NCBI GenBank assembly: GCA_963716175.1
Contig: OY970296.1
Coordinates: forward strand, 2,016,001-2,080,000
From: an uncultured Armatimonadetes bacterium
GTDB taxonomy: Bacteria > Armatimonadota > Hebobacteria > Hebobacterales > Hebobacteraceae
DNA: 64,000 nucleotides
Direction: 5' to 3'
The notes under the pieces were generated by a model. The model saw nothing but the letters and a program-made list of their open reading frames with translations. It ran no database searches and had not been told where the DNA came from. Within the stretch, counting starts at the first letter, position 1. Each line of letters begins with the position of its first letter. Shown one piece after another: positions 1 through 64,000 of this stretch. Position numbers and translations under genes: made by a program.

Positions 1-1
1 G

Positions 2-760
2 ACAGGGCCGGCGGCTCCGGACTTCACGATCAAGATCTACTGGGGTTCGTCGGCCACCGTGCGGCCGGGGCAGCCGAAGGTGATCCGGATGGCCGATCTT
101 GCAGGCGAGGCGAAGGCGGCGATGCAGCGCCAAGCGCCGCAAGGGGCGCGCGGGACCTACTTCTACAAGCCGGACTGGACCACGGGGTACTGGCCGACCG
201 GGAGGCAGCCGGGGCGGATCGGGGAACAGGCCTCCCTGCTGGGGCACTATGCGCTGACGACGACTCACGCCGGGTCGGTGGCGATCGACGATCCGCCGAA
301 CGTGGACTTTCTGGCGCCGATCGAGCTGACGAGCCCCGACCTCAGCAAGCAGGTGGCGCTGGACGGCGCGATCATGCTGGCGTGGAAACTGGTGCCGGGC
401 TTGCTGGGCCAGCATGCCATGGTGATGGGAATGGAGGGGAAGAGCACGCTGGTGCTGTGGACATCGGCGGAGACAGCGAGTGCCCCGGCGATGGGGGACT
501 GGGGCTATCTGGAGATGGCGAAGGTGCGGGAACTGGTGAGCCAGGGGGTGTTGATGAAGCCTGATCGCACCAGCGCGATCGTGCCGGCGGGCATCTTCAA
601 GAACGCTGACGTGGCGAACCTGATGATGATCGGCTACGGCCCGGGGACGGCACTCGATACCGGGCAGCCGCTGCCGCGGATTCAGACCAAGACGACGCTC
701 AGCGCGATGCTCGGCGGCAAAGGCATGAGTGGCATGGAGGGAATCGGCGCGGGCGAGTAG
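2..760 (+). CDS. Hypothetical protein, 5'-partial (C-terminal part)
   Basis: Frame is open from base 2 (TGPAAPDFTIKIYWG...) to TAG at 760, with GC-typical codon usage. Confidence 0.8.
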   Translation, partial: TGPAAPDFTIKIYWGSSATVRPGQPKVIRMADLAGEAKAAMQRQAPQGARGTYFYKPDWTTGYWPTGRQPGRIGEQASLLGHYALTTTHAGSVAIDDPPNVDFLAPIELTSPDLSKQVALDGAIMLAWKLVPGLLGQHAMVMGMEGKSTLVLWTSAETASAPAMGDWGYLEMAKVRELVSQGVLMKPDRTSAIVPAGIFKNADVANLMMIGYGPGTALDTGQPLPRIQTKTTLSAMLGGKGMSGMEGIGAGE

Positions 761-1261
761 GCGCGGGCCAGGTCTGCTTGCGGATGGCAAGTAGCGACGG
801 GGCGGCCCGCGGCACCGAGCAGGCTGGGCAGCTTGTGGAGCAGATCGTTCAGCATCCGCAGTAGGACGGTCTGGAAGGGCCGCTTCAGGTCACGCATGAT
901 CGCGCTCCCGCACGTCGGTCATCAAGGGGCCGGCAGCGATTCCGTGTGGATGTCAAGCGGGCTTGGGACACCGCCTGAGCAGCTCGGACCGGCCCTGCCC
1001 CTGATGACCGGCGACGCGTCGTCGCGTGTAACCGCGACGATGGGACATGGATGAGCCGTCGGAACATCTGTGGGGTGAGAAGCGGGTGCGAAGGGCGCGG
1101 TGAGACGGGCCGGCCTACCAGGTGACACCGGCCACGGTCAGCAGAGCAGTCAGGCCGCGAGCCGATACGCGGTGATCTGAGTATCTGCGAAGAGGCGGCG
1201 CTCAATCGTGGCTGGCAGCGTCCTGGCGGACTTCCCCGGCCTGCCCCACTCTTCTTCCTGT

Positions 1262-1527
1262 CCGACGCCCCCGGCCACCCCCGACTCCGGCTACCCCTTT
1301 GGCTTGGAGTCGGGGGCCGGGGTTCCGTCGCGTATGCGTCCGGTATGGCAGGAGCAGTCGCGCCACGGCGGCGATCACCGGCAGCCCCACCCGGTCGAAT
1401 CCCCGCTCGGCACCTTTCTCCATCCCCGGTGGCCTTCCAGCACAGGGGTGTCCTCGAGTACAGAGAATACCGCCACTGGGACCATAGGAGCGTCTTGGGA
1501 GGCAGACGAGCTTTCGGACCGCGCGGG
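1262..1527 (+). repeat. Dispersed ~260-bp element, full-length copy
   Basis: Contains CCCCCGACTCC...GGAGTCGGGGG hairpin, CCGGGGTTCCGTCGCG, ACAGGGGTGTC..GAGAATAC and TGGGAGGCAGACGAGCTTTCGGACCGCGCGGG. Confidence 0.85.
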
Positions 1528-1821
1528 CGGAGGAGCGAGAAGCCTGTCTCCAAGCAGACGAAGATCGAGAAGAAGCCGTCCAACCAGTATGACTCTGCGT
1601 ACACTGGGGTGACCTGGGTCACCATCGAGGCCAAGAACAGGAGCTATACGGGTTGGTATGTCGACATCCGGGACACCATAGGCGAACCGGGGACGGCAGA
1701 CGACAACGTCACGAGCAGGAGGACCTCCGGCATCAAGTGCGTGAGCAAAGGGGCTTGCAATCGCTACCAGCACCAGTACCTGAAGCTCCAGCATTCGCTG
1801 GAGCAGTTCGCTGATGCCTGA
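1528..1821 (+). pseudogene. Headless C-terminal gene fragment starting at the element 3' end
   Basis: Protein-like frame (..KPVSKQTKIEKK...EQFADA*) with no start codon or RBS of its own. Confidence 0.5.
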
Positions 1822-1847
1822 CGTCGCGGTGCAGGAGGTGCAGCGGG

Positions 1848-2924
1848 ATGCGTGACTTCCACATCGGTCGTCTTGCTGCCGTGATCTGGCTGGCATATCT
1901 GTGCGCTGCTGGCGCTCGATGCTCGTCGGCAGACATGAGCTCTCTCCTGGGCATCGGCGGCACATATCAGCCGATGAGCGGTGAATCCCCAGTCCGCCTT
2001 CTTCGCGAGTTCATCCGGATCGAGTTCTCCCCTCGCCTGGCGCGCACGGTCGTCCAGTTCGAGTTCCGCAACGAAGGTCGGCCCCAGACGGTCGTCATGG
2101 GCTTCCCGGAGCAGGTCATGTATGAACGCGGGAGGTACCAGCGCTTCCGGGCCGAGGCTGACGGATGGCCACTGGCCGCCAGGCCAACGCCATGGGTGGC
2201 GGAATCATCCGAGCAGCGTTGGGCGCGATGGTGGGTGAGCAAGGTGCACTTCGCCCGCGGGGAGCGCCGCATCATACGAGTACGTTACCAGGAACCCCCT
2301 GGCATAGACGAGACGGACTGCTACGTGTACCGCTACCTGTTCGGGACCGGGCGCTCCTGGAAGGGAAGCATCGGCAGCGTGCAGGTGCTGATGATCCTGA
2401 AGGTTTTCCCCCTGGATGCCACGGTCACGGCCTACTTGCGGGGCGCGACACGTCATGGTGATCGGATTGCGTGGCAGTTCCAAGACTGGGAGCCAGACGA
2501 GGACGTCGCTCTTGACGTGGCGGTGTCGCCCTACATCACGGACATCGTTTTCGACGGCCACTACCCGAGCCTGTCGATGGAGAAGGAGCTAAACTTACGG
2601 CACGGCCATCTCGCTGGGCATCTCCGCAGCATCGCGGACTGGGCGGAGGGGAGTCTGGCGTGGTCTCGCGGTGAGCGGACCGGCTTCATTCATCGGAGGG
2701 CTAAGACCCTTGCTCTGACGGTCGACTCAACCCAGGCGTTGCTACTCCCTGAGAAGAGGGAGATCCGGCTTCCGTTCGCTGCCTATATTGAGCATGGTTT
2801 GCTCCGCGTGCCCGTTCGCGCGGTCTGGGAAGCGCTCGGCTTTTGCGTGGATATGAAGAAGGACGCGATCGGCAACTGGTCCGTGCGTGTTTGCGATCCA
2901 CAGAAGCACGGGGCGGCTTTGTGA
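1848..2924 (+). CDS. Secreted protein, DUF4424-like domain plus copper-amine-oxidase N-terminal (stalk)-like domain
   Basis: GGAGG RBS, signal peptide, YRYLFGTGRSWKGSIG and VPVRAVWEALG motifs. Confidence 0.7.
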   Translation: MRDFHIGRLAAVIWLAYLCAAGARCSSADMSSLLGIGGTYQPMSGESPVRLLREFIRIEFSPRLARTVVQFEFRNEGRPQTVVMGFPEQVMYERGRYQRFRAEADGWPLAARPTPWVAESSEQRWARWWVSKVHFARGERRIIRVRYQEPPGIDETDCYVYRYLFGTGRSWKGSIGSVQVLMILKVFPLDATVTAYLRGATRHGDRIAWQFQDWEPDEDVALDVAVSPYITDIVFDGHYPSLSMEKELNLRHGHLAGHLRSIADWAEGSLAWSRGERTGFIHRRAKTLALTVDSTQALLLPEKREIRLPFAAYIEHGLLRVPVRAVWEALGFCVDMKKDAIGNWSVRVCDPQKHGAAL

Positions 2925-2974
2925 GCCGGGGTATGCACTCCCGCCCAATCGTCGGCTGACCAGCCTCGCTCCCC

Positions 2975-3030
2975 GCCACCCCCGACTCCGGCTACCCCTC
3001 GGCTGGGAGTGAGTGACCGGGCCGAAACGC
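2975..3030 (+). repeat. Dispersed element, hairpin module only
   Basis: GCCACCCCCGACTCCGGCTACCCCTCGGCTGGGAGT. Confidence 0.8.
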
Positions 3031-3152
3031 GCTATGCGACGATACGTCCCAGGAAGACGAGACTGAGACCTGGGACCATCCCCCTATCGGTCCTGACGGC
3101 CATTGCGGTATGCTGATCAGGCATGCAGACAGTGCGCAAGGAGGTAGAACCG

Positions 3153-4022
3153 ATGAACGCGTGGCGTCAGCTTGCATTCGCGGTGAGCATGTTGTTGGTC
3201 TGCGCATTGGGGGCCGCCACTGCTGCTCGCGCTCAAGACGCTTCCTCCATGATTCTGGCCGGCATCATGGAGGTGATAGACCAGGAGCTCTCCATGCCTT
3301 CACTCGGGGGCCCGACTGGGGTTGTGAGCCTACCGAACGCAATCACCATGCCTGCAGATGGGTGGCAGGCGGCCCTCAGCTACCAGGGGATGCGAGCATC
3401 ATCCTGGGGCATGTACCAGGCTCCCGATGATCTCGGAGTGTGGTCTCTCCAGGCGGCGCATAGAGTGAACGACACGTCCGAGCTGTGGGCAAGTTACTCC
3501 TCTGCAACCGATCACGTGGGTTCCCGCACGTGGGGACTCGGCGGCAAGAAGATGTTCACGCATTTCCAGGGGGAAGGACCCTTCGTGGCCGTAAGCGCCA
3601 GCTACCACAAGTGGGGTGATGCCTTCGGCGAAGGATGGTCAGCAGATGATCCGGCCCGGCCTGACGCGAATGTGACCAAGGCCTACGCGGTGGTGACAGG
3701 ATCTCTGGCACACGAGGGCTGGGCCTCTGGGTTGTTAGGGACCGGGGGCCTCATGGGCCTCGGCTTCGATCCCAATCGCGGCCGTAGCCGGAGCCTGATG
3801 CGACCATTCGTCGCTCTGCAGTTCGTCGGCTGGGGTACCGTGCTGGGCCTCGAGTACCGCTGGCCGGACGCTCCCCTGGATGCAGAGCCGGTTCTCTCCG
3901 CAGCCATTCGTCAAGTGTTGTCGCATGAGCTTACGGTCGAACTGGGCACCACCAACGCCAGCCCCGTCGGTACCGGACTTTCAGCTCAACGGCTGTTCCT
4001 GCGGCTAAGCCATACACTCTAG
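3153..4022 (+). CDS. Exported hypothetical protein, possibly a beta-barrel outer-membrane protein
   Basis: AAGGAGG RBS, signal peptide, GPTGVVSLPNA N-terminal motif and alternating strands. Confidence 0.7.
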   Translation: MNAWRQLAFAVSMLLVCALGAATAARAQDASSMILAGIMEVIDQELSMPSLGGPTGVVSLPNAITMPADGWQAALSYQGMRASSWGMYQAPDDLGVWSLQAAHRVNDTSELWASYSSATDHVGSRTWGLGGKKMFTHFQGEGPFVAVSASYHKWGDAFGEGWSADDPARPDANVTKAYAVVTGSLAHEGWASGLLGTGGLMGLGFDPNRGRSRSLMRPFVALQFVGWGTVLGLEYRWPDAPLDAEPVLSAAIRQVLSHELTVELGTTNASPVGTGLSAQRLFLRLSHTL

Positions 4023-4077
4023 AGACGGCATCGCCGGGGCGTCGTCTGTTGCTCCCCGGCGTAGGTAACGGGGTGCC

Positions 4078-5709
4078 ATGAGATGCGCTCGACTGGGTCT
4101 GAGCCTCCTCTTCGTGCTCGCCATCGTGCCGCTAGGTGCATTCGGCGAGGGCACGAGTCCGCCGCCTGGTCTGCCACTGCCCAGCACCGGGCTGGTGCTC
4201 GATCAGAAGCTCACCGTCGGCGACATCACTGTCAGTTATCCCCAGGGCCTGGAGTCGCAGGCGAAGGAGCTTGCTGACATCTGCCAGCAGGTCATCCCAC
4301 CTCGCAAAGCGAGGTACCTTGTCGCGGCGCGGGCGTTCTCCGATGAGAAGGCGATAGCACAGCGGGTGGTCGATCTACTCGGTTGCGCGGACTGCACCGA
4401 CTCCACCTATCGCGCGCTCTCTCGACTCGCGCAGGACAGCGGGGCCCTGGTTGACACCCTGTTCCTGCCGATGCTCAGCGACGTGCGGATCTACCGCGAG
4501 GCCGACCTCAGGATCCCCGGCGGCCTACACACCGGTGTGGTGGACTTGGTCTACGACCCGAGTGCGGACCGATTCATGTTCAGCATGGGCGCTCGGATCA
4601 CCGGTGAGGGGGCCAGGGCGCCCGCCGGCAAGGGGTTTATGCCAGTCATCGTGAGGGACGACGGCACGTTCAGAAGCGCAGCAGGACTTGGCCCCGCGGA
4701 GGACCTCGCGGGAAAACTGGATGAGACCGCGGTGAGTGGGGCGATTGTGACCCGCGCCGCGCTTATCCACGAAGAGGCAGAGATCGTGCTGGGGGTTTCG
4801 GGCTTCGACCATCCCTTCGCGCGATGGTTCAACGAGGGGGTGGCGAACTGGGTGGCGCTCCAGGTCGTCGCTGAGGTCGCGCCCGAGTACCTGCAAGTAT
4901 GCAGGGAGCACTTCCTTCCAGGGCGAGAAGCGAATCCGCTGCGAGAGAGGATCAACCTGCTCGCCTGGACACAGGTTACGTATGAGAGGGAGTTCGTCCT
5001 CGCCGGGGATAGCGGTCTGGACGAGGCGCACTACCCCTATGCTACCGAGTTGGTCGAGCGTCTTCTCGATCGGCAGCCACCAGGCACCCTTGCCAGGGTG
5101 GTGGCAAGGGTGAAGGGATCACAATCGCCCGATAGTGATGCCATCTGCCAGGCGTTTCGAGAGGTCACGGGCAAGGATGCCAGGAGTATGCTGCTCGAAT
5201 ACGTGCCGACACATGTCCGGGACGGCCTCGCGCAGGGCCTACCCAGCACGAAGCTGCAAGAAGGCTACGCGGCGCTCTCGGCAGACCAGCTCCCTCAGGC
5301 TGCCGCGCGACTCAAGGAGGCGCTTGAGATGAGCCCGTCTGACCCCGACGCACACCTCAACCTGGCGATCATCATGCGCAGGGCCTTACGCGGGCCTCAG
5401 GTGCCAGACCCAGGGACTGAGCAGCGGCGATGGCAGGAATCGCAGCGCCATATCGCTATCGCTGCCGTGCTCACCAAGCGCGATGCGAGCCGCCAGTTCC
5501 AGATCCATGGGCCAGTTGACGATGAGGCGCGGTACGCGCTTGGCCGGGCGGAGCAGTTCCGGGGACGCACAGAAGAGGCGAAGCGGATGCTCTCGAACCT
5601 GCCCAAGGACCACCAGGACGCGCAGCAGGCGCTGAAGGAGATAGCGGAGGAGGAGAAGTCGTCCGCGTCGAGGCCGACAGAGCACACCGGGCAGGGAGGC
5701 CCGCCATGA
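4078..5709 (+). CDS. Secreted gluzincin/peptidase-MA-like protein with C-terminal TPRs
   Basis: IHEEAE...RWFNEGVANW motif followed by TPR-like helices. Confidence 0.7.
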   Translation: MRCARLGLSLLFVLAIVPLGAFGEGTSPPPGLPLPSTGLVLDQKLTVGDITVSYPQGLESQAKELADICQQVIPPRKARYLVAARAFSDEKAIAQRVVDLLGCADCTDSTYRALSRLAQDSGALVDTLFLPMLSDVRIYREADLRIPGGLHTGVVDLVYDPSADRFMFSMGARITGEGARAPAGKGFMPVIVRDDGTFRSAAGLGPAEDLAGKLDETAVSGAIVTRAALIHEEAEIVLGVSGFDHPFARWFNEGVANWVALQVVAEVAPEYLQVCREHFLPGREANPLRERINLLAWTQVTYEREFVLAGDSGLDEAHYPYATELVERLLDRQPPGTLARVVARVKGSQSPDSDAICQAFREVTGKDARSMLLEYVPTHVRDGLAQGLPSTKLQEGYAALSADQLPQAAARLKEALEMSPSDPDAHLNLAIIMRRALRGPQVPDPGTEQRRWQESQRHIAIAAVLTKRDASRQFQIHGPVDDEARYALGRAEQFRGRTEEAKRMLSNLPKDHQDAQQALKEIAEEEKSSASRPTEHTGQGGPP

Positions 5710-8405
5710 GAGCAGCGACGCTGATGGCAGCCTTGGTAATCGGCCTCGCTGTGTGTGCAGCGGCGCAGGCCGCCAAGGCAGTGCCCCGGCTGCCCGACGA
5801 TGTACGCCCGACGCGGTACCGACTGGACATCACGCCTGACCTGGACGCCGGTACGTTCAGCGGGTCCGTGGACGTCACGATTCGGCTCGCGAAGCCGCGG
5901 CGGGAGATCGTGCTCAACGCGAAGGAGCTGGAGCTCTCGCAGGTAGAGATCAGCGCGGCCGGCGGCGCACTGAGGGTGTACCCGACAATGAGCCTTGATG
6001 ACGAGAACGGGCTAGTCTTGCTCTCCTCGCCGGAGGTGCTGCCGGCCGGAGAGTACGTGCTGCACATCGCGTTCAACGCGAAGCTGAATGAGCAGCCGGC
6101 CGGGTTCTACCGCGCCGCTTTCACTGATGCGAGCGGGCAGAAGCACACCACCGCAGTGGCAATGATGGAGCCCGTGGACGCGAGGCGCATGTTCCCCTGC
6201 TTCGATGAACCGGCAATGAAGGCGACCTTCCAGGTCACCGCTCACATCAAGCCGGGGGTGGCGGCCATCTCCAATGCTCCGGTGGCGCGAAGGTACGCTG
6301 ACCCTAGTGGGGCGCGGGACGTAGTCGAGTTCGAAGAGACGCTGCCCATGTCGACGTATCTTGTTGCCCTCTGCGTCGGAGAGTTCGAGGCGACGGAGCC
6401 GGTGGTGGCAGAGGGGATACCGGTGCGTGTGTGGGCGGTCAAGGACAAGAGCCATCTCGGAGGCTATGCCCGCGACCTCGCGGTCCGCCTGCTGACCTAC
6501 TACCAGGACTACTTCGGGATTCCCTACCCTTGGAAGAAGCTCGACCTCATCGCCGTACCGGAGGCCTCCTTCTCGGGAATGGAGGACGCTGGCGCCATCC
6601 TGTTCGGTGAGGAGTTCCTCCTCGTGGACCCAAACCAGTCCTCAGCAGCCGCCCGCCGTATGGCTGCGGAGATCATCGCCCACGAAATCTCCCACATGTG
6701 GCTCGGGGATCTGGTGACCATGAAGTGGTGGGATGACCTCTGGCTCAACGAGTCCTTCGCGTCGTGGATGGAAGTGCGAGCCACCCCGCAGGTAGTACCA
6801 GAGTGGGAGCCCTGGGAGGGGTATGCCGCGATGCGCGCGAGTGCCCTGGACAGCGACTACCTGCGTAGCACTCATGCCGTCCACGTGGAGGTAGCCAACC
6901 CGTCGGAGGCCGAGGAGATCTTCGATGCGATCTCCTACCAGAAGGGCGGAGCGATTCTGCGGATGCTGGAAGCCTACGTGGGCGAGGACGCGTTCCGAGA
7001 GGCGATCCGGCGGTATCTCAGAGCACACGCCTTTGGGAGTGCCACCTCCGAAGACTTCTGGAGGGCCATTGATGCGGCCTCCGGCCGCCCGGTCAGCGCG
7101 ATGATGCATGCCTGGGTCTACGAGTCTGGCTACCCGCTGGTCGCAGTAGAGGGAAGCCAGCCAGGCACGCTCACCGCGGTGCAAAGGCCTTTCTGCGTGA
7201 GTGGCCCGCCCGCGAACCCAGGCGTCCTCTGGCAGATCCCACTGCGTTTCAGAGAAGTCACCGATGGTGGTTCAGGAAAGCAACCCACTGCCGAGGCCGG
7301 GCTCCTGGCGGACCACCAGGGCACGCTTCGGTCTCCTACGGCTTTCACCGGCGCGGAGAAGCGACCCTTTCTCGCAAACGCAGGCGCCACTGGCTACTAC
7401 CGGGTTCGCCACTCGCCGGCGCAGTTGCGGGCGCTGCTGCCACTCATAGAGAATGGCATGGAACCCGCGGAGCGCTTCGACCTGATCTCCGGTCAATGGG
7501 CGCTGACGCGGGAGGGGGAGGCTGATATCGGTGATTATTTGGAGATGGTGTCGGCCTACCGCGAGGACACGGATGCTACGGTCTGGAGCGCGGTGCTGGA
7601 CGTGAGCCACCCGGAATGGGGGAACGGTCAGGGCGTACTCAGCTACCTCGACCGCTTCGTTAGCGACGATGCACGCGCCTCCTATCAGCGCTTCGTGCGA
7701 GATCAACTGGGTCCGATCTACGCGAAGCTGGGCTGGAGCAGCTCTCCAGGGGAGAGGGGCGAGCTGAGGCAGCTGCGGGGCGACGTGCTGCGGACGCTGG
7801 GAACCATCGGCCAGGACGAGGCAGTGATAGCCCGCGCCCGCAGGCTGTTTGTGGACTACCTGCGAGACGAGAAGAGCGTGGCTCCCAATCTGCTGGATGC
7901 CGTGTTCTGCACCGTTGCCTACAACGGGGACACTAAGGATCTGACCCATTTCCTTTCCATGTACAGCAGCGCGCCGACTCCCGAGGTGCGATCCCACTAC
8001 GTGACGGCCCTGGCATGCTTCCAGCGTCCCGAATCGGTGCAGCGGGTGTTCGAGTGGGCGCTCAGCGGAGAGCCGCGGGCTGACGATGTTAGCAACTTGC
8101 TAGGCGCCATGCTCAGCAGTCGTGCAGGAGCTGATGTCGCCTGGCCGTTCGTCGAAGCGCGATGGAGCGACATCACAAAGCGCTTGGCCGCCTTTACGAT
8201 GGCCGTCGGCGTCGTCGCCCCACTGGGGAATCTGTCGAAGGCTGCTCAGTACGGGGATGTAGAAGCCTTCCTCCACTCACAGAAGGAGGTCACTGCGGAG
8301 CGCACGATCGCGCAAGTTCTGGAGCAGATCAGAGTGAACGTGGCCTTCCGCGAGCGGTCAGCCGACGGGCTGAGCCGGTGGCTCAGGGAGCACTATGGAG
8401 GCTGA
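5706..8405 (+). CDS. M1 family aminopeptidase with ERAP1-like C-terminus
   Basis: ARRMFPCFDEP, SGMED (GAMEN variant), HEISH-x18-E and YQKGG motifs. Confidence 0.95.
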   Translation: MRAATLMAALVIGLAVCAAAQAAKAVPRLPDDVRPTRYRLDITPDLDAGTFSGSVDVTIRLAKPRREIVLNAKELELSQVEISAAGGALRVYPTMSLDDENGLVLLSSPEVLPAGEYVLHIAFNAKLNEQPAGFYRAAFTDASGQKHTTAVAMMEPVDARRMFPCFDEPAMKATFQVTAHIKPGVAAISNAPVARRYADPSGARDVVEFEETLPMSTYLVALCVGEFEATEPVVAEGIPVRVWAVKDKSHLGGYARDLAVRLLTYYQDYFGIPYPWKKLDLIAVPEASFSGMEDAGAILFGEEFLLVDPNQSSAAARRMAAEIIAHEISHMWLGDLVTMKWWDDLWLNESFASWMEVRATPQVVPEWEPWEGYAAMRASALDSDYLRSTHAVHVEVANPSEAEEIFDAISYQKGGAILRMLEAYVGEDAFREAIRRYLRAHAFGSATSEDFWRAIDAASGRPVSAMMHAWVYESGYPLVAVEGSQPGTLTAVQRPFCVSGPPANPGVLWQIPLRFREVTDGGSGKQPTAEAGLLADHQGTLRSPTAFTGAEKRPFLANAGATGYYRVRHSPAQLRALLPLIENGMEPAERFDLISGQWALTREGEADIGDYLEMVSAYREDTDATVWSAVLDVSHPEWGNGQGVLSYLDRFVSDDARASYQRFVRDQLGPIYAKLGWSSSPGERGELRQLRGDVLRTLGTIGQDEAVIARARRLFVDYLRDEKSVAPNLLDAVFCTVAYNGDTKDLTHFLSMYSSAPTPEVRSHYVTALACFQRPESVQRVFEWALSGEPRADDVSNLLGAMLSSRAGADVAWPFVEARWSDITKRLAAFTMAVGVVAPLGNLSKAAQYGDVEAFLHSQKEVTAERTIAQVLEQIRVNVAFRERSADGLSRWLREHYGG

Positions 8406-9624
8406 GATGAGGGCGAGACTGGGGCTATGCCTGCTATTGGCAGTGGCGGCCACGGGCGCGGCGCACAGCGCTGAGCTGTCGCTGGCGCAGGCAGAGAAAG
8501 GCCTCAGGGTGGCGGAGGGTTTGCCTTCGAGGGAGAACTGGCAAGGCAGCTCGCTGCGCTACCGAGTCGAGCCGCTGGAGGCTGCCTTCCGCAGCGCCAC
8601 TGCTCACGATCCGGGGCGGGCGTACCAGGGATTGGCGAGATGCCAGATGCTGCTCGGCCGGTATCGTCAAGCCGCTCGCTGGTTCCGTCGAGCCGTGAAG
8701 GCGGCGCCTGGCAATCGCGCGGCCGCGGCAGACTGGCGCCGAGCCCAGCAGTTCGCCACCATCGCCAGGGCCGCGGGCCGGCTGCTTCCCGAGGGCACCG
8801 TCGTGCTTCAGGTCGCGCCGCTGGGAGGTGATGCGCGGGGACCATGGGCGGTGCTCTCCGCAGCCATCGGGCCAGCGATGAGCTTCACCAACGACAACTT
8901 CTACGAGGGGGCGCGTCTGAGACTGCTGCGCGAGACCACGCGGGGACCGAGACTGGTCTGGCGTTCGGACGTGCTCAGTGTTCGGATCGGGCCGGGGCCT
9001 GGATGGACGAATGGCTTCCGGATGTACGTGCTGGAGGAGAGGCCTCTCAAGGTGCTCGTTGAGGAGGTGTTCTACGGGGCAGACTGGTCCCCGTCGCATG
9101 TCGACGCGTTTGCCTGGCAGGGGGGAAGGCTGATCGCTGTGCCAGTGCGTGAAGGCGAGAGCGACCACATCGGGGCGCCGCCGGCTGGTAACACCTTCCC
9201 ATCCATCCAGGCGTCTGCGTTCGATAGTGAGATACCTCCCTGGATCCTGGACCTGGGGCATGATGGACAGCACGAAGTGGTGACGCTGAACAGGATCGGA
9301 TCCGGCCTTGCGATGGCTGCGATGGTGTTCTGGCCCTCCATCTATACCTACGAGCGCGGCGCCTACATGCTCGCCGACAGACGTTTCCCGAAAGCGTACC
9401 TGGAGACCGGCGATGAGATCCGGCAGAGGTCGGAGGAGCATCCGGGCAACTACGAGCTGCTGAAGGATCTGGGGATCTACTACGAGATACAGGGGGATGC
9501 CGAAGCGGCTCTGGATGCGTACCGGCGCGCAGAGGCTGCCCTGACATCACGAGCCGCGGACTCGCCGGCTGCCCAGTCCGAACTCGCTGGCATCCGGGCC
9601 CGTATCCGGCGCCTGGGCGGGTGA
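8395..9624 (+). CDS. Secreted TPR-containing protein
   Basis: Signal peptide, TPR-like helices at both ends, overlaps the upstream stop codon. Confidence 0.75.
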   Translation: MEAEMRARLGLCLLLAVAATGAAHSAELSLAQAEKGLRVAEGLPSRENWQGSSLRYRVEPLEAAFRSATAHDPGRAYQGLARCQMLLGRYRQAARWFRRAVKAAPGNRAAAADWRRAQQFATIARAAGRLLPEGTVVLQVAPLGGDARGPWAVLSAAIGPAMSFTNDNFYEGARLRLLRETTRGPRLVWRSDVLSVRIGPGPGWTNGFRMYVLEERPLKVLVEEVFYGADWSPSHVDAFAWQGGRLIAVPVREGESDHIGAPPAGNTFPSIQASAFDSEIPPWILDLGHDGQHEVVTLNRIGSGLAMAAMVFWPSIYTYERGAYMLADRRFPKAYLETGDEIRQRSEEHPGNYELLKDLGIYYEIQGDAEAALDAYRRAEAALTSRAADSPAAQSELAGIRARIRRLGG

Positions 9625-9745
9625 GCAGGACCCCGTCGGTCCGGCTGAGTCGCTGCCAGCGCCGAGCCGACTAGCTGGAACCCGCGTGTTGTGCCGGATG
9701 AGGAAATGCCGGTGGTCTAGGGCCGCCTTCTGACGCAGTTGTCCT

Positions 9746-9831
9746 TGCCGACCGCCCGTGAAGCCGCCCCCGGTCACCCCCGACTCCGGCTACCCCCTCG
9801 GCTGGAGTCACTGCCCTTGGGCTCTCTCGCG
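9746..9831 (+). repeat. Dispersed element, 5' leader plus hairpin module
   Basis: CCGCCCGTGAAGCCG...CACCCCCGACTCCGGCTACCCCCTCGGCTGGAGTCACTG. Confidence 0.8.
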
Positions 9832-10231
9832 ACAGGGAACGACGCGACAGTGAGCTACCAGGGCCGTCGATCTGTCTGTCAGTCGGTGGCAGCGACGTGG
9901 AGACTGCCAGTCGTCTGGACTGCTCTGGCGGAGGGCTCACTGGTACAGCGCGTTCAGCCGGTCCGGCGGCATATCGCACAAGGTCGCGCCGACAGAGCCG
10001 ATACGCGACGGAGCCGCGCACGCTCATCGCCACGCGGCCCCGGAGACGAGGCTTGCACTGCTCAGCACGATTCTCTAGGATTCACCCTGACCGAGTTGCC
10101 ACGCAAGATACTGCGGACCCACCTGAGGCGCAAGAGGCAAGTCCGGGTCCTTGAGTATCCCCGATCACACATTGTGAGGGCAGACTGACACGGACACGCC
10201 GGACTTGGCGGCCCAGACCTGATGGCAGGAG

Positions 10232-10288
10232 GCCGACGGCCCCGGGCAACCCCGACTCCGGCTCCCCCCTCGGCTTGGAGTTGTGCGG
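10232..10288 (+). repeat. Dispersed element, hairpin module
   Basis: GCCGACGGCCCCGGGCAACCCCGACTCCGGCTCCCCCCTCGGCTTGGAGT. Confidence 0.75.
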
Positions 10289-10462
10289 ACCGGATACAGA
10301 TGCAAGAGCAGCAGGGAAGCCCTGGGCTCAGCAGAAGCGAAGCCCCCGTCTGGGCACGGGTGACCGCGGCGTGTGGTCTGCCTTGGCGCGGGATTCCAGC
10401 CCGGCATCAGGAGGGGCTTCCTCCCAGCAATCAGTGCTCAGGAGAATGAGGAGGGTGTACAG

Positions 10463-10954
10463 ATGAAAGGGCTACGTTCGGTCGCGTTGGTGCTTGGGCT
10501 GGCCGCCGCTTTGGCGGCCCCGGCCCTGTCCGGTCAGCGGGGTGGTGGCGGCCGTCGGGGCGGAGGTGGTGGACAGGGCGGTAGCATGAAGGCCCTGCTC
10601 GACCGCCTTGGGTTCACCGAGCAGGAGCTGGCCGCGGTGCAGAAGAGCATGGAGGCCAAGTCCAAGGCTCATCAGACACTCGAGGACGAACTCGGTAAGT
10701 TGCGCGAGGTCGCTGGCAATGACAAGTCCACCGACCAGCAGCTGCGTCGGGCCATCGACAGCTACACCGAGGCCCTGGCGCGATACCGGGAGACAGTGCG
10801 GACCGAGGATCGCTCCCTCTCAGGCCGGCTCTCAGTAAGGAGCCGGGCGCGCTGCCTGGCAGCCGGGGCCCTTGACAACGGACTTGGCATGGGTGGAGGA
10901 GGGCGCGGCGGTGGGGGCGGAAGGCGTGGAGGTGGGGGCGGACGGCGGCCCTAG
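10463..10954 (+). CDS. Small exported helical protein with Gly/Arg-rich ends (Spy/CpxP-like architecture)
   Basis: GAGGAGG RBS, signal peptide, GGGGRR repeats flanking a coiled-coil. Confidence 0.75.
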   Translation: MKGLRSVALVLGLAAALAAPALSGQRGGGGRRGGGGGQGGSMKALLDRLGFTEQELAAVQKSMEAKSKAHQTLEDELGKLREVAGNDKSTDQQLRRAIDSYTEALARYRETVRTEDRSLSGRLSVRSRARCLAAGALDNGLGMGGGGRGGGGGRRGGGGGRRP

Positions 10955-11016
10955 CCCGCTCCTCCAAGAGCCAGCCTGAAGGCGACTGCCGAGCCGACGG
11001 GGTGAACGACTGGAGA

Positions 11017-11226
11017 GCCGTGGCAGCCGGCCTGAGGGCACCCCCGACTCCGGTTATCCCCTTGGTTTGGGGTCAGTGTAGGTGGTTTCGTCGCGGAGGC
11101 GGTGGCGTAGCAGTAGCGGGCGCGGTCTGGTACCGAAGCTGCCGCGGGGTAGGTGCCCGGTCATACCGGACCGATGGCGGTAGCCGTCCTTGCGCCGGAG
11201 CCAGATGAGTTTCTGGACACCACGCG
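11017..11226 (+). repeat. Dispersed element, near full length with diverged middle
   Basis: GCCTGAGGGCACCCCCGACTCCGG... and 3' GGAGCCAGATGAGTTTCTGGACAC. Confidence 0.8.
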
Positions 11227-11485
11227 CTTCTCGGTACGCGGCATTGCGCTGTTGGTGAATCGGTATCTGCGGGCGGCCGGCATCACCGATCGCTCCGGCC
11301 CCCACCTGCTGCGCCACACCTTCGCCACCCACGCCCTGCGCGCCCGGCCCAATCTCCGGGCGGTGCAGGAACTGCTGGGCCACGCCTGGGTGACCACCAC
11401 CCAGCGCTACACCCATCTGGAGGTCGAGGATCTACAGGCTCAGGTCGCTGATCTGCCGGCGAACCAGATCCACAGCGCCTCCTAG
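11224..11485 (+). pseudogene. C-terminal fragment of a XerC/XerD-type tyrosine recombinase
   Basis: [11 protein letters not shown]...VQELLGHA...TTQRYTH catalytic box; the N-terminal two thirds are missing. Confidence 0.9.
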
Positions 11486-11787
11486 TCAAAGGTGAGTGCC
11501 GACCGAGTCTCGTTCCTCCCCCTGTGACGCAGGTGGACAGCCGGCCAACCTGCCCATTGCCCTTCTAGCCACTGGGTGGTAGACTGGCCGGCGTTGAGCT
11601 GGCTTCTCCGCGGCGTTGGAGAGCCACGCCCTATGAGCGGGGGCGACCAGGCCGAGTCCCCTTCCGCCCACAACCGCGTTCCTGCGCCAGATGGGCCCAT
11701 CGCATCCCTACGCAGCCCAAACGCACCACCCTCTCATGCCCACCGACGCAGCTCATGGCTTGGCCATGCCGTGAAGGAGGCGTGAGG

Positions 11788-14265
11788 ATGAAGTGGACAT
11801 GGTGGCTCGGTGTTGGGCAGGAGCGCAACTCCTGCCATCTGGCCTGCCTGCTGCTTCTCGCCTGGGCCATAGGCTGGACCACTGGCGCAAGCTCACTCGC
11901 TCGTGCCGAGGACATCCGGTTTGGCAACTCCCTCATCTCCGTCACCTTCGACACCGACTCCGCGCTCTTCACCGTCACCGACCTACGCAACGGGCTGGTA
12001 TACGAGCAGGACGGGTCCTTCGGTGTCCCTGTCCTGACTGAATCGCAGGCGGGGGCCGACGGCGCGAGCATGACGGCCAGTCTGTGGGACGGGTACACTC
12101 AGCTTCAGCTCCAGCTCCACGCGGTGACCCCGCCCGGCGTGCCCGAGGTTCGCTGCGAGATCGCCAGCACAGGCCCACTGGAAGCCAGCTGGCTGCCCTA
12201 CCCTGCGCCCTTCGCATCGCAGGCTGGGGATTTCCTGGTCGTGCCCCTGGGCGAGGGGATCATGTATCCCGCGGATGACACCTCCGTCGAGGAGCAGGAC
12301 TTCGCGCTCCACTGCGGATGGAAGATGTCCATGCCCTGGTGCGGCCTCTGCCGCGGCGAGAATGGACCGGGGGCGATGACGATCATCGAGACGCCCGATG
12401 ACGCATGCCTCATGATGAATCGAGCATCCAGCGGCCGGCTTGAGGTGCGCCCTGTTTGGTTCGCCTCCCGCGGGGACTTCTCGTATACCCGGACCCTCAG
12501 GTACGTCTTCACGACCGCGGGCGGCTACGTGTCCCAGGCGAAGCGTTACCGCCAGCACGCCCAGGAGACAGGGTTGTTCAAGTCCCTCGCCGAGAAGCGC
12601 GCCGAGAACCCGAACGTGGACCTGCTGATCGGCGCGGCGAATGTGTGGACGCTCGGGGGCGACTGGGATACGGTTGCCACCACGAAGGAGCTGCAGTCGC
12701 TCGGCATGGAGCGGATCCTCTACAGCGCGGGCTACTGGCCGGCGACGATACCCACCCTCAACGCTATGCCTGGGGTGCTCACCGGCATCTACGACATCTA
12801 CCAGGACGTGTGGCCGCCTGACCAGCCGTCCTGGGCGGCCCACGAGGGTTGGCCGGAAGACCTCGTGTGGGGGCCTGATCTCCAGCCCGTCCAGGGATGG
12901 GTGATCATTGACGGTGACAACAGCTATCCGGGCGGCGTGGTCTGCACGAAGCAGCAGATCGCCCATGCCCAGGCCCGGATCCCAGCAGACCTGGCCGCGA
13001 CCCCCTACCGCGCCCGGTTCATAGATACCACCTGCGCCTCTCCCTGGCGCGAGTGCTACAACCCCGACCATCCGGTGTCCCGGAGCGAGGACCGCTCCTG
13101 GCGGATGGAGCTGCTTCGTTACACCTCCGAGGACATGGGGATGGTGACGGGGACCGAGAGCGGCATCGATCCCTCCGTACCCTATACTGATTACTATGAG
13201 GGTATGCTCTCGCTGGGTCCCTATCGAGTCCCGAATGCGGGATATAACATGTGGGACTACGCCCCGCCTACGCCGGAGCTCCTGAAGTACCAGGTGGGGC
13301 CGTACTACCGCGTGCCTCTCTGGGAACTGGTCTATCACGACTGCACGGTCGCGATGTGGTACTGGGGAGACTCGTCCAACAAGATCCCTGAAGTATGGGA
13401 CCAGCGGGACCTGATCAATGTGCTGTATGGAACGCCGCCGCTGTTCATGATGACCCCTGAGATACTGAGCACATATAAGACCAGATTCGTGCAGTCCTAT
13501 CGCGCGACCTGTCCGGCCGCGCGTACGCTGGGCTATGAGCAGATGGTGTCGCACGAGTTCCTCACTCAGGATCACACGCTACAGCGCAGCACGTGGGCCA
13601 ACGGCACCACCATCACCGTGAACTTCGCCGATACCGCGCAGGCGCTGCCGGAAGGCGGCACCATCGGTCCGAAGGCATACGTGGTGCGAGCGACGGTCTT
13701 CTTCGATACCCCCTCCGACTTCTGGGCCTATGCTCACATCACCGCCTGCGCGGCGGCCGGCATCGTGAAGGGCTACTCCGACGGCCTGTACCATCCTGAG
13801 TATCCGGTCACCCGCGACCAGATGGCGGTCTACATCGCCCGCAGCCTGGTGGGTCCCTCTGGTGATGCCGCCATCCCCGACCCAACACCCCCTCCCAGCT
13901 TCTCCGATGTTCCCTCCACCCATTGGGCCTACGAGCACATCGAGTACGCGGTCAGCCAGAACGTGGTCAAGGGCTATGACGACGGCACTTACAAGCCGGA
14001 CCTGGTGGTGGACCGGGGCCAGATGGCGGCGTTCGTCGCCCGTGCCATGGTCACCCCCAGCGGCGACGTCGGCATCCCCGACCCAGTGCCTCCAGCCACC
14101 TTCTCCGACGTGCCCAGCGACTTCTGGGCCTACAAGCAGGTGGAGTACTGCGTCGGGCAGGGAGTGGTGAAGGGCTACGACGACGGGCTGTACCATCCGG
14201 AGTGGGTGGTGACGCGAGACCAGATGGCAGTGTACATCTGCCGGGCATTCCAGTTGCCGATGTAG
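11788..14265 (+). CDS. Secreted glycoside hydrolase (GH129/DUF5696-like) with three C-terminal SLH domains
   Basis: Signal peptide, FIDTT and GTESG motifs, three F.DVP..FWAY...GY.DG.Y.P...VTR.QMA repeats. Confidence 0.85.
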   Translation: MKWTWWLGVGQERNSCHLACLLLLAWAIGWTTGASSLARAEDIRFGNSLISVTFDTDSALFTVTDLRNGLVYEQDGSFGVPVLTESQAGADGASMTASLWDGYTQLQLQLHAVTPPGVPEVRCEIASTGPLEASWLPYPAPFASQAGDFLVVPLGEGIMYPADDTSVEEQDFALHCGWKMSMPWCGLCRGENGPGAMTIIETPDDACLMMNRASSGRLEVRPVWFASRGDFSYTRTLRYVFTTAGGYVSQAKRYRQHAQETGLFKSLAEKRAENPNVDLLIGAANVWTLGGDWDTVATTKELQSLGMERILYSAGYWPATIPTLNAMPGVLTGIYDIYQDVWPPDQPSWAAHEGWPEDLVWGPDLQPVQGWVIIDGDNSYPGGVVCTKQQIAHAQARIPADLAATPYRARFIDTTCASPWRECYNPDHPVSRSEDRSWRMELLRYTSEDMGMVTGTESGIDPSVPYTDYYEGMLSLGPYRVPNAGYNMWDYAPPTPELLKYQVGPYYRVPLWELVYHDCTVAMWYWGDSSNKIPEVWDQRDLINVLYGTPPLFMMTPEILSTYKTRFVQSYRATCPAARTLGYEQMVSHEFLTQDHTLQRSTWANGTTITVNFADTAQALPEGGTIGPKAYVVRATVFFDTPSDFWAYAHITACAAAGIVKGYSDGLYHPEYPVTRDQMAVYIARSLVGPSGDAAIPDPTPPPSFSDVPSTHWAYEHIEYAVSQNVVKGYDDGTYKPDLVVDRGQMAAFVARAMVTPSGDVGIPDPVPPATFSDVPSDFWAYKQVEYCVGQGVVKGYDDGLYHPEWVVTRDQMAVYICRAFQLPM
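13697..14262 (+). repeat. Three tandem ~200-bp SLH-encoding repeats
   Basis: Recurrent AAGGGCTA..ACGG..TAC..CC and CAGATGGC blocks inside the CDS. Confidence 0.85.
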
Positions 14266-14317
14266 GCGGCCGCGGCGGGATGACGAGCGCCCCAAAACAC
14301 TGAGACGGAGGTGTGTG

Positions 14318-15562
14318 ATGACAGTCTCGAACTGGTTGCAGAGGCATGCGGTCATTCTCGCGGTTATGGCAGGTGGTCTACTCGTGGCCCCGCAGGCGAG
14401 GGCGAGCGCCGCCACAGGGCAGCACCCGAAGGTCGAAGGGCCCGTTGCTGTTCTTCCTCTGGTATCCTGGGAGCACCCGTACCGGGTCACGGGCCTGCCC
14501 GCCGAGCGCAGGACGTGGCAGGATGACGTAGACGAAGTCGCTCAGTTCATGTACTACCACTATGTTTGGGAGAAGAAACCGCGGCCCGAGCCTGGGCCGA
14601 TTTCGGCCGTCTGGATGGATGTGGCGCAGATCCCCGGCGACCTGATACACGCGCAGGGGATCGAGCTCGTTACGAGGGAGAAACTTGATGCTGCCATTTC
14701 CCAGTACATGCCGGCGCTCTGGGACCTGGATAACAGGACGCCCGAGAAGATCGCCGCTCTCGCGGCTGGCACGGGTGCTCAACATGTCATCATGGTCGAA
14801 CTCCTACCATCGAGGTTCTCCGTCCGCATGAACTTCGGCGACTGGCTCACCTTCCAAGCGGCAGCGCCTCAACTGGTGCACGTGGTCGCGAGAGTCGAGG
14901 TCTATGACCGCGCGGGCCGGTCGGAATCCGCGTGTGCAGCGGTCGGACAGGCCAAGAGGGACGCAGAGGTCGATGCCTGGCGCAGCGCTATCTGGCAGGC
15001 CCTCACGCCTTGGCTGGGTCTTCCCATGGACACTCCGCTGCCCCCGGGGCCTGAGCGCTCCGACCCGGATGCGGGAGGCATAGTATATGGACCAGAGAAG
15101 CTCGCCCGCCTCGATCCAGTGCTAGTTGCGCGCGGGACCAAGGTGGGGATCGCCGTTTTCTCCGTGAACCCTGATCAGCACAACTGGAACGCGAAAAAGT
15201 TCACCGGCAGGTTGCCGGGAAGACTCGCCGACTACTGGAGGAGCCGGGGGCTGTCGGTTGTAGAGCTGCCGTCACCCGTGGCGGGCGCTCGCGAGCTCGG
15301 CAGCACATCTGCCGAACACCGGACCGCGGCCAGACTTGCGGATCTGGGCAGGTCTCGCGGCGTATCAACCGTAGTGTGCGCCGAAGTGCTCGGCGCGTAT
15401 AGCTTCAACCCGAAGAAGGGAAGGGCATCAGGTCCCTACTACGTCGTTCTGGCGACTGTCGTGGACGTGGCCTCGGGCAACTCGGCCAAGCGCGTCGCCG
15501 GGACCGAGGAACGAGGCGCCTCCATCGAAGAACAAATCTACAGTCTCCTCAGAGTGGAGTAG
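14318..15562 (+). CDS. Exported hypothetical protein with two alpha/beta domains
   Basis: GGAGG RBS, signal peptide, long clean ORF. Confidence 0.75.
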   Translation: MTVSNWLQRHAVILAVMAGGLLVAPQARASAATGQHPKVEGPVAVLPLVSWEHPYRVTGLPAERRTWQDDVDEVAQFMYYHYVWEKKPRPEPGPISAVWMDVAQIPGDLIHAQGIELVTREKLDAAISQYMPALWDLDNRTPEKIAALAAGTGAQHVIMVELLPSRFSVRMNFGDWLTFQAAAPQLVHVVARVEVYDRAGRSESACAAVGQAKRDAEVDAWRSAIWQALTPWLGLPMDTPLPPGPERSDPDAGGIVYGPEKLARLDPVLVARGTKVGIAVFSVNPDQHNWNAKKFTGRLPGRLADYWRSRGLSVVELPSPVAGARELGSTSAEHRTAARLADLGRSRGVSTVVCAEVLGAYSFNPKKGRASGPYYVVLATVVDVASGNSAKRVAGTEERGASIEEQIYSLLRVE

Positions 15563-15683
15563 CCGGGCCAGAAACAGAGAGATCTCCTCTCCGGGGAAGG
15601 GACGGCTAGTTGATATGGGGGATCCTGACTCAGTTGACGCTGACGCTGGCACCCCATCCGAATAGCCGCATGGAGGTCAAGCG

Positions 15684-16675
15684 ATGACAGGCTGGCAGAG
15701 AGTCTGTGTTGTGACCGTAATGCTCGTCCTGGTGGTCTCCGCTGTCTGGGCGGCGGAGAGGCCGGCGGAGCGCGTTTCCCCGCGCCCCAGGTGAACCCCG
15801 CGGCCGTGGTATGGCGGACACCCGAACCGCCACCTGACGCGCAGGCTGGTGATGTCTGGGTCAGCCCGAAGGACGGGGCGGAGATGGTGTACGTGCCCGC
15901 GGGGGAGTTCACGATAGGCAGCACGGACGCCGAGATTGCGGCCCTGCTGAAGGCGTACCCCAATGCGAAGGCGGGGTTGTTTGCCGACGAGCAGCCGCAG
16001 TTCCTCGCCCACCTTCCCGGCTACTGGATAGACAAGTGTGAGGTAACGGTGGCCCGCTACAGGAAGTTCTGCAAGGAGACGGGGCGGGAGATGCCGCCCG
16101 CGCCGCAGTGGGGCTGGCAGGACGATCATCCCATCGTCTTTGTCACCTGGGACGATGCTGCGGCCTATGCCAAGTGGGCGGGGAAGCGGCTGCCGACGGA
16201 GCTGGAGTGGGAGAAGGCGGCCCGGGGCACCGACGGGCGCAAGTATCCCTGGGGGAGCCAGTGGCCGCCTCCTGCCGGCAGCGGGAACTTCGCCGACGAG
16301 GCATTCACGCGGAAGGAGCCTGATCTCGCCCGCTTCTTCGCCGGGCTGGGCACCCCTCCGTTGAGCGGCTACGATGACGGGTACGCGTGGACCGCTCCGG
16401 TGGGGAAGTTCCCAGGTGGGGTCAGCCCGTTCGGGGCCCTAGACATGGCGGGGAACGTGTGGGAATGGTGTGCGGACTGGTATGACAAGGATGCGTACAA
16501 GCGCTACGCGAAGGGAAACCTCACACCTCCCGCAAGTGGAACCTTCATGGTGCTTCGGGGCGGGCACTGGCTCCCCGGCGCTCCGGCGTTCTTCCGATGT
16601 GCCCGCCGCAGTAACGACGCCCCCGGTGCCCGCGGCAGCGGCTTCGGCTTCCGTTGTGTGCGAGGACCCGGATGA
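15684..16675 (+). pseudogene. FGE-sulfatase (SUMF1/CLec-fold) protein; signal peptide is out of frame by a frameshift near 15770
   Basis: RLPTELEWEKAARG, DMAGNVWEW and GFRC motifs; RBS and ATG at 15684 encode a signal peptide in another frame. Confidence 0.8.
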
Positions 16676-17434
16676 AGGTGTGCGTGTTAAGTGGGCGTGG
16701 GACACCGGTTTGGGTGCCAGGACCAGCGGCATCACCTCGTGAGCAGCAGTACGACGACCGCGAGAGCGCAGAAGACGGGACGGGGCCGAGTCATCGAGGC
16801 GTGCGGTGGCGCGGAAGAGGTCACGAAGGCCCGCCGGCACGCGCTCGACGCGGAACCGAAGCGTATTCGATTGGCGAGTGGTTCAGGCGGCGAGCCGGTA
16901 GGCGGTGAGGCGGGTGCGGGCGAAGACGCGGCGCTCGATGTTCAACGGGAGTGTCTTCGCCGACTTCTCCAGCTTGGTCCACCGCCCGCCACAATGGGTC
17001 ATGCCAGCCATCGGACGAGAGAGCATGTTTCGGGACTGGTATGTCCTAAGCAAACGTTACTCAGGATCGAACCCTCGGACCTCGTCCACATCTGGAGACG
17101 GTTAGATCCCGGGTAGCGCTTCCTCCACCATTCATCGGCGGTCGAAACGCCAATCCGCCGTTCTCTCGATCCTCGCGCCGTCGCGTGTTGCCGCCCGTTC
17201 TGGCACCTGTTGCATATTCCGACCGAAACCGGCCGGCCATTCCGATTGAATCCGGCCACTGATTCCGATCCAATCCGGCCACCGATTCCGGGGGAAAGCG
17301 GCCACCCATTCCGGGCGAATCCGCCCGAGGCGGACAAGTCCGGCCAGGGCTGGAGTGAGGCGCGACGCGGGATAATCGACCAAGCGTAGGGTAAGCTGGA
17401 CCTCTTTGGTTGGCATGAAGACCAGGAGGTGCAG

Positions 17435-19015
17435 ATGCCCAGGGAGCGATTATCCATGCGTACCATCAGAGAAGTGCTGCGGCTGCGCTGGGAGGCGGGG
17501 CTGTCGCAGCGAGAGATCGGCATCAGCTGTCGGCTGGGCCGGAGCACGGTGCGGGACTACCTGCTGCGGGCGGAGGCGGCGGGGCTGAGCTGGCCCCTGC
17601 CCGAAGGGGTAGACGAAGAGGCGCTGGAGCGGCTGCTCTTCCCACCTCCGCCTGACGCGGTGCGTCACCGTCCCCTGCCGGACTGGGCGGCGCTGCATCA
17701 GGAGCTGCGGCGCAAGGGGATGACCCTGGGGCTGCTCTGGCAAGAGTATCGGGCAGCGCACCCGGATGGCTACGGCTACAGCCAATTCTGCGCCCGCTAT
17801 CATCAGTGGGCCAATACCCTGGAGCCGGTGCTGCGTCAGCACTATGTGGCCGGCGAGAAGCTGCTGGTGGACTACGCCGGTCAGACTGTGCCCGTGGTCG
17901 ACCGGCATACCGGGGAGGTGCGCCAGGCGCAGATCTTCGTCGCCGTGCTGGGGGCGAGCAATTACACCTATGTCGAAGCCACCTGGACCCAGGGGCTGGC
18001 GGACTGGATCGGCTCGCACCGGCGCTGCCTGGAATTCCTGGGCGGGGTGCCGGCGCTGATCATCCCGGATAACATCAAGTCCGGCGTCACCTCCCCCTGT
18101 TTCTACGATCCCGATCTCAACCGGACCTACCAGAAGCTGGCGGAGCACTACGGCGCCGCCGTAGTGCCGGCCAGAATCCGCCGTCCCCGCGACAAGGCCA
18201 AAGCCGAAGCTGGCGTCCAGGGAGCAGAGCGCTGGATACTGGCGCGGCTGCGGCATCGGCGCTTCTTCTCCTTGGGGGAGCTGAACGAAGCCCTCCGGGA
18301 GCTGCTGGCGGAGTACAATCGCCGCCCCTTCCAGAAGCTGGAGGGCTGCCGGGAATCGCTCTTCCTCACTCTCGATCGGCCCGCCCTCCGGCCCCTGCCC
18401 GCGCACCCCTACGAGTACGCCCAGTGGAAGAAAGCGAGGGTCAACATCGACTACCATGTGGAGGTGGATCGGCACTGGTACTCGGTGCCCCATACCCTGA
18501 TCCGCCAGCAAGTGGAGGTGTGCCTGAGCGCCCGCACCGTGGAGATCCTCCACAAAGGCAGGCGGGTGGCCTCTCACCTGCGCTCATTCCAACAGGGCCG
18601 GCACACCACGGTGCTGGAGCACATGCCCCGCCACCACCGGGAGTATGTGCAGTGGAGTCCCGAGCGCCTGATCCGCTGGGCCGAGCAGACTGGCCCTGCC
18701 GCCACTCAGGCGGTGGAGCGGATACTGGCCTCCCGCGCTCACCCCGTCCAGGGCTACCGGGCCTGTCTGGGCATCCTGCGGCTCGGCCGACAGCACGGAG
18801 CGGCACGGCTGGAGGCGGCCTGTGTCCGCGCCCTGGTGCTAAACGCGCTCAGCTACAAGAGCATTGACTCCATCCTCAAACACGGGCTGGAGAGCCAGCC
18901 TCTACCCACGGCCACTGCTCCGCACGCACCGATTCGGCACGCCCATATCCGGGGCGCGCAGTACTACTATCCCGAGGAGGATACCACCCATGCTGCATCA
19001 GCCGACGCTGGATAA
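17435..19015 (+). CDS. istA: IS21 DDE transposase
   Basis: N-terminal HTH; VDYAG, PDNIKS and PRDKAKAE motifs. Confidence 0.97.
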   Translation: MPRERLSMRTIREVLRLRWEAGLSQREIGISCRLGRSTVRDYLLRAEAAGLSWPLPEGVDEEALERLLFPPPPDAVRHRPLPDWAALHQELRRKGMTLGLLWQEYRAAHPDGYGYSQFCARYHQWANTLEPVLRQHYVAGEKLLVDYAGQTVPVVDRHTGEVRQAQIFVAVLGASNYTYVEATWTQGLADWIGSHRRCLEFLGGVPALIIPDNIKSGVTSPCFYDPDLNRTYQKLAEHYGAAVVPARIRRPRDKAKAEAGVQGAERWILARLRHRRFFSLGELNEALRELLAEYNRRPFQKLEGCRESLFLTLDRPALRPLPAHPYEYAQWKKARVNIDYHVEVDRHWYSVPHTLIRQQVEVCLSARTVEILHKGRRVASHLRSFQQGRHTTVLEHMPRHHREYVQWSPERLIRWAEQTGPAATQAVERILASRAHPVQGYRACLGILRLGRQHGAARLEAACVRALVLNALSYKSIDSILKHGLESQPLPTATAPHAPIRHAHIRGAQYYYPEEDTTHAASADAG

Positions 19016-19760
19016 ACTGCAGGAGCTGAAGCTCGCCGGAATGCTGCGCGCCTACCAGGAACAGGAGCAGCTCCCTGATTGTCAGGCCTTGAGCTTCGAG
19101 GAGCGGCTCGGACTGCTGGTGGATCGCGAGCTTACCGAGCGGGCCAACCGAAGACTGGCCATGCGCCTGCGCTTCGCCCGGCTTCGTCAGGAAGCATGCC
19201 TGGAAGACATCGACTTCCGCCACCCCCGGGGGCTGGATCGCTCCGTGCTGCTGTCCCTGGCCGACTGCCGCTGGATCGCCCACCACGATAACTGTGTGAT
19301 CGTGGGACCGACCGGGGCCGGGAAGACCTACGTCGCTTGCGCGCTGGCCCAGCAAGCCTGTCGGGAGGGCTACTCCGTGCGCTATCTGCGCTTACCGCGG
19401 CTGCTCTCCGAGCTGGCCATCGCCCGCGGCGACGGCCGCTATCCCAGAGTGCTGGTCTCCCTGGTCCGGATGGATCTGATCGTGCTCGACGACTGGGGCA
19501 CCGCCGCCCTGGCCCCGGAGCAGTGTCGGGAACTGCTGGAGATCCTGGAGGACCGCTACCAGCGCCGATCCACCCTGGTCGCCTCTCAACTGCCGGTCGC
19601 CAACTGGCACGAGTACCTGGGCGACCCCACCCTCGCTGACGCCATCCTGGACCGGCTGGTCCACAACGCCCACACCATCACCCTGAAAGGGGAGTCCATG
19701 CGAAAACGCAATAAGCCCTTGCCGACGAGCGAGAAAACGGGTACAACAGGGACCAAGTGA
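18990..19760 (+). CDS. istB: IS21 helper ATPase
   Basis: GPTGAGKT Walker A, VLDDWG Walker B, ADAILDRLVH. Confidence 0.97.
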   Translation: MLHQPTLDKLQELKLAGMLRAYQEQEQLPDCQALSFEERLGLLVDRELTERANRRLAMRLRFARLRQEACLEDIDFRHPRGLDRSVLLSLADCRWIAHHDNCVIVGPTGAGKTYVACALAQQACREGYSVRYLRLPRLLSELAIARGDGRYPRVLVSLVRMDLIVLDDWGTAALAPEQCRELLEILEDRYQRRSTLVASQLPVANWHEYLGDPTLADAILDRLVHNAHTITLKGESMRKRNKPLPTSEKTGTTGTK

Positions 19761-20268
19761 ACGACCCCGCGTCGTCGCTTCGCTCCGACCCAGCGGGCCG
19801 GCCGCTTTCAATCGGAATGGCCGGCCGGTTTCCTTCGGAACGCGTGGCCGCTTTCATCGGAATGCGCAACCTGTAGCGCCCTTCTGGCGATTCGGCTCTC
19901 CCCAGACCATCTGACGGATTGGGTACTGGGACCCCCACTTCCACCACCGGAAACGGCCTTTCGGCTTCTCTTTCTCTGTTTCCATCGGACTTCTGCAATC
20001 CGTCCGATGATAGAGAATCGGCGAGGATGCCCTAGGAGAGTCTAGCTTGAGGCCGCCGAAATCAGGGTTCTATTCCCAAGCGGAGTAGGACACACCGGTC
20101 GCGAACTCCCACCGCCGTCCGCTGATAGAGAAAGTGAGCAATCCGCTTGCTTCTTTGAAGGGCTTATTTCCCCAGGGCCCGCCCACTCCACGGTGACTCT
20201 CAACGGTGTCTCATCGCCATCTATGACGCGCATCTGATCCCACAGGTGGACTCTGTGGGACACCACGA

Positions 20269-21351
20269 TCAGTTGGAGTAGCGCCTTCCTTCGTCCAGCA
20301 TCGCCAAGTAATTCTGGAGAGGGATGTAGTTGGCCACCGAGTTGCCTGTGCCCAGGCAGTAACCGCCTCCTTGCAGACAGACATCCAGCGTCTCCCGGAC
20401 CCGCCAGCGCACCGCCTCCTCATCGGCCCGGCAGAGAAAGTCAACGTCTATCCCCCCTATCAGAGATAGGCGATCCCCCCAGTGGTGCTTTGCCTGCGTA
20501 ACCGGCTCGATCGCATCCTCGAACGAGTGCTTCCCGTCCAGCTTCACCTCCTCGATGAAGCTGGGCATCAGGGCCTCGAGGTTGCCGCAGGCATGGAGAA
20601 GGTAGAGCTTCTTGTGTTGGTGTGCGATCTCCGCACTGCGCTGATGCCAGACCAGGGACTTCTCCCTGAGAATGCGCGACGAGATCAGGGGACCGGTGCG
20701 GTATCCCATGTCGTCCATGCTGAACACGATCGCAACACGCTCGAATCGCATCAACTGCTCGCACCAGCCTTCGCACATGAGTCCGGCTCGCGCGAAGAGC
20801 ATATCGACCAACTCCGGGTCGTCGTGGAGCGCGTAGCACAGGTGCTCGTATCCCATGAGGCCGAAAACCCACTCGAAGGGCCCGAAGATGGGTACCACTA
20901 GGCACATGTCGTCGGGGAGGTGCCGGGAAAGCCATTCGATCCTCGAGGTATCGGCGGCCGCGGGATCGGGCCAGGGATAGCGCTCGGCATCATCTTTGCT
21001 GCGGACCGGGCCCACGTGATAGTCCGTCCAACTGCGTCCACGTGATCGCGGCAGCTCTGCCGTGTCGCCGGCCACCAGGAAGTTCTCGCGCGGCCCCCCG
21101 GTATTCCCCAGCCAGGCGGTGACGTAGTCATAGCCCAGGAAGCGGTGGATGCGGATGCTCTGCCAGCCCCAGTAGTCGGGGTCACCCCGTCGGAGGTCTC
21201 CTTCGAGATCGAAGCGCTCCCAGATCGCTTGCTCGATCTCCCCGTCCCAGAAGAGCTCCATGAAATGCACCCGTGATGGAGTTCCTTCTCGGCGGAGGTT
21301 TCTCAGTAACCCCTCATAGTCGGTTCTCAGCGGCAACTCCAGCATCGCCAT
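20269..21351 (-). CDS. Uroporphyrinogen decarboxylase-family protein
   Basis: DDMGYRTG, LHACGN, LIGGIDV and LGTGNSV motifs. Confidence 0.9.
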   Translation of the reverse strand: MAMLELPLRTDYEGLLRNLRREGTPSRVHFMELFWDGEIEQAIWERFDLEGDLRRGDPDYWGWQSIRIHRFLGYDYVTAWLGNTGGPRENFLVAGDTAELPRSRGRSWTDYHVGPVRSKDDAERYPWPDPAAADTSRIEWLSRHLPDDMCLVVPIFGPFEWVFGLMGYEHLCYALHDDPELVDMLFARAGLMCEGWCEQLMRFERVAIVFSMDDMGYRTGPLISSRILREKSLVWHQRSAEIAHQHKKLYLLHACGNLEALMPSFIEEVKLDGKHSFEDAIEPVTQAKHHWGDRLSLIGGIDVDFLCRADEEAVRWRVRETLDVCLQGGGYCLGTGNSVANYIPLQNYLAMLDEGRRYSN

Positions 21352-21612
21352 CTCCTCCGTGCCAGCGTCTTGATCGCAGTGCACCTTCTGTAGTCTGACG
21401 CACCCAGGTGGCCACAGGCCCCAGTCCTGGGCATCCTCGGGGCCGACTCCTCGGGTCCTGGGGACTGCCGATGACCGCGGTGCTGTCATCTGGAGCTGCT
21501 CGTCGGCACAGAGACATCAGGCCATAGGCCTCGCGGCACGCTGGCAACAGCGCTCGCCTGACTTCGCTGGCGGCACCGATGAGCAATACCTTCAGCTCCG
21601 TCGTCTGTCAGC

Positions 21613-22221
21613 TCACTGCAGACACTCAAGCAATCTGAGCCAGGCCACCATCCCCGGATCGTCTCTGCCCACACTTCGCTGCCCGAACATGCGGGCGCGG
21701 CCTTGGCGGGCGGGACGGTCGCGGAACTGGTCAATGGTCTCCCCAACCGCGTGGAGCGCGGCCGGCAGCATGGCTTCTGGCTGCCCCGCCTGCTGCAGCG
21801 CCTCCGCCGTGGCCGCAATAGCATCGAGCACGGTCTTGTCGCCGAGTTCGGCCTTGCCTCGTGTCCGCATTGCGTCCAAGGCGGCGGCGAGCAACTCCGG
21901 CGCCTCCTGCCAGCCAGCCTCGGTGCGTCCTCGCATCGCTCTTGCGGCGCTCATCGCACCGGTGGCAAGGAGCGTCCCAAAGGTCGAGCCGGAAATGCTG
22001 ACAAAGGCCTTTGCGCACTGAAGCAATGCGGCGCCGACGTCAGGAGGAAGGCTCTCGGCTTGCTCTGCGACGCTCCTCAGACCACGCACCAGGGTCACCC
22101 CGAGATCGCCGTCTCCTAGAGCCCCGTCCAGTGCACTGAGATCATCTGCACATCGCTCCGCCTGGGCGGTTAGCAGTCGGATCGCCTCCCGTAGCGTTTC
22201 CGTTGTGAGCACCTGACCCAT
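21613..22221 (-). CDS. dhaL: Dihydroxyacetone kinase subunit L
   Basis: LDGALGDGDLG, GDKTVLDA, GRA and DPG motifs. Confidence 0.9.
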   Translation of the reverse strand: MGQVLTTETLREAIRLLTAQAERCADDLSALDGALGDGDLGVTLVRGLRSVAEQAESLPPDVGAALLQCAKAFVSISGSTFGTLLATGAMSAARAMRGRTEAGWQEAPELLAAALDAMRTRGKAELGDKTVLDAIAATAEALQQAGQPEAMLPAALHAVGETIDQFRDRPARQGRARMFGQRSVGRDDPGMVAWLRLLECLQ

Positions 22222-22234
22222 ATGCTTCGTCTCG

Positions 22235-23233
22235 TCATACGCGCCAGAACGGGCAGTCGCAGGGCGCCTTCAGGAGTTGTTCAAGTTCGTTATCGAGCAG
22301 GCAGAAGGTCAGCGACATGCCCGTCATCTCCATAGAAGTGGCGTAGCGTCCGACCAGCGGCATGACGATCTCGACGCCGAGGTCGCGCAGCCGGCCCGCG
22401 ACATAGCGGTAGACAATATACAGCTCCTCTGGCGGGGTCGCTCCTAAGCTGTTGCACATGACCGAGACGCGGTCGCCGGCGGCGAGGGGCAAATCGGTGA
22501 GTAGTGCGTCGACCATCGTCGATGCGATCTCATCGGCAGTCTGGAGCGGGCCCCGCTGGATGCCTGGCTCGCCGTGGATGCCCATGCCGATCTCCATCTC
22601 GCCCTCCCCGAGCTGGAAGGTTGGCTTCCCTACCTGGGGCACCGTGCAGGGCGTCAGCGCCACCCCGATAGAGCGGGTCGCGTCGAGGGCCTTCCGCGCG
22701 ATGGCGGCTACGGCCGGGAGATTGGCGCCGGTGTCGGCCTTGGCGCCGGCGATCTTGAAGCCATACACCATGCCGGCGACGCCGCGCCGCTTCTCGCGTT
22801 CCGCGGGCGGCGCGCTCGCGACATCGTCCGCAGCCAGCACGGTCTCGGTCGCAATGCCCTCCATGCCCACCATTTCCGCGGCCATGTCGAAGTTCATGAC
22901 ATCGCCACCGTAGTTGCCGTACAGCAGGAGCACACCGGCGCCGCCATTGGCCGCCTGGATGGCATCGGACATCTGGTCTACGGTGGGAGAGGCAAACACG
23001 TCTCCGATAGCGCAGGCGTCCAGCAGGCCCTTCCCCACATAGCCAGTGAATACGGGAAGATGGCCGGACCCCCCGCCCGTGACCAGACCAACCTTCCCTG
23101 CGACCGCCCCCCCCGCACGCGCAGTCACACGCCCGTGGGGCCCACGCTGTTGGTAGTACTGGGGATGGGCCGCGCACAGCCCTTCCAGCATCTCATCCAC
23201 GTAGTGAAATGGGTCGTTCAGGATCTTCTTCAT
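22235..23233 (-). CDS. dhaK: Dihydroxyacetone kinase subunit K
   Basis: GGGSGH, NYGGD, RRGVAG and GMGIHGEPG motifs. Confidence 0.93.
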   Translation of the reverse strand: MKKILNDPFHYVDEMLEGLCAAHPQYYQQRGPHGRVTARAGGAVAGKVGLVTGGGSGHLPVFTGYVGKGLLDACAIGDVFASPTVDQMSDAIQAANGGAGVLLLYGNYGGDVMNFDMAAEMVGMEGIATETVLAADDVASAPPAEREKRRGVAGMVYGFKIAGAKADTGANLPAVAAIARKALDATRSIGVALTPCTVPQVGKPTFQLGEGEMEIGMGIHGEPGIQRGPLQTADEIASTMVDALLTDLPLAAGDRVSVMCNSLGATPPEELYIVYRYVAGRLRDLGVEIVMPLVGRYATSMEMTGMSLTFCLLDNELEQLLKAPCDCPFWRV

Positions 23234-23361
23234 CTTCCGTTTATCCTCACTGCCCGGTTCGCATTTCGCCCTCGACCAGGCCCGATGCTAGGGCGCTCTT
23301 TTGCCGGCATTCGGTGCTAATCCTGTACACCTTCTTCCTGCGCTGGAATGGGCAGCCGCCG

Positions 23362-24690
23362 TCACGCGCCGCCGATGGAACGACGGCACGCAATCGTCCG
23401 TCGCACCAGATCCGAGATCCTTCCCTCGCCAAACCCGGCGACGACCGTCTTCACCGTATCGTTCAGCGGAGCCATCCACCGCTGGTCCAGTCGCTCGTAG
23501 CCAACTGCGGCGCCGCAGATGCTGCCGGCCGTGGCGCCATTGCAGTCGGTGTCGATACCACACAGCGCGGCCGTGGTCATGGTTCTGGTGAAGTCGAGCT
23601 GGCCGTGCAGCACCGCCAGCACCACGATGGCGACGTTATTCGTCGTGGCGGCGAAGTACATATGGCCGTAGTAGTCGTAGATGCGGTCGCAAGTCGCCAT
23701 CCAGTCGCCGGTCTCGGCGTACCATCGCCGCACGTTCCGGACGGCCTCGGCGAGACGGGAACGGCGCGGGATACACGACAGCCCGCCCGCGATGATGGTC
23801 TCGACGGAGGGGATTGGAGAGAGAGCGGCGCTGATGCAGCCGCTGACGAACATCCCTCCGTAGATGCCGTTCTTCACCAGATCGAATGAACACTGCCGAT
23901 GGACCCAACGCGCCCCGAGCCGCGGGTCGCCTGGACTGAGGTAGCCCCACAGGTCGGCTTTGAGCTGTCCGTCGATGCACTCTCGCCAAGGGTTGAGCTT
24001 CAGCGGGAACTCGTCCACCTGCTCCTCCACGCTGCGGTCGGAGCTGAGATTCACCATGTGATAATAGGCCTGCCGGTCAGCCACCCACAGCCAGTGGTAG
24101 GGGATATTGTCGAGCAGGTTCCAGCCGACGTCAGCCTTCGTAAACGCCAGCCCCTTCTGCTCCATCAGCATGAGAGAGAGGATGGTGTAGTGGATATCAT
24201 CATCGGGCTGCACGAACTGGACGTGACCCTGCGCGGAGGGAAGACAGTCCATGCGCAGCGTTCGGCCAAGCTTCTCGGAACGAATGGGCACCCAGTCCTC
24301 CAGGGGATAGGAGTCGAGGCTCTCCAGATACTCCCTGATCTCCGGTCGGGTCAGACCAACCTCGAGTGGCTTTCCCAGCACGAGACCCGCGCAGCGGCCA
24401 TACCAGGCCCCCTTGATCCGCTCCGCGTAGTCCGCGTCGCTCACTGGACCGAGTGCCGGCACCGGCTCGGCCTCGGCGAGGATCGCCTCGAAGTCATCCG
24501 GCTCGACATAGGGAAAGTCCGGCCGCAGGCCCTTCTCTCGAACCTTCCAGAGCCGGCGGCACGCTCGCTCCCAGTCGCGTTCGGTCAGGCCGTCGCCAGC
24601 CGGTGGCTTTCCCGTCACCGGGTAGCCTTCCTCCGCGAGCTGTATGCGCTCTGCCTCGTAGAGCGTCCTCCAATTCCCATTCCCTGGCAT
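23362..24690 (-). CDS. ADP-ribosylglycohydrolase family protein
   Basis: GAWYGR..G..LG, DDDIHYT and DTDCNGATAGSI motifs. Confidence 0.9.
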   Translation of the reverse strand: MPGNGNWRTLYEAERIQLAEEGYPVTGKPPAGDGLTERDWERACRRLWKVREKGLRPDFPYVEPDDFEAILAEAEPVPALGPVSDADYAERIKGAWYGRCAGLVLGKPLEVGLTRPEIREYLESLDSYPLEDWVPIRSEKLGRTLRMDCLPSAQGHVQFVQPDDDIHYTILSLMLMEQKGLAFTKADVGWNLLDNIPYHWLWVADRQAYYHMVNLSSDRSVEEQVDEFPLKLNPWRECIDGQLKADLWGYLSPGDPRLGARWVHRQCSFDLVKNGIYGGMFVSGCISAALSPIPSVETIIAGGLSCIPRRSRLAEAVRNVRRWYAETGDWMATCDRIYDYYGHMYFAATTNNVAIVVLAVLHGQLDFTRTMTTAALCGIDTDCNGATAGSICGAAVGYERLDQRWMAPLNDTVKTVVAGFGEGRISDLVRRTIACRRSIGGA

Positions 24691-24703
24691 GCCTCTTCTC
24701 CGA

Positions 24704-24895
24704 TCACTTTGGCTTCAGCGCTCGTCGCGCCGCGATGGCGAGAGCGATGCCTGAGACCATCCCCGAAGCTGTGCTACACAGCGGGTTCACGGCTCGCGCC
24801 GTCGACCGCGTGCTGGAGCATTGCGGACACTCCACGTTGGAGAGCGGCAGCACGTAGCCGCACTTCGGGCAGGTGCGTTCCCCTGTGGTGACCGT
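24704..24895 (-). pseudogene. Zinc-ribbon N-terminal gene scrap
   Basis: Frame reads TGERTCPKCGYVLPLSNVECPQC after a GGAGG, but has no proper start codon. Confidence 0.4.
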
Positions 24896-25274
24896 AACCT
24901 CCCGCCAGAATGTGATTCCGCTGCCCTCCGCGGCAGGGGACTAGACCACTACGCTCAGGCCGCCCGGAGTAGCGGCCTTGCGGAGTATACCATTCCCCTC
25001 CCAGATGTGTAAGCAGGCGCTCAGGCCCATACCGGCCGGAAAGAGGCTCCCTCTTGGCCCTGGGCGCCGCGTGCACCAGGCGTCCCCATCTTGATCACTG
25101 CCCACAAGTATCAGCCTGCTTTCCAGCTGCGCCGCAGGCTGGGATCTTCCGGCGTTCCCCCCCCACTTCTCGCAAACACAGTAGTGGGGCACTGCTCGGC
25201 CCGCGCGGCCCAAGCCACGCCCCACATCCCACCGGGAGGCTGTCTTTGCGGAATGGGCCGGCCCCGAGTGTGTG

Positions 25275-25685
25275 TCAGCCCATGCCCAGCACACGCCTCT
25301 GCTCGTCCCACTCCAGAGGCAACCGGTGCAGCTTCTCCAGCGAGAGCCCGTCCGGCTCCTGTCCCATCAGGATCGCCTCCACGATGTCGGGGGCGAGCAG
25401 CGCGAGATTCAGATGGCGGCCCACGTAGGAGCCATCGACCCCCATCCGCGCCGCCAGCGCGTCGATGGAGGGATAGCGACCGCTCTCCAGCAACTCCTTC
25501 CAGCGGTGGCCGCGGATCACGGCCAACACGAGCGCGCTGTAGGTCTGAGGAGTCGTCTTTCGCGGGCGCGGCAGGCCCTGGGGGACGATGATCTCTTTCC
25601 GGCCCCCGCGGCGCTTCAGTGCCATCGGCACCCGAATGCGCAGGCGGCCGTCGTCACCGACCATGTCTGGAGCTTCACCGTTCAT
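25275..25685 (-). CDS. Conserved hypothetical protein typically found downstream of DUF2924-recombinase modules
   Basis: VPMALKRRGGRK, LLAPDIVEAIL and LPLEWDEQR motifs. Confidence 0.8.
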   Translation of the reverse strand: MNGEAPDMVGDDGRLRIRVPMALKRRGGRKEIIVPQGLPRPRKTTPQTYSALVLAVIRGHRWKELLESGRYPSIDALAARMGVDGSYVGRHLNLALLAPDIVEAILMGQEPDGLSLEKLHRLPLEWDEQRRVLGMG

Positions 25686-27253
25686 GCCGGCACCTCCGCA
25701 CGCTCATGGCTGCGAAGCTCGAGGGCCAGGCTCTCGAGGCCCTCCGCTCGCAGCTCCAGGTCCAGCCCGTCAGGCCCCACCTCCACCCGGCGCACGAGAA
25801 GCTGCACGATGCGCTCCTGCTCCGCGGGGAACAGCTCCTCCCACGCCGGGTCGAGCGAGGCGAGCGCCCCGATCACCTCCCGCTCGCCGACACGAGACGA
25901 CAGCGCCTGCATCTCCTGGTCGGCCTGGGTGACGGCGCGCTCCTGCGCCTCCACCTGCGCGGTCAGCTCAGCCAGCCGCCCGGCGACCAGCGGGGAGTCG
26001 CCGTAGGCCCCGGACATCAGCCGCTGTGCTTCCTCCCTGAAGGCGGTCAGCTTGGTCGCCGCCGCGGTGTGCTGATGCGTCACCTCCTCCAGCCGGGCCT
26101 CCCGCTGCTTCCGCGCCGCGCGGACGGTCGCCGCCACCACCTCCGGCGTCTCGAAGACGGCTCTCAGCTGCTCGATCACCGCGCGCTCGATCTCTCCGGC
26201 CGGCACCGTGCCCACCGGACAGGAGCCAGGCCCGTGCTTGGAGGCATGGACGCACAGATAGTAGCGGTACACCTTGCCTCATCGCTTGGTGAAGCTGGGC
26301 CCCATAGCGCAGCCGCAGTGGGCACACCGGATGATGCCTCGCAACAGGGCCGGCGTCTTCGTGCGGGTCCGCACCCCGCGGGTGCGGCAGTTCCACGCGA
26401 GGATGCTGTGGGCCTGATCCCAGAGCCGGCGTGTCACGATCGGCTCGTGCTCTCCGGGGTAGCGCTCACCCTTGTGGGTCACCTCCCCGATGTAGAGAGG
26501 GTTGTTGAGGACACGGTAGACGAGAACCTTGTTCCAGGGCATGCCCGCCCGCGTCCTGCCCTTCTTCGTCGTCCAGGACTTGGTGGTGTAGCCCTTCTCG
26601 TTCAGCTGCTGCGCCAGTGTCGTGGTGGAGCCGGTCTCGGCGAAGTCGGAGAAGATGCGCAGCACGAGTTCCGCCTCCTGGGGGTTCACCACGAGGCGCT
26701 TGCGCTCCCGATCCACGTCATAGCCCAGCACCGGCGGCCCGCCCGTGTACTTGCCCTTCCGCCTGGTGGCTGCCACCTTGTCGCGGATACGCTCTCCGAT
26801 GATCTCCCGCTCGAACTGGGCGAAGGAGAGCAGGATGTTCACCATCAGCCGGCCCATGGAGGTGCTGGTATCGAAGCGCTGGGTCACGGAGACGAAGGAG
26901 ACATTGTGGCGGTCGAAGACCTCCACGAGCTTTGCGAAGTCCAGCAAGGAGCGCGTGAGGCGGTCGAGCTTGTAGACCACCACGCAGTCGATCTTCCCCG
27001 CCTCGATGTCGGCCAGCAACCGCAGCAGCGCGGGCCGGTCCAGGGTGGCGCCGGAGTAGCCCCCATCGTCGTAGCGGGTGGACAGGGCAACCCACCCCTC
27101 ATGCTTCTGGCTCGTGACATAAGCCTCGCCTGACTCCCGCTGCGCGTCCAGGGAGTTGAACTCGGAATCCAGTCCCTCCTCGGTGCTGGTCCGTGTGAGG
27201 GTGGCGCACCGGACGCGACGCAGGGCCTGTCGCTCTCGTTCCTGGCGTGTCAT
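25682..27253 (-). pseudogene. Large serine recombinase split by an in-frame TGA at 26279-26281
   Basis: TRTST, VYKLDRLTRS, FAQFERE, C..CG and YRYYLC zinc ribbon; reads KR*GKVYRYYLC in one frame. Confidence 0.9.
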
Positions 27254-27412
27254 CGGTCGGCACTCCTGTAGGTGGGTCGCAGTCCAAAGAACACCTTGCC
27301 GTTCCAGTGACCACCGGTGATGGTGTTCGCGATGGCGGACAGCGAGCGATACGGCCTGCCCTCGAACTCAAAGCCGGTGGCCGTGACGGTGACCTCGTAG
27401 CGGCGGTAATCC
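27250..27412 (-). pseudogene. DUF2924 C-terminal fragment
   Basis: GFEFEGRPYRSLSAIANTITGGHWNGKVFFGL. Confidence 0.85.
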
Positions 27413-29935
27413 CACATCGTCGGCAGCATCGCCCGCACTCAGGGAGTCGGCGCGCAGGTGCAGAACGTCGTGCCGCGTCCCTCCCAGAGTGCGACGGAGC
27501 GTCAGCTTCTTCCGCACCGCGTCGACCGAAGCCAAGAGGCCGCGCTCGTGGAGGCGCTTGCGCAACGTGTACGGCGATACGGTGATCTCCTCACCAGTCG
27601 CCCTGCCCATCGCCTGCGCCACCGCGAAGCTGGCATCGGGCTGCAGATAGAGATCCTCGCCGTCCAGCCACCCGATGCGATCACCGTGCGGTTGCCACGT
27701 GCCGGGCTCGTCACGCCAGCCCCAGGCCTCTGGATTGTCGGGTTCACTTCCGTTCGTGGCGGCGATGTGAGCGCGGCCGGATGTGATCGCGGCCGACAGC
27801 AGGCGGATGAACAGGCCGGTTGGCTCCGTTGTCCCTATGTGGGCCGCCTGGTGCGCCGCGACCTCCGTGAGCGCCGTCCATCCGCGCTCCCACAGCCCTT
27901 TTGCCTCCTTTTCAGCGAGTGCGCCGGCATCCTGGGCGAATGCGATGAAGTAGCGCAGACCAAGCGCCTGGTTTGCAGCAATCTCGGGGGTTCTCGGGTG
28001 CATGCCGAGCCGCGTGAGCGCCGCGCGGAGCTCCCGCACCTCACCCGGCAGCCGCGCCGATATCTCTGCGTATCTCGGCGCCAACCATCGCACGTATCCC
28101 GCCATGGCCGCCGTGTACAGCCCCTCGGCTGCATCGGCCTGACAGGCTGTCAGCGCGGTCACGTCCACATCGCCTTTCCGAAACTCAATCACGAACACGC
28201 GCGCTCCCAGCGATTCGCCTCGCGGCAGGTCCTCCCCGGTGGCGACAATCAGCCCGCGAGGCGGCTTGGGCGGCCGGGGGGTCGAGTCTGCTCCCAGTCG
28301 GCCCCGGCCAGACCGATTCGCCTGGCCCCGCAGAAGGCGGTCAGCATCTCGCTGCTGACGGTCCGCAGCAGCCCCGGCTCTTCGGGGGACATCATCGTCC
28401 ACGATCAGCAAAGCGTCTTTAGCCGCGAAGGCAAGGGCCTCCAGGTAGTTGGCGGTGCTCTTCCAGTCCGCCGGCAAGTTAGCGAGATCCATCCCTGCAC
28501 CGAAGTGCGACTGGGCCAGAGCACTCACGGAGGTCTTGTACAGCCCCGTCCTCCCGACCAAATACCCGGAGACGTCGCTGTCACCAAGCGGCGCCCGCCA
28601 GGTCATGCAGAACAGCGGGACGATCACCCTATCGGGCGCAAGACCATCCAGGAGACGCAGCGATGCCCGCACCGCCGCGCGCAGCTCCTCGCCCGCCGGC
28701 GGAGTTGGCAGCTGGTAGCCATTCAGCTCACGGGGCAGATCGACTTCAACATCGCCCACTGCGCCATCCGCGCCAATCGCCCCGCCGCCATGGAGATAGA
28801 GCCACCGCCCGTCGATCTTGCGCCAGCTGGTGTGGGCGTAGAGGCGCCGGTACGGTGTGGGGCCACTCAGAAGCTGAATGGCGGCCCGCGCGTGATCCCG
28901 AGGGTACATCCCGGGGTAGACCACTGCCTCCGAGCCGAGGTGCTCGAGGTGCCAACTCATGCCGTTGAATGAGGTACTGGGAATCGCAAAGCGAGATCGG
29001 CGTCCGTGGAGGTTCGCCTCGATCTCGAAGAGCCGCTGCGTTTCAGCCCCGTCATCGCGCACGATCTGCCCAGTGACACGCGCGGTGAAGTTCGTCAGGG
29101 GTGTCGGGATCTCGCCATCCCTCGTCTGCCTCAGCCAGACGATCCCATCCTCGGTTTCGCGATAAGGCCCGGCCCCAGGCTCATCGTCCGGCGAAGGGAG
29201 GCCGCGCAGCTCGGGAGAAGAGCAGGCGAGCAATTCCTCCACGGTATGCCCGGCCGCGAGATAATCATCCAGACCTTGCTTCGCTCTGGCCGGTCCCGAT
29301 GGGGGATAGATGAAGTGCACGGTCGCTCCCCGCAGCTTCAGAAACGCGGCCAGCCGTTCGAGCGCGAGGTGGACTTCCGGCTTCGTCATCACGTCCGAGT
29401 CAAAGCAGATGCAGACTAGCCGACCGTTCGGGGGGATGTACTCCCAGTCGGCAAGAGCGGCATTTCCCCCCAACTCATTCGTGCCGCGCCAGTTCCAGAC
29501 CCCGAGTAGCGCGATGCAGCAGAGGCCGGCGCTTGCGCCCGAATCGCCCTTCCGCACTCCCTCCGTGATCCATAGCGGCACGCTCGGATCGGCCAGTTTC
29601 GCGCGAATCAACGGAGGCACGTCGAGCGCCATTCGGCTGCCGCCTGGCGTTTCATACTTCACAGCCTTGCCGTCGCTGTTGATGCGCGGCTGGTCGGGCC
29701 GGATCTGGTAGGTCGCCAGCTCACCGAGTACATTCCAGACCGGCACTACCAGCGCGGGACTGAGGCACTGGCTGTCGCTGAACCCGAGCCGCCGCAGTTC
29801 GCTCTTCCTCTGCGCTGACCAATACCCGCGCGCCTGGGCCACCTCCGGCGATATCCCCGAGGCCTCAATGAGGGCCGCGTGTTGGGGCAAGAGAACGCCT
29901 TCACTTCGCCTGGCTTCTACCGTGGTTGTCATCAT
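27368..29935 (-). CDS. DUF3854 (TOPRIM-like) primase fused to a DUF927-like helicase; C-terminus altered by a deletion
   Basis: WITEGVRKG, CFDSD, KQGLDD and GRTGLYKT motifs. Start is approximate. Confidence 0.8.
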   Translation of the reverse strand: MMTTTVEARRSEGVLLPQHAALIEASGISPEVAQARGYWSAQRKSELRRLGFSDSQCLSPALVVPVWNVLGELATYQIRPDQPRINSDGKAVKYETPGGSRMALDVPPLIRAKLADPSVPLWITEGVRKGDSGASAGLCCIALLGVWNWRGTNELGGNAALADWEYIPPNGRLVCICFDSDVMTKPEVHLALERLAAFLKLRGATVHFIYPPSGPARAKQGLDDYLAAGHTVEELLACSSPELRGLPSPDDEPGAGPYRETEDGIVWLRQTRDGEIPTPLTNFTARVTGQIVRDDGAETQRLFEIEANLHGRRSRFAIPSTSFNGMSWHLEHLGSEAVVYPGMYPRDHARAAIQLLSGPTPYRRLYAHTSWRKIDGRWLYLHGGGAIGADGAVGDVEVDLPRELNGYQLPTPPAGEELRAAVRASLRLLDGLAPDRVIVPLFCMTWRAPLGDSDVSGYLVGRTGLYKTSVSALAQSHFGAGMDLANLPADWKSTANYLEALAFAAKDALLIVDDDVPRRAGAAADRQQRDADRLLRGQANRSGRGRLGADSTPRPPKPPRGLIVATGEDLPRGESLGARVFVIEFRKGDVDVTALTACQADAAEGLYTAAMAGYVRWLAPRYAEISARLPGEVRELRAALTRLGMHPRTPEIAANQALGLRYFIAFAQDAGALAEKEAKGLWERGWTALTEVAAHQAAHIGTTEPTGLFIRLLSAAITSGRAHIAATNGSEPDNPEAWGWRDEPGTWQPHGDRIGWLDGEDLYLQPDASFAVAQAMGRATGEEITVSPYTLRKRLHERGLLASVDAVRKKLTLRRTLGGTRHDVLHLRADSLSAGDAADDVGLPPLRGHRHGHRL

Positions 29936-30215
29936 GCTCCATGCTCCATTTCTCCGGGCCGCCGCCCCTTGCGGTTGGAGCGGCCGCGTCCGCCCGGGCG
30001 GCGGGCGACGCCCCGGAGTCATCTGTGGGTTCGGACTTGGCGATGGCTGGACGGAACAGCTCGGGGTGATCGGCCGCATAGGCGCGCGCCACCAGCCGCG
30101 CCAGCAGGCTCTCCGCAGCCTGCCACTCCTGGGCCGGCATGGGGTCCGGCGAGATGTGGCTTACGAACGTCAGCCGAGATCTTCGATTGCCAACCTGTCC
30201 CTTCGGCACATCCAC
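29901..30215 (-). CDS. Small hypothetical protein of the integrative element
   Basis: AESLLARLVARAY helix, located between the regulators and the primase. Confidence 0.5.
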   Translation of the reverse strand: MDVPKGQVGNRRSRLTFVSHISPDPMPAQEWQAAESLLARLVARAYAADHPELFRPAIAKSEPTDDSGASPAARADAAAPTARGGGPEKWSMEHDDNHGRSQAK

Positions 30216-30460
30216 TCCAAACAGGAAAGCCAGGAGAAGGAAGCGAGATTCGACTCGCTCTCATCTCCTGGCTTCGCTTAGTCGGGTCTCTGCCGACCTG
30301 ACGAAGGCCCGCAGCACCCTTTCGCTAACTTCCGAAGTCTACACCAACAGCAACTTGCCCTTGCTCGTCACTTTCAGATGTCTTTCGACCCTCGCTCCTT
30401 TGCGGTCTCGTCCCACGATTCGAATCAGGCGCTCACCACCCAAGTTCAAATGCAGCTCCC

Positions 30461-31282
30461 TCACCTCATCGGGGATGCTAAGCGATGCTGACTCTCTAAA
30501 GCTGGTCCCGTCCCTGGTCTGAGGGTCAGGTACCGCTGCCGTCCTCGCAACCGCTCTGTCATCCTTCGCTTCGTGTACGTGACTGCTTGCCCCATTGTAG
30601 CCTTGCCTTGGTGCCGCCGTGACCTTGCTGTCGCCAGTCCGCCCACGGATAGCGGGCGTTCATGAGCTTGTACTTCAGGAACTTGAGCCGCATCTCGACA
30701 ATCGCCCGGTTGGCTCCAAAGAGTATCCATCATTCGGTCCTCGTAGAGATCGAGGTTGATCATCTCGGGCGGCTGCTTGCGGTCGAGCAACCAGACGACC
30801 TTCCCAAAGGGCATCATCAGCTCACCCGCTGCGCAGTCGGCCTGCCACTCCAGGCGCGGCTTTCGCGGCGTGGCCTCCCCGATCTCCCTGCTGAAGAAGG
30901 ACCGCTGCAGCCTCTCCCCTGTGACCCCCTTCAGGAAGTGAAGCAGGTAGTGGCCCTCTACCTCATGCAGGATCGTGAACGTCTCGTTCCGCGTCGTGGG
31001 ATCGAAGTTGGGGCTGGGAGTCATGTTCACGACCGCGATCCTATCTCTTGACCAAGGCGACGGCCTGCCGTCAGGAAACAGACAACCTACAATCCCCTCT
31101 CCGTACTCGCGGTTCACCACTCCGCTGTCGTCGTAGTACACAGGAATGCCGAAGAGCCGATCCGCCAGGTCCGCGCCATCGAGTGGGAACACGTCCTCTT
31201 TCCCCCGCGCTCGCCGATAGAGCCGGAGCGTCTCTTCTGCGTAGAGCCGGATCTGCTCGATGGGCAGGAACGGGACGTTCAT
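30461..31282 (-). pseudogene. ImmA/IrrE-family metallopeptidase, frameshifted near 30720
   Basis: FTILHEVEGHYLLH and EWQADCAAGELMMP motifs; coupled to the HTH gene. Confidence 0.75.
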
Positions 31283-31587
31283 TCCTTCCTCTCTCCACGG
31301 ATGACCTTGCGAAAGTACGAGGACGCCTGATTCGGGTACTTCTCCTTGATCTCGCGGATCAGCCCTGCAACGTTGCGAGCAAGGAACACCACCCGCTCCT
31401 CGTCGGCCCCGAAGACCGCCGCAATACGACGGGCGAGGTCCTCGCTTGGAGTTGCCAGTCCGTTCTCCAACTGGCTCAGATAGGAGTGCTTCACCCCGAG
31501 CTTGTCGGCCAGTTCACGCAACGTCAGGTTGGCCTCCTTGCGCTGCTGCTGTAGCCACTGGGCGAAGTCTTCCTCTGGCACCGCCAT
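31279..31587 (-). CDS. Xre/ImmR-type HTH repressor
   Basis: LTLRELADKLGVKHSYLSQLENG; GGAGG RBS. Confidence 0.92.
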   Translation of the reverse strand: MAVPEEDFAQWLQQQRKEANLTLRELADKLGVKHSYLSQLENGLATPSEDLARRIAAVFGADEERVVFLARNVAGLIREIKEKYPNQASSYFRKVIRGERKE

Positions 31588-31893
31588 CCTCCTTCGGTAG
31601 TGTGTTTACCTACCTACCAACAATGCACCGCATCTCGTCCGTGCTGTCAACCATCTCTGGGCGTGGGTTTCGCAGTCGCACGCGGTCATTCTGCTCGTAT
31701 CAGCGGACTCGGCGATGATCTCGGTGCTCTAGGACTGCGCCCCCGGTTCCCAGCCTCCGGGCGGTATCTGTTGAGAGGCCGAGCAGCCAAACGGGATGGA
31801 GCCCAGCGCCGCGCTGTCCGATCTCACCCTTACTCGCAGTGGTGTTCTGCATGGGGCCCCCGGCCAGCGCCCGAGGCGATGAGTCGTAGGTTC

Positions 31894-31917
31894 GTAGCGG
31901 GGGCGGGATTCGTACCC
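31894..31917 (-). other. tRNA(Met)-like 3'-end remnant, candidate att site
   Basis: Reverse complement GGGTACGAATCCCGCCCCCGCTAC resembles a T-loop and acceptor end; lies in a VAGAGFVP recombinase-tail-like frame. Confidence 0.55.
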
Positions 31918-32454
31918 GATTCGTACTCTGAGATGCTGCCGGCATTGACGGTGCGCTGGGCATACGGCCCGGGAAAGCAGGGAGCCGGGGAGATGCGGCG
32001 GATTGGGTTCGCGGCGTAGGCCGACGCTGTGAGAAAGTCTGTCCGTGGCACCGTCCTGGAGGAAACTGCACTCAAGATCGAACTCTCTCCGCCATCGGAC
32101 GACGTTTCGATGACAGTGACACTTGGGCTAGCGCGTGGGAATGGAGCCGGCGCTCCCGTCCCACCGCGAGGCCGTCCCGTCGGCCTGCATGCGCTGCCCC
32201 CGCTGTCGGCTCGCCACCAGTAGGGCGCAGAACCAGTGTGGGCGGCCCAGGTGGTATCCCAGGGCCGCCTGGCACCCTCGCCATCGCCGCGTAACAAGCA
32301 CGCGTGGGTTCATCCTCCCGCGAGACAGAAGACCCACGATACAGCAGCGGTGCCCTGAGAGCAAGGCTGGGACGGTTCTAAGGCGAAGTGACCGGTGCAG
32401 GTGGCCGCCCGGGAAGGGCCAATGGCAAGCCGCAAAGAGAGGAGACCATCCCAG

Positions 32455-34267
32455 ATGGAATGGTACCGAGCTGTGCAGTTCGTTGCCGCCGTGCCGATGC
32501 CCGTTGAGTGGGCGAGGGAGTATGGCACCACGGTCAACGGGATGTGGGCCAATCCTGACCGCTGGGGCAAGGCCGAAGTTGGGCAGGCCCACGCCGAGGG
32601 CCGGCGTGTCCTCGTTTCCCTGCCGCTCATCGCGCTTGAAGCCCGCTACTATGAGCGCGAAGAGAACCGCTATCTCCTAGACGAGGCGTGCCGAGACATC
32701 TTCGGGAACAGAGCAGAGGTCAATTGGTACTACTGGGACTCAAAGCCTGTCTATTCGGTTTGCTTCTACAGCAGGACCTTCCGAGACTACCTGCTGGCGC
32801 GCTATCGCCGGGTGGCCGCCACTGGAGTGGACGTCCTCAGCCTCGACGAGGTCCAGACCCACATCGCGCTCATGACCCGCAACCCGATGGGATCAGGCTT
32901 CTGCCCCCGGTGCCTGGAGCTATTCTGCAAACATCTCGAAGGGGACGCAGCCGCACGCCGGCACGCTGGCGTGTCATTGGTGGCTGGTCTCCGCAAGGGG
33001 GACTGTGCGCTGCTTCTTCAGCGTCTGCGCGAAGATGACGATCTCTACCGGCAATACGTCGCCTTCCATGAGCAGGCCGCCTTCAAGACGATCGAGGAGT
33101 TCATAGGCGAACTGCGCGCGCTGGGCGACATGGCGATCACCGCCAACGTGGCAGGGCTCGGCATGGGCATAGGGCGGAACGCGCTCTGGGGCGCGCAGTG
33201 GGGCGAGCTGGTTGATTTCGTCCTGGCGGAAGAATACTACCTGGCGGCGCCCCGCGAGTTCCAGGGCAACACCGATCACCTGCTCCTTCCCCGGGGCAAG
33301 TTTCTGGCGTCCTACCGGCTTGCCTCCTCGTTCTCCTCACACGCGCCGGCCTGGCTGACGCTGCAGATCAATGCCCCGAAGCAGATGGCAGGCAAGAAAG
33401 CGCTCAACTACTACCTGCTGATGTTCCTGGAGGCCTACGCGAACAACGGGCGGTGGGGCTACTACTGGTGGCCGGGTGTGGACAAGGATGCCCGCCGGGC
33501 GGCGACCGCGCCAGAGGCGCTCAAGGGCTACACGCGGTTCATAACCGAAAACCGGCAGTATTACGAGCAGTGCACAACGGCAAACCAGCTCCTGGTAATC
33601 TACGCGGAACTCGGCCGTGCTGGCGAAGCCGAACGGCCACTTCGCCTACCTCGCGCTCGCACAGGCGCTGGCGGAGGCGGGCTACCAGTACGATGTCCTC
33701 TATTCTGGCGACGACGTCTTCACGCGGAGCAAGCTCGACCTCGCCACGCTCAACAGGTATCGCGCGGTGCTGGTCGCAGAGGCGGCCTACCTGACGGCGG
33801 ACCAAAGAGAGGCGCTGGCGACCTACGCCGAACGAGGAGGGAGAGTGATCGCCTACTCGGCCAACCAGATCGGCGCCGGTTCAGGGATCACGACGTTCAG
33901 CGATGACCGACTGATGGACTTCCGGCGTGAATACCGGGAGGACCAGCGGGCGCCCGTCGTCGCTCCGCTGGCTGAATTCGAAGCGGCACGTGTCAGGACG
34001 TCAGACCCCCTCGTCAACGTCGTTCGCTACCGGAAAGGCGATGAGCACATCTGCCACATCCTCAACTACGACTACCGGGAGGCCGATGACACCGTGGCCC
34101 CCAAGGAGAACGTAGAGGTTGCTATGGCCTGGCAGGACGAGGCCGTCCCGAGCATCCGCTGGCTGACCCTGGAAGGGGAGGAGCGCCTCCCAGCCCACCT
34201 CAATGACGGCCGTCTCGCCTTCACCATCCCGAAGCTCGACCCCTACGGGATCGCCGTCATCAAGTAA
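32455..34267 (+). pseudogene. Glycoside-hydrolase-like protein with trimerisation-type domain, frameshifted near 33605
   Basis: SGFCPRC TIM-barrel segment continues in a second frame (LAKPNGHFAY...LDPYGIAVIK). Confidence 0.7.
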
Positions 34268-34319
34268 CGAGCGCGTGTCCATCCCGCCCGCGCCACAAGA
34301 GCACCGCGAGGAGATCCCG

Positions 34320-36383
34320 ATGTCGAATTGGTTCGCAGACCACGCCCGCAACGTCCACATCCTCTACGTCTCGCCCGACTGGGCGAAGCGCCGCGGCCAG
34401 CGCTTCAACGCACGCCGCCTGGCCGACTCCCTGGCCGAAGCCCGCGTCCAGTGCGTGCAGTTCTACTGCAAAGACCACCACGGGATCTGCTACTTCCCCT
34501 GCTCCACCGGCCTCCCCTATGAGTTCGATGTCATCGGCCCGATGGTGGAGGCCTGCCATGCCGTCGGCGTGAAGTTCATGGCCTACTTCAGCGTCGGCTT
34601 CGACAACTACGCGCTGGGGATGCATCGCGACTGGATTCACGTCAGACCCGACGGCGAGTCTTGGCGTATGGGCCCCTTCTACTTCGGCTGCCTCGCCTCT
34701 CCCTACGGCGATTTCTCCCTCGCCCAGCTAGACGAGCTCGCGGCCGCCTACCCCATCGACGGGGTGTGGCTGGACATCATCCCCGTCGCCTGGCGGGAGT
34801 ACGAGAAACCCGTCTACGGATGGTGGCACGGCGAGATCTCCTATCCCTGTCACTGCCTCCACTGCCACCGCCGCTTCCTGAGCTCGTTCGGCCGCGACCT
34901 GCCTCCGCACCCGGCGACCGGAGAAGAGGAGATTGCGCTGTTCCATTTCGGCGTCGAGGGTGTGGAGAGCTATCTGAAGCAGGCGACGGATGTGATCCGC
35001 TGCCATCGCCCGCAGGCCGTGATCACCTACAACAACGCGGGAGTCCCGCAGGATCCCCTGGCGCTCTCGGATCTCGTGACCGTCGAGGCCCACGCCCCCT
35101 TCTACAAGAACCAGAGCTGGGCCGCCCGCTCCAGCCGGGCTCGCGGTAAGCCCTTCGAGGTCCTCATGCCCGGCGCCCTGCGCGGCTGGAATGGGTTCGA
35201 CCAGAAGCCGGCTTCCCTCATTCAGCTCGAGACTGCAATCCCTGCCGCACACGGCGGGGCCGCCACGGTAGGCGTCATCGGGCGGCCGGATGGCTCCATC
35301 GAACCAGGCGCTCTGGACGCCATTCGCGACTCCTTCACACGGATCAAGCAGCTCGAGCCGTACTTGAGCCATACAGAACCCGTCAGCGACATTGGGCTGC
35401 TTCTCCTCGTCGATCCCCTCAACCGCCCAAAGGAGGGCGTGCGCCATCTCGTCGAGGCGCATGCGCTGCACACGGCCATGGTGCAGGACCATCTCCAGTA
35501 CGAGATCCTCTACTCGGCGCGCGATGTCAGCCGCTTTCGCGCCCTTATCGCGCCAAACCTCACCTGTCTCTCTGAGGCCGAGGCGGCCGCACTGACCGAC
35601 TACGTGGCACAGGGCGGGAGACTGCTGATGACCGGCGAGATCGGAGCCTCCGATTGGGATGGCTCACACCACCTCGCGCCCGCTCTCGCCGCCCTCGCGG
35701 GGTTCTCGGATCGGAGTTGGGCGCCCTGGCGCTACGCCTTCGTCCGGCATGGCGACCCCGGTCTGTTCGAGGGCATTCCCGAAGTGCCGATGCGGATTGC
35801 GGGGCCAATCGCTCTCCTCGAAGGGGTGACCGGAGAGGTGCTCGCTACGGTCCAGCTCCCTGAGGCCCCGGCGACGGTCAACACCACTCTCCTCTGGCAC
35901 GAGCCCGCCGGTGACGAAGATCGGACTTATCCCTACGTGCTCAGGCGCGCTCACGGCAGGGGCCTTTGCCTCTATGCCGCCTCCCCCCTGGCCTCGTCGC
36001 TGACCACCTTCGACGGCATCGCTGGCGGCTGGGCCAAGGAGCTCCTGCGTAGGCTGCTACGAATGCTCCTCCCACAGCAGGAGCGCTGCCTGTCGATCAA
36101 TGCCCCCCCGGGCTGTGAGGCGGTACTGAACCGCAAGGGCAACCAGCTCGTCCTCAACCTCATCAACCACTATGCAGGACACCCCGATTACCTGCCGGTC
36201 GGTGGCGACGGGATCCACCTGGGGCCGTTCGACATGGTGCTGAGGGCCGGTGTGTCAGGTCCCGTTCGGGTCCAGCCGGACGGGGAAGAGCTACCCGCGG
36301 AGGCCGGGAACGGTGCGCTTCGCTTCACCGTTCCCCCCTTCGAGGTCCACCAGGTCATCACGATCGGGCCGGATGGTGGCTAG
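34320..36383 (+). CDS. Alpha-L-fucosidase-like/GHL6 glycosidase with beta-galactosidase trimerisation domain
   Basis: KDHHG, IDGVWLD and CHCLHC motifs. Confidence 0.85.
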   Translation: MSNWFADHARNVHILYVSPDWAKRRGQRFNARRLADSLAEARVQCVQFYCKDHHGICYFPCSTGLPYEFDVIGPMVEACHAVGVKFMAYFSVGFDNYALGMHRDWIHVRPDGESWRMGPFYFGCLASPYGDFSLAQLDELAAAYPIDGVWLDIIPVAWREYEKPVYGWWHGEISYPCHCLHCHRRFLSSFGRDLPPHPATGEEEIALFHFGVEGVESYLKQATDVIRCHRPQAVITYNNAGVPQDPLALSDLVTVEAHAPFYKNQSWAARSSRARGKPFEVLMPGALRGWNGFDQKPASLIQLETAIPAAHGGAATVGVIGRPDGSIEPGALDAIRDSFTRIKQLEPYLSHTEPVSDIGLLLLVDPLNRPKEGVRHLVEAHALHTAMVQDHLQYEILYSARDVSRFRALIAPNLTCLSEAEAAALTDYVAQGGRLLMTGEIGASDWDGSHHLAPALAALAGFSDRSWAPWRYAFVRHGDPGLFEGIPEVPMRIAGPIALLEGVTGEVLATVQLPEAPATVNTTLLWHEPAGDEDRTYPYVLRRAHGRGLCLYAASPLASSLTTFDGIAGGWAKELLRRLLRMLLPQQERCLSINAPPGCEAVLNRKGNQLVLNLINHYAGHPDYLPVGGDGIHLGPFDMVLRAGVSGPVRVQPDGEELPAEAGNGALRFTVPPFEVHQVITIGPDGG

Positions 36384-36440
36384 CGCTAGCGGAAGCGCGG
36401 TGGCGGCCTCGGGTGCACGATCCCACGAAGGCCGACTGAC

Positions 36441-38372
36441 TCAGAGCCGAACACCGAGAATACACGCCGTGATTGTGCGCAGGAAGACCACCACCGCGGA
36501 CCCGACAATCAGGCCCAGGAAGAAAGGCAGCGCCAATCGGTGGAGTCTCAGGCCGCCGTAGCGCATGATGAGGGCCTTGACCAGCCAGGCGATGAAGATG
36601 GCTGGCAGGAATCCATCCGTGACCCAGGCGCAGGCGATCGGCAACGCCACGGGATGGAGCGGAAACCCCACGAATCGCATCTTCAGCGCCATCAACGCCA
36701 CGGTGGCGATGATGCCGACTCCAACTGCGGCCAGCGCCGAGTAGTCCGGGCCGGTGGGATTGTTGAGAGCGTTGGCCAGCAGCTCGGGCACGTCGAGGGC
36801 GTGGTCACCCGAGCCGGGGTCGGCATTGGTCGCGACGCCGGCCCTGTAGACCACGTGGAGGGTCGCCCAGAAGACGCTCAACACAGCCACCGGGGTCATT
36901 GCCACCATCAGCCAGGCCAGCCTTCTCCGATCCATGCGCCGGCCCTCGGCGAGCTTGAACGCCTCCAAGGTCCAGGGCTGAGGACTGTAGTCGAACTCCC
37001 GTGTGACCGGGTAGGTGAGCCACATGATCCCCTGGGCCGGCCGTGACATGGACTTGGTGCCGATGACCATCGGAAGGAAGTGATTGGGCCCAATCCACCA
37101 CAGCTCGAACTCGGGGGGCGCAAGCTGAGCGCGTATCCGCGTCACCGCCAGGCCAAGCAAGAGGAACTGGGCGGCCCAGGCCAGCGTGAGGGGCGCGGTC
37201 ATGCCGCCGCGGGAGAAGAAGTAGATGAGAAAGCCGAGGGCGAGAGCCAGTCCGACCGCGGCGCCCCGGTAGCTGAGCGCCTCTCCCGAGTCGTCGAGGC
37301 TGGAGCGAAGTCCCAGCACCTTTCGAACGACCTGACGCAGATAGCTGCGGCCAAGCCATAGGACCGAGGCCACCAGCGCGATGAATCCGCCCAGCGACTG
37401 GTTGTCTATGTAAGGGAAGCCGGTGTAGATGTTCGTGGTCCAGGCGAAGTGACTCGCAATGATGAGCTGGGCCTTGAACAGGAGGTTGAAGAACCAGAGT
37501 GAGAAGGTGAGGTCGAGCGGCATGAGATAGCACACCCCAACCAGGATAGGCTCGGCGGTCATGTTGGATTCGCGAATCGCGTTCCAAGGTGGGAACTGCT
37601 GGATATAGGGGCCCAGAGCGACGCTAAACGGTAGGCCCGGGACCGCGGGACGCAATCCGTGGATGGTGTTGAGGGTCTCCATGGCACCGGCCAGCAGGAG
37701 CCCGGCCCACATCGCCTTGCTTGCAAACAGCCCGTGGCGTCTCTCGCTGATCTGGAGCGGGACGGCGGTGGCCGGGAAGAGCAGCCTCTCCTCATCACAC
37801 CAGCGCCGGCGAAAGATGGAGCTGAGGCAGACGAAGGCCAGCATCAGCGCGGTGACCATCGCGCTCCACCACAGCGCTGGGCCCAGCCAGGCAAGGACCA
37901 CCTGCGCGCGGTATAGGGTCGAATACCCCTCGAACAGCCCGCCGATCACGGCCGGATCGGAGACCGTCAGCCAGCTCGGCAGATAGGGGAGGACGAGCTC
38001 TGCCCACTGGTTTGAGGGGGTAGCGAACCAGAAGGGATTGGAGATCGCCTCCGGCAGGTCGGGCAGGAAGTCCACGCCACACCAGCACGTTGCCAGGGAG
38101 AGTACAAGGTAGATTGTGATCAGCTCCCCGGCCGAGAATGCCCACCTGGGACGCCAGCGGTGCAGGAGCCGATTCATTCCCACCAGTGCGACGAGATAGG
38201 CTATGCAGTTATGGTAGATGATGCCCGGGCCGACGTAGTATCCGAAGTGCCAGTAGGTGTAGGTTATCCAGTAGGCGTTGAGAGGGGTGGCGGCCAGACC
38301 GATGATCACAGCTCGGGCGCTCACGCCCCTGCTGCGCACTGGCCGAGGAGGCGATGTGCTGGCCATCGTCAT
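36441..38372 (-). CDS. Polytopic membrane protein (DUF6785/DUF6784-like)
   Basis: Many TM helices; W.DEERLLFP, FPLHPV and PFFLGLIVG motifs. Confidence 0.8.
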   Translation of the reverse strand: MTMASTSPPRPVRSRGVSARAVIIGLAATPLNAYWITYTYWHFGYYVGPGIIYHNCIAYLVALVGMNRLLHRWRPRWAFSAGELITIYLVLSLATCWCGVDFLPDLPEAISNPFWFATPSNQWAELVLPYLPSWLTVSDPAVIGGLFEGYSTLYRAQVVLAWLGPALWWSAMVTALMLAFVCLSSIFRRRWCDEERLLFPATAVPLQISERRHGLFASKAMWAGLLLAGAMETLNTIHGLRPAVPGLPFSVALGPYIQQFPPWNAIRESNMTAEPILVGVCYLMPLDLTFSLWFFNLLFKAQLIIASHFAWTTNIYTGFPYIDNQSLGGFIALVASVLWLGRSYLRQVVRKVLGLRSSLDDSGEALSYRGAAVGLALALGFLIYFFSRGGMTAPLTLAWAAQFLLLGLAVTRIRAQLAPPEFELWWIGPNHFLPMVIGTKSMSRPAQGIMWLTYPVTREFDYSPQPWTLEAFKLAEGRRMDRRRLAWLMVAMTPVAVLSVFWATLHVVYRAGVATNADPGSGDHALDVPELLANALNNPTGPDYSALAAVGVGIIATVALMALKMRFVGFPLHPVALPIACAWVTDGFLPAIFIAWLVKALIMRYGGLRLHRLALPFFLGLIVGSAVVVFLRTITACILGVRL

Positions 38373-38592
38373 GGAGGTTCCTCTGACGCCGAAGGGAAGC
38401 GAGGACAACCGTCAGCGTGTTGGCCGCGTCCCACCCACATGCCGCGCTGCTCTCCCTCTGAGATGGCCCTCGCGTTTCGGCTGCGCGTGGAGGCTGTGCT
38501 GCCCGCCGGGCGACGAGCCCTGGCTATCGGAGCAAGAGTCGCGGCCGCCCGGCAAAACCTGCGAGAAGGCCTTCTGCTTGCCGCCAGCTTTC

Positions 38593-38620
38593 TTGACAGC
38601 TACCCTGAAATCGTTATCAT
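38593..38620 (+). promoter_or_regulatory. Sigma70-like promoter upstream of the prepilin-like gene
   Basis: TTGACA-16 nt-TATCAT. Confidence 0.55.
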
Positions 38621-38986
38621 GTTACGCAGTCGGCAGTGATCATGTCAAGTCAGAGACCGGAGGGTGTGATTTCAGGTCTCTCCTCAGTGCGGTAGCGCAG
38701 GTCTCCTCGGCTGCGACCAGGCGCCAGAGGCGAGCGATACGGGCCTGTGACCAGGGAAAGAGGGCCACACCCGGATCGGACAGGTACTGCGCAGGCTACC
38801 TGAGGCAAGGTGTGAACTGGTCTGGTCCCGGCTGACCTGGCGAAGGCGGCAGGGGCCACAGGGTTCGAGTAGCCGAGCCGCCGGGAAGGAGGTGAGCCAA
38901 GACAGGGCAGAGGGCGGAGCTTGGGTAGGGAGCGGACAAGTGATGGTCTCGAGCAAGGCAGTGGGAGACCAGAGAGGAGATGGGCT

Positions 38987-40036
38987 GTGAAGCGCACGCT
39001 AAGGAGTAAGGGTTTTACCCTGATCGAGCTGCTGGTCGTGATCGCGATCATCGCGATTCTGGCGGCGATGCTCTTCCCGGTCTTCGCGCGAGCCCGAGAG
39101 TCCGCGCGCAAGATCCAGTGCCTCGCCAACGTGAAGAACATCGCCGTCGCGATCCAGCTGTATCTTGCCGACTACAGCGACACGCTGCCGCCGAAAGAGC
39201 ATCGCCAGGAAGTGCTGGATTACTTCATGGCCGGCCCTGGAGGCGGCACCTGGGATGAGTGTGAACTCGGAAGCCTCGAGAGCGCCAATCCTTACCTGAA
39301 GTGGCCTGTGGTGCTCGACGAGTACGTCAAGAACCGGGACGTATGGCGCTGCCCGAGCGGGCGGATAGTCCAAGGCGCCAGGTTTATCCTGCCTGGCCCA
39401 GACTGGCTTGGGCATCTGAAAGCGACCGAGGGGCTATGGTATCTAACCAATGACGTGCAATTCGGCCCCTGCTGGGGCTCTTGGCCAGTCGGATGGGGCG
39501 GCGACGTGACTGACTCCGCCCTGCAGGGACGCCTGGCCACTCCCTGGCTGGAGTCGGCGCCCGTGGCGCAAGGGGTCTTCCAGCAAGGCTACGCGTACAA
39601 CAGCGACCGTGCGCAACTCAAGATGGCCGCGGTGAACGACGCCGCCAGCTTCGTAGCAGTCGCTGATGGTGGCGTGATGCCAGAGTGGATTCACTTGGGT
39701 CTGTTGATGGCTCCAGAACTGTGCATGCTGGCGTGCAGCAATTGGGTGTGCAGTTGGGTGGACTGGCAGAACTGTGCGGAGTGGGCGGCGGATTGCGGGC
39801 TCTACTACTTCGCCCCGGCCGACGGATCCTTCCTGAAGAGCCCCGATCTGCGCAGGCCCTACGCCCACCATCTCGGCGGCAATAACGTCGGCTTCCTCGA
39901 CGGGCATGCTGCTTGGATGAACGGGGAGGCTATCCTCGCGGCGGTTAAAGCAGGGAAGCTGGAGGGAGTGGATGCCTTCCCCACCTCGGACTGCGGGTTC
40001 GCGCAAATGTACCCCGGAGTCCCGACTCTCTATTGA
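38987..40036 (+). CDS. Prepilin-type N-terminal cleavage/methylation, DUF1559, H-X9-DG protein
   Basis: [30 protein letters not shown] and [13 protein letters not shown] motifs. Confidence 0.93.
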
Positions 40037-40089
40037 GCGGACTGGCTGCGGAGCGTCTCGCGCAGGATGCGGAGCGCACGCAGTGCTCA

Positions 40090-40424
40090 GGGGCAGAGCG
40101 CCTCCGGGCGGGGGTGCCCTGGAGGTATCAGATGTCCTGCAGGAAGCCGAAGAAGGAGGAGATGCAGGCGTACTTGCGGCGCAAGGTCAAGGGCGCTGGC
40201 TTTCTCAGGCTGACGCCGAACTGGACGATCATCTCTCGGGTGATCTGAGGTGGCGCAGGCACGCGCCCCAGTCGCTTCTCGAGGAATTCCCGGAACATCC
40301 GCATGTCCGTGCTGTAGGCGCGCACTGTCAAGGGGGAGAAGCTGCGATAGTCCTTGAGGTAGCTGAGGAACTCCTTCACCGCCTCATGGTACGACAACTC
40401 ATTCGTTGCTGCTGCTTCCGTCAT
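40090..40424 (-). pseudogene. N-terminal (SAM-like) fragment of a XerC/XerD-type tyrosine recombinase
   Basis: EFLSYL...SPLTVRAYSTD...TLRRKYACISSFFGFL; premature TGA at 40128-40130, then YLQG.P before similarity ends. Confidence 0.85.
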
Positions 40425-40431
40425 GTGAGCA

Positions 40432-40685
40432 CCCGTTCTGTCCGGAAACTCATCTGGCTCCCAGATCCCGTCTCATGGCATTCTCTACCCTCACGGACAC
40501 CCCCCTGTCCGGGAGGCCTAGAGGATGCAGAAGGGTAGCGATGGAGGGTTCAACTGGGCGGGCCTGCCCCTTGTCGCCACTGTGGCGCGCCTGCCGTCCC
40601 CACCCGCCGCAGAACCCCGAGCAGTGACTCCTGTGCCGAGGGGGTAGCCGGAGTCGGGGGCTGCCTGAAGCAGCTACAGGCGGTT
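40432..40685 (-). repeat. Dispersed element, full-length copy directly upstream of the recombinase ATG
   Basis: All three modules present on the minus strand; ends 7 nt before the ATG at 40424. Confidence 0.88.
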
Positions 40686-40844
40686 CGGGGAGCCGGGGCC
40701 ATACGATGTCTGCAGGCGCGTCTGCGCGGGACAGCACCGGTTACAACGCCGCGAGAGGCGCCACGTCGGTCCTGACCGGTTAGCGGGGTTCAACTCGGCG
40801 GTTCGTATCTGGGGGATGCTTCACACCGCTGGCGCCTACCTCAG

Positions 40845-41543
40845 TCAGGTCTCGCGCGGCGGGAAGTCCACCAGCCGGAAACGCTCCGACATCCAGAAGG
40901 TCTCGACGGCGTGACGGTTGGCCCGCCTGACTCGCTCGGCCTCCGCCTCGAACTCCGCCCGAGTCCTGCCGAAGAGCGTGTGCTGGGAGACCTGTGTAGC
41001 GTTGGCGAGCAGGGAGTAGTGGTCGTAGCCAGTCACATCGAAGGTGACGATGGGGCCGACAGCGCGAACCGAGGTTTCGACTTCCTTGTAGTAGTAGAGG
41101 TGGCGGACCTGCCAGGGGTCGCCCAGATCAGCGGCGACAGGCTGCCCCGCCTGCCAGACGGCGGGGACAGTGATCTGGTAGGTGGCGACGTGGTCCGGGT
41201 TGATGCCGGCGGGGCCGTGGGTGAACACGGCGTCCGGCTTCGCCTCCCGCACGGCGCGTATGCAGTCCTTGAAGACCTGCTTGCCGTGGACAAGGCCCAT
41301 GTCGGGGCAGTCGATGCGGAAGCGCTTGGTGACGCCCAGGACCTGGTCGCACTCCTGCATCTCGGCGGCGCGCATGGCGACGATGCGGTCTCGCCAGGCG
41401 GGATCGGGAAAGCCCTCGGAGCCGTCCGTCATGATGGCGACGAAGACCTGCACGCCGGAAGCGGCGAGTTTGGCCATGGTGCCCGCCATCTTGATCTCAT
41501 CGTCTGGGTGAGCGCCGAAGACGAGGATTCGCTGGTAGTTCAT
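40845..41543 (-). CDS. PIG-L family deacetylase
   Basis: AHPDDE and NPDH motifs. Confidence 0.92.
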   Translation of the reverse strand: MNYQRILVFGAHPDDEIKMAGTMAKLAASGVQVFVAIMTDGSEGFPDPAWRDRIVAMRAAEMQECDQVLGVTKRFRIDCPDMGLVHGKQVFKDCIRAVREAKPDAVFTHGPAGINPDHVATYQITVPAVWQAGQPVAADLGDPWQVRHLYYYKEVETSVRAVGPIVTFDVTGYDHYSLLANATQVSQHTLFGRTRAEFEAEAERVRRANRHAVETFWMSERFRLVDFPPRET

Positions 41544-41658
41544 AGCAATGCCTCCGCACAGGGTCGGGAGCTAGCCTTCGAGGTTCGGGGAGAGTTCCCT
41601 GTCCGTGTGCGAGCAGGCTTCGCTCCTTGGCTGCTGCCGCGCACGATGGCACCGGTTG

Positions 41659-41720
41659 CGCGACGGAACCCCGGACGCCGACTCCAAGCCGAGGGGACAG
41701 CCGGAGTCGGGGGGTGGCCG
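41659..41720 (-). repeat. Dispersed element, hairpin module
   Basis: Reverse complement CCACCCCCCGACTCCGGCTGTCCCCTCGGCTTGGAGTCGGCGTCCGGGGTTCCGTCGCG. Confidence 0.85.
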
Positions 41721-41865
41721 AGGTCGTCGAGCATAGCCCTTTTCCGGAAGGAGCAGGCACTGCTTCTGACAGCATGGCGGACACCGTACGCTGACGGTGT
41801 TTTGACAGTTGTGCCCGGCCACGCGACAATCCAGCAAGACAGAGACCCACCAGGGAGGCTTCCGA

Positions 41866-42762
41866 ATGACTGTGCAGAGCCTGACCGACGAGGTGCGGAA
41901 TGTCGCCACCGCCGCTGGCGCTGACCTTGTTGGCTTTGCCCCCATCTCTCGCTTCGCGGGTGCGCCACGCGAGTTGCACCCACACACCATCTTCCCCCAG
42001 ACGGAAACGGTGATCGCGGTGGCCGTGCGGCAGACGCGGGGCACGCTCAAGGCGGTGGAGGAGGGCACCTACTGGCAGGCGTACAATTGCGACTCGTACT
42101 GGTACCTCAATGAGGTCATCGCGCCCCGAGTGCTGCGAGAGGTAGTGCTGCTCCTGGAGGAATCTGGTTTCACCAGCGTCCCGTTCCACAACCCCTTCAT
42201 GCCGCACGTCGGCAGACGGGTGCGGGCTGACCAGCCGGCGGGGCCTGATGGCATGATGTCTCTGCGGGTGGTCGGGGTTGCGGCTGGGTTGGGCGAGTTG
42301 GGCCACTCGAAGCTCCTGCTGACCCCCCAGTACGGCCCGCGGCAGCGCGTGTTTGCGGTCCTGACGGATGCCCAGCTTTGCCCGACCCCACTTTCCAGGG
42401 AACAGATCTGCGACGGCTGCCTGGCCTGCGTCAACGAGTGCGAGGCCCACGCCATCGGCACTTGCCGGGAGGTCCGGTTCGCAATCGAGGGACGTGAGTT
42501 CTCTCACGCGCCGCTGGACGCCGAGGCATGTGGACGCGTGCACGTGGGTCGTGACCCGCGCTTCTCGCCCTTCTGGGCGGGCCCAGAATCCGAGGGTGAA
42601 CAGCCGAGCTACAATAAGTTCCTGCTGCACCGATTCCGACATCTCGCCATCTGCGTAGGTCGCGGGTGCGTGCGCGCCTGCCTGGATCATCTCGAGAGAA
42701 CGGGGCGCATCTCAGCCAGCTTCAAGACCCCGCTGATTGAGCGAGACAGGTGGAAGCTCTGA
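41866..42762 (+). CDS. 4Fe-4S protein of the QueG/reductive-dehalogenase-like family
   Basis: GADLVG, AAGLGELG, TPQYGPRQR and CDGCLACVNEC motifs. Confidence 0.85.
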   Translation: MTVQSLTDEVRNVATAAGADLVGFAPISRFAGAPRELHPHTIFPQTETVIAVAVRQTRGTLKAVEEGTYWQAYNCDSYWYLNEVIAPRVLREVVLLLEESGFTSVPFHNPFMPHVGRRVRADQPAGPDGMMSLRVVGVAAGLGELGHSKLLLTPQYGPRQRVFAVLTDAQLCPTPLSREQICDGCLACVNECEAHAIGTCREVRFAIEGREFSHAPLDAEACGRVHVGRDPRFSPFWAGPESEGEQPSYNKFLLHRFRHLAICVGRGCVRACLDHLERTGRISASFKTPLIERDRWKL

Positions 42763-42772
42763 CGGACGCATC

Positions 42773-42842
42773 CGCGACGCAACCCCGGACATCCACTCCC
42801 AGCCGAGGCTAGCCGGGGTCGTGGGGTGCCCGGGGCCGTCGC
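42773..42842 (-). repeat. Dispersed element, hairpin module
   Basis: Reverse complement GCACCCCACGACCCCGGCTAGCCTCGGCTGGGAGTGGATGTCCGGGGTTGCGTCGCG. Confidence 0.8.
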
Positions 42843-43142
42843 CCACGACACTCCCTCGGTGGCGGCGGTACTCCTGCTGTAGGTTAGCTCGGACGCTGAC
42901 ACTCATGTGGGCGGTGTCCGCATCAAGGCATGGCATTGGGCCAGGAACGCGAGTTCCGTCGCGAGGCGCGCAACCGTGACTATCGCACCACGTGGCCGAA
43001 GCGCACCCTCTCCGGGAGACTGGCGCATACAGCGCGTTCCCGGAACCTGGCGGCCAGGTCTGTCCCTCTCCCGTTCTACCCAAGATGCGGACCGTGATCG
43101 CCGCCCAGTCACTCCCTTTCGGCATGACGAACAGGCACTTGG

Positions 43143-43245
43143 CGTCACTGGCCTGGGTTCCGTCGCCACTCATCGCAGACGGCTCTTCCCAGACACGCGG
43201 GTCACCGCGTTCCGACTGGCGGCGTGATGTCAGGTTGGCTCGACG
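43143..43245 (+). repeat. Dispersed element, variant-tail partial copy matching 51623-51725
   Basis: GTCACTGGCCTGGGTTCCGTCGC...GACACGCGGGTCAC...GGCGGCGTGATGTCAGG. Confidence 0.75.
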
Positions 43246-43269
43246 GGCACCGGACGCGGACAGGCGCGC

Positions 43270-43344
43270 CTGTCCGCTGCGGGACACCAGTCCGAACATC
43301 AGGGAGAGGGGAGAGAACAACACAAGGATCACGTACCAGAACAT
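43270..43344 (-). pseudogene. Hydrophobic N-terminal scrap resembling the start of an integrase-core transposase
   Basis: MFWYVILVLFSPLSLMFGLVSRSG, after which coding sense is lost. Confidence 0.35.
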
Positions 43345-43471
43345 GGCCGGCAGGATGCCGCAGTGAGGGCGAGAAGTCAATGCCGAGGGTGACCAGGAGC
43401 CGAGGCGCCTGGCTTCCTGGATGCCTCAGACTAGTTCTGGTACACTTCGAGCACGGCGAGGAGGATCCACG

Positions 43472-44719
43472 ATGCCCCGAATGCTGCGTGTCCTGTTGGT
43501 TGTTCTGCTGCTGGCGCTCCTGCTGGCCGGCGCGGCACTGGCCCAGCCCGAGGCGAAGAGCGCGATCCTGTTCATCGGCGACGGCATGGGGCCGATGCAG
43601 ATTCTGATTGGCCAGGCTGCGAACGGCGGCGAGAAGCTGGTGTTCCAGCGCATGCCCGTCTCCGGTGTCGTGTGGACGCTCAACGGCGGCGGCTGGGTCA
43701 CGGATTCGGCGGATGCCTCCACTGCGCTGTCGAGCGGGCACAAGACCGCCGATCATCTCGGCCTCGACATGAACGGCCGCCGAACGTGGACCACGGCCGA
43801 GGAGGCGATGGCGGAGGGCAAGAGCGTGGGCATCATCTCGAACGATTCGCTGTGGGGGGCGACGCCCGCGGGCTTCGTGGCCCATGCCGAGAACAGGGGG
43901 ATGTCGGCCGAGATCGCCGAGCAGGTGGCGCGCTCGGGCGCGATGGTGTTGATGGGGGTCGGGAAAGAGGCGTTCCTGCCCAAGAGCAAGGGCGGGGAGC
44001 GGACGGATAGCAGGGACCTGATTTCCGAGATGAAGCGAAGCGGATACCGTGTCGTCTACAACCGCGATGAGATGATGAAGGCAGACCAGCCCCGGCTCCT
44101 TGGGCTGTTCGAGGACGAAACCGCGCCGACGCTGGCGGAGCAAGTCTCGGCCGCGCTGAGGCGACTGAGCACCGATGAGCAGGGGTTCTTCCTGATCGTC
44201 GAGCAGGCGCGGGTGGATTGGAAGGTCGGCGATCCTTCGGGCGTGGCGCAGGACGTGCTGGGGCTGGACAAAGCAGTGCAGGTGGCGCTGAACCACGCGA
44301 CCACGGCCGGTGACACGCTGGTGGTCGTGACCGCCGATCACGAGACCGGCGGCTTGCTCATCGTTGACCCTGAGAAGGTAAGCATCCTCAGCCAGATCCC
44401 GCGCACCGCGGCCGACATCGCCGCCCAGGTGAATGCTGACCGCAGCAACATCAGGGAGGTGATGAAGCAGTACGCGGCCATCGCTGACCTAACCGAGGCC
44501 GAGCTGCAGCAGATCGCGACGGCGAAGGACGCCGAGGCGGGCATCGGCGCAGTGATCGGCGAGCGCGCCGGCCTGAAGTGGTGCACTGGGGACCACACGA
44601 TGACGCCAGTCAGAATCTACGCGTTCGGGCCGGGTTCGGAGCGCTTCTGCGGCGACATTGACAACACAGACATCGCGAAGCGGATGGGGCGGGCGTTCGA
44701 GGCGTTCTGGTCCGACTAG
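43472..44719 (+). CDS. phoA: Alkaline phosphatase
   Basis: FIGDGMG, VTDSA, ATPA and TADHETGG motifs; signal peptide. Confidence 0.92.
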   Translation: MPRMLRVLLVVLLLALLLAGAALAQPEAKSAILFIGDGMGPMQILIGQAANGGEKLVFQRMPVSGVVWTLNGGGWVTDSADASTALSSGHKTADHLGLDMNGRRTWTTAEEAMAEGKSVGIISNDSLWGATPAGFVAHAENRGMSAEIAEQVARSGAMVLMGVGKEAFLPKSKGGERTDSRDLISEMKRSGYRVVYNRDEMMKADQPRLLGLFEDETAPTLAEQVSAALRRLSTDEQGFFLIVEQARVDWKVGDPSGVAQDVLGLDKAVQVALNHATTAGDTLVVVTADHETGGLLIVDPEKVSILSQIPRTAADIAAQVNADRSNIREVMKQYAAIADLTEAELQQIATAKDAEAGIGAVIGERAGLKWCTGDHTMTPVRIYAFGPGSERFCGDIDNTDIAKRMGRAFEAFWSD

Positions 44720-44747
44720 CCCGGCGGCTGCGCGACTTCGTGCCCCG

Positions 44748-45015
44748 CAACCCCCCGTGAAGCCAGCCTGGGGACCCCTCGACCCCGGGTGCCCCGTGGG
44801 CTTGGAGTTCACTGTCCGGGGTTCCGTCGCGTGTGGCGACAGCGGCCGCGACACCGTGGCGATGACCGGCAACCCCGTCCAGTCAGGACCTCGCCCGGGA
44901 TCATCCTCCGTCCTTCGTGCCTCCCGGAACAGGGGTATCAGTGGATGGAGAGAATACTACGACTGAGGCTGCAGGTGGCGTCCTGGGAGCCGGATGAGTT
45001 ACTGGACAGCGCGGG
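44748..45015 (+). repeat. Dispersed element, full-length copy
   Basis: CTGTCCGGGGTTCCGTCGCG...ACAGGGGTATC..GAGAATAC...CTGGGAGCCGGATGAGTTACTGGACAGCGCGGG. Confidence 0.85.
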
Positions 45016-45130
45016 CAGCAGCACTCTCCTCGCGTGGCCGTGGCCGGCATGTCCTCATCGCCAAGGAGCGAACCTGCCCTGTTACTCGCCGCGGTGGTGA
45101 CGGCCATGGTCGTGCGCAATGCTACAGATG

Positions 45131-45200
45131 GCCGACGGCTCCGGTCACCCTCGACTCCGGCTACCCGCCCGGCTGGGAGTCACTGGGCGGGTTACGTCGG
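45131..45200 (+). repeat. Dispersed element, hairpin module
   Basis: GCCGACGGCTCCGGTCACCCTCGACTCCGGCTACCCGCCCGGCTGGGAGTCACTG. Confidence 0.8.
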
Positions 45201-45368
45201 GTGTACGGCTGATCCTTGCCCGCACGCAGGCTCGGGAACCGCTCAGCGGTGTCTCATCGTCTCCTAACACCGACACGCGGGGTCATGTCTGTTACTCAGC
45301 GGCAACCGCCGCGTGCTGCTGATGCCAATTCTCCCCCACCATCCAGTGCCGAGCCGCGCACCCCCGAT

Positions 45369-46694
45369 CTACGTCACCGCCCATACGCTCGATGGCTGCT
45401 TGGGGAAGAGGATCCGCAGCAGCACTCTGGCGTCGCTGCCACAGGCGTAGCAGTCCGGATTGACGTGGCGGAGGTCCTCCAGCGAGTGCATGCCGAAGAG
45501 CATGTGCAGGAAGGTGCCGCTTCGGAAACAGCCTGACTCGCCCTCTTGCGCTGGCGACCACGGCTCGGCGACCGTGAGCCTGCCCTTCGTGAAAGCCAGC
45601 CGCAGGCCATCCCGGAAGAAGCTGAGCTTCAGTTCCCCCGTCCACCGGGGTGCGATGGACCTCGCCAGTCGCGCCTGCAGCACCGGTGCGATGAGGCGCA
45701 GGAACCCGGGCAGGTCCGGCACACGGAGGTAGAACGCGTAGGGCTCACCGCCGGGCTGCAGGAAGTCGGGCGCCGCCTCGTAGGCAGGATGCCGCGTTCC
45801 CAACTCGAAGCGCAGCCACTCCAACTCTTTGCCATCCCGCGCTGCGTACTCGGACCCTGCGGCATTCAGGTACCGCAGTACGCTCGGCGTGGCCCCCAGC
45901 CAGTCCGCGCCGGCCCTGAGTTCGTAGAGCACGGCTGTAATCGCGTTGCCCCGGAGAGCGCCACCATGAGCGAGCAGGCCCAGGCGCTCCCCTCTCGGTG
46001 TCGCGACGACGCGGAACTGCTCGCCAGTGGTGCGGCCGAACGCGAAGTAGCGCCATAGCCTCGGCGAGGGCACGCTTGAGACGAGAGAACGCTTCCGGCC
46101 CTGCGCATAGACCCGCGCCATGAAGGGCAGGTCGGCCTCCGCCGCGGGACGCACCAGGTAGGGCTCTTCCTCTCCCTCCTTGAGCTTGGGCACATCGCAC
46201 GTGTGGCCGCGGCGGCCGGCATCGAGTTCCAGTGCCATTTCGTAGCCGAACTGGCGATAGAAGTTTGGGATGCCGGCGATCGCCTGCAGCACCTGCCCGC
46301 GCTGTGCGCTCCACTTATGTATGATATCGAACTGCGCGCGGATGAGGCCACGCCGCCGGTAGCTGGGGTCTGTCGCCACAAGCTCCGGCCGGCCGATGGC
46401 GAACTCTATCCCTCCATATGACCACCGCTGAGACAGCAGACAGAGCGAGGAGACGATCTCCCCAGTACGCGGGTCTTCGACGACCGTGAAGTCGCGAGGC
46501 CTGAAGGTAGGGTACCGGCCCGCCATCAGATCGCCGGTCCAATGCACCACGAACTGATCCGGGTCCTCGGGGCTTCCGAGAGTCCGGCCGGTGAAGCGCA
46601 CCAGGGCCTCCGTGTCTTCGGGCGTCGCCCGGCGCAGCACGAGACCATCTACCAACTCCCGGATGATTGCCCCGCCTCTCCTCGGTTTCTGCAT
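45369..46694 (-). CDS. Tandem GNAT (Eis-like) acetyltransferase
   Basis: VATDPSYRRRGL and GIPNFYRQFGYE motifs. Confidence 0.9.
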   Translation of the reverse strand: MQKPRRGGAIIRELVDGLVLRRATPEDTEALVRFTGRTLGSPEDPDQFVVHWTGDLMAGRYPTFRPRDFTVVEDPRTGEIVSSLCLLSQRWSYGGIEFAIGRPELVATDPSYRRRGLIRAQFDIIHKWSAQRGQVLQAIAGIPNFYRQFGYEMALELDAGRRGHTCDVPKLKEGEEEPYLVRPAAEADLPFMARVYAQGRKRSLVSSVPSPRLWRYFAFGRTTGEQFRVVATPRGERLGLLAHGGALRGNAITAVLYELRAGADWLGATPSVLRYLNAAGSEYAARDGKELEWLRFELGTRHPAYEAAPDFLQPGGEPYAFYLRVPDLPGFLRLIAPVLQARLARSIAPRWTGELKLSFFRDGLRLAFTKGRLTVAEPWSPAQEGESGCFRSGTFLHMLFGMHSLEDLRHVNPDCYACGSDARVLLRILFPKQPSSVWAVT

Positions 46695-46830
46695 CCCTGT
46701 CTCCTCAAGAAATGACACACGCCTGCCTGGCGCCACCCGGTAAGTCGGATGACGCAAAGCAGGCGCGCAATGGGCTGAGGTGCGTATTCCTGCTAGAGCA
46801 GTATGGTTCTCTCCGTGGTCAGCCGTGGAT

Positions 46831-46859
46831 AATCTAGCCCAAGGTCACCTTCGTGTCAA
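46831..46859 (-). promoter_or_regulatory. Sigma70-like promoter for the GNAT gene
   Basis: Minus strand TTGACA-17 nt-TAGATT. Confidence 0.6.
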
Positions 46860-46912
46860 GCTTCGCAAGCCCCTCACTCACGATCTTCCGGCGTTTCGCG
46901 ACCACCTTTCCT

Positions 46913-47180
46913 TGTCAACCGCCCGTGGAGCCGCCCCCGCGCACCCCCTGACTCCGGCTACCCCCTCAGCTGGAGTCACTGTCCGGGGTTCCGTCGCGGG
47001 TGGGGAAGGGAGCCGCGCCACGGCGGCGACCATGGAAGGTCCGCCCCGTCGAGTCCGCTTTTGACCTCCTCACCCATCCTAGGTGCCTCCGAAACCCTAG
47101 TCTCAGCGATCACGGAAATCAGCACGACTGGGCCTCCAGGAGGGTCCTGAGCGCCAGACGGGTTCTTGGACACTAACGGG
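46913..47180 (+). repeat. Dispersed element, full-length copy
   Basis: TGTCAACCGCCCGTGGAGCC...GACTCC...GGAGTCACTGTCCGGGGTTCCGTCGCG...GCCAGACGGGTTCTTGGACAC. Confidence 0.88.
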
Positions 47181-47254
47181 GGATTCAGAGGGGAAGTGAG
47201 TAGTCGCGGAGACGCGGCAGAGGCGTGCCTACGTGCAGGAGACCAGCTTCTGCC

Positions 47255-48106
47255 CTACCGATACTGCTTGATCATCTCGAGGAACTTCGGGTACTCCCCG
47301 TCGAGCATGTGGTAGCATTGCTCGTCGGCAGGGAACTTGCCGGTGCGGACATCGTCGCAGTAGTCCTTCATGGCCTTGGTGACCATTTCGGCGACGTTGC
47401 AGTAGCGCTTGACGAACTTGGGCGTGAATGCCTGGAACTGGCCGATGAGGTCGCTCACAATCAGCAACTGGCCGTCGCAGTACATTCCCGCGCCGATGGA
47501 GAGCACGGGGATAGTGAGCCGCTCGGCAATGAACTTGCCGACCTCCGGCGGGATCGCCTCCAGCAAGAGCAACTGCACACTTGCATCCTGCAGCGCCATG
47601 GCGTCTTCGATCAGAGCCTGCGCGGATGCGACGGTGCGGCCCTGCGCCTTGTGCCCGCCGAGCTGGCCCGAGCTTTGCGGCGTGAGGCCAATGTGTCCAC
47701 AGGCGACGATGCCGGCGTCGAGAATCCCGCGCACCATGGGAATGACGCGCCGGCCGCCCTCCAGCTTGACTGCATCAACCCCAGCCTCCTTGAGAAAGCG
47801 GCCCGCGTTCTCGATCGCCTTTTCCACCGACGACTGGTAGCTCATGAAGGGCATGTCGCCGATCACGAAAGTGTTGGGCGCGCCCCGCCTCACCGCTTCA
47901 CAGTGCACGATGCACTGAGCCATGGTCACCGGAATGGTGTTCGGGTATCCGTAGACGCACATGCCCAGTGAATCGCCGACCAGGATCATGTCCATCCCCG
48001 CCGCCTCGGCGAACTGTGCGGTGGGGTAGTCGTAGGCGGTGATCCAGGTGATCTTCTCACCCCGGCGCTTCATGGCGTAGAAGTCGTGGGTCATCTTCTT
48101 TGGCAT
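47255..48106 (-). CDS. panB: 3-methyl-2-oxobutanoate hydroxymethyltransferase
   Basis: TAYDY, LVGDSLG, DMPFMSY, VKLEGG and GHIGLTPQ motifs. Confidence 0.97.
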   Translation of the reverse strand: MPKKMTHDFYAMKRRGEKITWITAYDYPTAQFAEAAGMDMILVGDSLGMCVYGYPNTIPVTMAQCIVHCEAVRRGAPNTFVIGDMPFMSYQSSVEKAIENAGRFLKEAGVDAVKLEGGRRVIPMVRGILDAGIVACGHIGLTPQSSGQLGGHKAQGRTVASAQALIEDAMALQDASVQLLLLEAIPPEVGKFIAERLTIPVLSIGAGMYCDGQLLIVSDLIGQFQAFTPKFVKRYCNVAEMVTKAMKDYCDDVRTGKFPADEQCYHMLDGEYPKFLEMIKQYR

Positions 48107-48320
48107 GAGGTGCACCTCCGCGTCGAGACAGCCGAGCTTGAGGTGGCTTCTTTTTGTGTCACGAGGCAGATTACCTTCCCGGAGCGCACCCAAGAATGCT
48201 ATCGGGCGTTCTGGAGCGCTGCGACGCATTCTGTTGGGGCATTGTGCGCGTGTGGCGCGCCCGGGAGGCTGGCCTGAGAGCCTGGGGGGTTGTCTGTCCC
48301 CCTCTGCTGCCAGCCACGCC

Positions 48321-48378
48321 GGCCACCCCCGACCCCGGCTACCCCCTCGGCTGCGGGTCCTGCTCGGGTCTGCGTCGC
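48321..48378 (+). repeat. Dispersed element, hairpin module
   Basis: GGCCACCCCCGACCCCGGCTACCCCCTCGGCTGCGGGTC. Confidence 0.75.
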
Positions 48379-48529
48379 CGATGCAGGCAAGCGTACTCCC
48401 CCGGAGAGAACCGTATCCGAGGGCTTCATCGAATGGTCCCGTATGGTAGAATGCCCAGGACTCACTGGCAGGTAACAGGGCTGTCCGAGGTGTCCGATTG
48501 CCATTTGACACCCGCAGACTGTTCGACCA

Positions 48530-48683
48530 GCGCCCCGGGCACTCGTTCCCGGAAGGCCCGGTCCCAATCCAGATCGGGGTGCCGGTGCCACATCGGATAG
48601 TTGTACTTGACCTCAGACCAAACAGTCGCAAGCCCAACCAGCCTCTCCTCGCGCGTCAACCCTCCCATCGCTCTGCCTCCCAT
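48530..48683 (-). pseudogene. N-terminal scrap of an S41-family peptidase
   Basis: LTREERLVGLATVWSEVKYNY...PDLDWD, then truncated. Confidence 0.6.
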
Positions 48684-48735
48684 GTCGTCGCCTTCGCCGC
48701 TCAGCCCGCCCACTCCCGCCGACTCCGGGTTTGCA

Positions 48736-49006
48736 TGTCAACTGCCCGTGAATCCGGCCTGAGGGCACCCTGACCCCGGCTACCCTCTAGGCTGGTGTCA
48801 CTGTCCGGGGTTGCGCCGCGTATGAGACGTGACCAACTAGGGCACGGCAGGGGCCGAGTGCTGGAGGTCCCGCCCAGTCCAACCCCGCTCACCATCCCCG
48901 CCCATCCTCGCCGCCTCCCAGCACAAGTGTGTCAGCGATCGCCGGGAATAGCACCATTGGGGCGGCAGGAGCGCCCTGGGAACCAGATGGGTTTCCGGAC
49001 AGCACG
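48736..49006 (+). repeat. Dispersed element, full-length copy
   Basis: TGTCAACTGCCCGTG...GTCACTGTCCGGGGTT...CTGGGAACCAGATGGGTTTCCGGACAGC. Confidence 0.88.
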
Positions 49007-49133
49007 CCCACGGCCAGCTGGCACAGCGCTTTCTCCGGCATCACACTTATCCCCACGCGGCGATGGTCTGCAGGAACGGCTACTGGGCCGCTGGTATCGT
49101 CGGCAGTAGCTGCTGCGCCCCCTTGGACAAGTG

Positions 49134-49877
49134 ATGAGCACGCAATCGGCCCTCCGCGTGGTGAGTGTTTACCGTCAGTTCGACGCGACGCGCCTCGAGC
49201 TGGAGGTCGCCGGCCGCCGCGGCTTCATCATCGTGCCCGAGGCGCGGTCGCGGCCCACGCCGTGGGTGTGGTACGCGCCGCACTTCGACGGGGTAATGCC
49301 GCGGGAGATCCACACCTGGATCTGCACCCGGCTGCTCGCGGCAGGAGTGGCGATCGCCGGCGTGGATGTCGGCGAGTCTTATGGCAGCCCCGCGGGCCGG
49401 CGGACCTTCACCGCCTTCCTCGACGCCCTCGTGCCTGCCTATGAGCTGGCGGCGCGGCCGACTCTGCTGGGGCAGAGCCGCGGCGGACTCATGCACTACA
49501 ACTGGGCGGTGGAGCACCCCGACCGGGTGTTGCGCATTGCTGGCATCTACCCCGTGTGCAACCTCGCTGCCTGGCCCGGCGCCCCGAAGGCGGCGGAGGC
49601 CTACGAGATAATGCCGGAGCAGCTCCAGGCGGCACTGGTGGAGCACAACCCGATCGATCGCCTGGCGCCTCTCGCCGCAGCCCGCGTGCCGATCTTCCAC
49701 GTGCATGGCGATGCCGATGACGTGATCACGCTGGAGGAGCACTCGGCCGAACTGGCGCGACGCTACCAGGCGTTGGGTGGACCGATGGAGTTGCTCATCA
49801 TCCCCGGCGCCGGCCACGAAGAGATCAGTGCCTTCTTCGAATGCCCGCGGCTTGTCGACTTCTTGATCGGAGGCTGA
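49134..49877 (+). CDS. Alpha/beta hydrolase
   Basis: GQSRGG nucleophile, HGDAD and GAGH motifs. Confidence 0.9.
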   Translation: MSTQSALRVVSVYRQFDATRLELEVAGRRGFIIVPEARSRPTPWVWYAPHFDGVMPREIHTWICTRLLAAGVAIAGVDVGESYGSPAGRRTFTAFLDALVPAYELAARPTLLGQSRGGLMHYNWAVEHPDRVLRIAGIYPVCNLAAWPGAPKAAEAYEIMPEQLQAALVEHNPIDRLAPLAAARVPIFHVHGDADDVITLEEHSAELARRYQALGGPMELLIIPGAGHEEISAFFECPRLVDFLIGG

Positions 49878-49920
49878 AAGAGACGAAAGCGGATCCCCGC
49901 GGATGAACGCGCATGGAACA

Positions 49921-50060
49921 TCAGAAGTCGTACACGATGCGCTTGACCTGGACCCGTGAGGTGCCGAAGTTGAGGAGCAGGCAGAGCTTGAGGCCGGAGG
50001 CCCGCAGGTAGTTGAGGCAGTGTGCGCGGTGAGCATCCTTGCGTGTGTTGACGGCCCGTA
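49921..50060 (-). pseudogene. C-terminal scrap of a GxxExxY protein
   Basis: AHRAHCLNYLRASGLKLCLLLNFG...VKRIV. Confidence 0.75.
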
Positions 50061-50150
50061 GCACCGTCCTGAGCGTGTTGTGGGCTTGCCCCGGGTCGGC
50101 TACCCCGCGCACGATGTTGTACCCAGATGAGACCGCGGTTCGGCACTCCC

Positions 50151-50384
50151 GACATCCCCGACTCCGGCTACCCCCTCGGGTTGGGGTTGTGCGGGGTTCC
50201 GTCTGTGGATGACCGCGCCGGCCTTCCCACGGTCGTGACTGTCAGCCGGCCCGCCCAGCCGGATCTGCCCTCGCGATTCCTGCTTGTCCTCCGCCAGAAC
50301 AGGGGCGTCAGTGATCGCAGAGAAGACCACCAGCGTGGCTCCAGCACCGCTCTGGGAGCCAGATGAGCTGTTGCGCAGGACGGG
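50151..50384 (+). repeat. Dispersed element, full-length degenerate copy
   Basis: CCCCGACTCCGGCTACCCCCTCGG...ACAGGGGCGTC..GAGAAGAC...CTGGGAGCCAGATGAG. Confidence 0.82.
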
Positions 50385-50477
50385 GGGTGCACCGCCGAGA
50401 AGGACGTGAAGGTGTCCGGGCAACGGTCGCGCCGAGCTCCCCCGGAATGCGCAGCCCAGGGAAGAGGTACCCTCGAA

Positions 50478-51437
50478 ATGTCGCCGGACGCTGGTCAGAA
50501 CCCCGTTCAGCTTCGATGTCTGACGATCCTCCCTGCTCTCTTAGGTCTTGCCTGGCCAACCCTGGGACTCGGGGTTGTGGCGCGAGGCGGCGCGGCCGCC
50601 CCTGCGGCAGCCGCGGGATGCGACCCGTTCGGGGTCCGGAAGCTCTTCCCCACGCAGCCGGGAGGGCGGGAGTGGTTCGCCCGGTGGAGTAACGGCCATC
50701 CTCGGGAGTTCGCCAACGCGATCGACCCCGACGATCCCTGGTTCGATACGGACCACGGCGACGGCCGGTACGTCGTGGATGGCCGCGGGAAACTCACTGC
50801 CACCGGGGACCACGTAAGGATGTACGTGCACGATCCTCGCAAGCAGGCCGAGTGGGGTGAGAACCTGGAGATCACGGTCTACATCCGGCGGATCGGCGAG
50901 ACCAAGCTGCTCTCCTACTCCGGGCTTCAGATCTTCGCGCGAACAAACCACGGAACGACCGGCCCCGAGCTGCAGGATCTATGCGACGACCGGGGGTACG
51001 GCGCCAAGGTGCTGGTGGATGGGTGTTGGGAGTTCGAGAAGGAGACGGCGCACCACCTGGACAAAGGCTACACGAGCGTGGCCACGGCCCGCCCGTGGCT
51101 GGCCCTGCCGAAGAACACGCTGGTGGGCGTGAAGTACGTCATCCGCAACGTCCACGGCGGCACCCATGTGAAAGTGGAGCTTTACCGCGACCTAGCGGGC
51201 GGCCTCGGTGGAGGCACTTGGCAGAAGATCACCGAGTTCATCGACACCGGCGCCAACTGGGGTGTGGGCGCCGGAGCCTGCAGGCCTGGTGTCAAGCCGG
51301 AGCTGCCCCTGATGCGGCCCCTAGTCCTGTGCGATTCCGAGAGCGGGAAGCCAATCATGACGGTGTACTTCCGCCATGAATTTGGCACCATCGAGTATCA
51401 GTGGGCCAGCATCCGGGAGATCGCGCCGCTGCCGTGA
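50478..51437 (+). CDS. Secreted beta-rich hypothetical protein (lyase/lectin-like)
   Basis: Signal-like N-terminus, DPFGVRKLFPT and WASIREI motifs. Start is uncertain. Confidence 0.75.
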   Translation: MSPDAGQNPVQLRCLTILPALLGLAWPTLGLGVVARGGAAAPAAAAGCDPFGVRKLFPTQPGGREWFARWSNGHPREFANAIDPDDPWFDTDHGDGRYVVDGRGKLTATGDHVRMYVHDPRKQAEWGENLEITVYIRRIGETKLLSYSGLQIFARTNHGTTGPELQDLCDDRGYGAKVLVDGCWEFEKETAHHLDKGYTSVATARPWLALPKNTLVGVKYVIRNVHGGTHVKVELYRDLAGGLGGGTWQKITEFIDTGANWGVGAGACRPGVKPELPLMRPLVLCDSESGKPIMTVYFRHEFGTIEYQWASIREIAPLP

Positions 51438-51559
51438 GGCGGCCCGGAGAACGGCTGCGGCCACAAGCCTGGCCGGGACGTGGCGTTCCGGGGGCGCGTG
51501 AGCGAAGTCCATCCGAGTAGTAGCGGCGGGTGCGCTGCGGACTCGTGTCCCTCTGTCCG

Positions 51560-51725
51560 TGTCAACCGCCCGTGGAGCCGGCCTGAGGGCACCCCCGACT
51601 CCGGCTATCCCCTCGGCGTGGAGTCACGGCCCGGGGCTCAGTCGCGGGTCGTCGTGCGACGGCGCTTCCCTGACACGCGGGTCACAGCCTTCTGGTTGGC
51701 GGCGTGATGTCAGGCCGGCTCCAGG
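51560..51725 (+). repeat. Dispersed element, 5' leader plus hairpin plus variant tail
   Basis: TGTCAACCGCCCGTGGAGCCGGCCTGAGGGCACCCCCGACTCC...; tail shared with 43143-43245. Confidence 0.85.
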
Positions 51726-51834
51726 GGCCCCTAACAGGGGCAGCCTAGAGCATGTTCCGACCGAAAGCGGCTGCCGACACCGGAAGCGGTCGCGCTCTGG
51801 CCGCGGGACTGGGGCACAGGAGGAGGAAGCGAAC

Positions 51835-51880
51835 ATGGACATCTACGATGCGATCAGAACGCGGCGCATTGTGAAGCCAC
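51835..51880 (+). pseudogene. Nitroreductase N-terminal scrap
   Basis: Strong RBS and MDIYDAIRTRRIVK, which runs into an element 3' module. Confidence 0.65.
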
Positions 51881-51883
51881 ACG

Positions 51884-51922
51884 AGAGTCCTGGGAACCAG
51901 ATGGGTTTCTGGACAGCGCGGG
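51884..51922 (+). repeat. Dispersed element, isolated 3' module
   Basis: CCTGGGAACCAGATGGGTTTCTGGACAGCGCGGG. Confidence 0.85.
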
Positions 51923-51944
51923 CTCTTGGCGTGTAGGAGACGAC

Positions 51945-52935
51945 ATGTCAGAACTACTGGTTAGGCTCTTTCGCTACTCAAACGAGCAGGAGAACTTCTT
52001 CACCGAATGTGTGGCCGACGCGCTGCGGCACAATGAGGCATTTCGCAGAAGGTTCGTCGGGTTCCTGTTCGGCGCCGGCGGGGAGGATCAGGGTGCGCCT
52101 CGAGAGGTGAATGCGATCGAGACGCAGGTGGGCTATCCCGGTTCCTGCGTCGACATGGTGCTACGCTTCGCCGACGGGACGGCACTCGGCGTGGAGCACA
52201 AGCTGTGGTCGCCGGAGGGGGCCCGGCCAACTCGCGAGGTACCTGGGTCTGTCGCTGGACTGGATCGCTTTCGTCACCGGTTACGCCGATGCCGACGCTC
52301 GCACAGAGATCGTAGACCACCCGAAGTACCTCTCACCGCGTTCCGTCCACCCTCATTTCATGTGGCACGACGTCCAGCCGCTGCTGGAGGAAAGCAATCG
52401 TGCCTCGCCGGTCTTCCAGACCGTCGCGCTTCTCAGTCTATTCAGGCACCTCGGCTTCGAGCCGCCGCCTGATAGCATTCCCGACCTATGGGAAATGGAC
52501 CCAGTGGTCAAGCACGCGAACCGCGTGCAGTTCGCCATGCTCTGGCAGCCGACTGAGGCCGGACTCCGAGCAAGGGGGTGGCGGAGATTCGGTCGGGCCA
52601 GTCATGCGGGTCTGGAGTACCGCACTGACTCATCGCCCACGGTGAAGCGCATCTGGCTGGACCCGACGGAGATTCGGGGCTCGCTGCGGCTCCGCCTGAC
52701 GGTCTGCCCGGAGACTGATCCGGCAGGGCTCGTGGGTCGGCTGCAGAGCTCTCCGCTGCCGCGCCGGGACCAGATCGTGCTGACCGTGGCCCGTGCGCGC
52801 CGGACCCGTGGACGCGAGGCAGTGGTCGACGTTCTGATCTCGCTTCGCGCGCTACTCGGTGACGCCATCGGATCTGAAGCGATTGCGCAGCGCCTGGCTG
52901 ACCATACGCTGAGTGTTGTTGACGCAGTGTGTTAG
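51945..52935 (+). pseudogene. PD-(D/E)XK nuclease-like protein, frameshifted near 52220
   Basis: ENFFTE, VDMVL..GVEHK..S.EG, continuing as QLARY in another frame across a G run. Confidence 0.7.
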
Positions 52936-53635
52936 ATGCCGGGATCGGCCCTCAATTTCGCGGTTTGGCTTGGGTCACCTTGAGACTACAGCGCGGTTTC
53001 GATTCTCACTGCCTCACCCAAACGCGCCCGTCATTGAAACCGGGCATCCGTCCACAGCCGGAGAGAGTTTCGTTCCCAGGAACGATTCCTCCACCATGCC
53101 TCTGGGTGAGGACTGTCTCTCCGCGCAATTCGCCCTCCTTGACAGCCATCGCGTTGGCACACGTTGTGGCGTCATTGGCGAGGTTCTGGCATTCGGCGGC
53201 ATCGCCAACCTGTGGACGACCCTGGCGCTTTCAGCCCCTTCTTGCGCCCCAAAACAGAACCTTCGCTCTCTCTTTCTCTGAAAACTGTGGACGGATTTCG
53301 GGCAGAGAGCGTTTTGAGAGAATGTGTCCAGCAGCACAAGGCCCTGTCGTCAAAACGGCTGGTTTCCCCAGTCTGGAAGGCTCTCTCCGGTCTGATCGTC
53401 AGCATCCCCCAGGGGTCGGTCTCCGCTCCGGTGTCCGGTCCGGCGCGGGCGGTCGCGCTTGACGGTCCGGACACCGCGGGCTAAGATTCTGTCGGCTGAC
53501 CTCGGACAAAACGATACTGCTGTAGCAGGAATACGCACCTCAGCCCATCGCGCGCCTGCTTTACGTCATCCCATCTGGGGGGTGGCGTAGGGGGGGCGCG
53601 TGTCGCGTTGTGTGCGGCACCCGAGGAGGCAGATC

Positions 53636-55477
53636 ATGAACCTCGTGACACCGAGGGCTGTGCCAACACCCATAACACCGGAGGACGTCGCCGCCGTCGC
53701 GGACCGACTGGTGCCGGTGGTGCAGCGATACCGGGAGCTGCATCCGCTGCCCGAGGCCTTCGGCGACATGCGCTATCCCGTATTCATGCCGTCCACGCTG
53801 TTCCTGAGCCAGTACGCCGACCCGCGCTCGCGGTACTACGGAGACGAAGAGCTTGTGACGCAGGCCTGGCGCGACATCGAGTGTGTGCTCGCCGAGCCCC
53901 AGCCGCAGTGGCCGCCCTACGACACCGGGTTCGAGATCCCGGACCTCTACCACTGCTACCGGGCCGCCGAGGGCGTGCTCTCCGATTCGCAGCTCGCCCA
54001 ACTGCGAGGGCTGTTCCGCCCTCTCGGCGATTGCCTGATGGAGGCCGGGCGGTGGGACTTCGCCATGGATGATCGCACCAATCCCGCCTTCGTCCGGGCC
54101 GCCGACCTGGGAGTGTGCGGCTGGATGCTGGACGACATGGCGATGCGCGAGGAGTCGCGGTCGCAGATGGCGGCGATCTTGGCCCGCGTGGATGAGAACG
54201 ATGTGCCGAGCGAGCTGTCCGTGATGTACATCGCCCAGATGCTGGCCTGGGCACTGCCGGCGTGTGAGGTGGAGCCCCGGCCCGATCTGCTGCGCCTCGT
54301 CGCAGGGATGCGCCGGGTGATCCCCCTGCTCATCTACGAGCCGACTATGGAGCTGATGGGACCGGACTGCCGAGACCAGTACAACCTGCCATGCCGGATG
54401 GGCATAGATGCGTTGGTGCTGGGTCTCCGCGGCGCGGCGGTGCTGCTGGCCGATGAAGAGAGCGAGTGGCTCTCCCGCGCGCTGTTCCACAGGTGGGTGC
54501 GAGATGCGGAGCCGGACAGTGCCGTCTATTCCCCCCGCGCCCCGCGCTACATCGGCTGCGAGCGCTACGCCACCGGCCGCGGCGCGGCCGATTCGCCTCT
54601 CTTCACAGGCGAGCAGGTCAGCATGACGGGCGCCAAGCTCTGCGCGCTCAAACGCTGGCTCGGCCCCAAGGTGGCGGCGCGCAAGCCCGAGGTGCCGGAC
54701 GAGTACCGCTCCTCTCGTCTCTACCTGCGTCGCTACCGGAACGGCGCGGACGTGGCGGCCGTCGCCAACATCATCCAGCCCCTGAGCTATATGACACCCG
54801 GCTTCGGGCTCCAGGGCATCGAACTCTGGAGCGATGATCGGTACTTCTGGTTCAACCTGGCCGGGTTCCATCCCACCGCCTTGTCTGAGGACGGCTTCAG
54901 CGTGCTCCAGGCGCCGCACCCGGCGGCGCTGCTCCGAAAGGCGGAAGGCACGCCCGCCGACCGGATCATCTACGGTGCTGCGAAATACGGCGACCATCTC
55001 CTCAGTCTCACCAAGATCGACTGCTCGCAGGAACTTGCCCCGGGCATCGTGTCCTGGGCAGGCCTGCTGCTGGCCTCGGACCGGGAGGGGGAGGTGATCT
55101 TCGGTCGCGGAGAGGAGATCGGTCGCGGCCGCGTCTGTGAAGAGCAGGCGGAGTGTGACTGGATCCTCTACCCCTGCGATGCCAGCCGCCGCTTCGGCTT
55201 CGGCATCGTCGGGCTGACAACGACGGGCCACTCGCAGCGCATGGCCAACTTCGCGGGTGACTGGTGCGTCGTGGGACTGAGTCAGAGCGCTGAGCCGATC
55301 CAGGGCCTACAGGCATTCCTGGCGCTCGTCATCGGTCCGTGGGCGGGAACTCCGGAGGAGTACGCGGCATGGTTGGGGGCGTGGCGGGCGGAGGTCTTGG
55401 CGGAAGGCTGCGCTCTCACCGCCCCAGACGGGCATAGGATAGAGGTGCCGTACCCGCTGCCAGAGGACGCGCCGTGA
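53636..55477 (+). CDS. Hypothetical protein (alpha-toroid plus beta-sandwich, heparinase/lyase-like architecture)
   Basis: GAGGAGG RBS and a long clean ORF; the fold is inference only. Confidence 0.75.
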   Translation: MNLVTPRAVPTPITPEDVAAVADRLVPVVQRYRELHPLPEAFGDMRYPVFMPSTLFLSQYADPRSRYYGDEELVTQAWRDIECVLAEPQPQWPPYDTGFEIPDLYHCYRAAEGVLSDSQLAQLRGLFRPLGDCLMEAGRWDFAMDDRTNPAFVRAADLGVCGWMLDDMAMREESRSQMAAILARVDENDVPSELSVMYIAQMLAWALPACEVEPRPDLLRLVAGMRRVIPLLIYEPTMELMGPDCRDQYNLPCRMGIDALVLGLRGAAVLLADEESEWLSRALFHRWVRDAEPDSAVYSPRAPRYIGCERYATGRGAADSPLFTGEQVSMTGAKLCALKRWLGPKVAARKPEVPDEYRSSRLYLRRYRNGADVAAVANIIQPLSYMTPGFGLQGIELWSDDRYFWFNLAGFHPTALSEDGFSVLQAPHPAALLRKAEGTPADRIIYGAAKYGDHLLSLTKIDCSQELAPGIVSWAGLLLASDREGEVIFGRGEEIGRGRVCEEQAECDWILYPCDASRRFGFGIVGLTTTGHSQRMANFAGDWCVVGLSQSAEPIQGLQAFLALVIGPWAGTPEEYAAWLGAWRAEVLAEGCALTAPDGHRIEVPYPLPEDAP

Positions 55478-56343
55478 CCAACTGGCCCCGCGCCACCACG
55501 GCACAAAGAGATGAAGTGCTGACGGAACTGGCCGCTGATCCCATCGGCTGCCGCGACCCCTACGGCAGGCTTGATCCGGACTTCGAGAAGTGGTACGCGA
55601 CTCCGGGCGAACCAGAACCGGAACTGCTGATGGTGGCGGGGTGGCCGGCGCTGGTGTGGGGCAGCCAGACGCCGACGGTGAGCTGCACTGCGTGGACCGC
55701 GCCGGCGCCGGCCGCGATCGACGCGGTGGCAGAGCTGGCCTCGAAGTCCGCCCTCTACGAACTGGTTCTGCTGGGGGACGATGCCTTCTCCGCCTTCCGA
55801 CCCTGCCTCACTGATGGCGCGTGGCGCCGGTCCGGCAACTATGGCCTGAGGCCGGAGGCCTTTCGGCCCCGCCCGTCCTCCCGCGTCCGGAGGGTGACGC
55901 CAGAGGACCGGGCGCTCCTCGTGAAGGCTCAGGAGAGCTTCGCAGCGTTCCGGAAGTTTCTGAGTGGAAGCTATCCCCAGACCTATCGGGACTTGGACTG
56001 GATGGAACGGAGCCTGCCCGTGCTCTGCTACGGCGCGTTCACCGGTGAGGACCTCGTGGGGTTCTGCTCGGCCGCGCCGAGCTGCCGCGGGGTGCAGGAG
56101 ATTATGCTCCTCGCGGTAGGGGAGGGACACCGGCGGCAGGGGCTGGCGTCGGGGCTGCTCACCGTGCAGATTCAGGAGGCCTTCGGCCTGGGGAAGCTCG
56201 TGGGCTATCACGCCGGCGACCCGTCTGACGACATCCATGGCATGTTGTTGAAGCTTGGCTTCCATCCCGTCAGGCACAGCTTTCGCTTCATCCCCTCCTA
56301 TGCGGGGGAGCAATGGCGCACACGCTGGGGGATACACGTCTGA
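55474..56343 (+). CDS. GNAT acetyltransferase
   Basis: HRRQGLASGLL and KLGF motifs. Confidence 0.85.
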   Translation: MTNWPRATTAQRDEVLTELAADPIGCRDPYGRLDPDFEKWYATPGEPEPELLMVAGWPALVWGSQTPTVSCTAWTAPAPAAIDAVAELASKSALYELVLLGDDAFSAFRPCLTDGAWRRSGNYGLRPEAFRPRPSSRVRRVTPEDRALLVKAQESFAAFRKFLSGSYPQTYRDLDWMERSLPVLCYGAFTGEDLVGFCSAAPSCRGVQEIMLLAVGEGHRRQGLASGLLTVQIQEAFGLGKLVGYHAGDPSDDIHGMLLKLGFHPVRHSFRFIPSYAGEQWRTRWGIHV

Positions 56344-56389
56344 GGAGATCCACCTCGGGGCTGGCACTGGCTGGCGCGGGGAATGAGTG

Positions 56390-57157
56390 ATGACGATAGA
56401 GCGCGACCGAGAGCGTCTGCAGAGGTGGCTGCGCTGGTGCCTGGGGCAGGAGCAGCTTCAGATAGAGAGCTACCGGAGCCTGCATGGGTATTCGGACTGT
56501 GAGCTTGTGGCCTGCGAGACTGATCAAGGCACGGTGGTTCTGAAGCGTTATGCCCCCGGCTTTGTGGATTACTCCCGCCTCGGTCCGGTCGCCACGGCAC
56601 GGAAACACCTGCTGGTGCTGCAGGAGCTGCCCGCCCTCGGCGTACCCACGCCGCGCCCCCTCGGCTTCGCCGTGAATGGAGAGGAGGCCGCGCTGGCGAT
56701 GGAGTGGAGCGACGCCGAGCCGCTGACTCCGGCCGGCCGCTTGGAGGCGGCGCGAGTGCTGGCGCGGTTACATTCCATCTCTCTCACCGACCTCAGCGGT
56801 GAACTCGCTGACTTGGCGACTCGGTCGACTCCGAATCAGAGCCGCTTGGGGGAGGTGCTGAACGAGCCTCCCCTGCGCGAGACGACGTTGCAGCATGGGG
56901 ACTACTTCTCCATCAACTTCGCGGTGACGGGGGGAGCCGTGCGCATACTCGACTGGGACTTCCTTGCCTGCGGCGATCCGATGTGGGACCTGGCGTTTCT
57001 GCTCAAGGCAGACGCGCGCAAGGAAGACCGCGAGGGGATTGGCGTCGAGGCCGTCACGCTCGCGTATCGTGACGTGCGCCCTCTCGACTCCGCCCGACTC
57101 GACTGGCACCTGGACTGTTTCCGGGCCTACTGGCGGAAGCGAGGCCAAGATGCCTGA
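56390..57157 (+). CDS. Aminoglycoside phosphotransferase/choline kinase-like protein
   Basis: VVLKR, HGDYFSIN, ILDWD and GDPMWDLA motifs. Confidence 0.9.
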   Translation: MTIERDRERLQRWLRWCLGQEQLQIESYRSLHGYSDCELVACETDQGTVVLKRYAPGFVDYSRLGPVATARKHLLVLQELPALGVPTPRPLGFAVNGEEAALAMEWSDAEPLTPAGRLEAARVLARLHSISLTDLSGELADLATRSTPNQSRLGEVLNEPPLRETTLQHGDYFSINFAVTGGAVRILDWDFLACGDPMWDLAFLLKADARKEDREGIGVEAVTLAYRDVRPLDSARLDWHLDCFRAYWRKRGQDA

Positions 57158-57185
57158 CCCAACGACGAACCGGAGGGAGGCCACA

Positions 57186-58095
57186 TGATACCTTGTGACG
57201 ATGCTCAGATCAGGCTGGACTTCTGCCACCGCGACTACCTGCCGTATCGTGAGCTGATCGGCGACCTGATGCCCCCGACGGTGCTGGATGGGGCGATGGA
57301 GCGCTACTGGGTGGACGACGGGCGGCTCGTGGACCGAGGCGAGCAGGCGCGCGAGCCAGCGATCCACGACCACTACTGTGTAGACTCGCTGGAGAGGCCC
57401 TCTCTACTTGCATGGGTCCACGGCGTCCCCCGCGAGCCAGGCTGCGGCTGGAGGGGGAGCTGCCGAGCGGGAGCGACCAAGCACTCCGGGCGTGGATTCG
57501 CGAACTCGCTCCCGTCGGCGTTGCCACCACGCACAAAACTATCAAGCGTTGCCTGTCCGAGGAGCTCGGCGTTACAGACTGGGGCGAGGCCGGTCGGTAC
57601 ACCGTCACCACAGAGGACTTCAGGCCGAGAGCAGACCATCCGGTGCGGCTCCTCTCGCCGGCCGACCGGCCGCTCTGGCGGCGTTTCGTCGAGAGGAACA
57701 TGGATGACTCGATGGTCAGCGGCCGAAACGGCTGCGGATCGGTCGTGCGGGATTTCGAGTTCATGTGCATGGGAATGCCGGTTGTCTACTACGCGGCCGA
57801 GAAGGACGGCGAGATCGCTGGGATCGTGACCATCGGCGCCAGCACTGATCGCTACGACGGCATCGGCGCGCTCTTCGCTAGCCCAGAGCATCGCCGCCAG
57901 GGATTCGGTTACAGCCTCCTCTCGGTGGCCACGCAGGACATTCTCGCGCGGGGCCGACAGCCGGACTACTTCGCGGGCGGCGATCCCGACGCCCTGCCTC
58001 CGCTGCTCACCGGCCTCGGCTACCGTCTGAACTTCACCTTCTACTGGACTGAGCGCTTTATGTGGTACGACTGGGTACTGGCGCAGGAGCCGTGA
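57186..58095 (+). pseudogene. GNAT acetyltransferase, frameshifted near 57425
   Basis: N-terminus in one frame; HRRQGFGYSLL domain in another. Confidence 0.7.
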
Positions 58096-58099
58096 TCGC

Positions 58100-58298
58100 T
58101 CGCGAGGCCCGTATCCAGGCCAGTGTATCGCAGACCTGGACTGTAGGACGCGTGGTCATCCCTGGCGGCGAAGTGCAGTCCCCAGTAGTCAACGCCGCAC
58201 CCGCATCCAATTGACAGGACATTGAGCGGCTTCGGCAGGAACCCCCGAGCCAGAATATCGCCGTAGATAAGGCGGTATTCGGCGAGGTAGGCAGGGAG
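58100..58298 (-). pseudogene. SAM-dependent methyltransferase internal scrap
   Basis: AYLAEY...VLSIGCGCGVD...YTGLD. Confidence 0.65.
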
Positions 58299-58463
58299 GT
58301 ACCCGAGCACCGGGATGCCCCCGCAATACTTGCCCTTGTGCTTGGTGGCCGCGATCTTGTCCCGAATCCGCTCGCCGATGATCTCCCGCTCGAACTGGGC
58401 GAAGGAGAGGAGTATACTCAGGACCAGCCGGCCCATCGAGGTCGTGGTGTTGAACTGCTGGGT
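58299..58463 (-). pseudogene. Serine recombinase internal scrap, paralogous to ~26718-26885
   Basis: QQFNTTTSMGRLVLSILLSFAQFEREIIGERIRDK..GKYCGG.PVLGY. Confidence 0.9.
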
Positions 58464-58487
58464 CCCCACGCGTGTGGGGGTGATCCA
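58459..58487 (+). CRISPR. Single orphan type I-E-like CRISPR repeat (no array)
   Basis: TGGGTCCCCACGCGTGTGGGGGTGATCCA matches the I-E pattern of CCCC..GGGG stem plus GTGATCC tail; no second copy is present. Confidence 0.5.
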
Positions 58488-58647
58488 CCGAGGAGAAGAG
58501 GGATGCCGTTCTCGCACGGTGAAGGACGGCAGAGATCGACACCGCGGTCGCGAATCGGAGCGCTGCCGGAGGCTGGGGAATGCGTGGGCGTGCCCGATCC
58601 CAGCCCCTACGCTGTTGAGCAGCGCTGGCGTCGAACCATGGCATGAC

Positions 58648-60300
58648 ATGGGGTGCTCCGTCTTGGCTTGGCTCTTATTCGGTATCGTCCTGGCTTGTGC
58701 TCTTGTTATGTCACCCCGTGCGGGTGCAGCCACCTACTTCATCTCGCCCGGCGGCAGGGATAGCAACATGGGCACCCAGGACTCCCCGTGGACTCTGGCA
58801 AGAGGGAATGCCGCGGCCCAGCCCGGCGACACGGTCGTTCTGCTTGACGGCATCTACAAGGGAACTCCGATCGCTCCAACTCGCTCTGGCGAGAGAGGCA
58901 GCCCCATCACCTACAGAGCGGCCACTGCCGGGAAGGCAGTCCTGACGGAGTCGCATGCCATGCCCGGTCCCTTTCCGGACGACGACTCCGGTGGACCTGC
59001 CGCGATCTTCCTCCTGGACCGATCTCACATTGTGATCGATGGGGTCGCAGTCAAGGATCCTGGCGGCCGGTTCCTCTACGCCGGCGGCGCAAGCTCTGTA
59101 GTGGTGCAGAACTGCCACTTCGAGAACACGGAGTACCCGCGCGCCTGGGAGTCCTGCCGGTTCAAGCGAGTCGGCGATCACATCACCTTCCGCGACAATG
59201 TCGTGATAAAGGGCAATGATTCCGTCGCCATCACGGGCGGCAGCTTCCATCTCATTGAGGGCAACAGGTTCGAGGGCGCAAGCCACACCTGTCTCGTCTT
59301 GATGGGGGTCCAACGGTCGGTGGTACGCGGCAATAGGTTCGAGAATCCCATCCAGAAGCTGATGGAAGTCTTCACCGCGAGGAGGAGGGATGTCGGAGAC
59401 GAGATCCGTAAGAGCGAGTACCTCATCATCGAAGACAACTTCTTCGGCCCGGCCCCACCGATTGAGATCAACGGCACGAATAGCGGCTCCGGAAGCGCAG
59501 GCATCCAGTATGCTGGCAACAACACCATTCTTCGACGGAACGTCTACTTCAAGTGTGGAATGGGCATGGACTTCAGCCGCTACAGCGCCGGGGCCCGCGA
59601 CGATCCGGAAGCCCTATACTGCAGCCATAACCGATTCTACAACAATACGGTCTACGACTGCGGGTGGCCGGCGCGCTACGGAAGCGGCCCCGGAATCTGG
59701 ATCTCAGGCGTCGAGGACGTCGTCCTGATCAACAATGTCCTCTACCGGAATCACGCTCACCCAGACTCTCACTTCCCGCCCTCCACCCCACACGATGTTC
59801 AGTTGGCGTTCGCCAGCCCGAGCAGCTTCCGCATGCTCCGGAACCTCCTCATGGGAAGGGAGAGGGGCGCGGTTACGCTATGGAACAAGGAGCAGAGGAC
59901 GGGGTTCGCGTTGGGCGCCTTCGAGGAGCAGTTCCCGCAGACCGCGCGGGCCAATCTCGAGGTGGAGCCGCGGTTCGTGGATGCTGAGAAAGGCGACTTC
60001 CATCTGCTGGCAGATAGCCCATGCATCGACGCGGGGATGCCTCTGACGACTGCACGGTCTTCCGGCGAAGGCACAGTGATCGAGGTGGAGGACGCCCTGT
60101 ATTTCACTGACGGTCACGGCATCATCGATCCCGACGTTCTGCGCGTTCGGGAACAGCGCGTGAGGGCGCTGAAGGTGAACTACGAGGCGAACTCAATCAC
60201 GATCGACCGAAGCATCTCCTGGAAGAAGGGCGACCCGGTCACTCTGGACTACGCTGGCGCGGCGCCGGACATCGGGGCCGCTGAGTCCAGGACGAGGTAG
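58648..60300 (+). CDS. Secreted right-handed beta-helix (pectate lyase-like) protein
   Basis: G.DSN.GT..SPW, PGDTV.L.DG.Y, Asn-rich turns, DFHL..DSPCIDAG and APDIGA motifs. Confidence 0.9.
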   Translation: MGCSVLAWLLFGIVLACALVMSPRAGAATYFISPGGRDSNMGTQDSPWTLARGNAAAQPGDTVVLLDGIYKGTPIAPTRSGERGSPITYRAATAGKAVLTESHAMPGPFPDDDSGGPAAIFLLDRSHIVIDGVAVKDPGGRFLYAGGASSVVVQNCHFENTEYPRAWESCRFKRVGDHITFRDNVVIKGNDSVAITGGSFHLIEGNRFEGASHTCLVLMGVQRSVVRGNRFENPIQKLMEVFTARRRDVGDEIRKSEYLIIEDNFFGPAPPIEINGTNSGSGSAGIQYAGNNTILRRNVYFKCGMGMDFSRYSAGARDDPEALYCSHNRFYNNTVYDCGWPARYGSGPGIWISGVEDVVLINNVLYRNHAHPDSHFPPSTPHDVQLAFASPSSFRMLRNLLMGRERGAVTLWNKEQRTGFALGAFEEQFPQTARANLEVEPRFVDAEKGDFHLLADSPCIDAGMPLTTARSSGEGTVIEVEDALYFTDGHGIIDPDVLRVREQRVRALKVNYEANSITIDRSISWKKGDPVTLDYAGAAPDIGAAESRTR

Positions 60301-60343
60301 AAGCTGAGCAGAGGCAGGTCTCGGTTGCCGCTACCGGCACGTC

Positions 60344-60598
60344 GCCGATGACCCGGGCACCCCCCGACTCCGGCTCCGCCTCGGCTGGGAGTCACTCTCC
60401 GGGGTTCGGTCGCATATGGGAATGGCGGTCCCGTCGCGACAGCGATCGCGGGGAGGCCTGCCCTGTCGAAGCCTCAGACGCTGCCTTGCCGCATCGTCGG
60501 GGCCCTTCCAGACGAGGGGTGCCGGCGAGCGCCCAGAATACTACGAAACGAGCGGCGCAGGGGCTCTGAGGGCCGGATGAGTTTTCCGACCCCACGGG
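60344..60598 (+). repeat. Dispersed element, full-length copy
   Basis: GACTCC...GGAGTCACTCTCCGGGGTTC...AGGGGTGCC..CAGAATAC...GGCCGGATGAGTTTTCCGAC. Confidence 0.85.
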
Positions 60599-60645
60599 AC
60601 ATGGTTCGCTGGTTGTGTGCTGCGGCGGAGATACAGGGGGACATC

Positions 60646-60834
60646 GTGCCCGGCTCCAGGAGAGTGCTGTTGTCGCCTGTGCTGGTCCTGCTGGCAGTGA
60701 AGGCCGCGTCTGCCGCGGAGCTCTTCGCGCGGTTCCGACAGGATGGCGTACTGACACTACGGTCCTCGACGAGCCATGAAGTCCTGGGCCGCATCAGCCC
60801 GGGCCTCGATGGGCCTAACTGGACCGGGTTCTGA
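60646..60834 (+). pseudogene. Signal-peptide-bearing N-terminal scrap
   Basis: VLLSPVLVLLAVKAASAA; stops at a degenerate 3' module (CAGACGGGTTCCCC, ~60835-60866). Confidence 0.4.
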
Positions 60835-60989
60835 GCGAGCCCAGCAGACGGGTTCCCCCAAGCGGGATGGCGCGGACCGCTGGCAGTACGCAGGCACATT
60901 GGTTCCTGAGGGTCAGCAGGGCGGGGTTGATTACACCCTGGGCGCCGGGCAGCAAGTTCGAGCAGATCCTACTCCTGGAGGTTGAAGGC

Positions 60990-63125
60990 ATGAAGAAGAT
61001 GGTGTGCGAGCCCACGATCAAGTCGCAGACCGACACGAGCGGTTGGTTCCCGTTCGATCTGCCACCGGATGTGCTCGCCAGAGGAGAAGGCGGATTCGAG
61101 GGAGCAGTGGACTTCTCGGGCTCAATCGAGAAGCCAGCGGGGAAGCATGGCTTCCTGAGAGTCAGCGGCGAGCACTTCGCCTTCGCGGATGGTACGCCGA
61201 TCAAGTTCTGGGGCGTGAACCTGGACAGCGGCGGAGGGTTGCCCGAAAAGGCGCACGCGCCGTTCGCCGCCAGGCGCATGGCGCAGCTTGGGATCAACGT
61301 CGCGCGCTTCGCCGTGGACCATGAGGCGCCACGGGGCATCATCGCCCCAGGCAACGACACGCAGCACATTGACGCCGAGATGCTCGACCGGCTGGACTAC
61401 TTCGTCTCCTGCCTGAAGGAGAACGGCATCTACACCCGGCTCGACCTGATGCACTACCGCATCTACAGGCCCGGTGACGGCGTGGACGCTCCTCAACGCG
61501 AGCGTGGTGAGCCGCCCTATGGCGGCGGACCAGCGATGTACTTCGACCCGAAAGCGGAGGCGCTGCACAAGCAGTTCGCCACGCAGCTCCTGCTGCACGA
61601 GAGCCCCTACACAGGGCTGCGGTATGTTGACGACCCGGCGATGGTATTCGTCGGCATCGTCAATGAGAACACGATCTTTTTCTACCCGAGGCGGATGACT
61701 GACAGCGGCCGGAAGACACTGGACGGCAGGTACGAGGAGTGGCTGAAGACGCATCCCGGCGGCGCCAAGATGCGCTTTCTCGCAGGGCTGGAGCGGGGCT
61801 ACTACGAGCGGATGCACGCGTTCCTGCGCGAGATCGGGGTGAAGACGCCAATCGCGGGCCACAACATGGTGATGAACGCCGCGGACGCCCAGCTCCTGGG
61901 GCAAGTCGGCGATCACGTGGAGTTCAACATCTACTGGGATCACCCGCACCGGGAGTATCTTTGGGTCTGGAACAAGCCCATGGTGAAAGAACCTGGCGGC
62001 ATCTTCCCCGCCTCGGCGGCAGCTTCGGTGGCGGGCAAGCCCTTCGCCATTACCGAGCTCAACTTCTGCGACAGGTCTTACAGGATGGAGGGGCCCCTGC
62101 TGACTCTTGCCTACGCCTCGCTGCAGGATTGGGACGCGGTGCTGTGGTGGGACTACAACGCAAGCTGGGAGAAAGCGGGCGGGTTCGAGGACTTCATCGG
62201 CACCACCCCCATGTTCACACTCCGGGATAATCCCATGATGCTGGCGCAGTTCGGCGTCGCCTCCTTGGCCTTCCGCAACGGATATATCTCCCCCGCGAAG
62301 ACGCGGGTCAATGTGAAGATGACGGACGCGGATGTCTTCGCAGAGCCGAACTGGATCTGGCAGGAGAGGTGGAGCGAGCTCAGGTCGGGTTCGCCGTTCG
62401 CGGCGCTGCCCTTGATGCTGCAGATCAGAAGCCAGTACGACGATAACCTGGATGGACGGAAGCCAGACGTGGTGGTGGGGGGTCCCGCTGCGGCCGGGCA
62501 GAGCAGTCGCGCTGACGGAGCCAAGGTCACCATCGAACGGCCCGCCGAGGCTTCTGAAAAGGACCCGGACATCGCGTGGCGTTCGGTTCGGCAGAAGTTG
62601 GGCGCGCTGAAGCTTGCCCAGCTCCCGGAGCCAGGCGCGACGACCTTCGACAGTGACACAGGCGAGCTTCACTGGGATACCGGAAAGGGCGTGCTGGCTA
62701 TCAGCTCGCCGAGGCTCCAAGCTGTGGTCGGCTTCGTTTCCGGCCGGCGCTTCACACTCGGCGACTTCACCATCGCCCTGGCGGAGAAGGGCGCGGCCGA
62801 GTTCGTAGCGATCAGCCTCTGCTCGCTCGACGGCCGTTCGCTCAGAGAGTCATCGCGCGTTCTCCTGACGCTGGCGGGTCGCGCCGAGGACACGGGGCAG
62901 ATCTGGCAAGAGGGTCCAGAGGGTGACCTGACGGCAGAAGCGGGAGTGCGGCCGGTGCTGGCGGAGCCGATTCGTGGGCAGTTGACTTGGGCGGGCCGGA
63001 AGCTGCAGGTGTTCGCTCTCACTGCTTCTGGAAAGAGGGCCAACGAGGTTCCGCTGGAGCAACAGGGGGCGCTGACGTTCGGCGGCGACCAGACCATGTG
63101 GTATGAGCTCGTCCCGGCCGGGTGA
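60990..63125 (+). CDS. GH5-like glycoside hydrolase
   Basis: PAGKHGF, FWGVN, IVNEN, YWDHP, ITELN and LQDWD motifs. Confidence 0.88.
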   Translation: MKKMVCEPTIKSQTDTSGWFPFDLPPDVLARGEGGFEGAVDFSGSIEKPAGKHGFLRVSGEHFAFADGTPIKFWGVNLDSGGGLPEKAHAPFAARRMAQLGINVARFAVDHEAPRGIIAPGNDTQHIDAEMLDRLDYFVSCLKENGIYTRLDLMHYRIYRPGDGVDAPQRERGEPPYGGGPAMYFDPKAEALHKQFATQLLLHESPYTGLRYVDDPAMVFVGIVNENTIFFYPRRMTDSGRKTLDGRYEEWLKTHPGGAKMRFLAGLERGYYERMHAFLREIGVKTPIAGHNMVMNAADAQLLGQVGDHVEFNIYWDHPHREYLWVWNKPMVKEPGGIFPASAAASVAGKPFAITELNFCDRSYRMEGPLLTLAYASLQDWDAVLWWDYNASWEKAGGFEDFIGTTPMFTLRDNPMMLAQFGVASLAFRNGYISPAKTRVNVKMTDADVFAEPNWIWQERWSELRSGSPFAALPLMLQIRSQYDDNLDGRKPDVVVGGPAAAGQSSRADGAKVTIERPAEASEKDPDIAWRSVRQKLGALKLAQLPEPGATTFDSDTGELHWDTGKGVLAISSPRLQAVVGFVSGRRFTLGDFTIALAEKGAAEFVAISLCSLDGRSLRESSRVLLTLAGRAEDTGQIWQEGPEGDLTAEAGVRPVLAEPIRGQLTWAGRKLQVFALTASGKRANEVPLEQQGALTFGGDQTMWYELVPAG

Positions 63126-63343
63126 CGATGATCGGTTCTGGAGACGAACTCCGCGCCCGGTGCGCGTTACGGCTGGATGCGGCCACATGCGCGTCTCGAC
63201 ATCCGGTAGGACCGGCCTGAGCGCGTTCCGGCCTTGCTCGGGCTGACTCTCTACGCCATACGTTTGCGATCGCCGGCCGGGGCCTCCGGGAGCCGTCTGA
63301 CCCCCAAGAGCCACCACGCCGGGAGACCGTCGCGAACCGCCTA

Positions 63344-63592
63344 GGCCACCCCCCGACTCCAGCCTCCCCCTCGGCTGGGAGTCACGTCCGGGGTTCCGTC
63401 GCGGATGGGGCGGGCAAGCCGGCGCACGACAGGGGCCGAAGCGCTGGATGCCCTGCTAACTCCAGTGCCGGATCGACCTCCTCGCCCATCCTCGGTGCCT
63501 CCGAGACCAGGGGTGTCCACGAATGCACAGAATAGGATGAGACGGGCTGTGTGGCTGCTCCGGGAGGCAGATGAGTTCTCGGATAGCGCGGG
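63344..63592 (+). repeat. Dispersed element, full-length copy
   Basis: GACTCC...GGAGTCACGTCCGGGGTTCCGTCGCG...AGGGGTGTCC..CAGAATA...GGGAGGCAGATGAGTTCTCGGATAGCGCGGG. Confidence 0.88.
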
Positions 63593-63615
63593 CAAGTTGT
63601 GGACTAGAGAACAAC

Positions 63616-64000
63616 ATGAAGCCGAAGGTAATCCTCGACCCGCACTTCCGCCGCCTGGACCTGATCTTCTCGGAGGAGGACCGGGAGCGCATTCACGCTC
63701 TCGCGGAGGTCGTCTGGGGACATGACGAGCCGATGCCCGCGGATGAGATCGCGAAGCATCGCGAGGACGCGGTTGCGATCATCGCCGGCTCTTGGCGCCA
63801 TGGCGATGTGGCCGGCATTCCCCGCCTGAGGGCCTTCCTGGAGGTCGGCGGCGGCTTCCCATCGCCCGCCTCCCTCGACTACGACACCTGCTTCGCTCGG
63901 GGCATCCGCGTGCTGAGCTGCGCTCCTGCCTTTGGCCCGGCGGTGGCGGAGATGGGCCTGGCGATGGCACTCGCCGCCGCGCGCCAATTGGTCGAGACCG
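63616..64000 (+). CDS. D-2-hydroxyacid dehydrogenase-like protein, 3'-partial
   Basis: MKPKVILDP...RGIRVLSCAPAFGPAVAEMGLAMAL; frame is open to the window end. Confidence 0.8.
   Translation, partial: MKPKVILDPHFRRLDLIFSEEDRERIHALAEVVWGHDEPMPADEIAKHREDAVAIIAGSWRHGDVAGIPRLRAFLEVGGGFPSPASLDYDTCFARGIRVLSCAPAFGPAVAEMGLAMALAAARQLVET

Follow-up and report, generated by a model that had tools for sequence, protein, structure and literature searches.

The 64-kb window (the whole stretch of DNA analysed) raises the question of what the ~260-nt repeat between its genes is, and whether it captures or rearranges those genes. The repeat itself is real. All of the near-full (9/9) and partial (10/10) copies listed in a preliminary description were recovered, and the nine near-full ones could be aligned over ~260 nt, with overall length kept and conserved blocks in the module order A, B, C. 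Gene identities in the window also agree with the earlier view that the copies punctuate unrelated units of one to four genes, the genes between them being those for M1 peptidase, TPR proteins, GH129+SLH, alkaline phosphatase, GNATs, APH, PanB, PIG-L, S9 hydrolase and beta-helix protein. What did not survive was the notion of a single element: the "260-bp element" is a mosaic of module A (a 75-nt hairpin unit), B+C (175 nt), D (100 nt) and X (a 40-nt inverted repeat), which are also found in other combinations. The window copies, and two recombinase gene fragments beside them, are as follows (IS, insertion sequence).

1264..1522, plus strand: A+B+C composite (A, then the 175-nt IS left end, reversed); nhmmer 200 bits, model 2-248; its B-C part aligns to the intact IS end
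2972..3021, plus strand: partial module A (model 9-59), profile match; part of a 3.9-kb segment that has a 98.9%-identical duplicate in the same array
9740..9841, plus strand: inverted X (9740-9766), then module A (9762-9841); sequence matches
10235..10287, plus strand: module A ending after about position 50, profile match; IS-end-like sequence (TGTGCGGACCGG...) comes next
11025..11224, plus strand: module A (11025-11119) and a C-like IS terminus (~11184-11224), most of B being absent; profile match
11153..11482, plus strand: C-terminal fragment of an Xer-like tyrosine recombinase (int809 family); 92% identity, residues 207-300
40128..40424, minus strand: N-terminal tyrosine recombinase fragment, 98 aa, SAM-like domain; differs from the int809 family
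40436..40674, minus strand: A+B+C composite; nhmmer 180 bits, alignment to the IS end
41629..41728, minus strand: module A, profile match; the unit beside it has duplicates in two other arrays
42760..42840, minus strand: module A; profile match
43115..43262, plus strand: degenerate 3' part of A (earlier placed at 43143; repeat family D2), then module D (43170-43262) ending in X; sequence matches
44762..45011, plus strand: A+B+C composite; nhmmer 199 bits, alignment to the IS end
45134..45204, plus strand: module A alone; profile match
46909..47173, plus strand: inverted X, then A+B+C composite (46930-47173); sequence matches, alignment to the IS end
48320..48385, plus strand: module A alone; profile match
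48733..49004, plus strand: inverted X, then A+B+C composite (48755-49004); sequence matches, alignment to the IS end
50151..50380, plus strand: A+B+C composite; profile match
51554..51742, plus strand: complete X(inverted)-A-D-X unit, 189 nt, bounded by ~30-40 nt inverted repeats; its A part begins at 51577 (profile match)
51833..51918, plus strand: solitary module C fragment (IS terminus); profile match
60348..60593, plus strand: A+B+C composite; profile match, alignment to the IS end
63337..63588, plus strand: A+B+C composite; profile match, alignment to the IS end

A search profile seeded with the nine near-full copies and run against the whole 4.56-Mb genome gave 124 matches at E<=1e-3, and 126 after one iteration, with best E-values down to 2e-59. 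Placement was far from random, since seven arrays making up 9.1% of the genome hold 111 of the 126 copies; 106 of these 111 lie on the majority strand of their array. The top strand of the element is the leading strand in 6/7 arrays, the origin region being assumed from the skew minimum at 1.14 Mb and dnaA at 1.34 Mb. The copies had been described as wholly intergenic, which is mostly so, but 17/126 overlap an ORF by >40 nt, and in the window an integrase-fragment ORF encloses the C-like piece at 11184-11224 (ORFs behind the overlap and orientation counts come from crude GC3-based calling). Most copies are old and diverged, at ~70–75% identity, and some are shared across genera as orthologues.

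Modules B+C are the left end, read backwards, of a DDE insertion sequence of IS481-like type. They contain a terminal inverted repeat CCCGTCGTGTCCAGAAACTCATCTG, a promoter-like box TGGTATTCT, GGGAGG (SD/ribosome-binding site) and an ATG followed by ~30 transposase codons, and six copies consisting of B-C only have a common upstream flank of reverse-strand coding sequence. The copy at 2861799 (2.86 Mb) continues into an intact 373-aa ORF that matches rve_3 (33.1 bits vs a cut-off of 26.5) and has the IS481 family as its best NCBIfam model, and an inverted copy of the terminus lies ~1.4 kb away. Seven window copies can be aligned to this end over the repeat, the promoter-like box, the SD, the ATG and the initial codons, and the alignment breaks off where module A begins. 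The proposal of a single 260-bp recombination site gives way here, as an IS end of known type accounts for part of the repeat, namely its B-C half. About 30 composites have an identical A/B junction, hence the chimera must have been propagated in one piece.

An IS end facing outward into accessory genes might also be read as a gene-expression module, in which A is an insulator or terminator and B-C a portable promoter plus leader, kept by selection because the accessory genes are driven by it. Among elements bearing a C end, a co-oriented ORF follows in 35/44, often within 75 nt, and a composite with its downstream gene has been kept as a unit between genera at ~76% nucleotide identity. The conserved GAGAAT and GGGAG blocks would fit as well, but the TIR, -10 box, SD and ATG that the transposase itself carries on the opposite strand explain them fully. 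The orientation of A is close to independent of the adjoining genes, the upstream ORF being co-oriented in 44/63 cases and the downstream ORF in 37/63, and two minus-strand genes (GNAT and panB) lie between plus-strand window copies. The element has no Rfam match, consensus fold or covariation, and this explanation is very improbable.

Module A, with ~95 copies confined to the arrays, has a REP-like hairpin and is conserved at the level of sequence, not of structure. In an alignment of 88 distinct copies the hairpin was 91.6% paired; covariation did not exceed that of shuffles (125/500 equalled it), and RNAalifold found no consensus fold. IS481-type elements also insert preferentially in module A: at one shared loop position, four different A copies each carry an IS481-family element (261 bits vs a cut-off of 224), the four insertions being 99% identical and flanked by 4–5 bp duplications (CTACC/CTCCC). 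A fixed point in a hairpin and a fixed orientation recall the REP-targeting IS elements IS1397, ISKpn1, IS621 and ISPpu9/10, except that an IS481-family element is involved here. REP-targeting elements and REP-REP recombination are documented in other bacteria, and the five REP-targeting IS families given in the relevant passages of that source do not include IS481 (PMC1525189). As in REP/BIME systems, extragenic hairpin units form mosaics with other short motifs; BIMEs are described as dispersed, with REPs in alternating orientation (PMC2817692), whereas module A is 75 nt long, array-confined and all in one orientation, and has no RAYT link.

The X-A-D-X combination is a MITE-like unit, with 30–40 nt terminal inverted repeats, TG...CA tips and ends reading GTCAAC...GTTGAC. 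Three X-bounded units occur in this genome (G000), and the one at 51554..51742, folded as ssDNA, has a long terminal stem (z = -2.9). Unrelated flanks surround A-D copies that are up to 91% identical, which implies that something moves A-D as discrete pieces; neither A-D nor X-bounded units showed a target-site duplication. The repeats resemble MITEs and solo IS ends (IS3/IS481-type) also in that an autonomous IS of this genome has an end homologous to B-C. They differ in the missing target duplication, the lack of one repeat in most copies, an orientation that is uniform rather than random, and the age and partial orthology of the copies.

Such movement could be that of a small, actively mobile element biased towards one replication strand, with A or A-D transferred as single-stranded DNA by an HUH/Y1-type or other non-DDE enzyme, like REP/REPIN and IS200/IS605 derivatives. 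One would then expect a hairpin, an unduplicated target and a single orientation in each replichore. Module A has the hairpin, most copies show no target duplication or terminal inverted repeat, and the leading-strand bias and the A-D copies in unrelated flanks agree; 6/7 arrays are weak statistics, however, and most copies are old. The genome encodes five Y1_Tnp-like ORFs, but these are flanked by other, short REPs dispersed genome-wide, with no A, D or X within 900 nt, and TnpB was not found in the genome. Tight clustering is atypical for such elements, and this origin is considered improbable.

The seven one-directional arrays behave as plasticity zones. Different arrays contain gene units 91–99% identical to one another that end within a module or next to one; the points at which duplicated units break off vary, some being in A and others in B-C, and two lie in the most conserved core of A (~position 30). 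A scan of related genomes found the same one-directional arrays in another genus (G011), where 25/25 matches lie in two arrays on a single strand. Cross-genus detail rests on this one relative and crude gene calls: of 36 G011 array ORFs with a best G000 match of at least 50% identity, 11 have this match inside a G000 array and a further 6 have it no more than 4 kb from one (~3 expected; hand count). Counterparts of G011 array genes are spread over five G000 arrays. Some synteny breakpoints fall at module A, and one G011 A copy joins two genes found in different G000 arrays, each counterpart adjoining an A on the matching side. Some copies have been inherited along with the gene beside them, and one composite and the gene that follows it are kept together in both genera. 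The idea of a gene-shuffling platform is thus borne out as far as units are duplicated between arrays and reshuffled relative to another genus; the breakpoints of duplicated units do not coincide at a single crossover point.

A recombinase link had also been suggested. It holds at the level of genomes, as a multi-copy Xer-like family co-occurs with A-rich genomes, and copy placement is both clustered and recombinase-linked. Recombinases at least 84% identical to int809 are limited to G000, G005, G011, G008 and G012; module A is abundant in G000, G005 and G011 only, and two genomes with an in-frame TGA in the recombinase copy have no module A. The link fails for the fragments in the window, both of which were broken or abutted by the IS end. 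The C-like terminus of the copy at 11025 abuts the truncated integrase gene, whose int809-family homology begins immediately after it, and the fragment at 40128..40424 begins 12 nt past the C end of the minus-strand composite. Since an IS end within or beside them accounts for both, they are no evidence of partnership.

On an integron-like reading, A or X-A-D-X would be the recombination site of the Xer-like int809 family, circular one-site gene units would be inserted and excised to give one-directional arrays, and the IS pieces would be later passengers. Uniform orientation in two genera, cassette-like units common to arrays, the synteny break at an A copy, the recombinase distribution, the ends and stem of the X-bounded unit, and a G011 epimerase gene lying between X(-)A and A-D-X(+) all speak for it. 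So does the recombinase, which is divergent from the array and 7–30 kb upstream at 4/4 loci examined in detail (int809 and int2242 in G000, two loci in G011). Sedentary chromosomal integrons and CALINs likewise have long one-orientation site arrays separating unrelated accessory genes, units duplicated in different arrays, a divergent tyrosine recombinase and an orientation consistent with replication direction.

The likeness breaks down at the enzyme: no integron integrase in the genome reaches the cut-off of 265 bits (best match 90; int809 63.6). Around four recombinase copies, the 1.5 kb upstream and the 0.6 kb downstream contain no A, D or X, no attI-like site was seen near the recombinases, and the repeats contain no attC/dif-type consensus, in agreement with the preliminary description. 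Unlike attC, module A is sequence-conserved without covariation; units hold one to four genes on either strand, breakpoints vary in position, half of the "site" is an IS end, and X-bounded units number just three in G000. The A-rich genomes may be one clade, in which case the co-occurrence may reflect a single evolutionary event. An integron-like platform is therefore left with a small, though appreciable, probability.

The best reading, somewhat more likely than not, is of a mosaic of old transposon-derived intergenic modules, subject to repeat-mediated shuffling in old plasticity zones. Since the copies are direct repeats, recombination between them would move gene units within and between arrays and leave the common orientation intact; it could proceed by RecA-type exchange at the best conserved cores, by events that the IS mediates, or by way of circles that are excised and inserted again. 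The outward-facing IS end may in addition give expression signals to the gene that usually follows. We infer that dedicated integron-type machinery is not needed for such shuffling. Against this reading, DDE transposition does not account for the uniform orientation of primary A copies, which is explained only secondarily, by direct-repeat recombination preserving an existing orientation, and homologous exchange between 75-nt repeats at 80–90% identity should be inefficient. The A-D units in unrelated flanks, their missing target duplications and the unit spread required by the common A/B junction also tell against it, and the association with Xer-like recombinases is left as coincidence or shared island ancestry.

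Variable segments flanked by short repeats that tyrosine recombinases recognise are a feature of neisserial intergenic mosaic elements (dRS3/RS arrays) and of Xer-dependent pdif modules. Those sites are 20–28 bp long with a defined core, and no such core was identified in the present repeats; dRS3/RS and pdif repeats nevertheless mark rearrangement hot spots, as do the repeats here.

The dispersed intergenic repeat of about 260 nt, earlier taken for a single recombination site, proved instead to be a mosaic of transposon-derived modules; it is neither an integron nor a RAYT-REP system nor a known RNA, and this reading of its anatomy is held with high confidence and regarded as settled. The repeat itself was real. 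Nine near-full copies in the window could be aligned with their blocks in the order claimed in the preliminary description, and a profile search found again all of the window copies named there. The copy listed at 43143 was derived from the repeat but was not a plain copy, consisting of a degenerate module A tail and a further module. In the source genome, a single contig of 4.56 Mb with 66% G+C and an estimated completeness of 91%, of which the window covers bases 2,016,001–2,080,000, the profile from the nine-copy alignment gave 124 matches, and 126 after one iteration. Roughly 30 were composites of modules A, B and C, about 65 were A alone (∼75 nt) and about 23 were B+C alone (∼175 nt).

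Modules B and C were traced to the end of an insertion sequence (IS). Copies of B-C alone that started at position 75 of the profile model had a common upstream flank, coding on the opposite strand, and at genome position 2,861,799 this sequence ran on into an intact ORF of 373 aa with an rve_3 integrase-core domain above the Pfam cut-off. The best NCBIfam model was the IS481 family (NF033577, 86.4 bits), followed by IS3 (49.3 bits); because the former score lies below the family cut-off of 224 bits, the element is called IS481-like and not a member of the family. An inverted copy of the terminus lay ∼1.4 kb from the first, which together with the intact ORF indicates a complete IS, with terminal repeats of about 25 nt (CCCGTC(G/A)TGTCCA..AACTCATC.G).

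Intact source element of modules B and C (genome coordinates)
∼2861.8–2863.2 kb (locus L018): intact IS481-like IS; its left 175 nt are modules B+C, and it encodes the 373-aa rve_3 transposase

This was the one intact copy in the genome, accompanied by several decayed ones, and no target-site duplication was seen around it by eye. Seven window copies, when reverse-complemented, could be aligned to the left end of the IS across the terminal repeat, the TCGTGGTATTCTC box, GGGAGGC-ACCGAGGATGG (the ribosome-binding site and start codon of the transposase) and ∼30 codons, the alignment ending at the start of module A; nhmmer scored B-C against the intact end at 127.6 bits over model positions 75–249. 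The conserved B and C blocks are therefore transposase expression signals and an IS terminus on the opposite strand, so that half of the supposed recombination site is an IS end. The tips shared by the composites were limited to TGTCC...GGACA. A recombinase core site in module C (CCAGA-N6-TCTGG) was rejected, as the inverted repeat was not retained among copies and is the IS terminal repeat, and an IS200/IS605-TnpB omega-RNA was dropped for B-C, which is the end of a DDE IS, no TnpB domain having been found in the genome.

Module A is a hairpin unit conserved in sequence. Its core, CCCCGACTCCGGCTACCCCCTCGGCTTGGAGTCACTGTCCGGGGTTCCGTCGCG, was strongly conserved in 88 distinct copies, including the loop, and the GACTCC/GGAGTC stem was paired in 91.6%, with covariation no better than in shuffled controls. 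RNAalifold gave no consensus structure when applied to the composite, a single composite folded as RNA had z = -1.4, and a check against Rfam 15 returned no match at gathering scores in the whole window and none at E ≤ 1 within 44700–52000. A cis-regulatory or structured RNA was rejected for want of an Rfam match, a consensus fold or covariation in the A hairpin. Among other public genome records, the 23-nt A core occurred in two Armatimonadota MAGs only, in line with the placement of the source genome in the Armatimonadota, and it was absent from all viral contigs searched.

IS elements also target module A. One of them, 1.36 kb long and with a true IS481-family transposase (261 bits against the cut-off of 224), occurred in four copies of ∼99% identity; these lay in the loops of four different A copies, at one and the same nucleotide and in a single orientation, with a 4–5 bp duplication (CTACC or CTCCC).

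Copies of the 1.36-kb IS481-family element (genome coordinates, outside the window)
1725478–1726844 (-)
1904451–1905814
1934759–1936123
1973938–1975305

Within the window, a truncated A at 10235 was followed by related IS-end sequence. IS elements targeting REPs are described in other bacteria (PMC1525189), and the IS481-family element in A parallels them; IS481 is not among the REP-targeting families given there. IS481-type elements are an addition to the insertion sequences with hairpin repeats as their target.

Many A-only copies ran on into a further module of 100 nt, D, whose last 40 nt (module X) correspond in reverse complement to the bracketed 5' extension in the consensus of the preliminary description, TGTCC.TGTCAACCGCCCGTGAAGCCGGCCTGAGGG. 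Inverted X, A, D and X together form a 190-nt unit with TG...CA tips, which reads GTCAAC...GTTGAC and forms a terminal stem.

Example of the X-bounded unit (window coordinates)
51554–51742: X(inverted)-A-D-X; ssDNA fold with a long terminal stem, z = -2.9

In their homology to the end of an autonomous IS, the B-C modules resemble MITEs or solo IS ends. Inverted repeats at both ends were present in three X-bounded units, the only complete pairs of this kind in the genome; most A copies had a shorter left end (CGACGGCCCCGG...) with no partner repeat. Unlike the IS481-family element inside A, neither the A-D copies nor the X-bounded unit showed a target duplication by eye. In G011, a relative from another genus of the family, an epimerase gene was flanked by X(-)A and A-D-X(+).

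The matches were strongly clustered, with 111 of 126 in seven arrays that made up 9.1% of the genome, the window belonging to the largest (1.906–2.108 Mb). Copies on the shared strand numbered 11/11, 11/13, 6/6, 5/5, 56/59, 13/13 and 4/4 per array (106/111), the three exceptions in the largest array being the minus-strand copies at window 40–43 kb. At window 42760–43262, where the orientation reverts, an A(-) and a degenerate A-D(+) stood head to head with about 275 nt between them, and a local inversion spanning 40.4–42.9 kb may end here. Judged from the skew minimum (1.14 Mb) and the position of dnaA (1.34 Mb), the element top strand was the leading strand in six of the seven arrays. Bacterial intergenic repeats do not usually organize about 9% of a genome into mosaic arrays that all run in one direction, as those described here do. 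REPs and BIMEs are short, dispersed, alternating palindromes, whereas A is 75 nt long, clustered and oriented one way within each array. The genome has five weak Y1_Tnp (RAYT-like) ORFs (positions 962134, 1199920, 3132162, 3625861 and 4050831), each flanked by other repeats of 28–36 nt that are spread over the whole genome, and neither A nor D nor X lay within 900 nt of them; together with their short repeats they form a classical REP system that has no relation to module A.

The genes between copies were of unrelated function, as had been described, in units of one to four genes, with GNAT and panB antisense within the window. According to crude gene calls, ORFs were co-oriented with A in 44/63 cases upstream and 37/63 downstream, making the orientation of A nearly independent of that of neighboring ORFs; C-ended elements were followed by a co-oriented ORF in 35/44 cases, often within 75 nt. 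Integron arrays share the one-directional repeats seen here (106/111 in the source genome and 25/25 in G011), but their cassettes are mostly single, promoterless and co-oriented ORFs. An attC site is an imperfect palindrome of ∼57–141 nt that carries R''/R' boxes (RYYYAAC...GTTRRRY) and keeps its structure, not its sequence. The integron-type identity considered earlier failed on the integrase, and a classical integron was rejected on these scores: against a cut-off of 265 bits for the IntI model TIGR02249, the best match in the genome reached 90.1 bits (partial) and int809, an Xer-like tyrosine recombinase, 63.6 bits.

Self-comparison of the genome revealed about ten units with 91–99% identity that recur at two or three sites, within one array or in different ones, and their orientation relative to the repeats was always kept. 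Their ends fell at the start of A, near position 30 of A (twice), near position 50 of A (accounted for by an IS-end insertion), at the B/C junction and outside any module. The ends are thus repeat-associated yet not at one fixed nucleotide.

BLAST with the composite matched 10 of 14 other genomes of the family and none of 26 from outside it. Module A alone was abundant only in the source genome and two relatives (G005 and G011), with one match each in G003 and G009 and none in ten genomes. Two 100-kb regions of G011 (a single contig, estimated completeness 65%) were compared; they contained the same X/A/D/B-C mosaics, with 14/14 and 11/11 matches on one strand. One G011 array borders genes orthologous to the flanks of the array at 720–801 kb in the source genome, so that at least this locus is old. 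Among ORFs of the G011 array zones, 36 had a best match of at least 50% identity in the source genome, 11 of them inside arrays and six within 4 kb, against about three expected from array size (hand count). These counterparts lay in five arrays, and neighbors in G011 were often in different arrays, whereas non-array neighbors were collinear (seven genes in order with 698–707 kb). A composite and its downstream gene formed one conserved block (G011 1939855–1942347 and source genome 1615362–1617889, 76% nucleotide identity), one G011 A copy connected two genes of different arrays, each with A on the matching side in the source genome, and a solitary C fragment between two genes was present in the source genome and absent from G011. 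At least two genera have retained the arrays, and the genes lying between repeats have been swapped among them.

The preliminary description proposed a link to recombinases. The window contains two integrase fragments, neither of which argues for a functional partnership, an IS end lying in or beside them. The ORF at 11153–11482 is the C-terminal third of an Xer-like recombinase, and its homology to intact paralogues starts exactly at the end of an IS terminus, so that the integrase gene is broken and has the IS end within it. The N-terminal fragment of 98 aa at 40128–40424(-) is of a different recombinase family and starts 12 nt past the module C terminus of the minus-strand composite. The fragments were struck by that IS and are not its partners. 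Where the remainder of the latter gene would be, there is an ORF (38921–40036, +) with a prepilin-type N-terminal methylation motif and DUF1559. The N-terminal fragment belongs to a wider group of tandem tyrosine recombinase modules; three modules of 2.1 kb and ∼92% identity, with two tandem tyrosine recombinase genes each, lie at 2841.5–2843.7, 2959.7–2961.9 and 3032.2–3034.2 kb of the genome. The composite as an integrase promoter, with integrative elements accreting in tandem, was not supported, as full-length relatives of the N-terminal fragment had no upstream B-C and int809-type genes no nearby module.

The int809 protein scored 232 bits with XerC and 220 bits with XerD, both below the cut-offs.

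Xer-like recombinase copies
Source genome 808917–809822 (+): int809
Source genome 2242368–2243309 (-): second copy
Source genome 2102435–2103694 (-): disrupted
G011: eight places

Homologues with at least 84% identity were found only in the source genome (two intact, two fragments), G005 (one), G011 (six uninterrupted, one with a stop, one split), and G008 and G012 (one each, both with an in-frame TGA); those of the remaining family genomes were only 41–45% identical. The genomes with uninterrupted copies were exactly those rich in module A. These genomes may form one clade, and the co-occurrence is for that reason not independent evidence. Integron arrays have a divergent integrase and an adjoining attI. 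At the four loci examined the Xer-like recombinase was divergent from the array and 7–30 kb upstream, and neither A, D, X nor a conserved site was found beside the recombinase copies. Homology among the copies began ∼100–300 nt upstream of the gene and reached precisely as far as the stop codon, as though the int809-type gene were a small mobile module in its own right.

We lean, by a modest degree, towards direct repeats that recombine within old plasticity zones as the origin of the arrays. Recombination of this kind needs nothing beyond what is shown, preserves orientation automatically and fits breakpoints in the most conserved cores; such exchange would move units yet keep their common orientation. 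The arrays would then be a clear natural example of transposon debris structuring accessory-genome plasticity. This does not explain how the orientation originated, the recombinase association, or the discrete spread of the A/B-C chimera and A-D units. Because of these gaps an unlikely alternative is retained, in which the multi-copy Xer-like recombinase would have its crossover site in module A, either alone or together with X and D, and the seven arrays would form an integron-analogous cassette platform across genera of one Armatimonadota family, independent of IntI/attC, its sites later colonized by IS481-type elements. Enzyme-driven recombination would represent a second, independent invention of integron-like gene shuffling, in a poorly studied phylum.

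In the literature on Armatimonadota integrons and on mosaic or cassette repeats, titles and abstract openings did not describe the repeat. Among public reads, the genome was found in metagenome runs only, none of those listed being recorded as RNA. Several joints in short metagenome contigs connected equivalent points of different copies (e.g., 47029 to 48869, in runs X1 and X3); the sides of these joints were 20–40 nt long with replaced letters between, contigs of other repeat copies would look identical, and nothing was drawn from them.

The source genome has five tRNA-Phe genes that differ in sequence but share a conserved flank upstream (747667, 789636, 981231, 2099497(-) and 2285183(-); 4182–4257(-) in locus L008). 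Four of the five lie inside arrays, antiparallel to the repeats, as does one tRNA-Phe within a G011 array. The idea that module A represents the 3' part of a tRNA target was rejected, as no A copy overlaps a tRNA. Window 26721–26885 and 58300–58464 form a direct repeat of 165 nt with 79% identity, the second copy lying at the start of a beta-helix protein gene, and this repeat is probably paralogous coding sequence.
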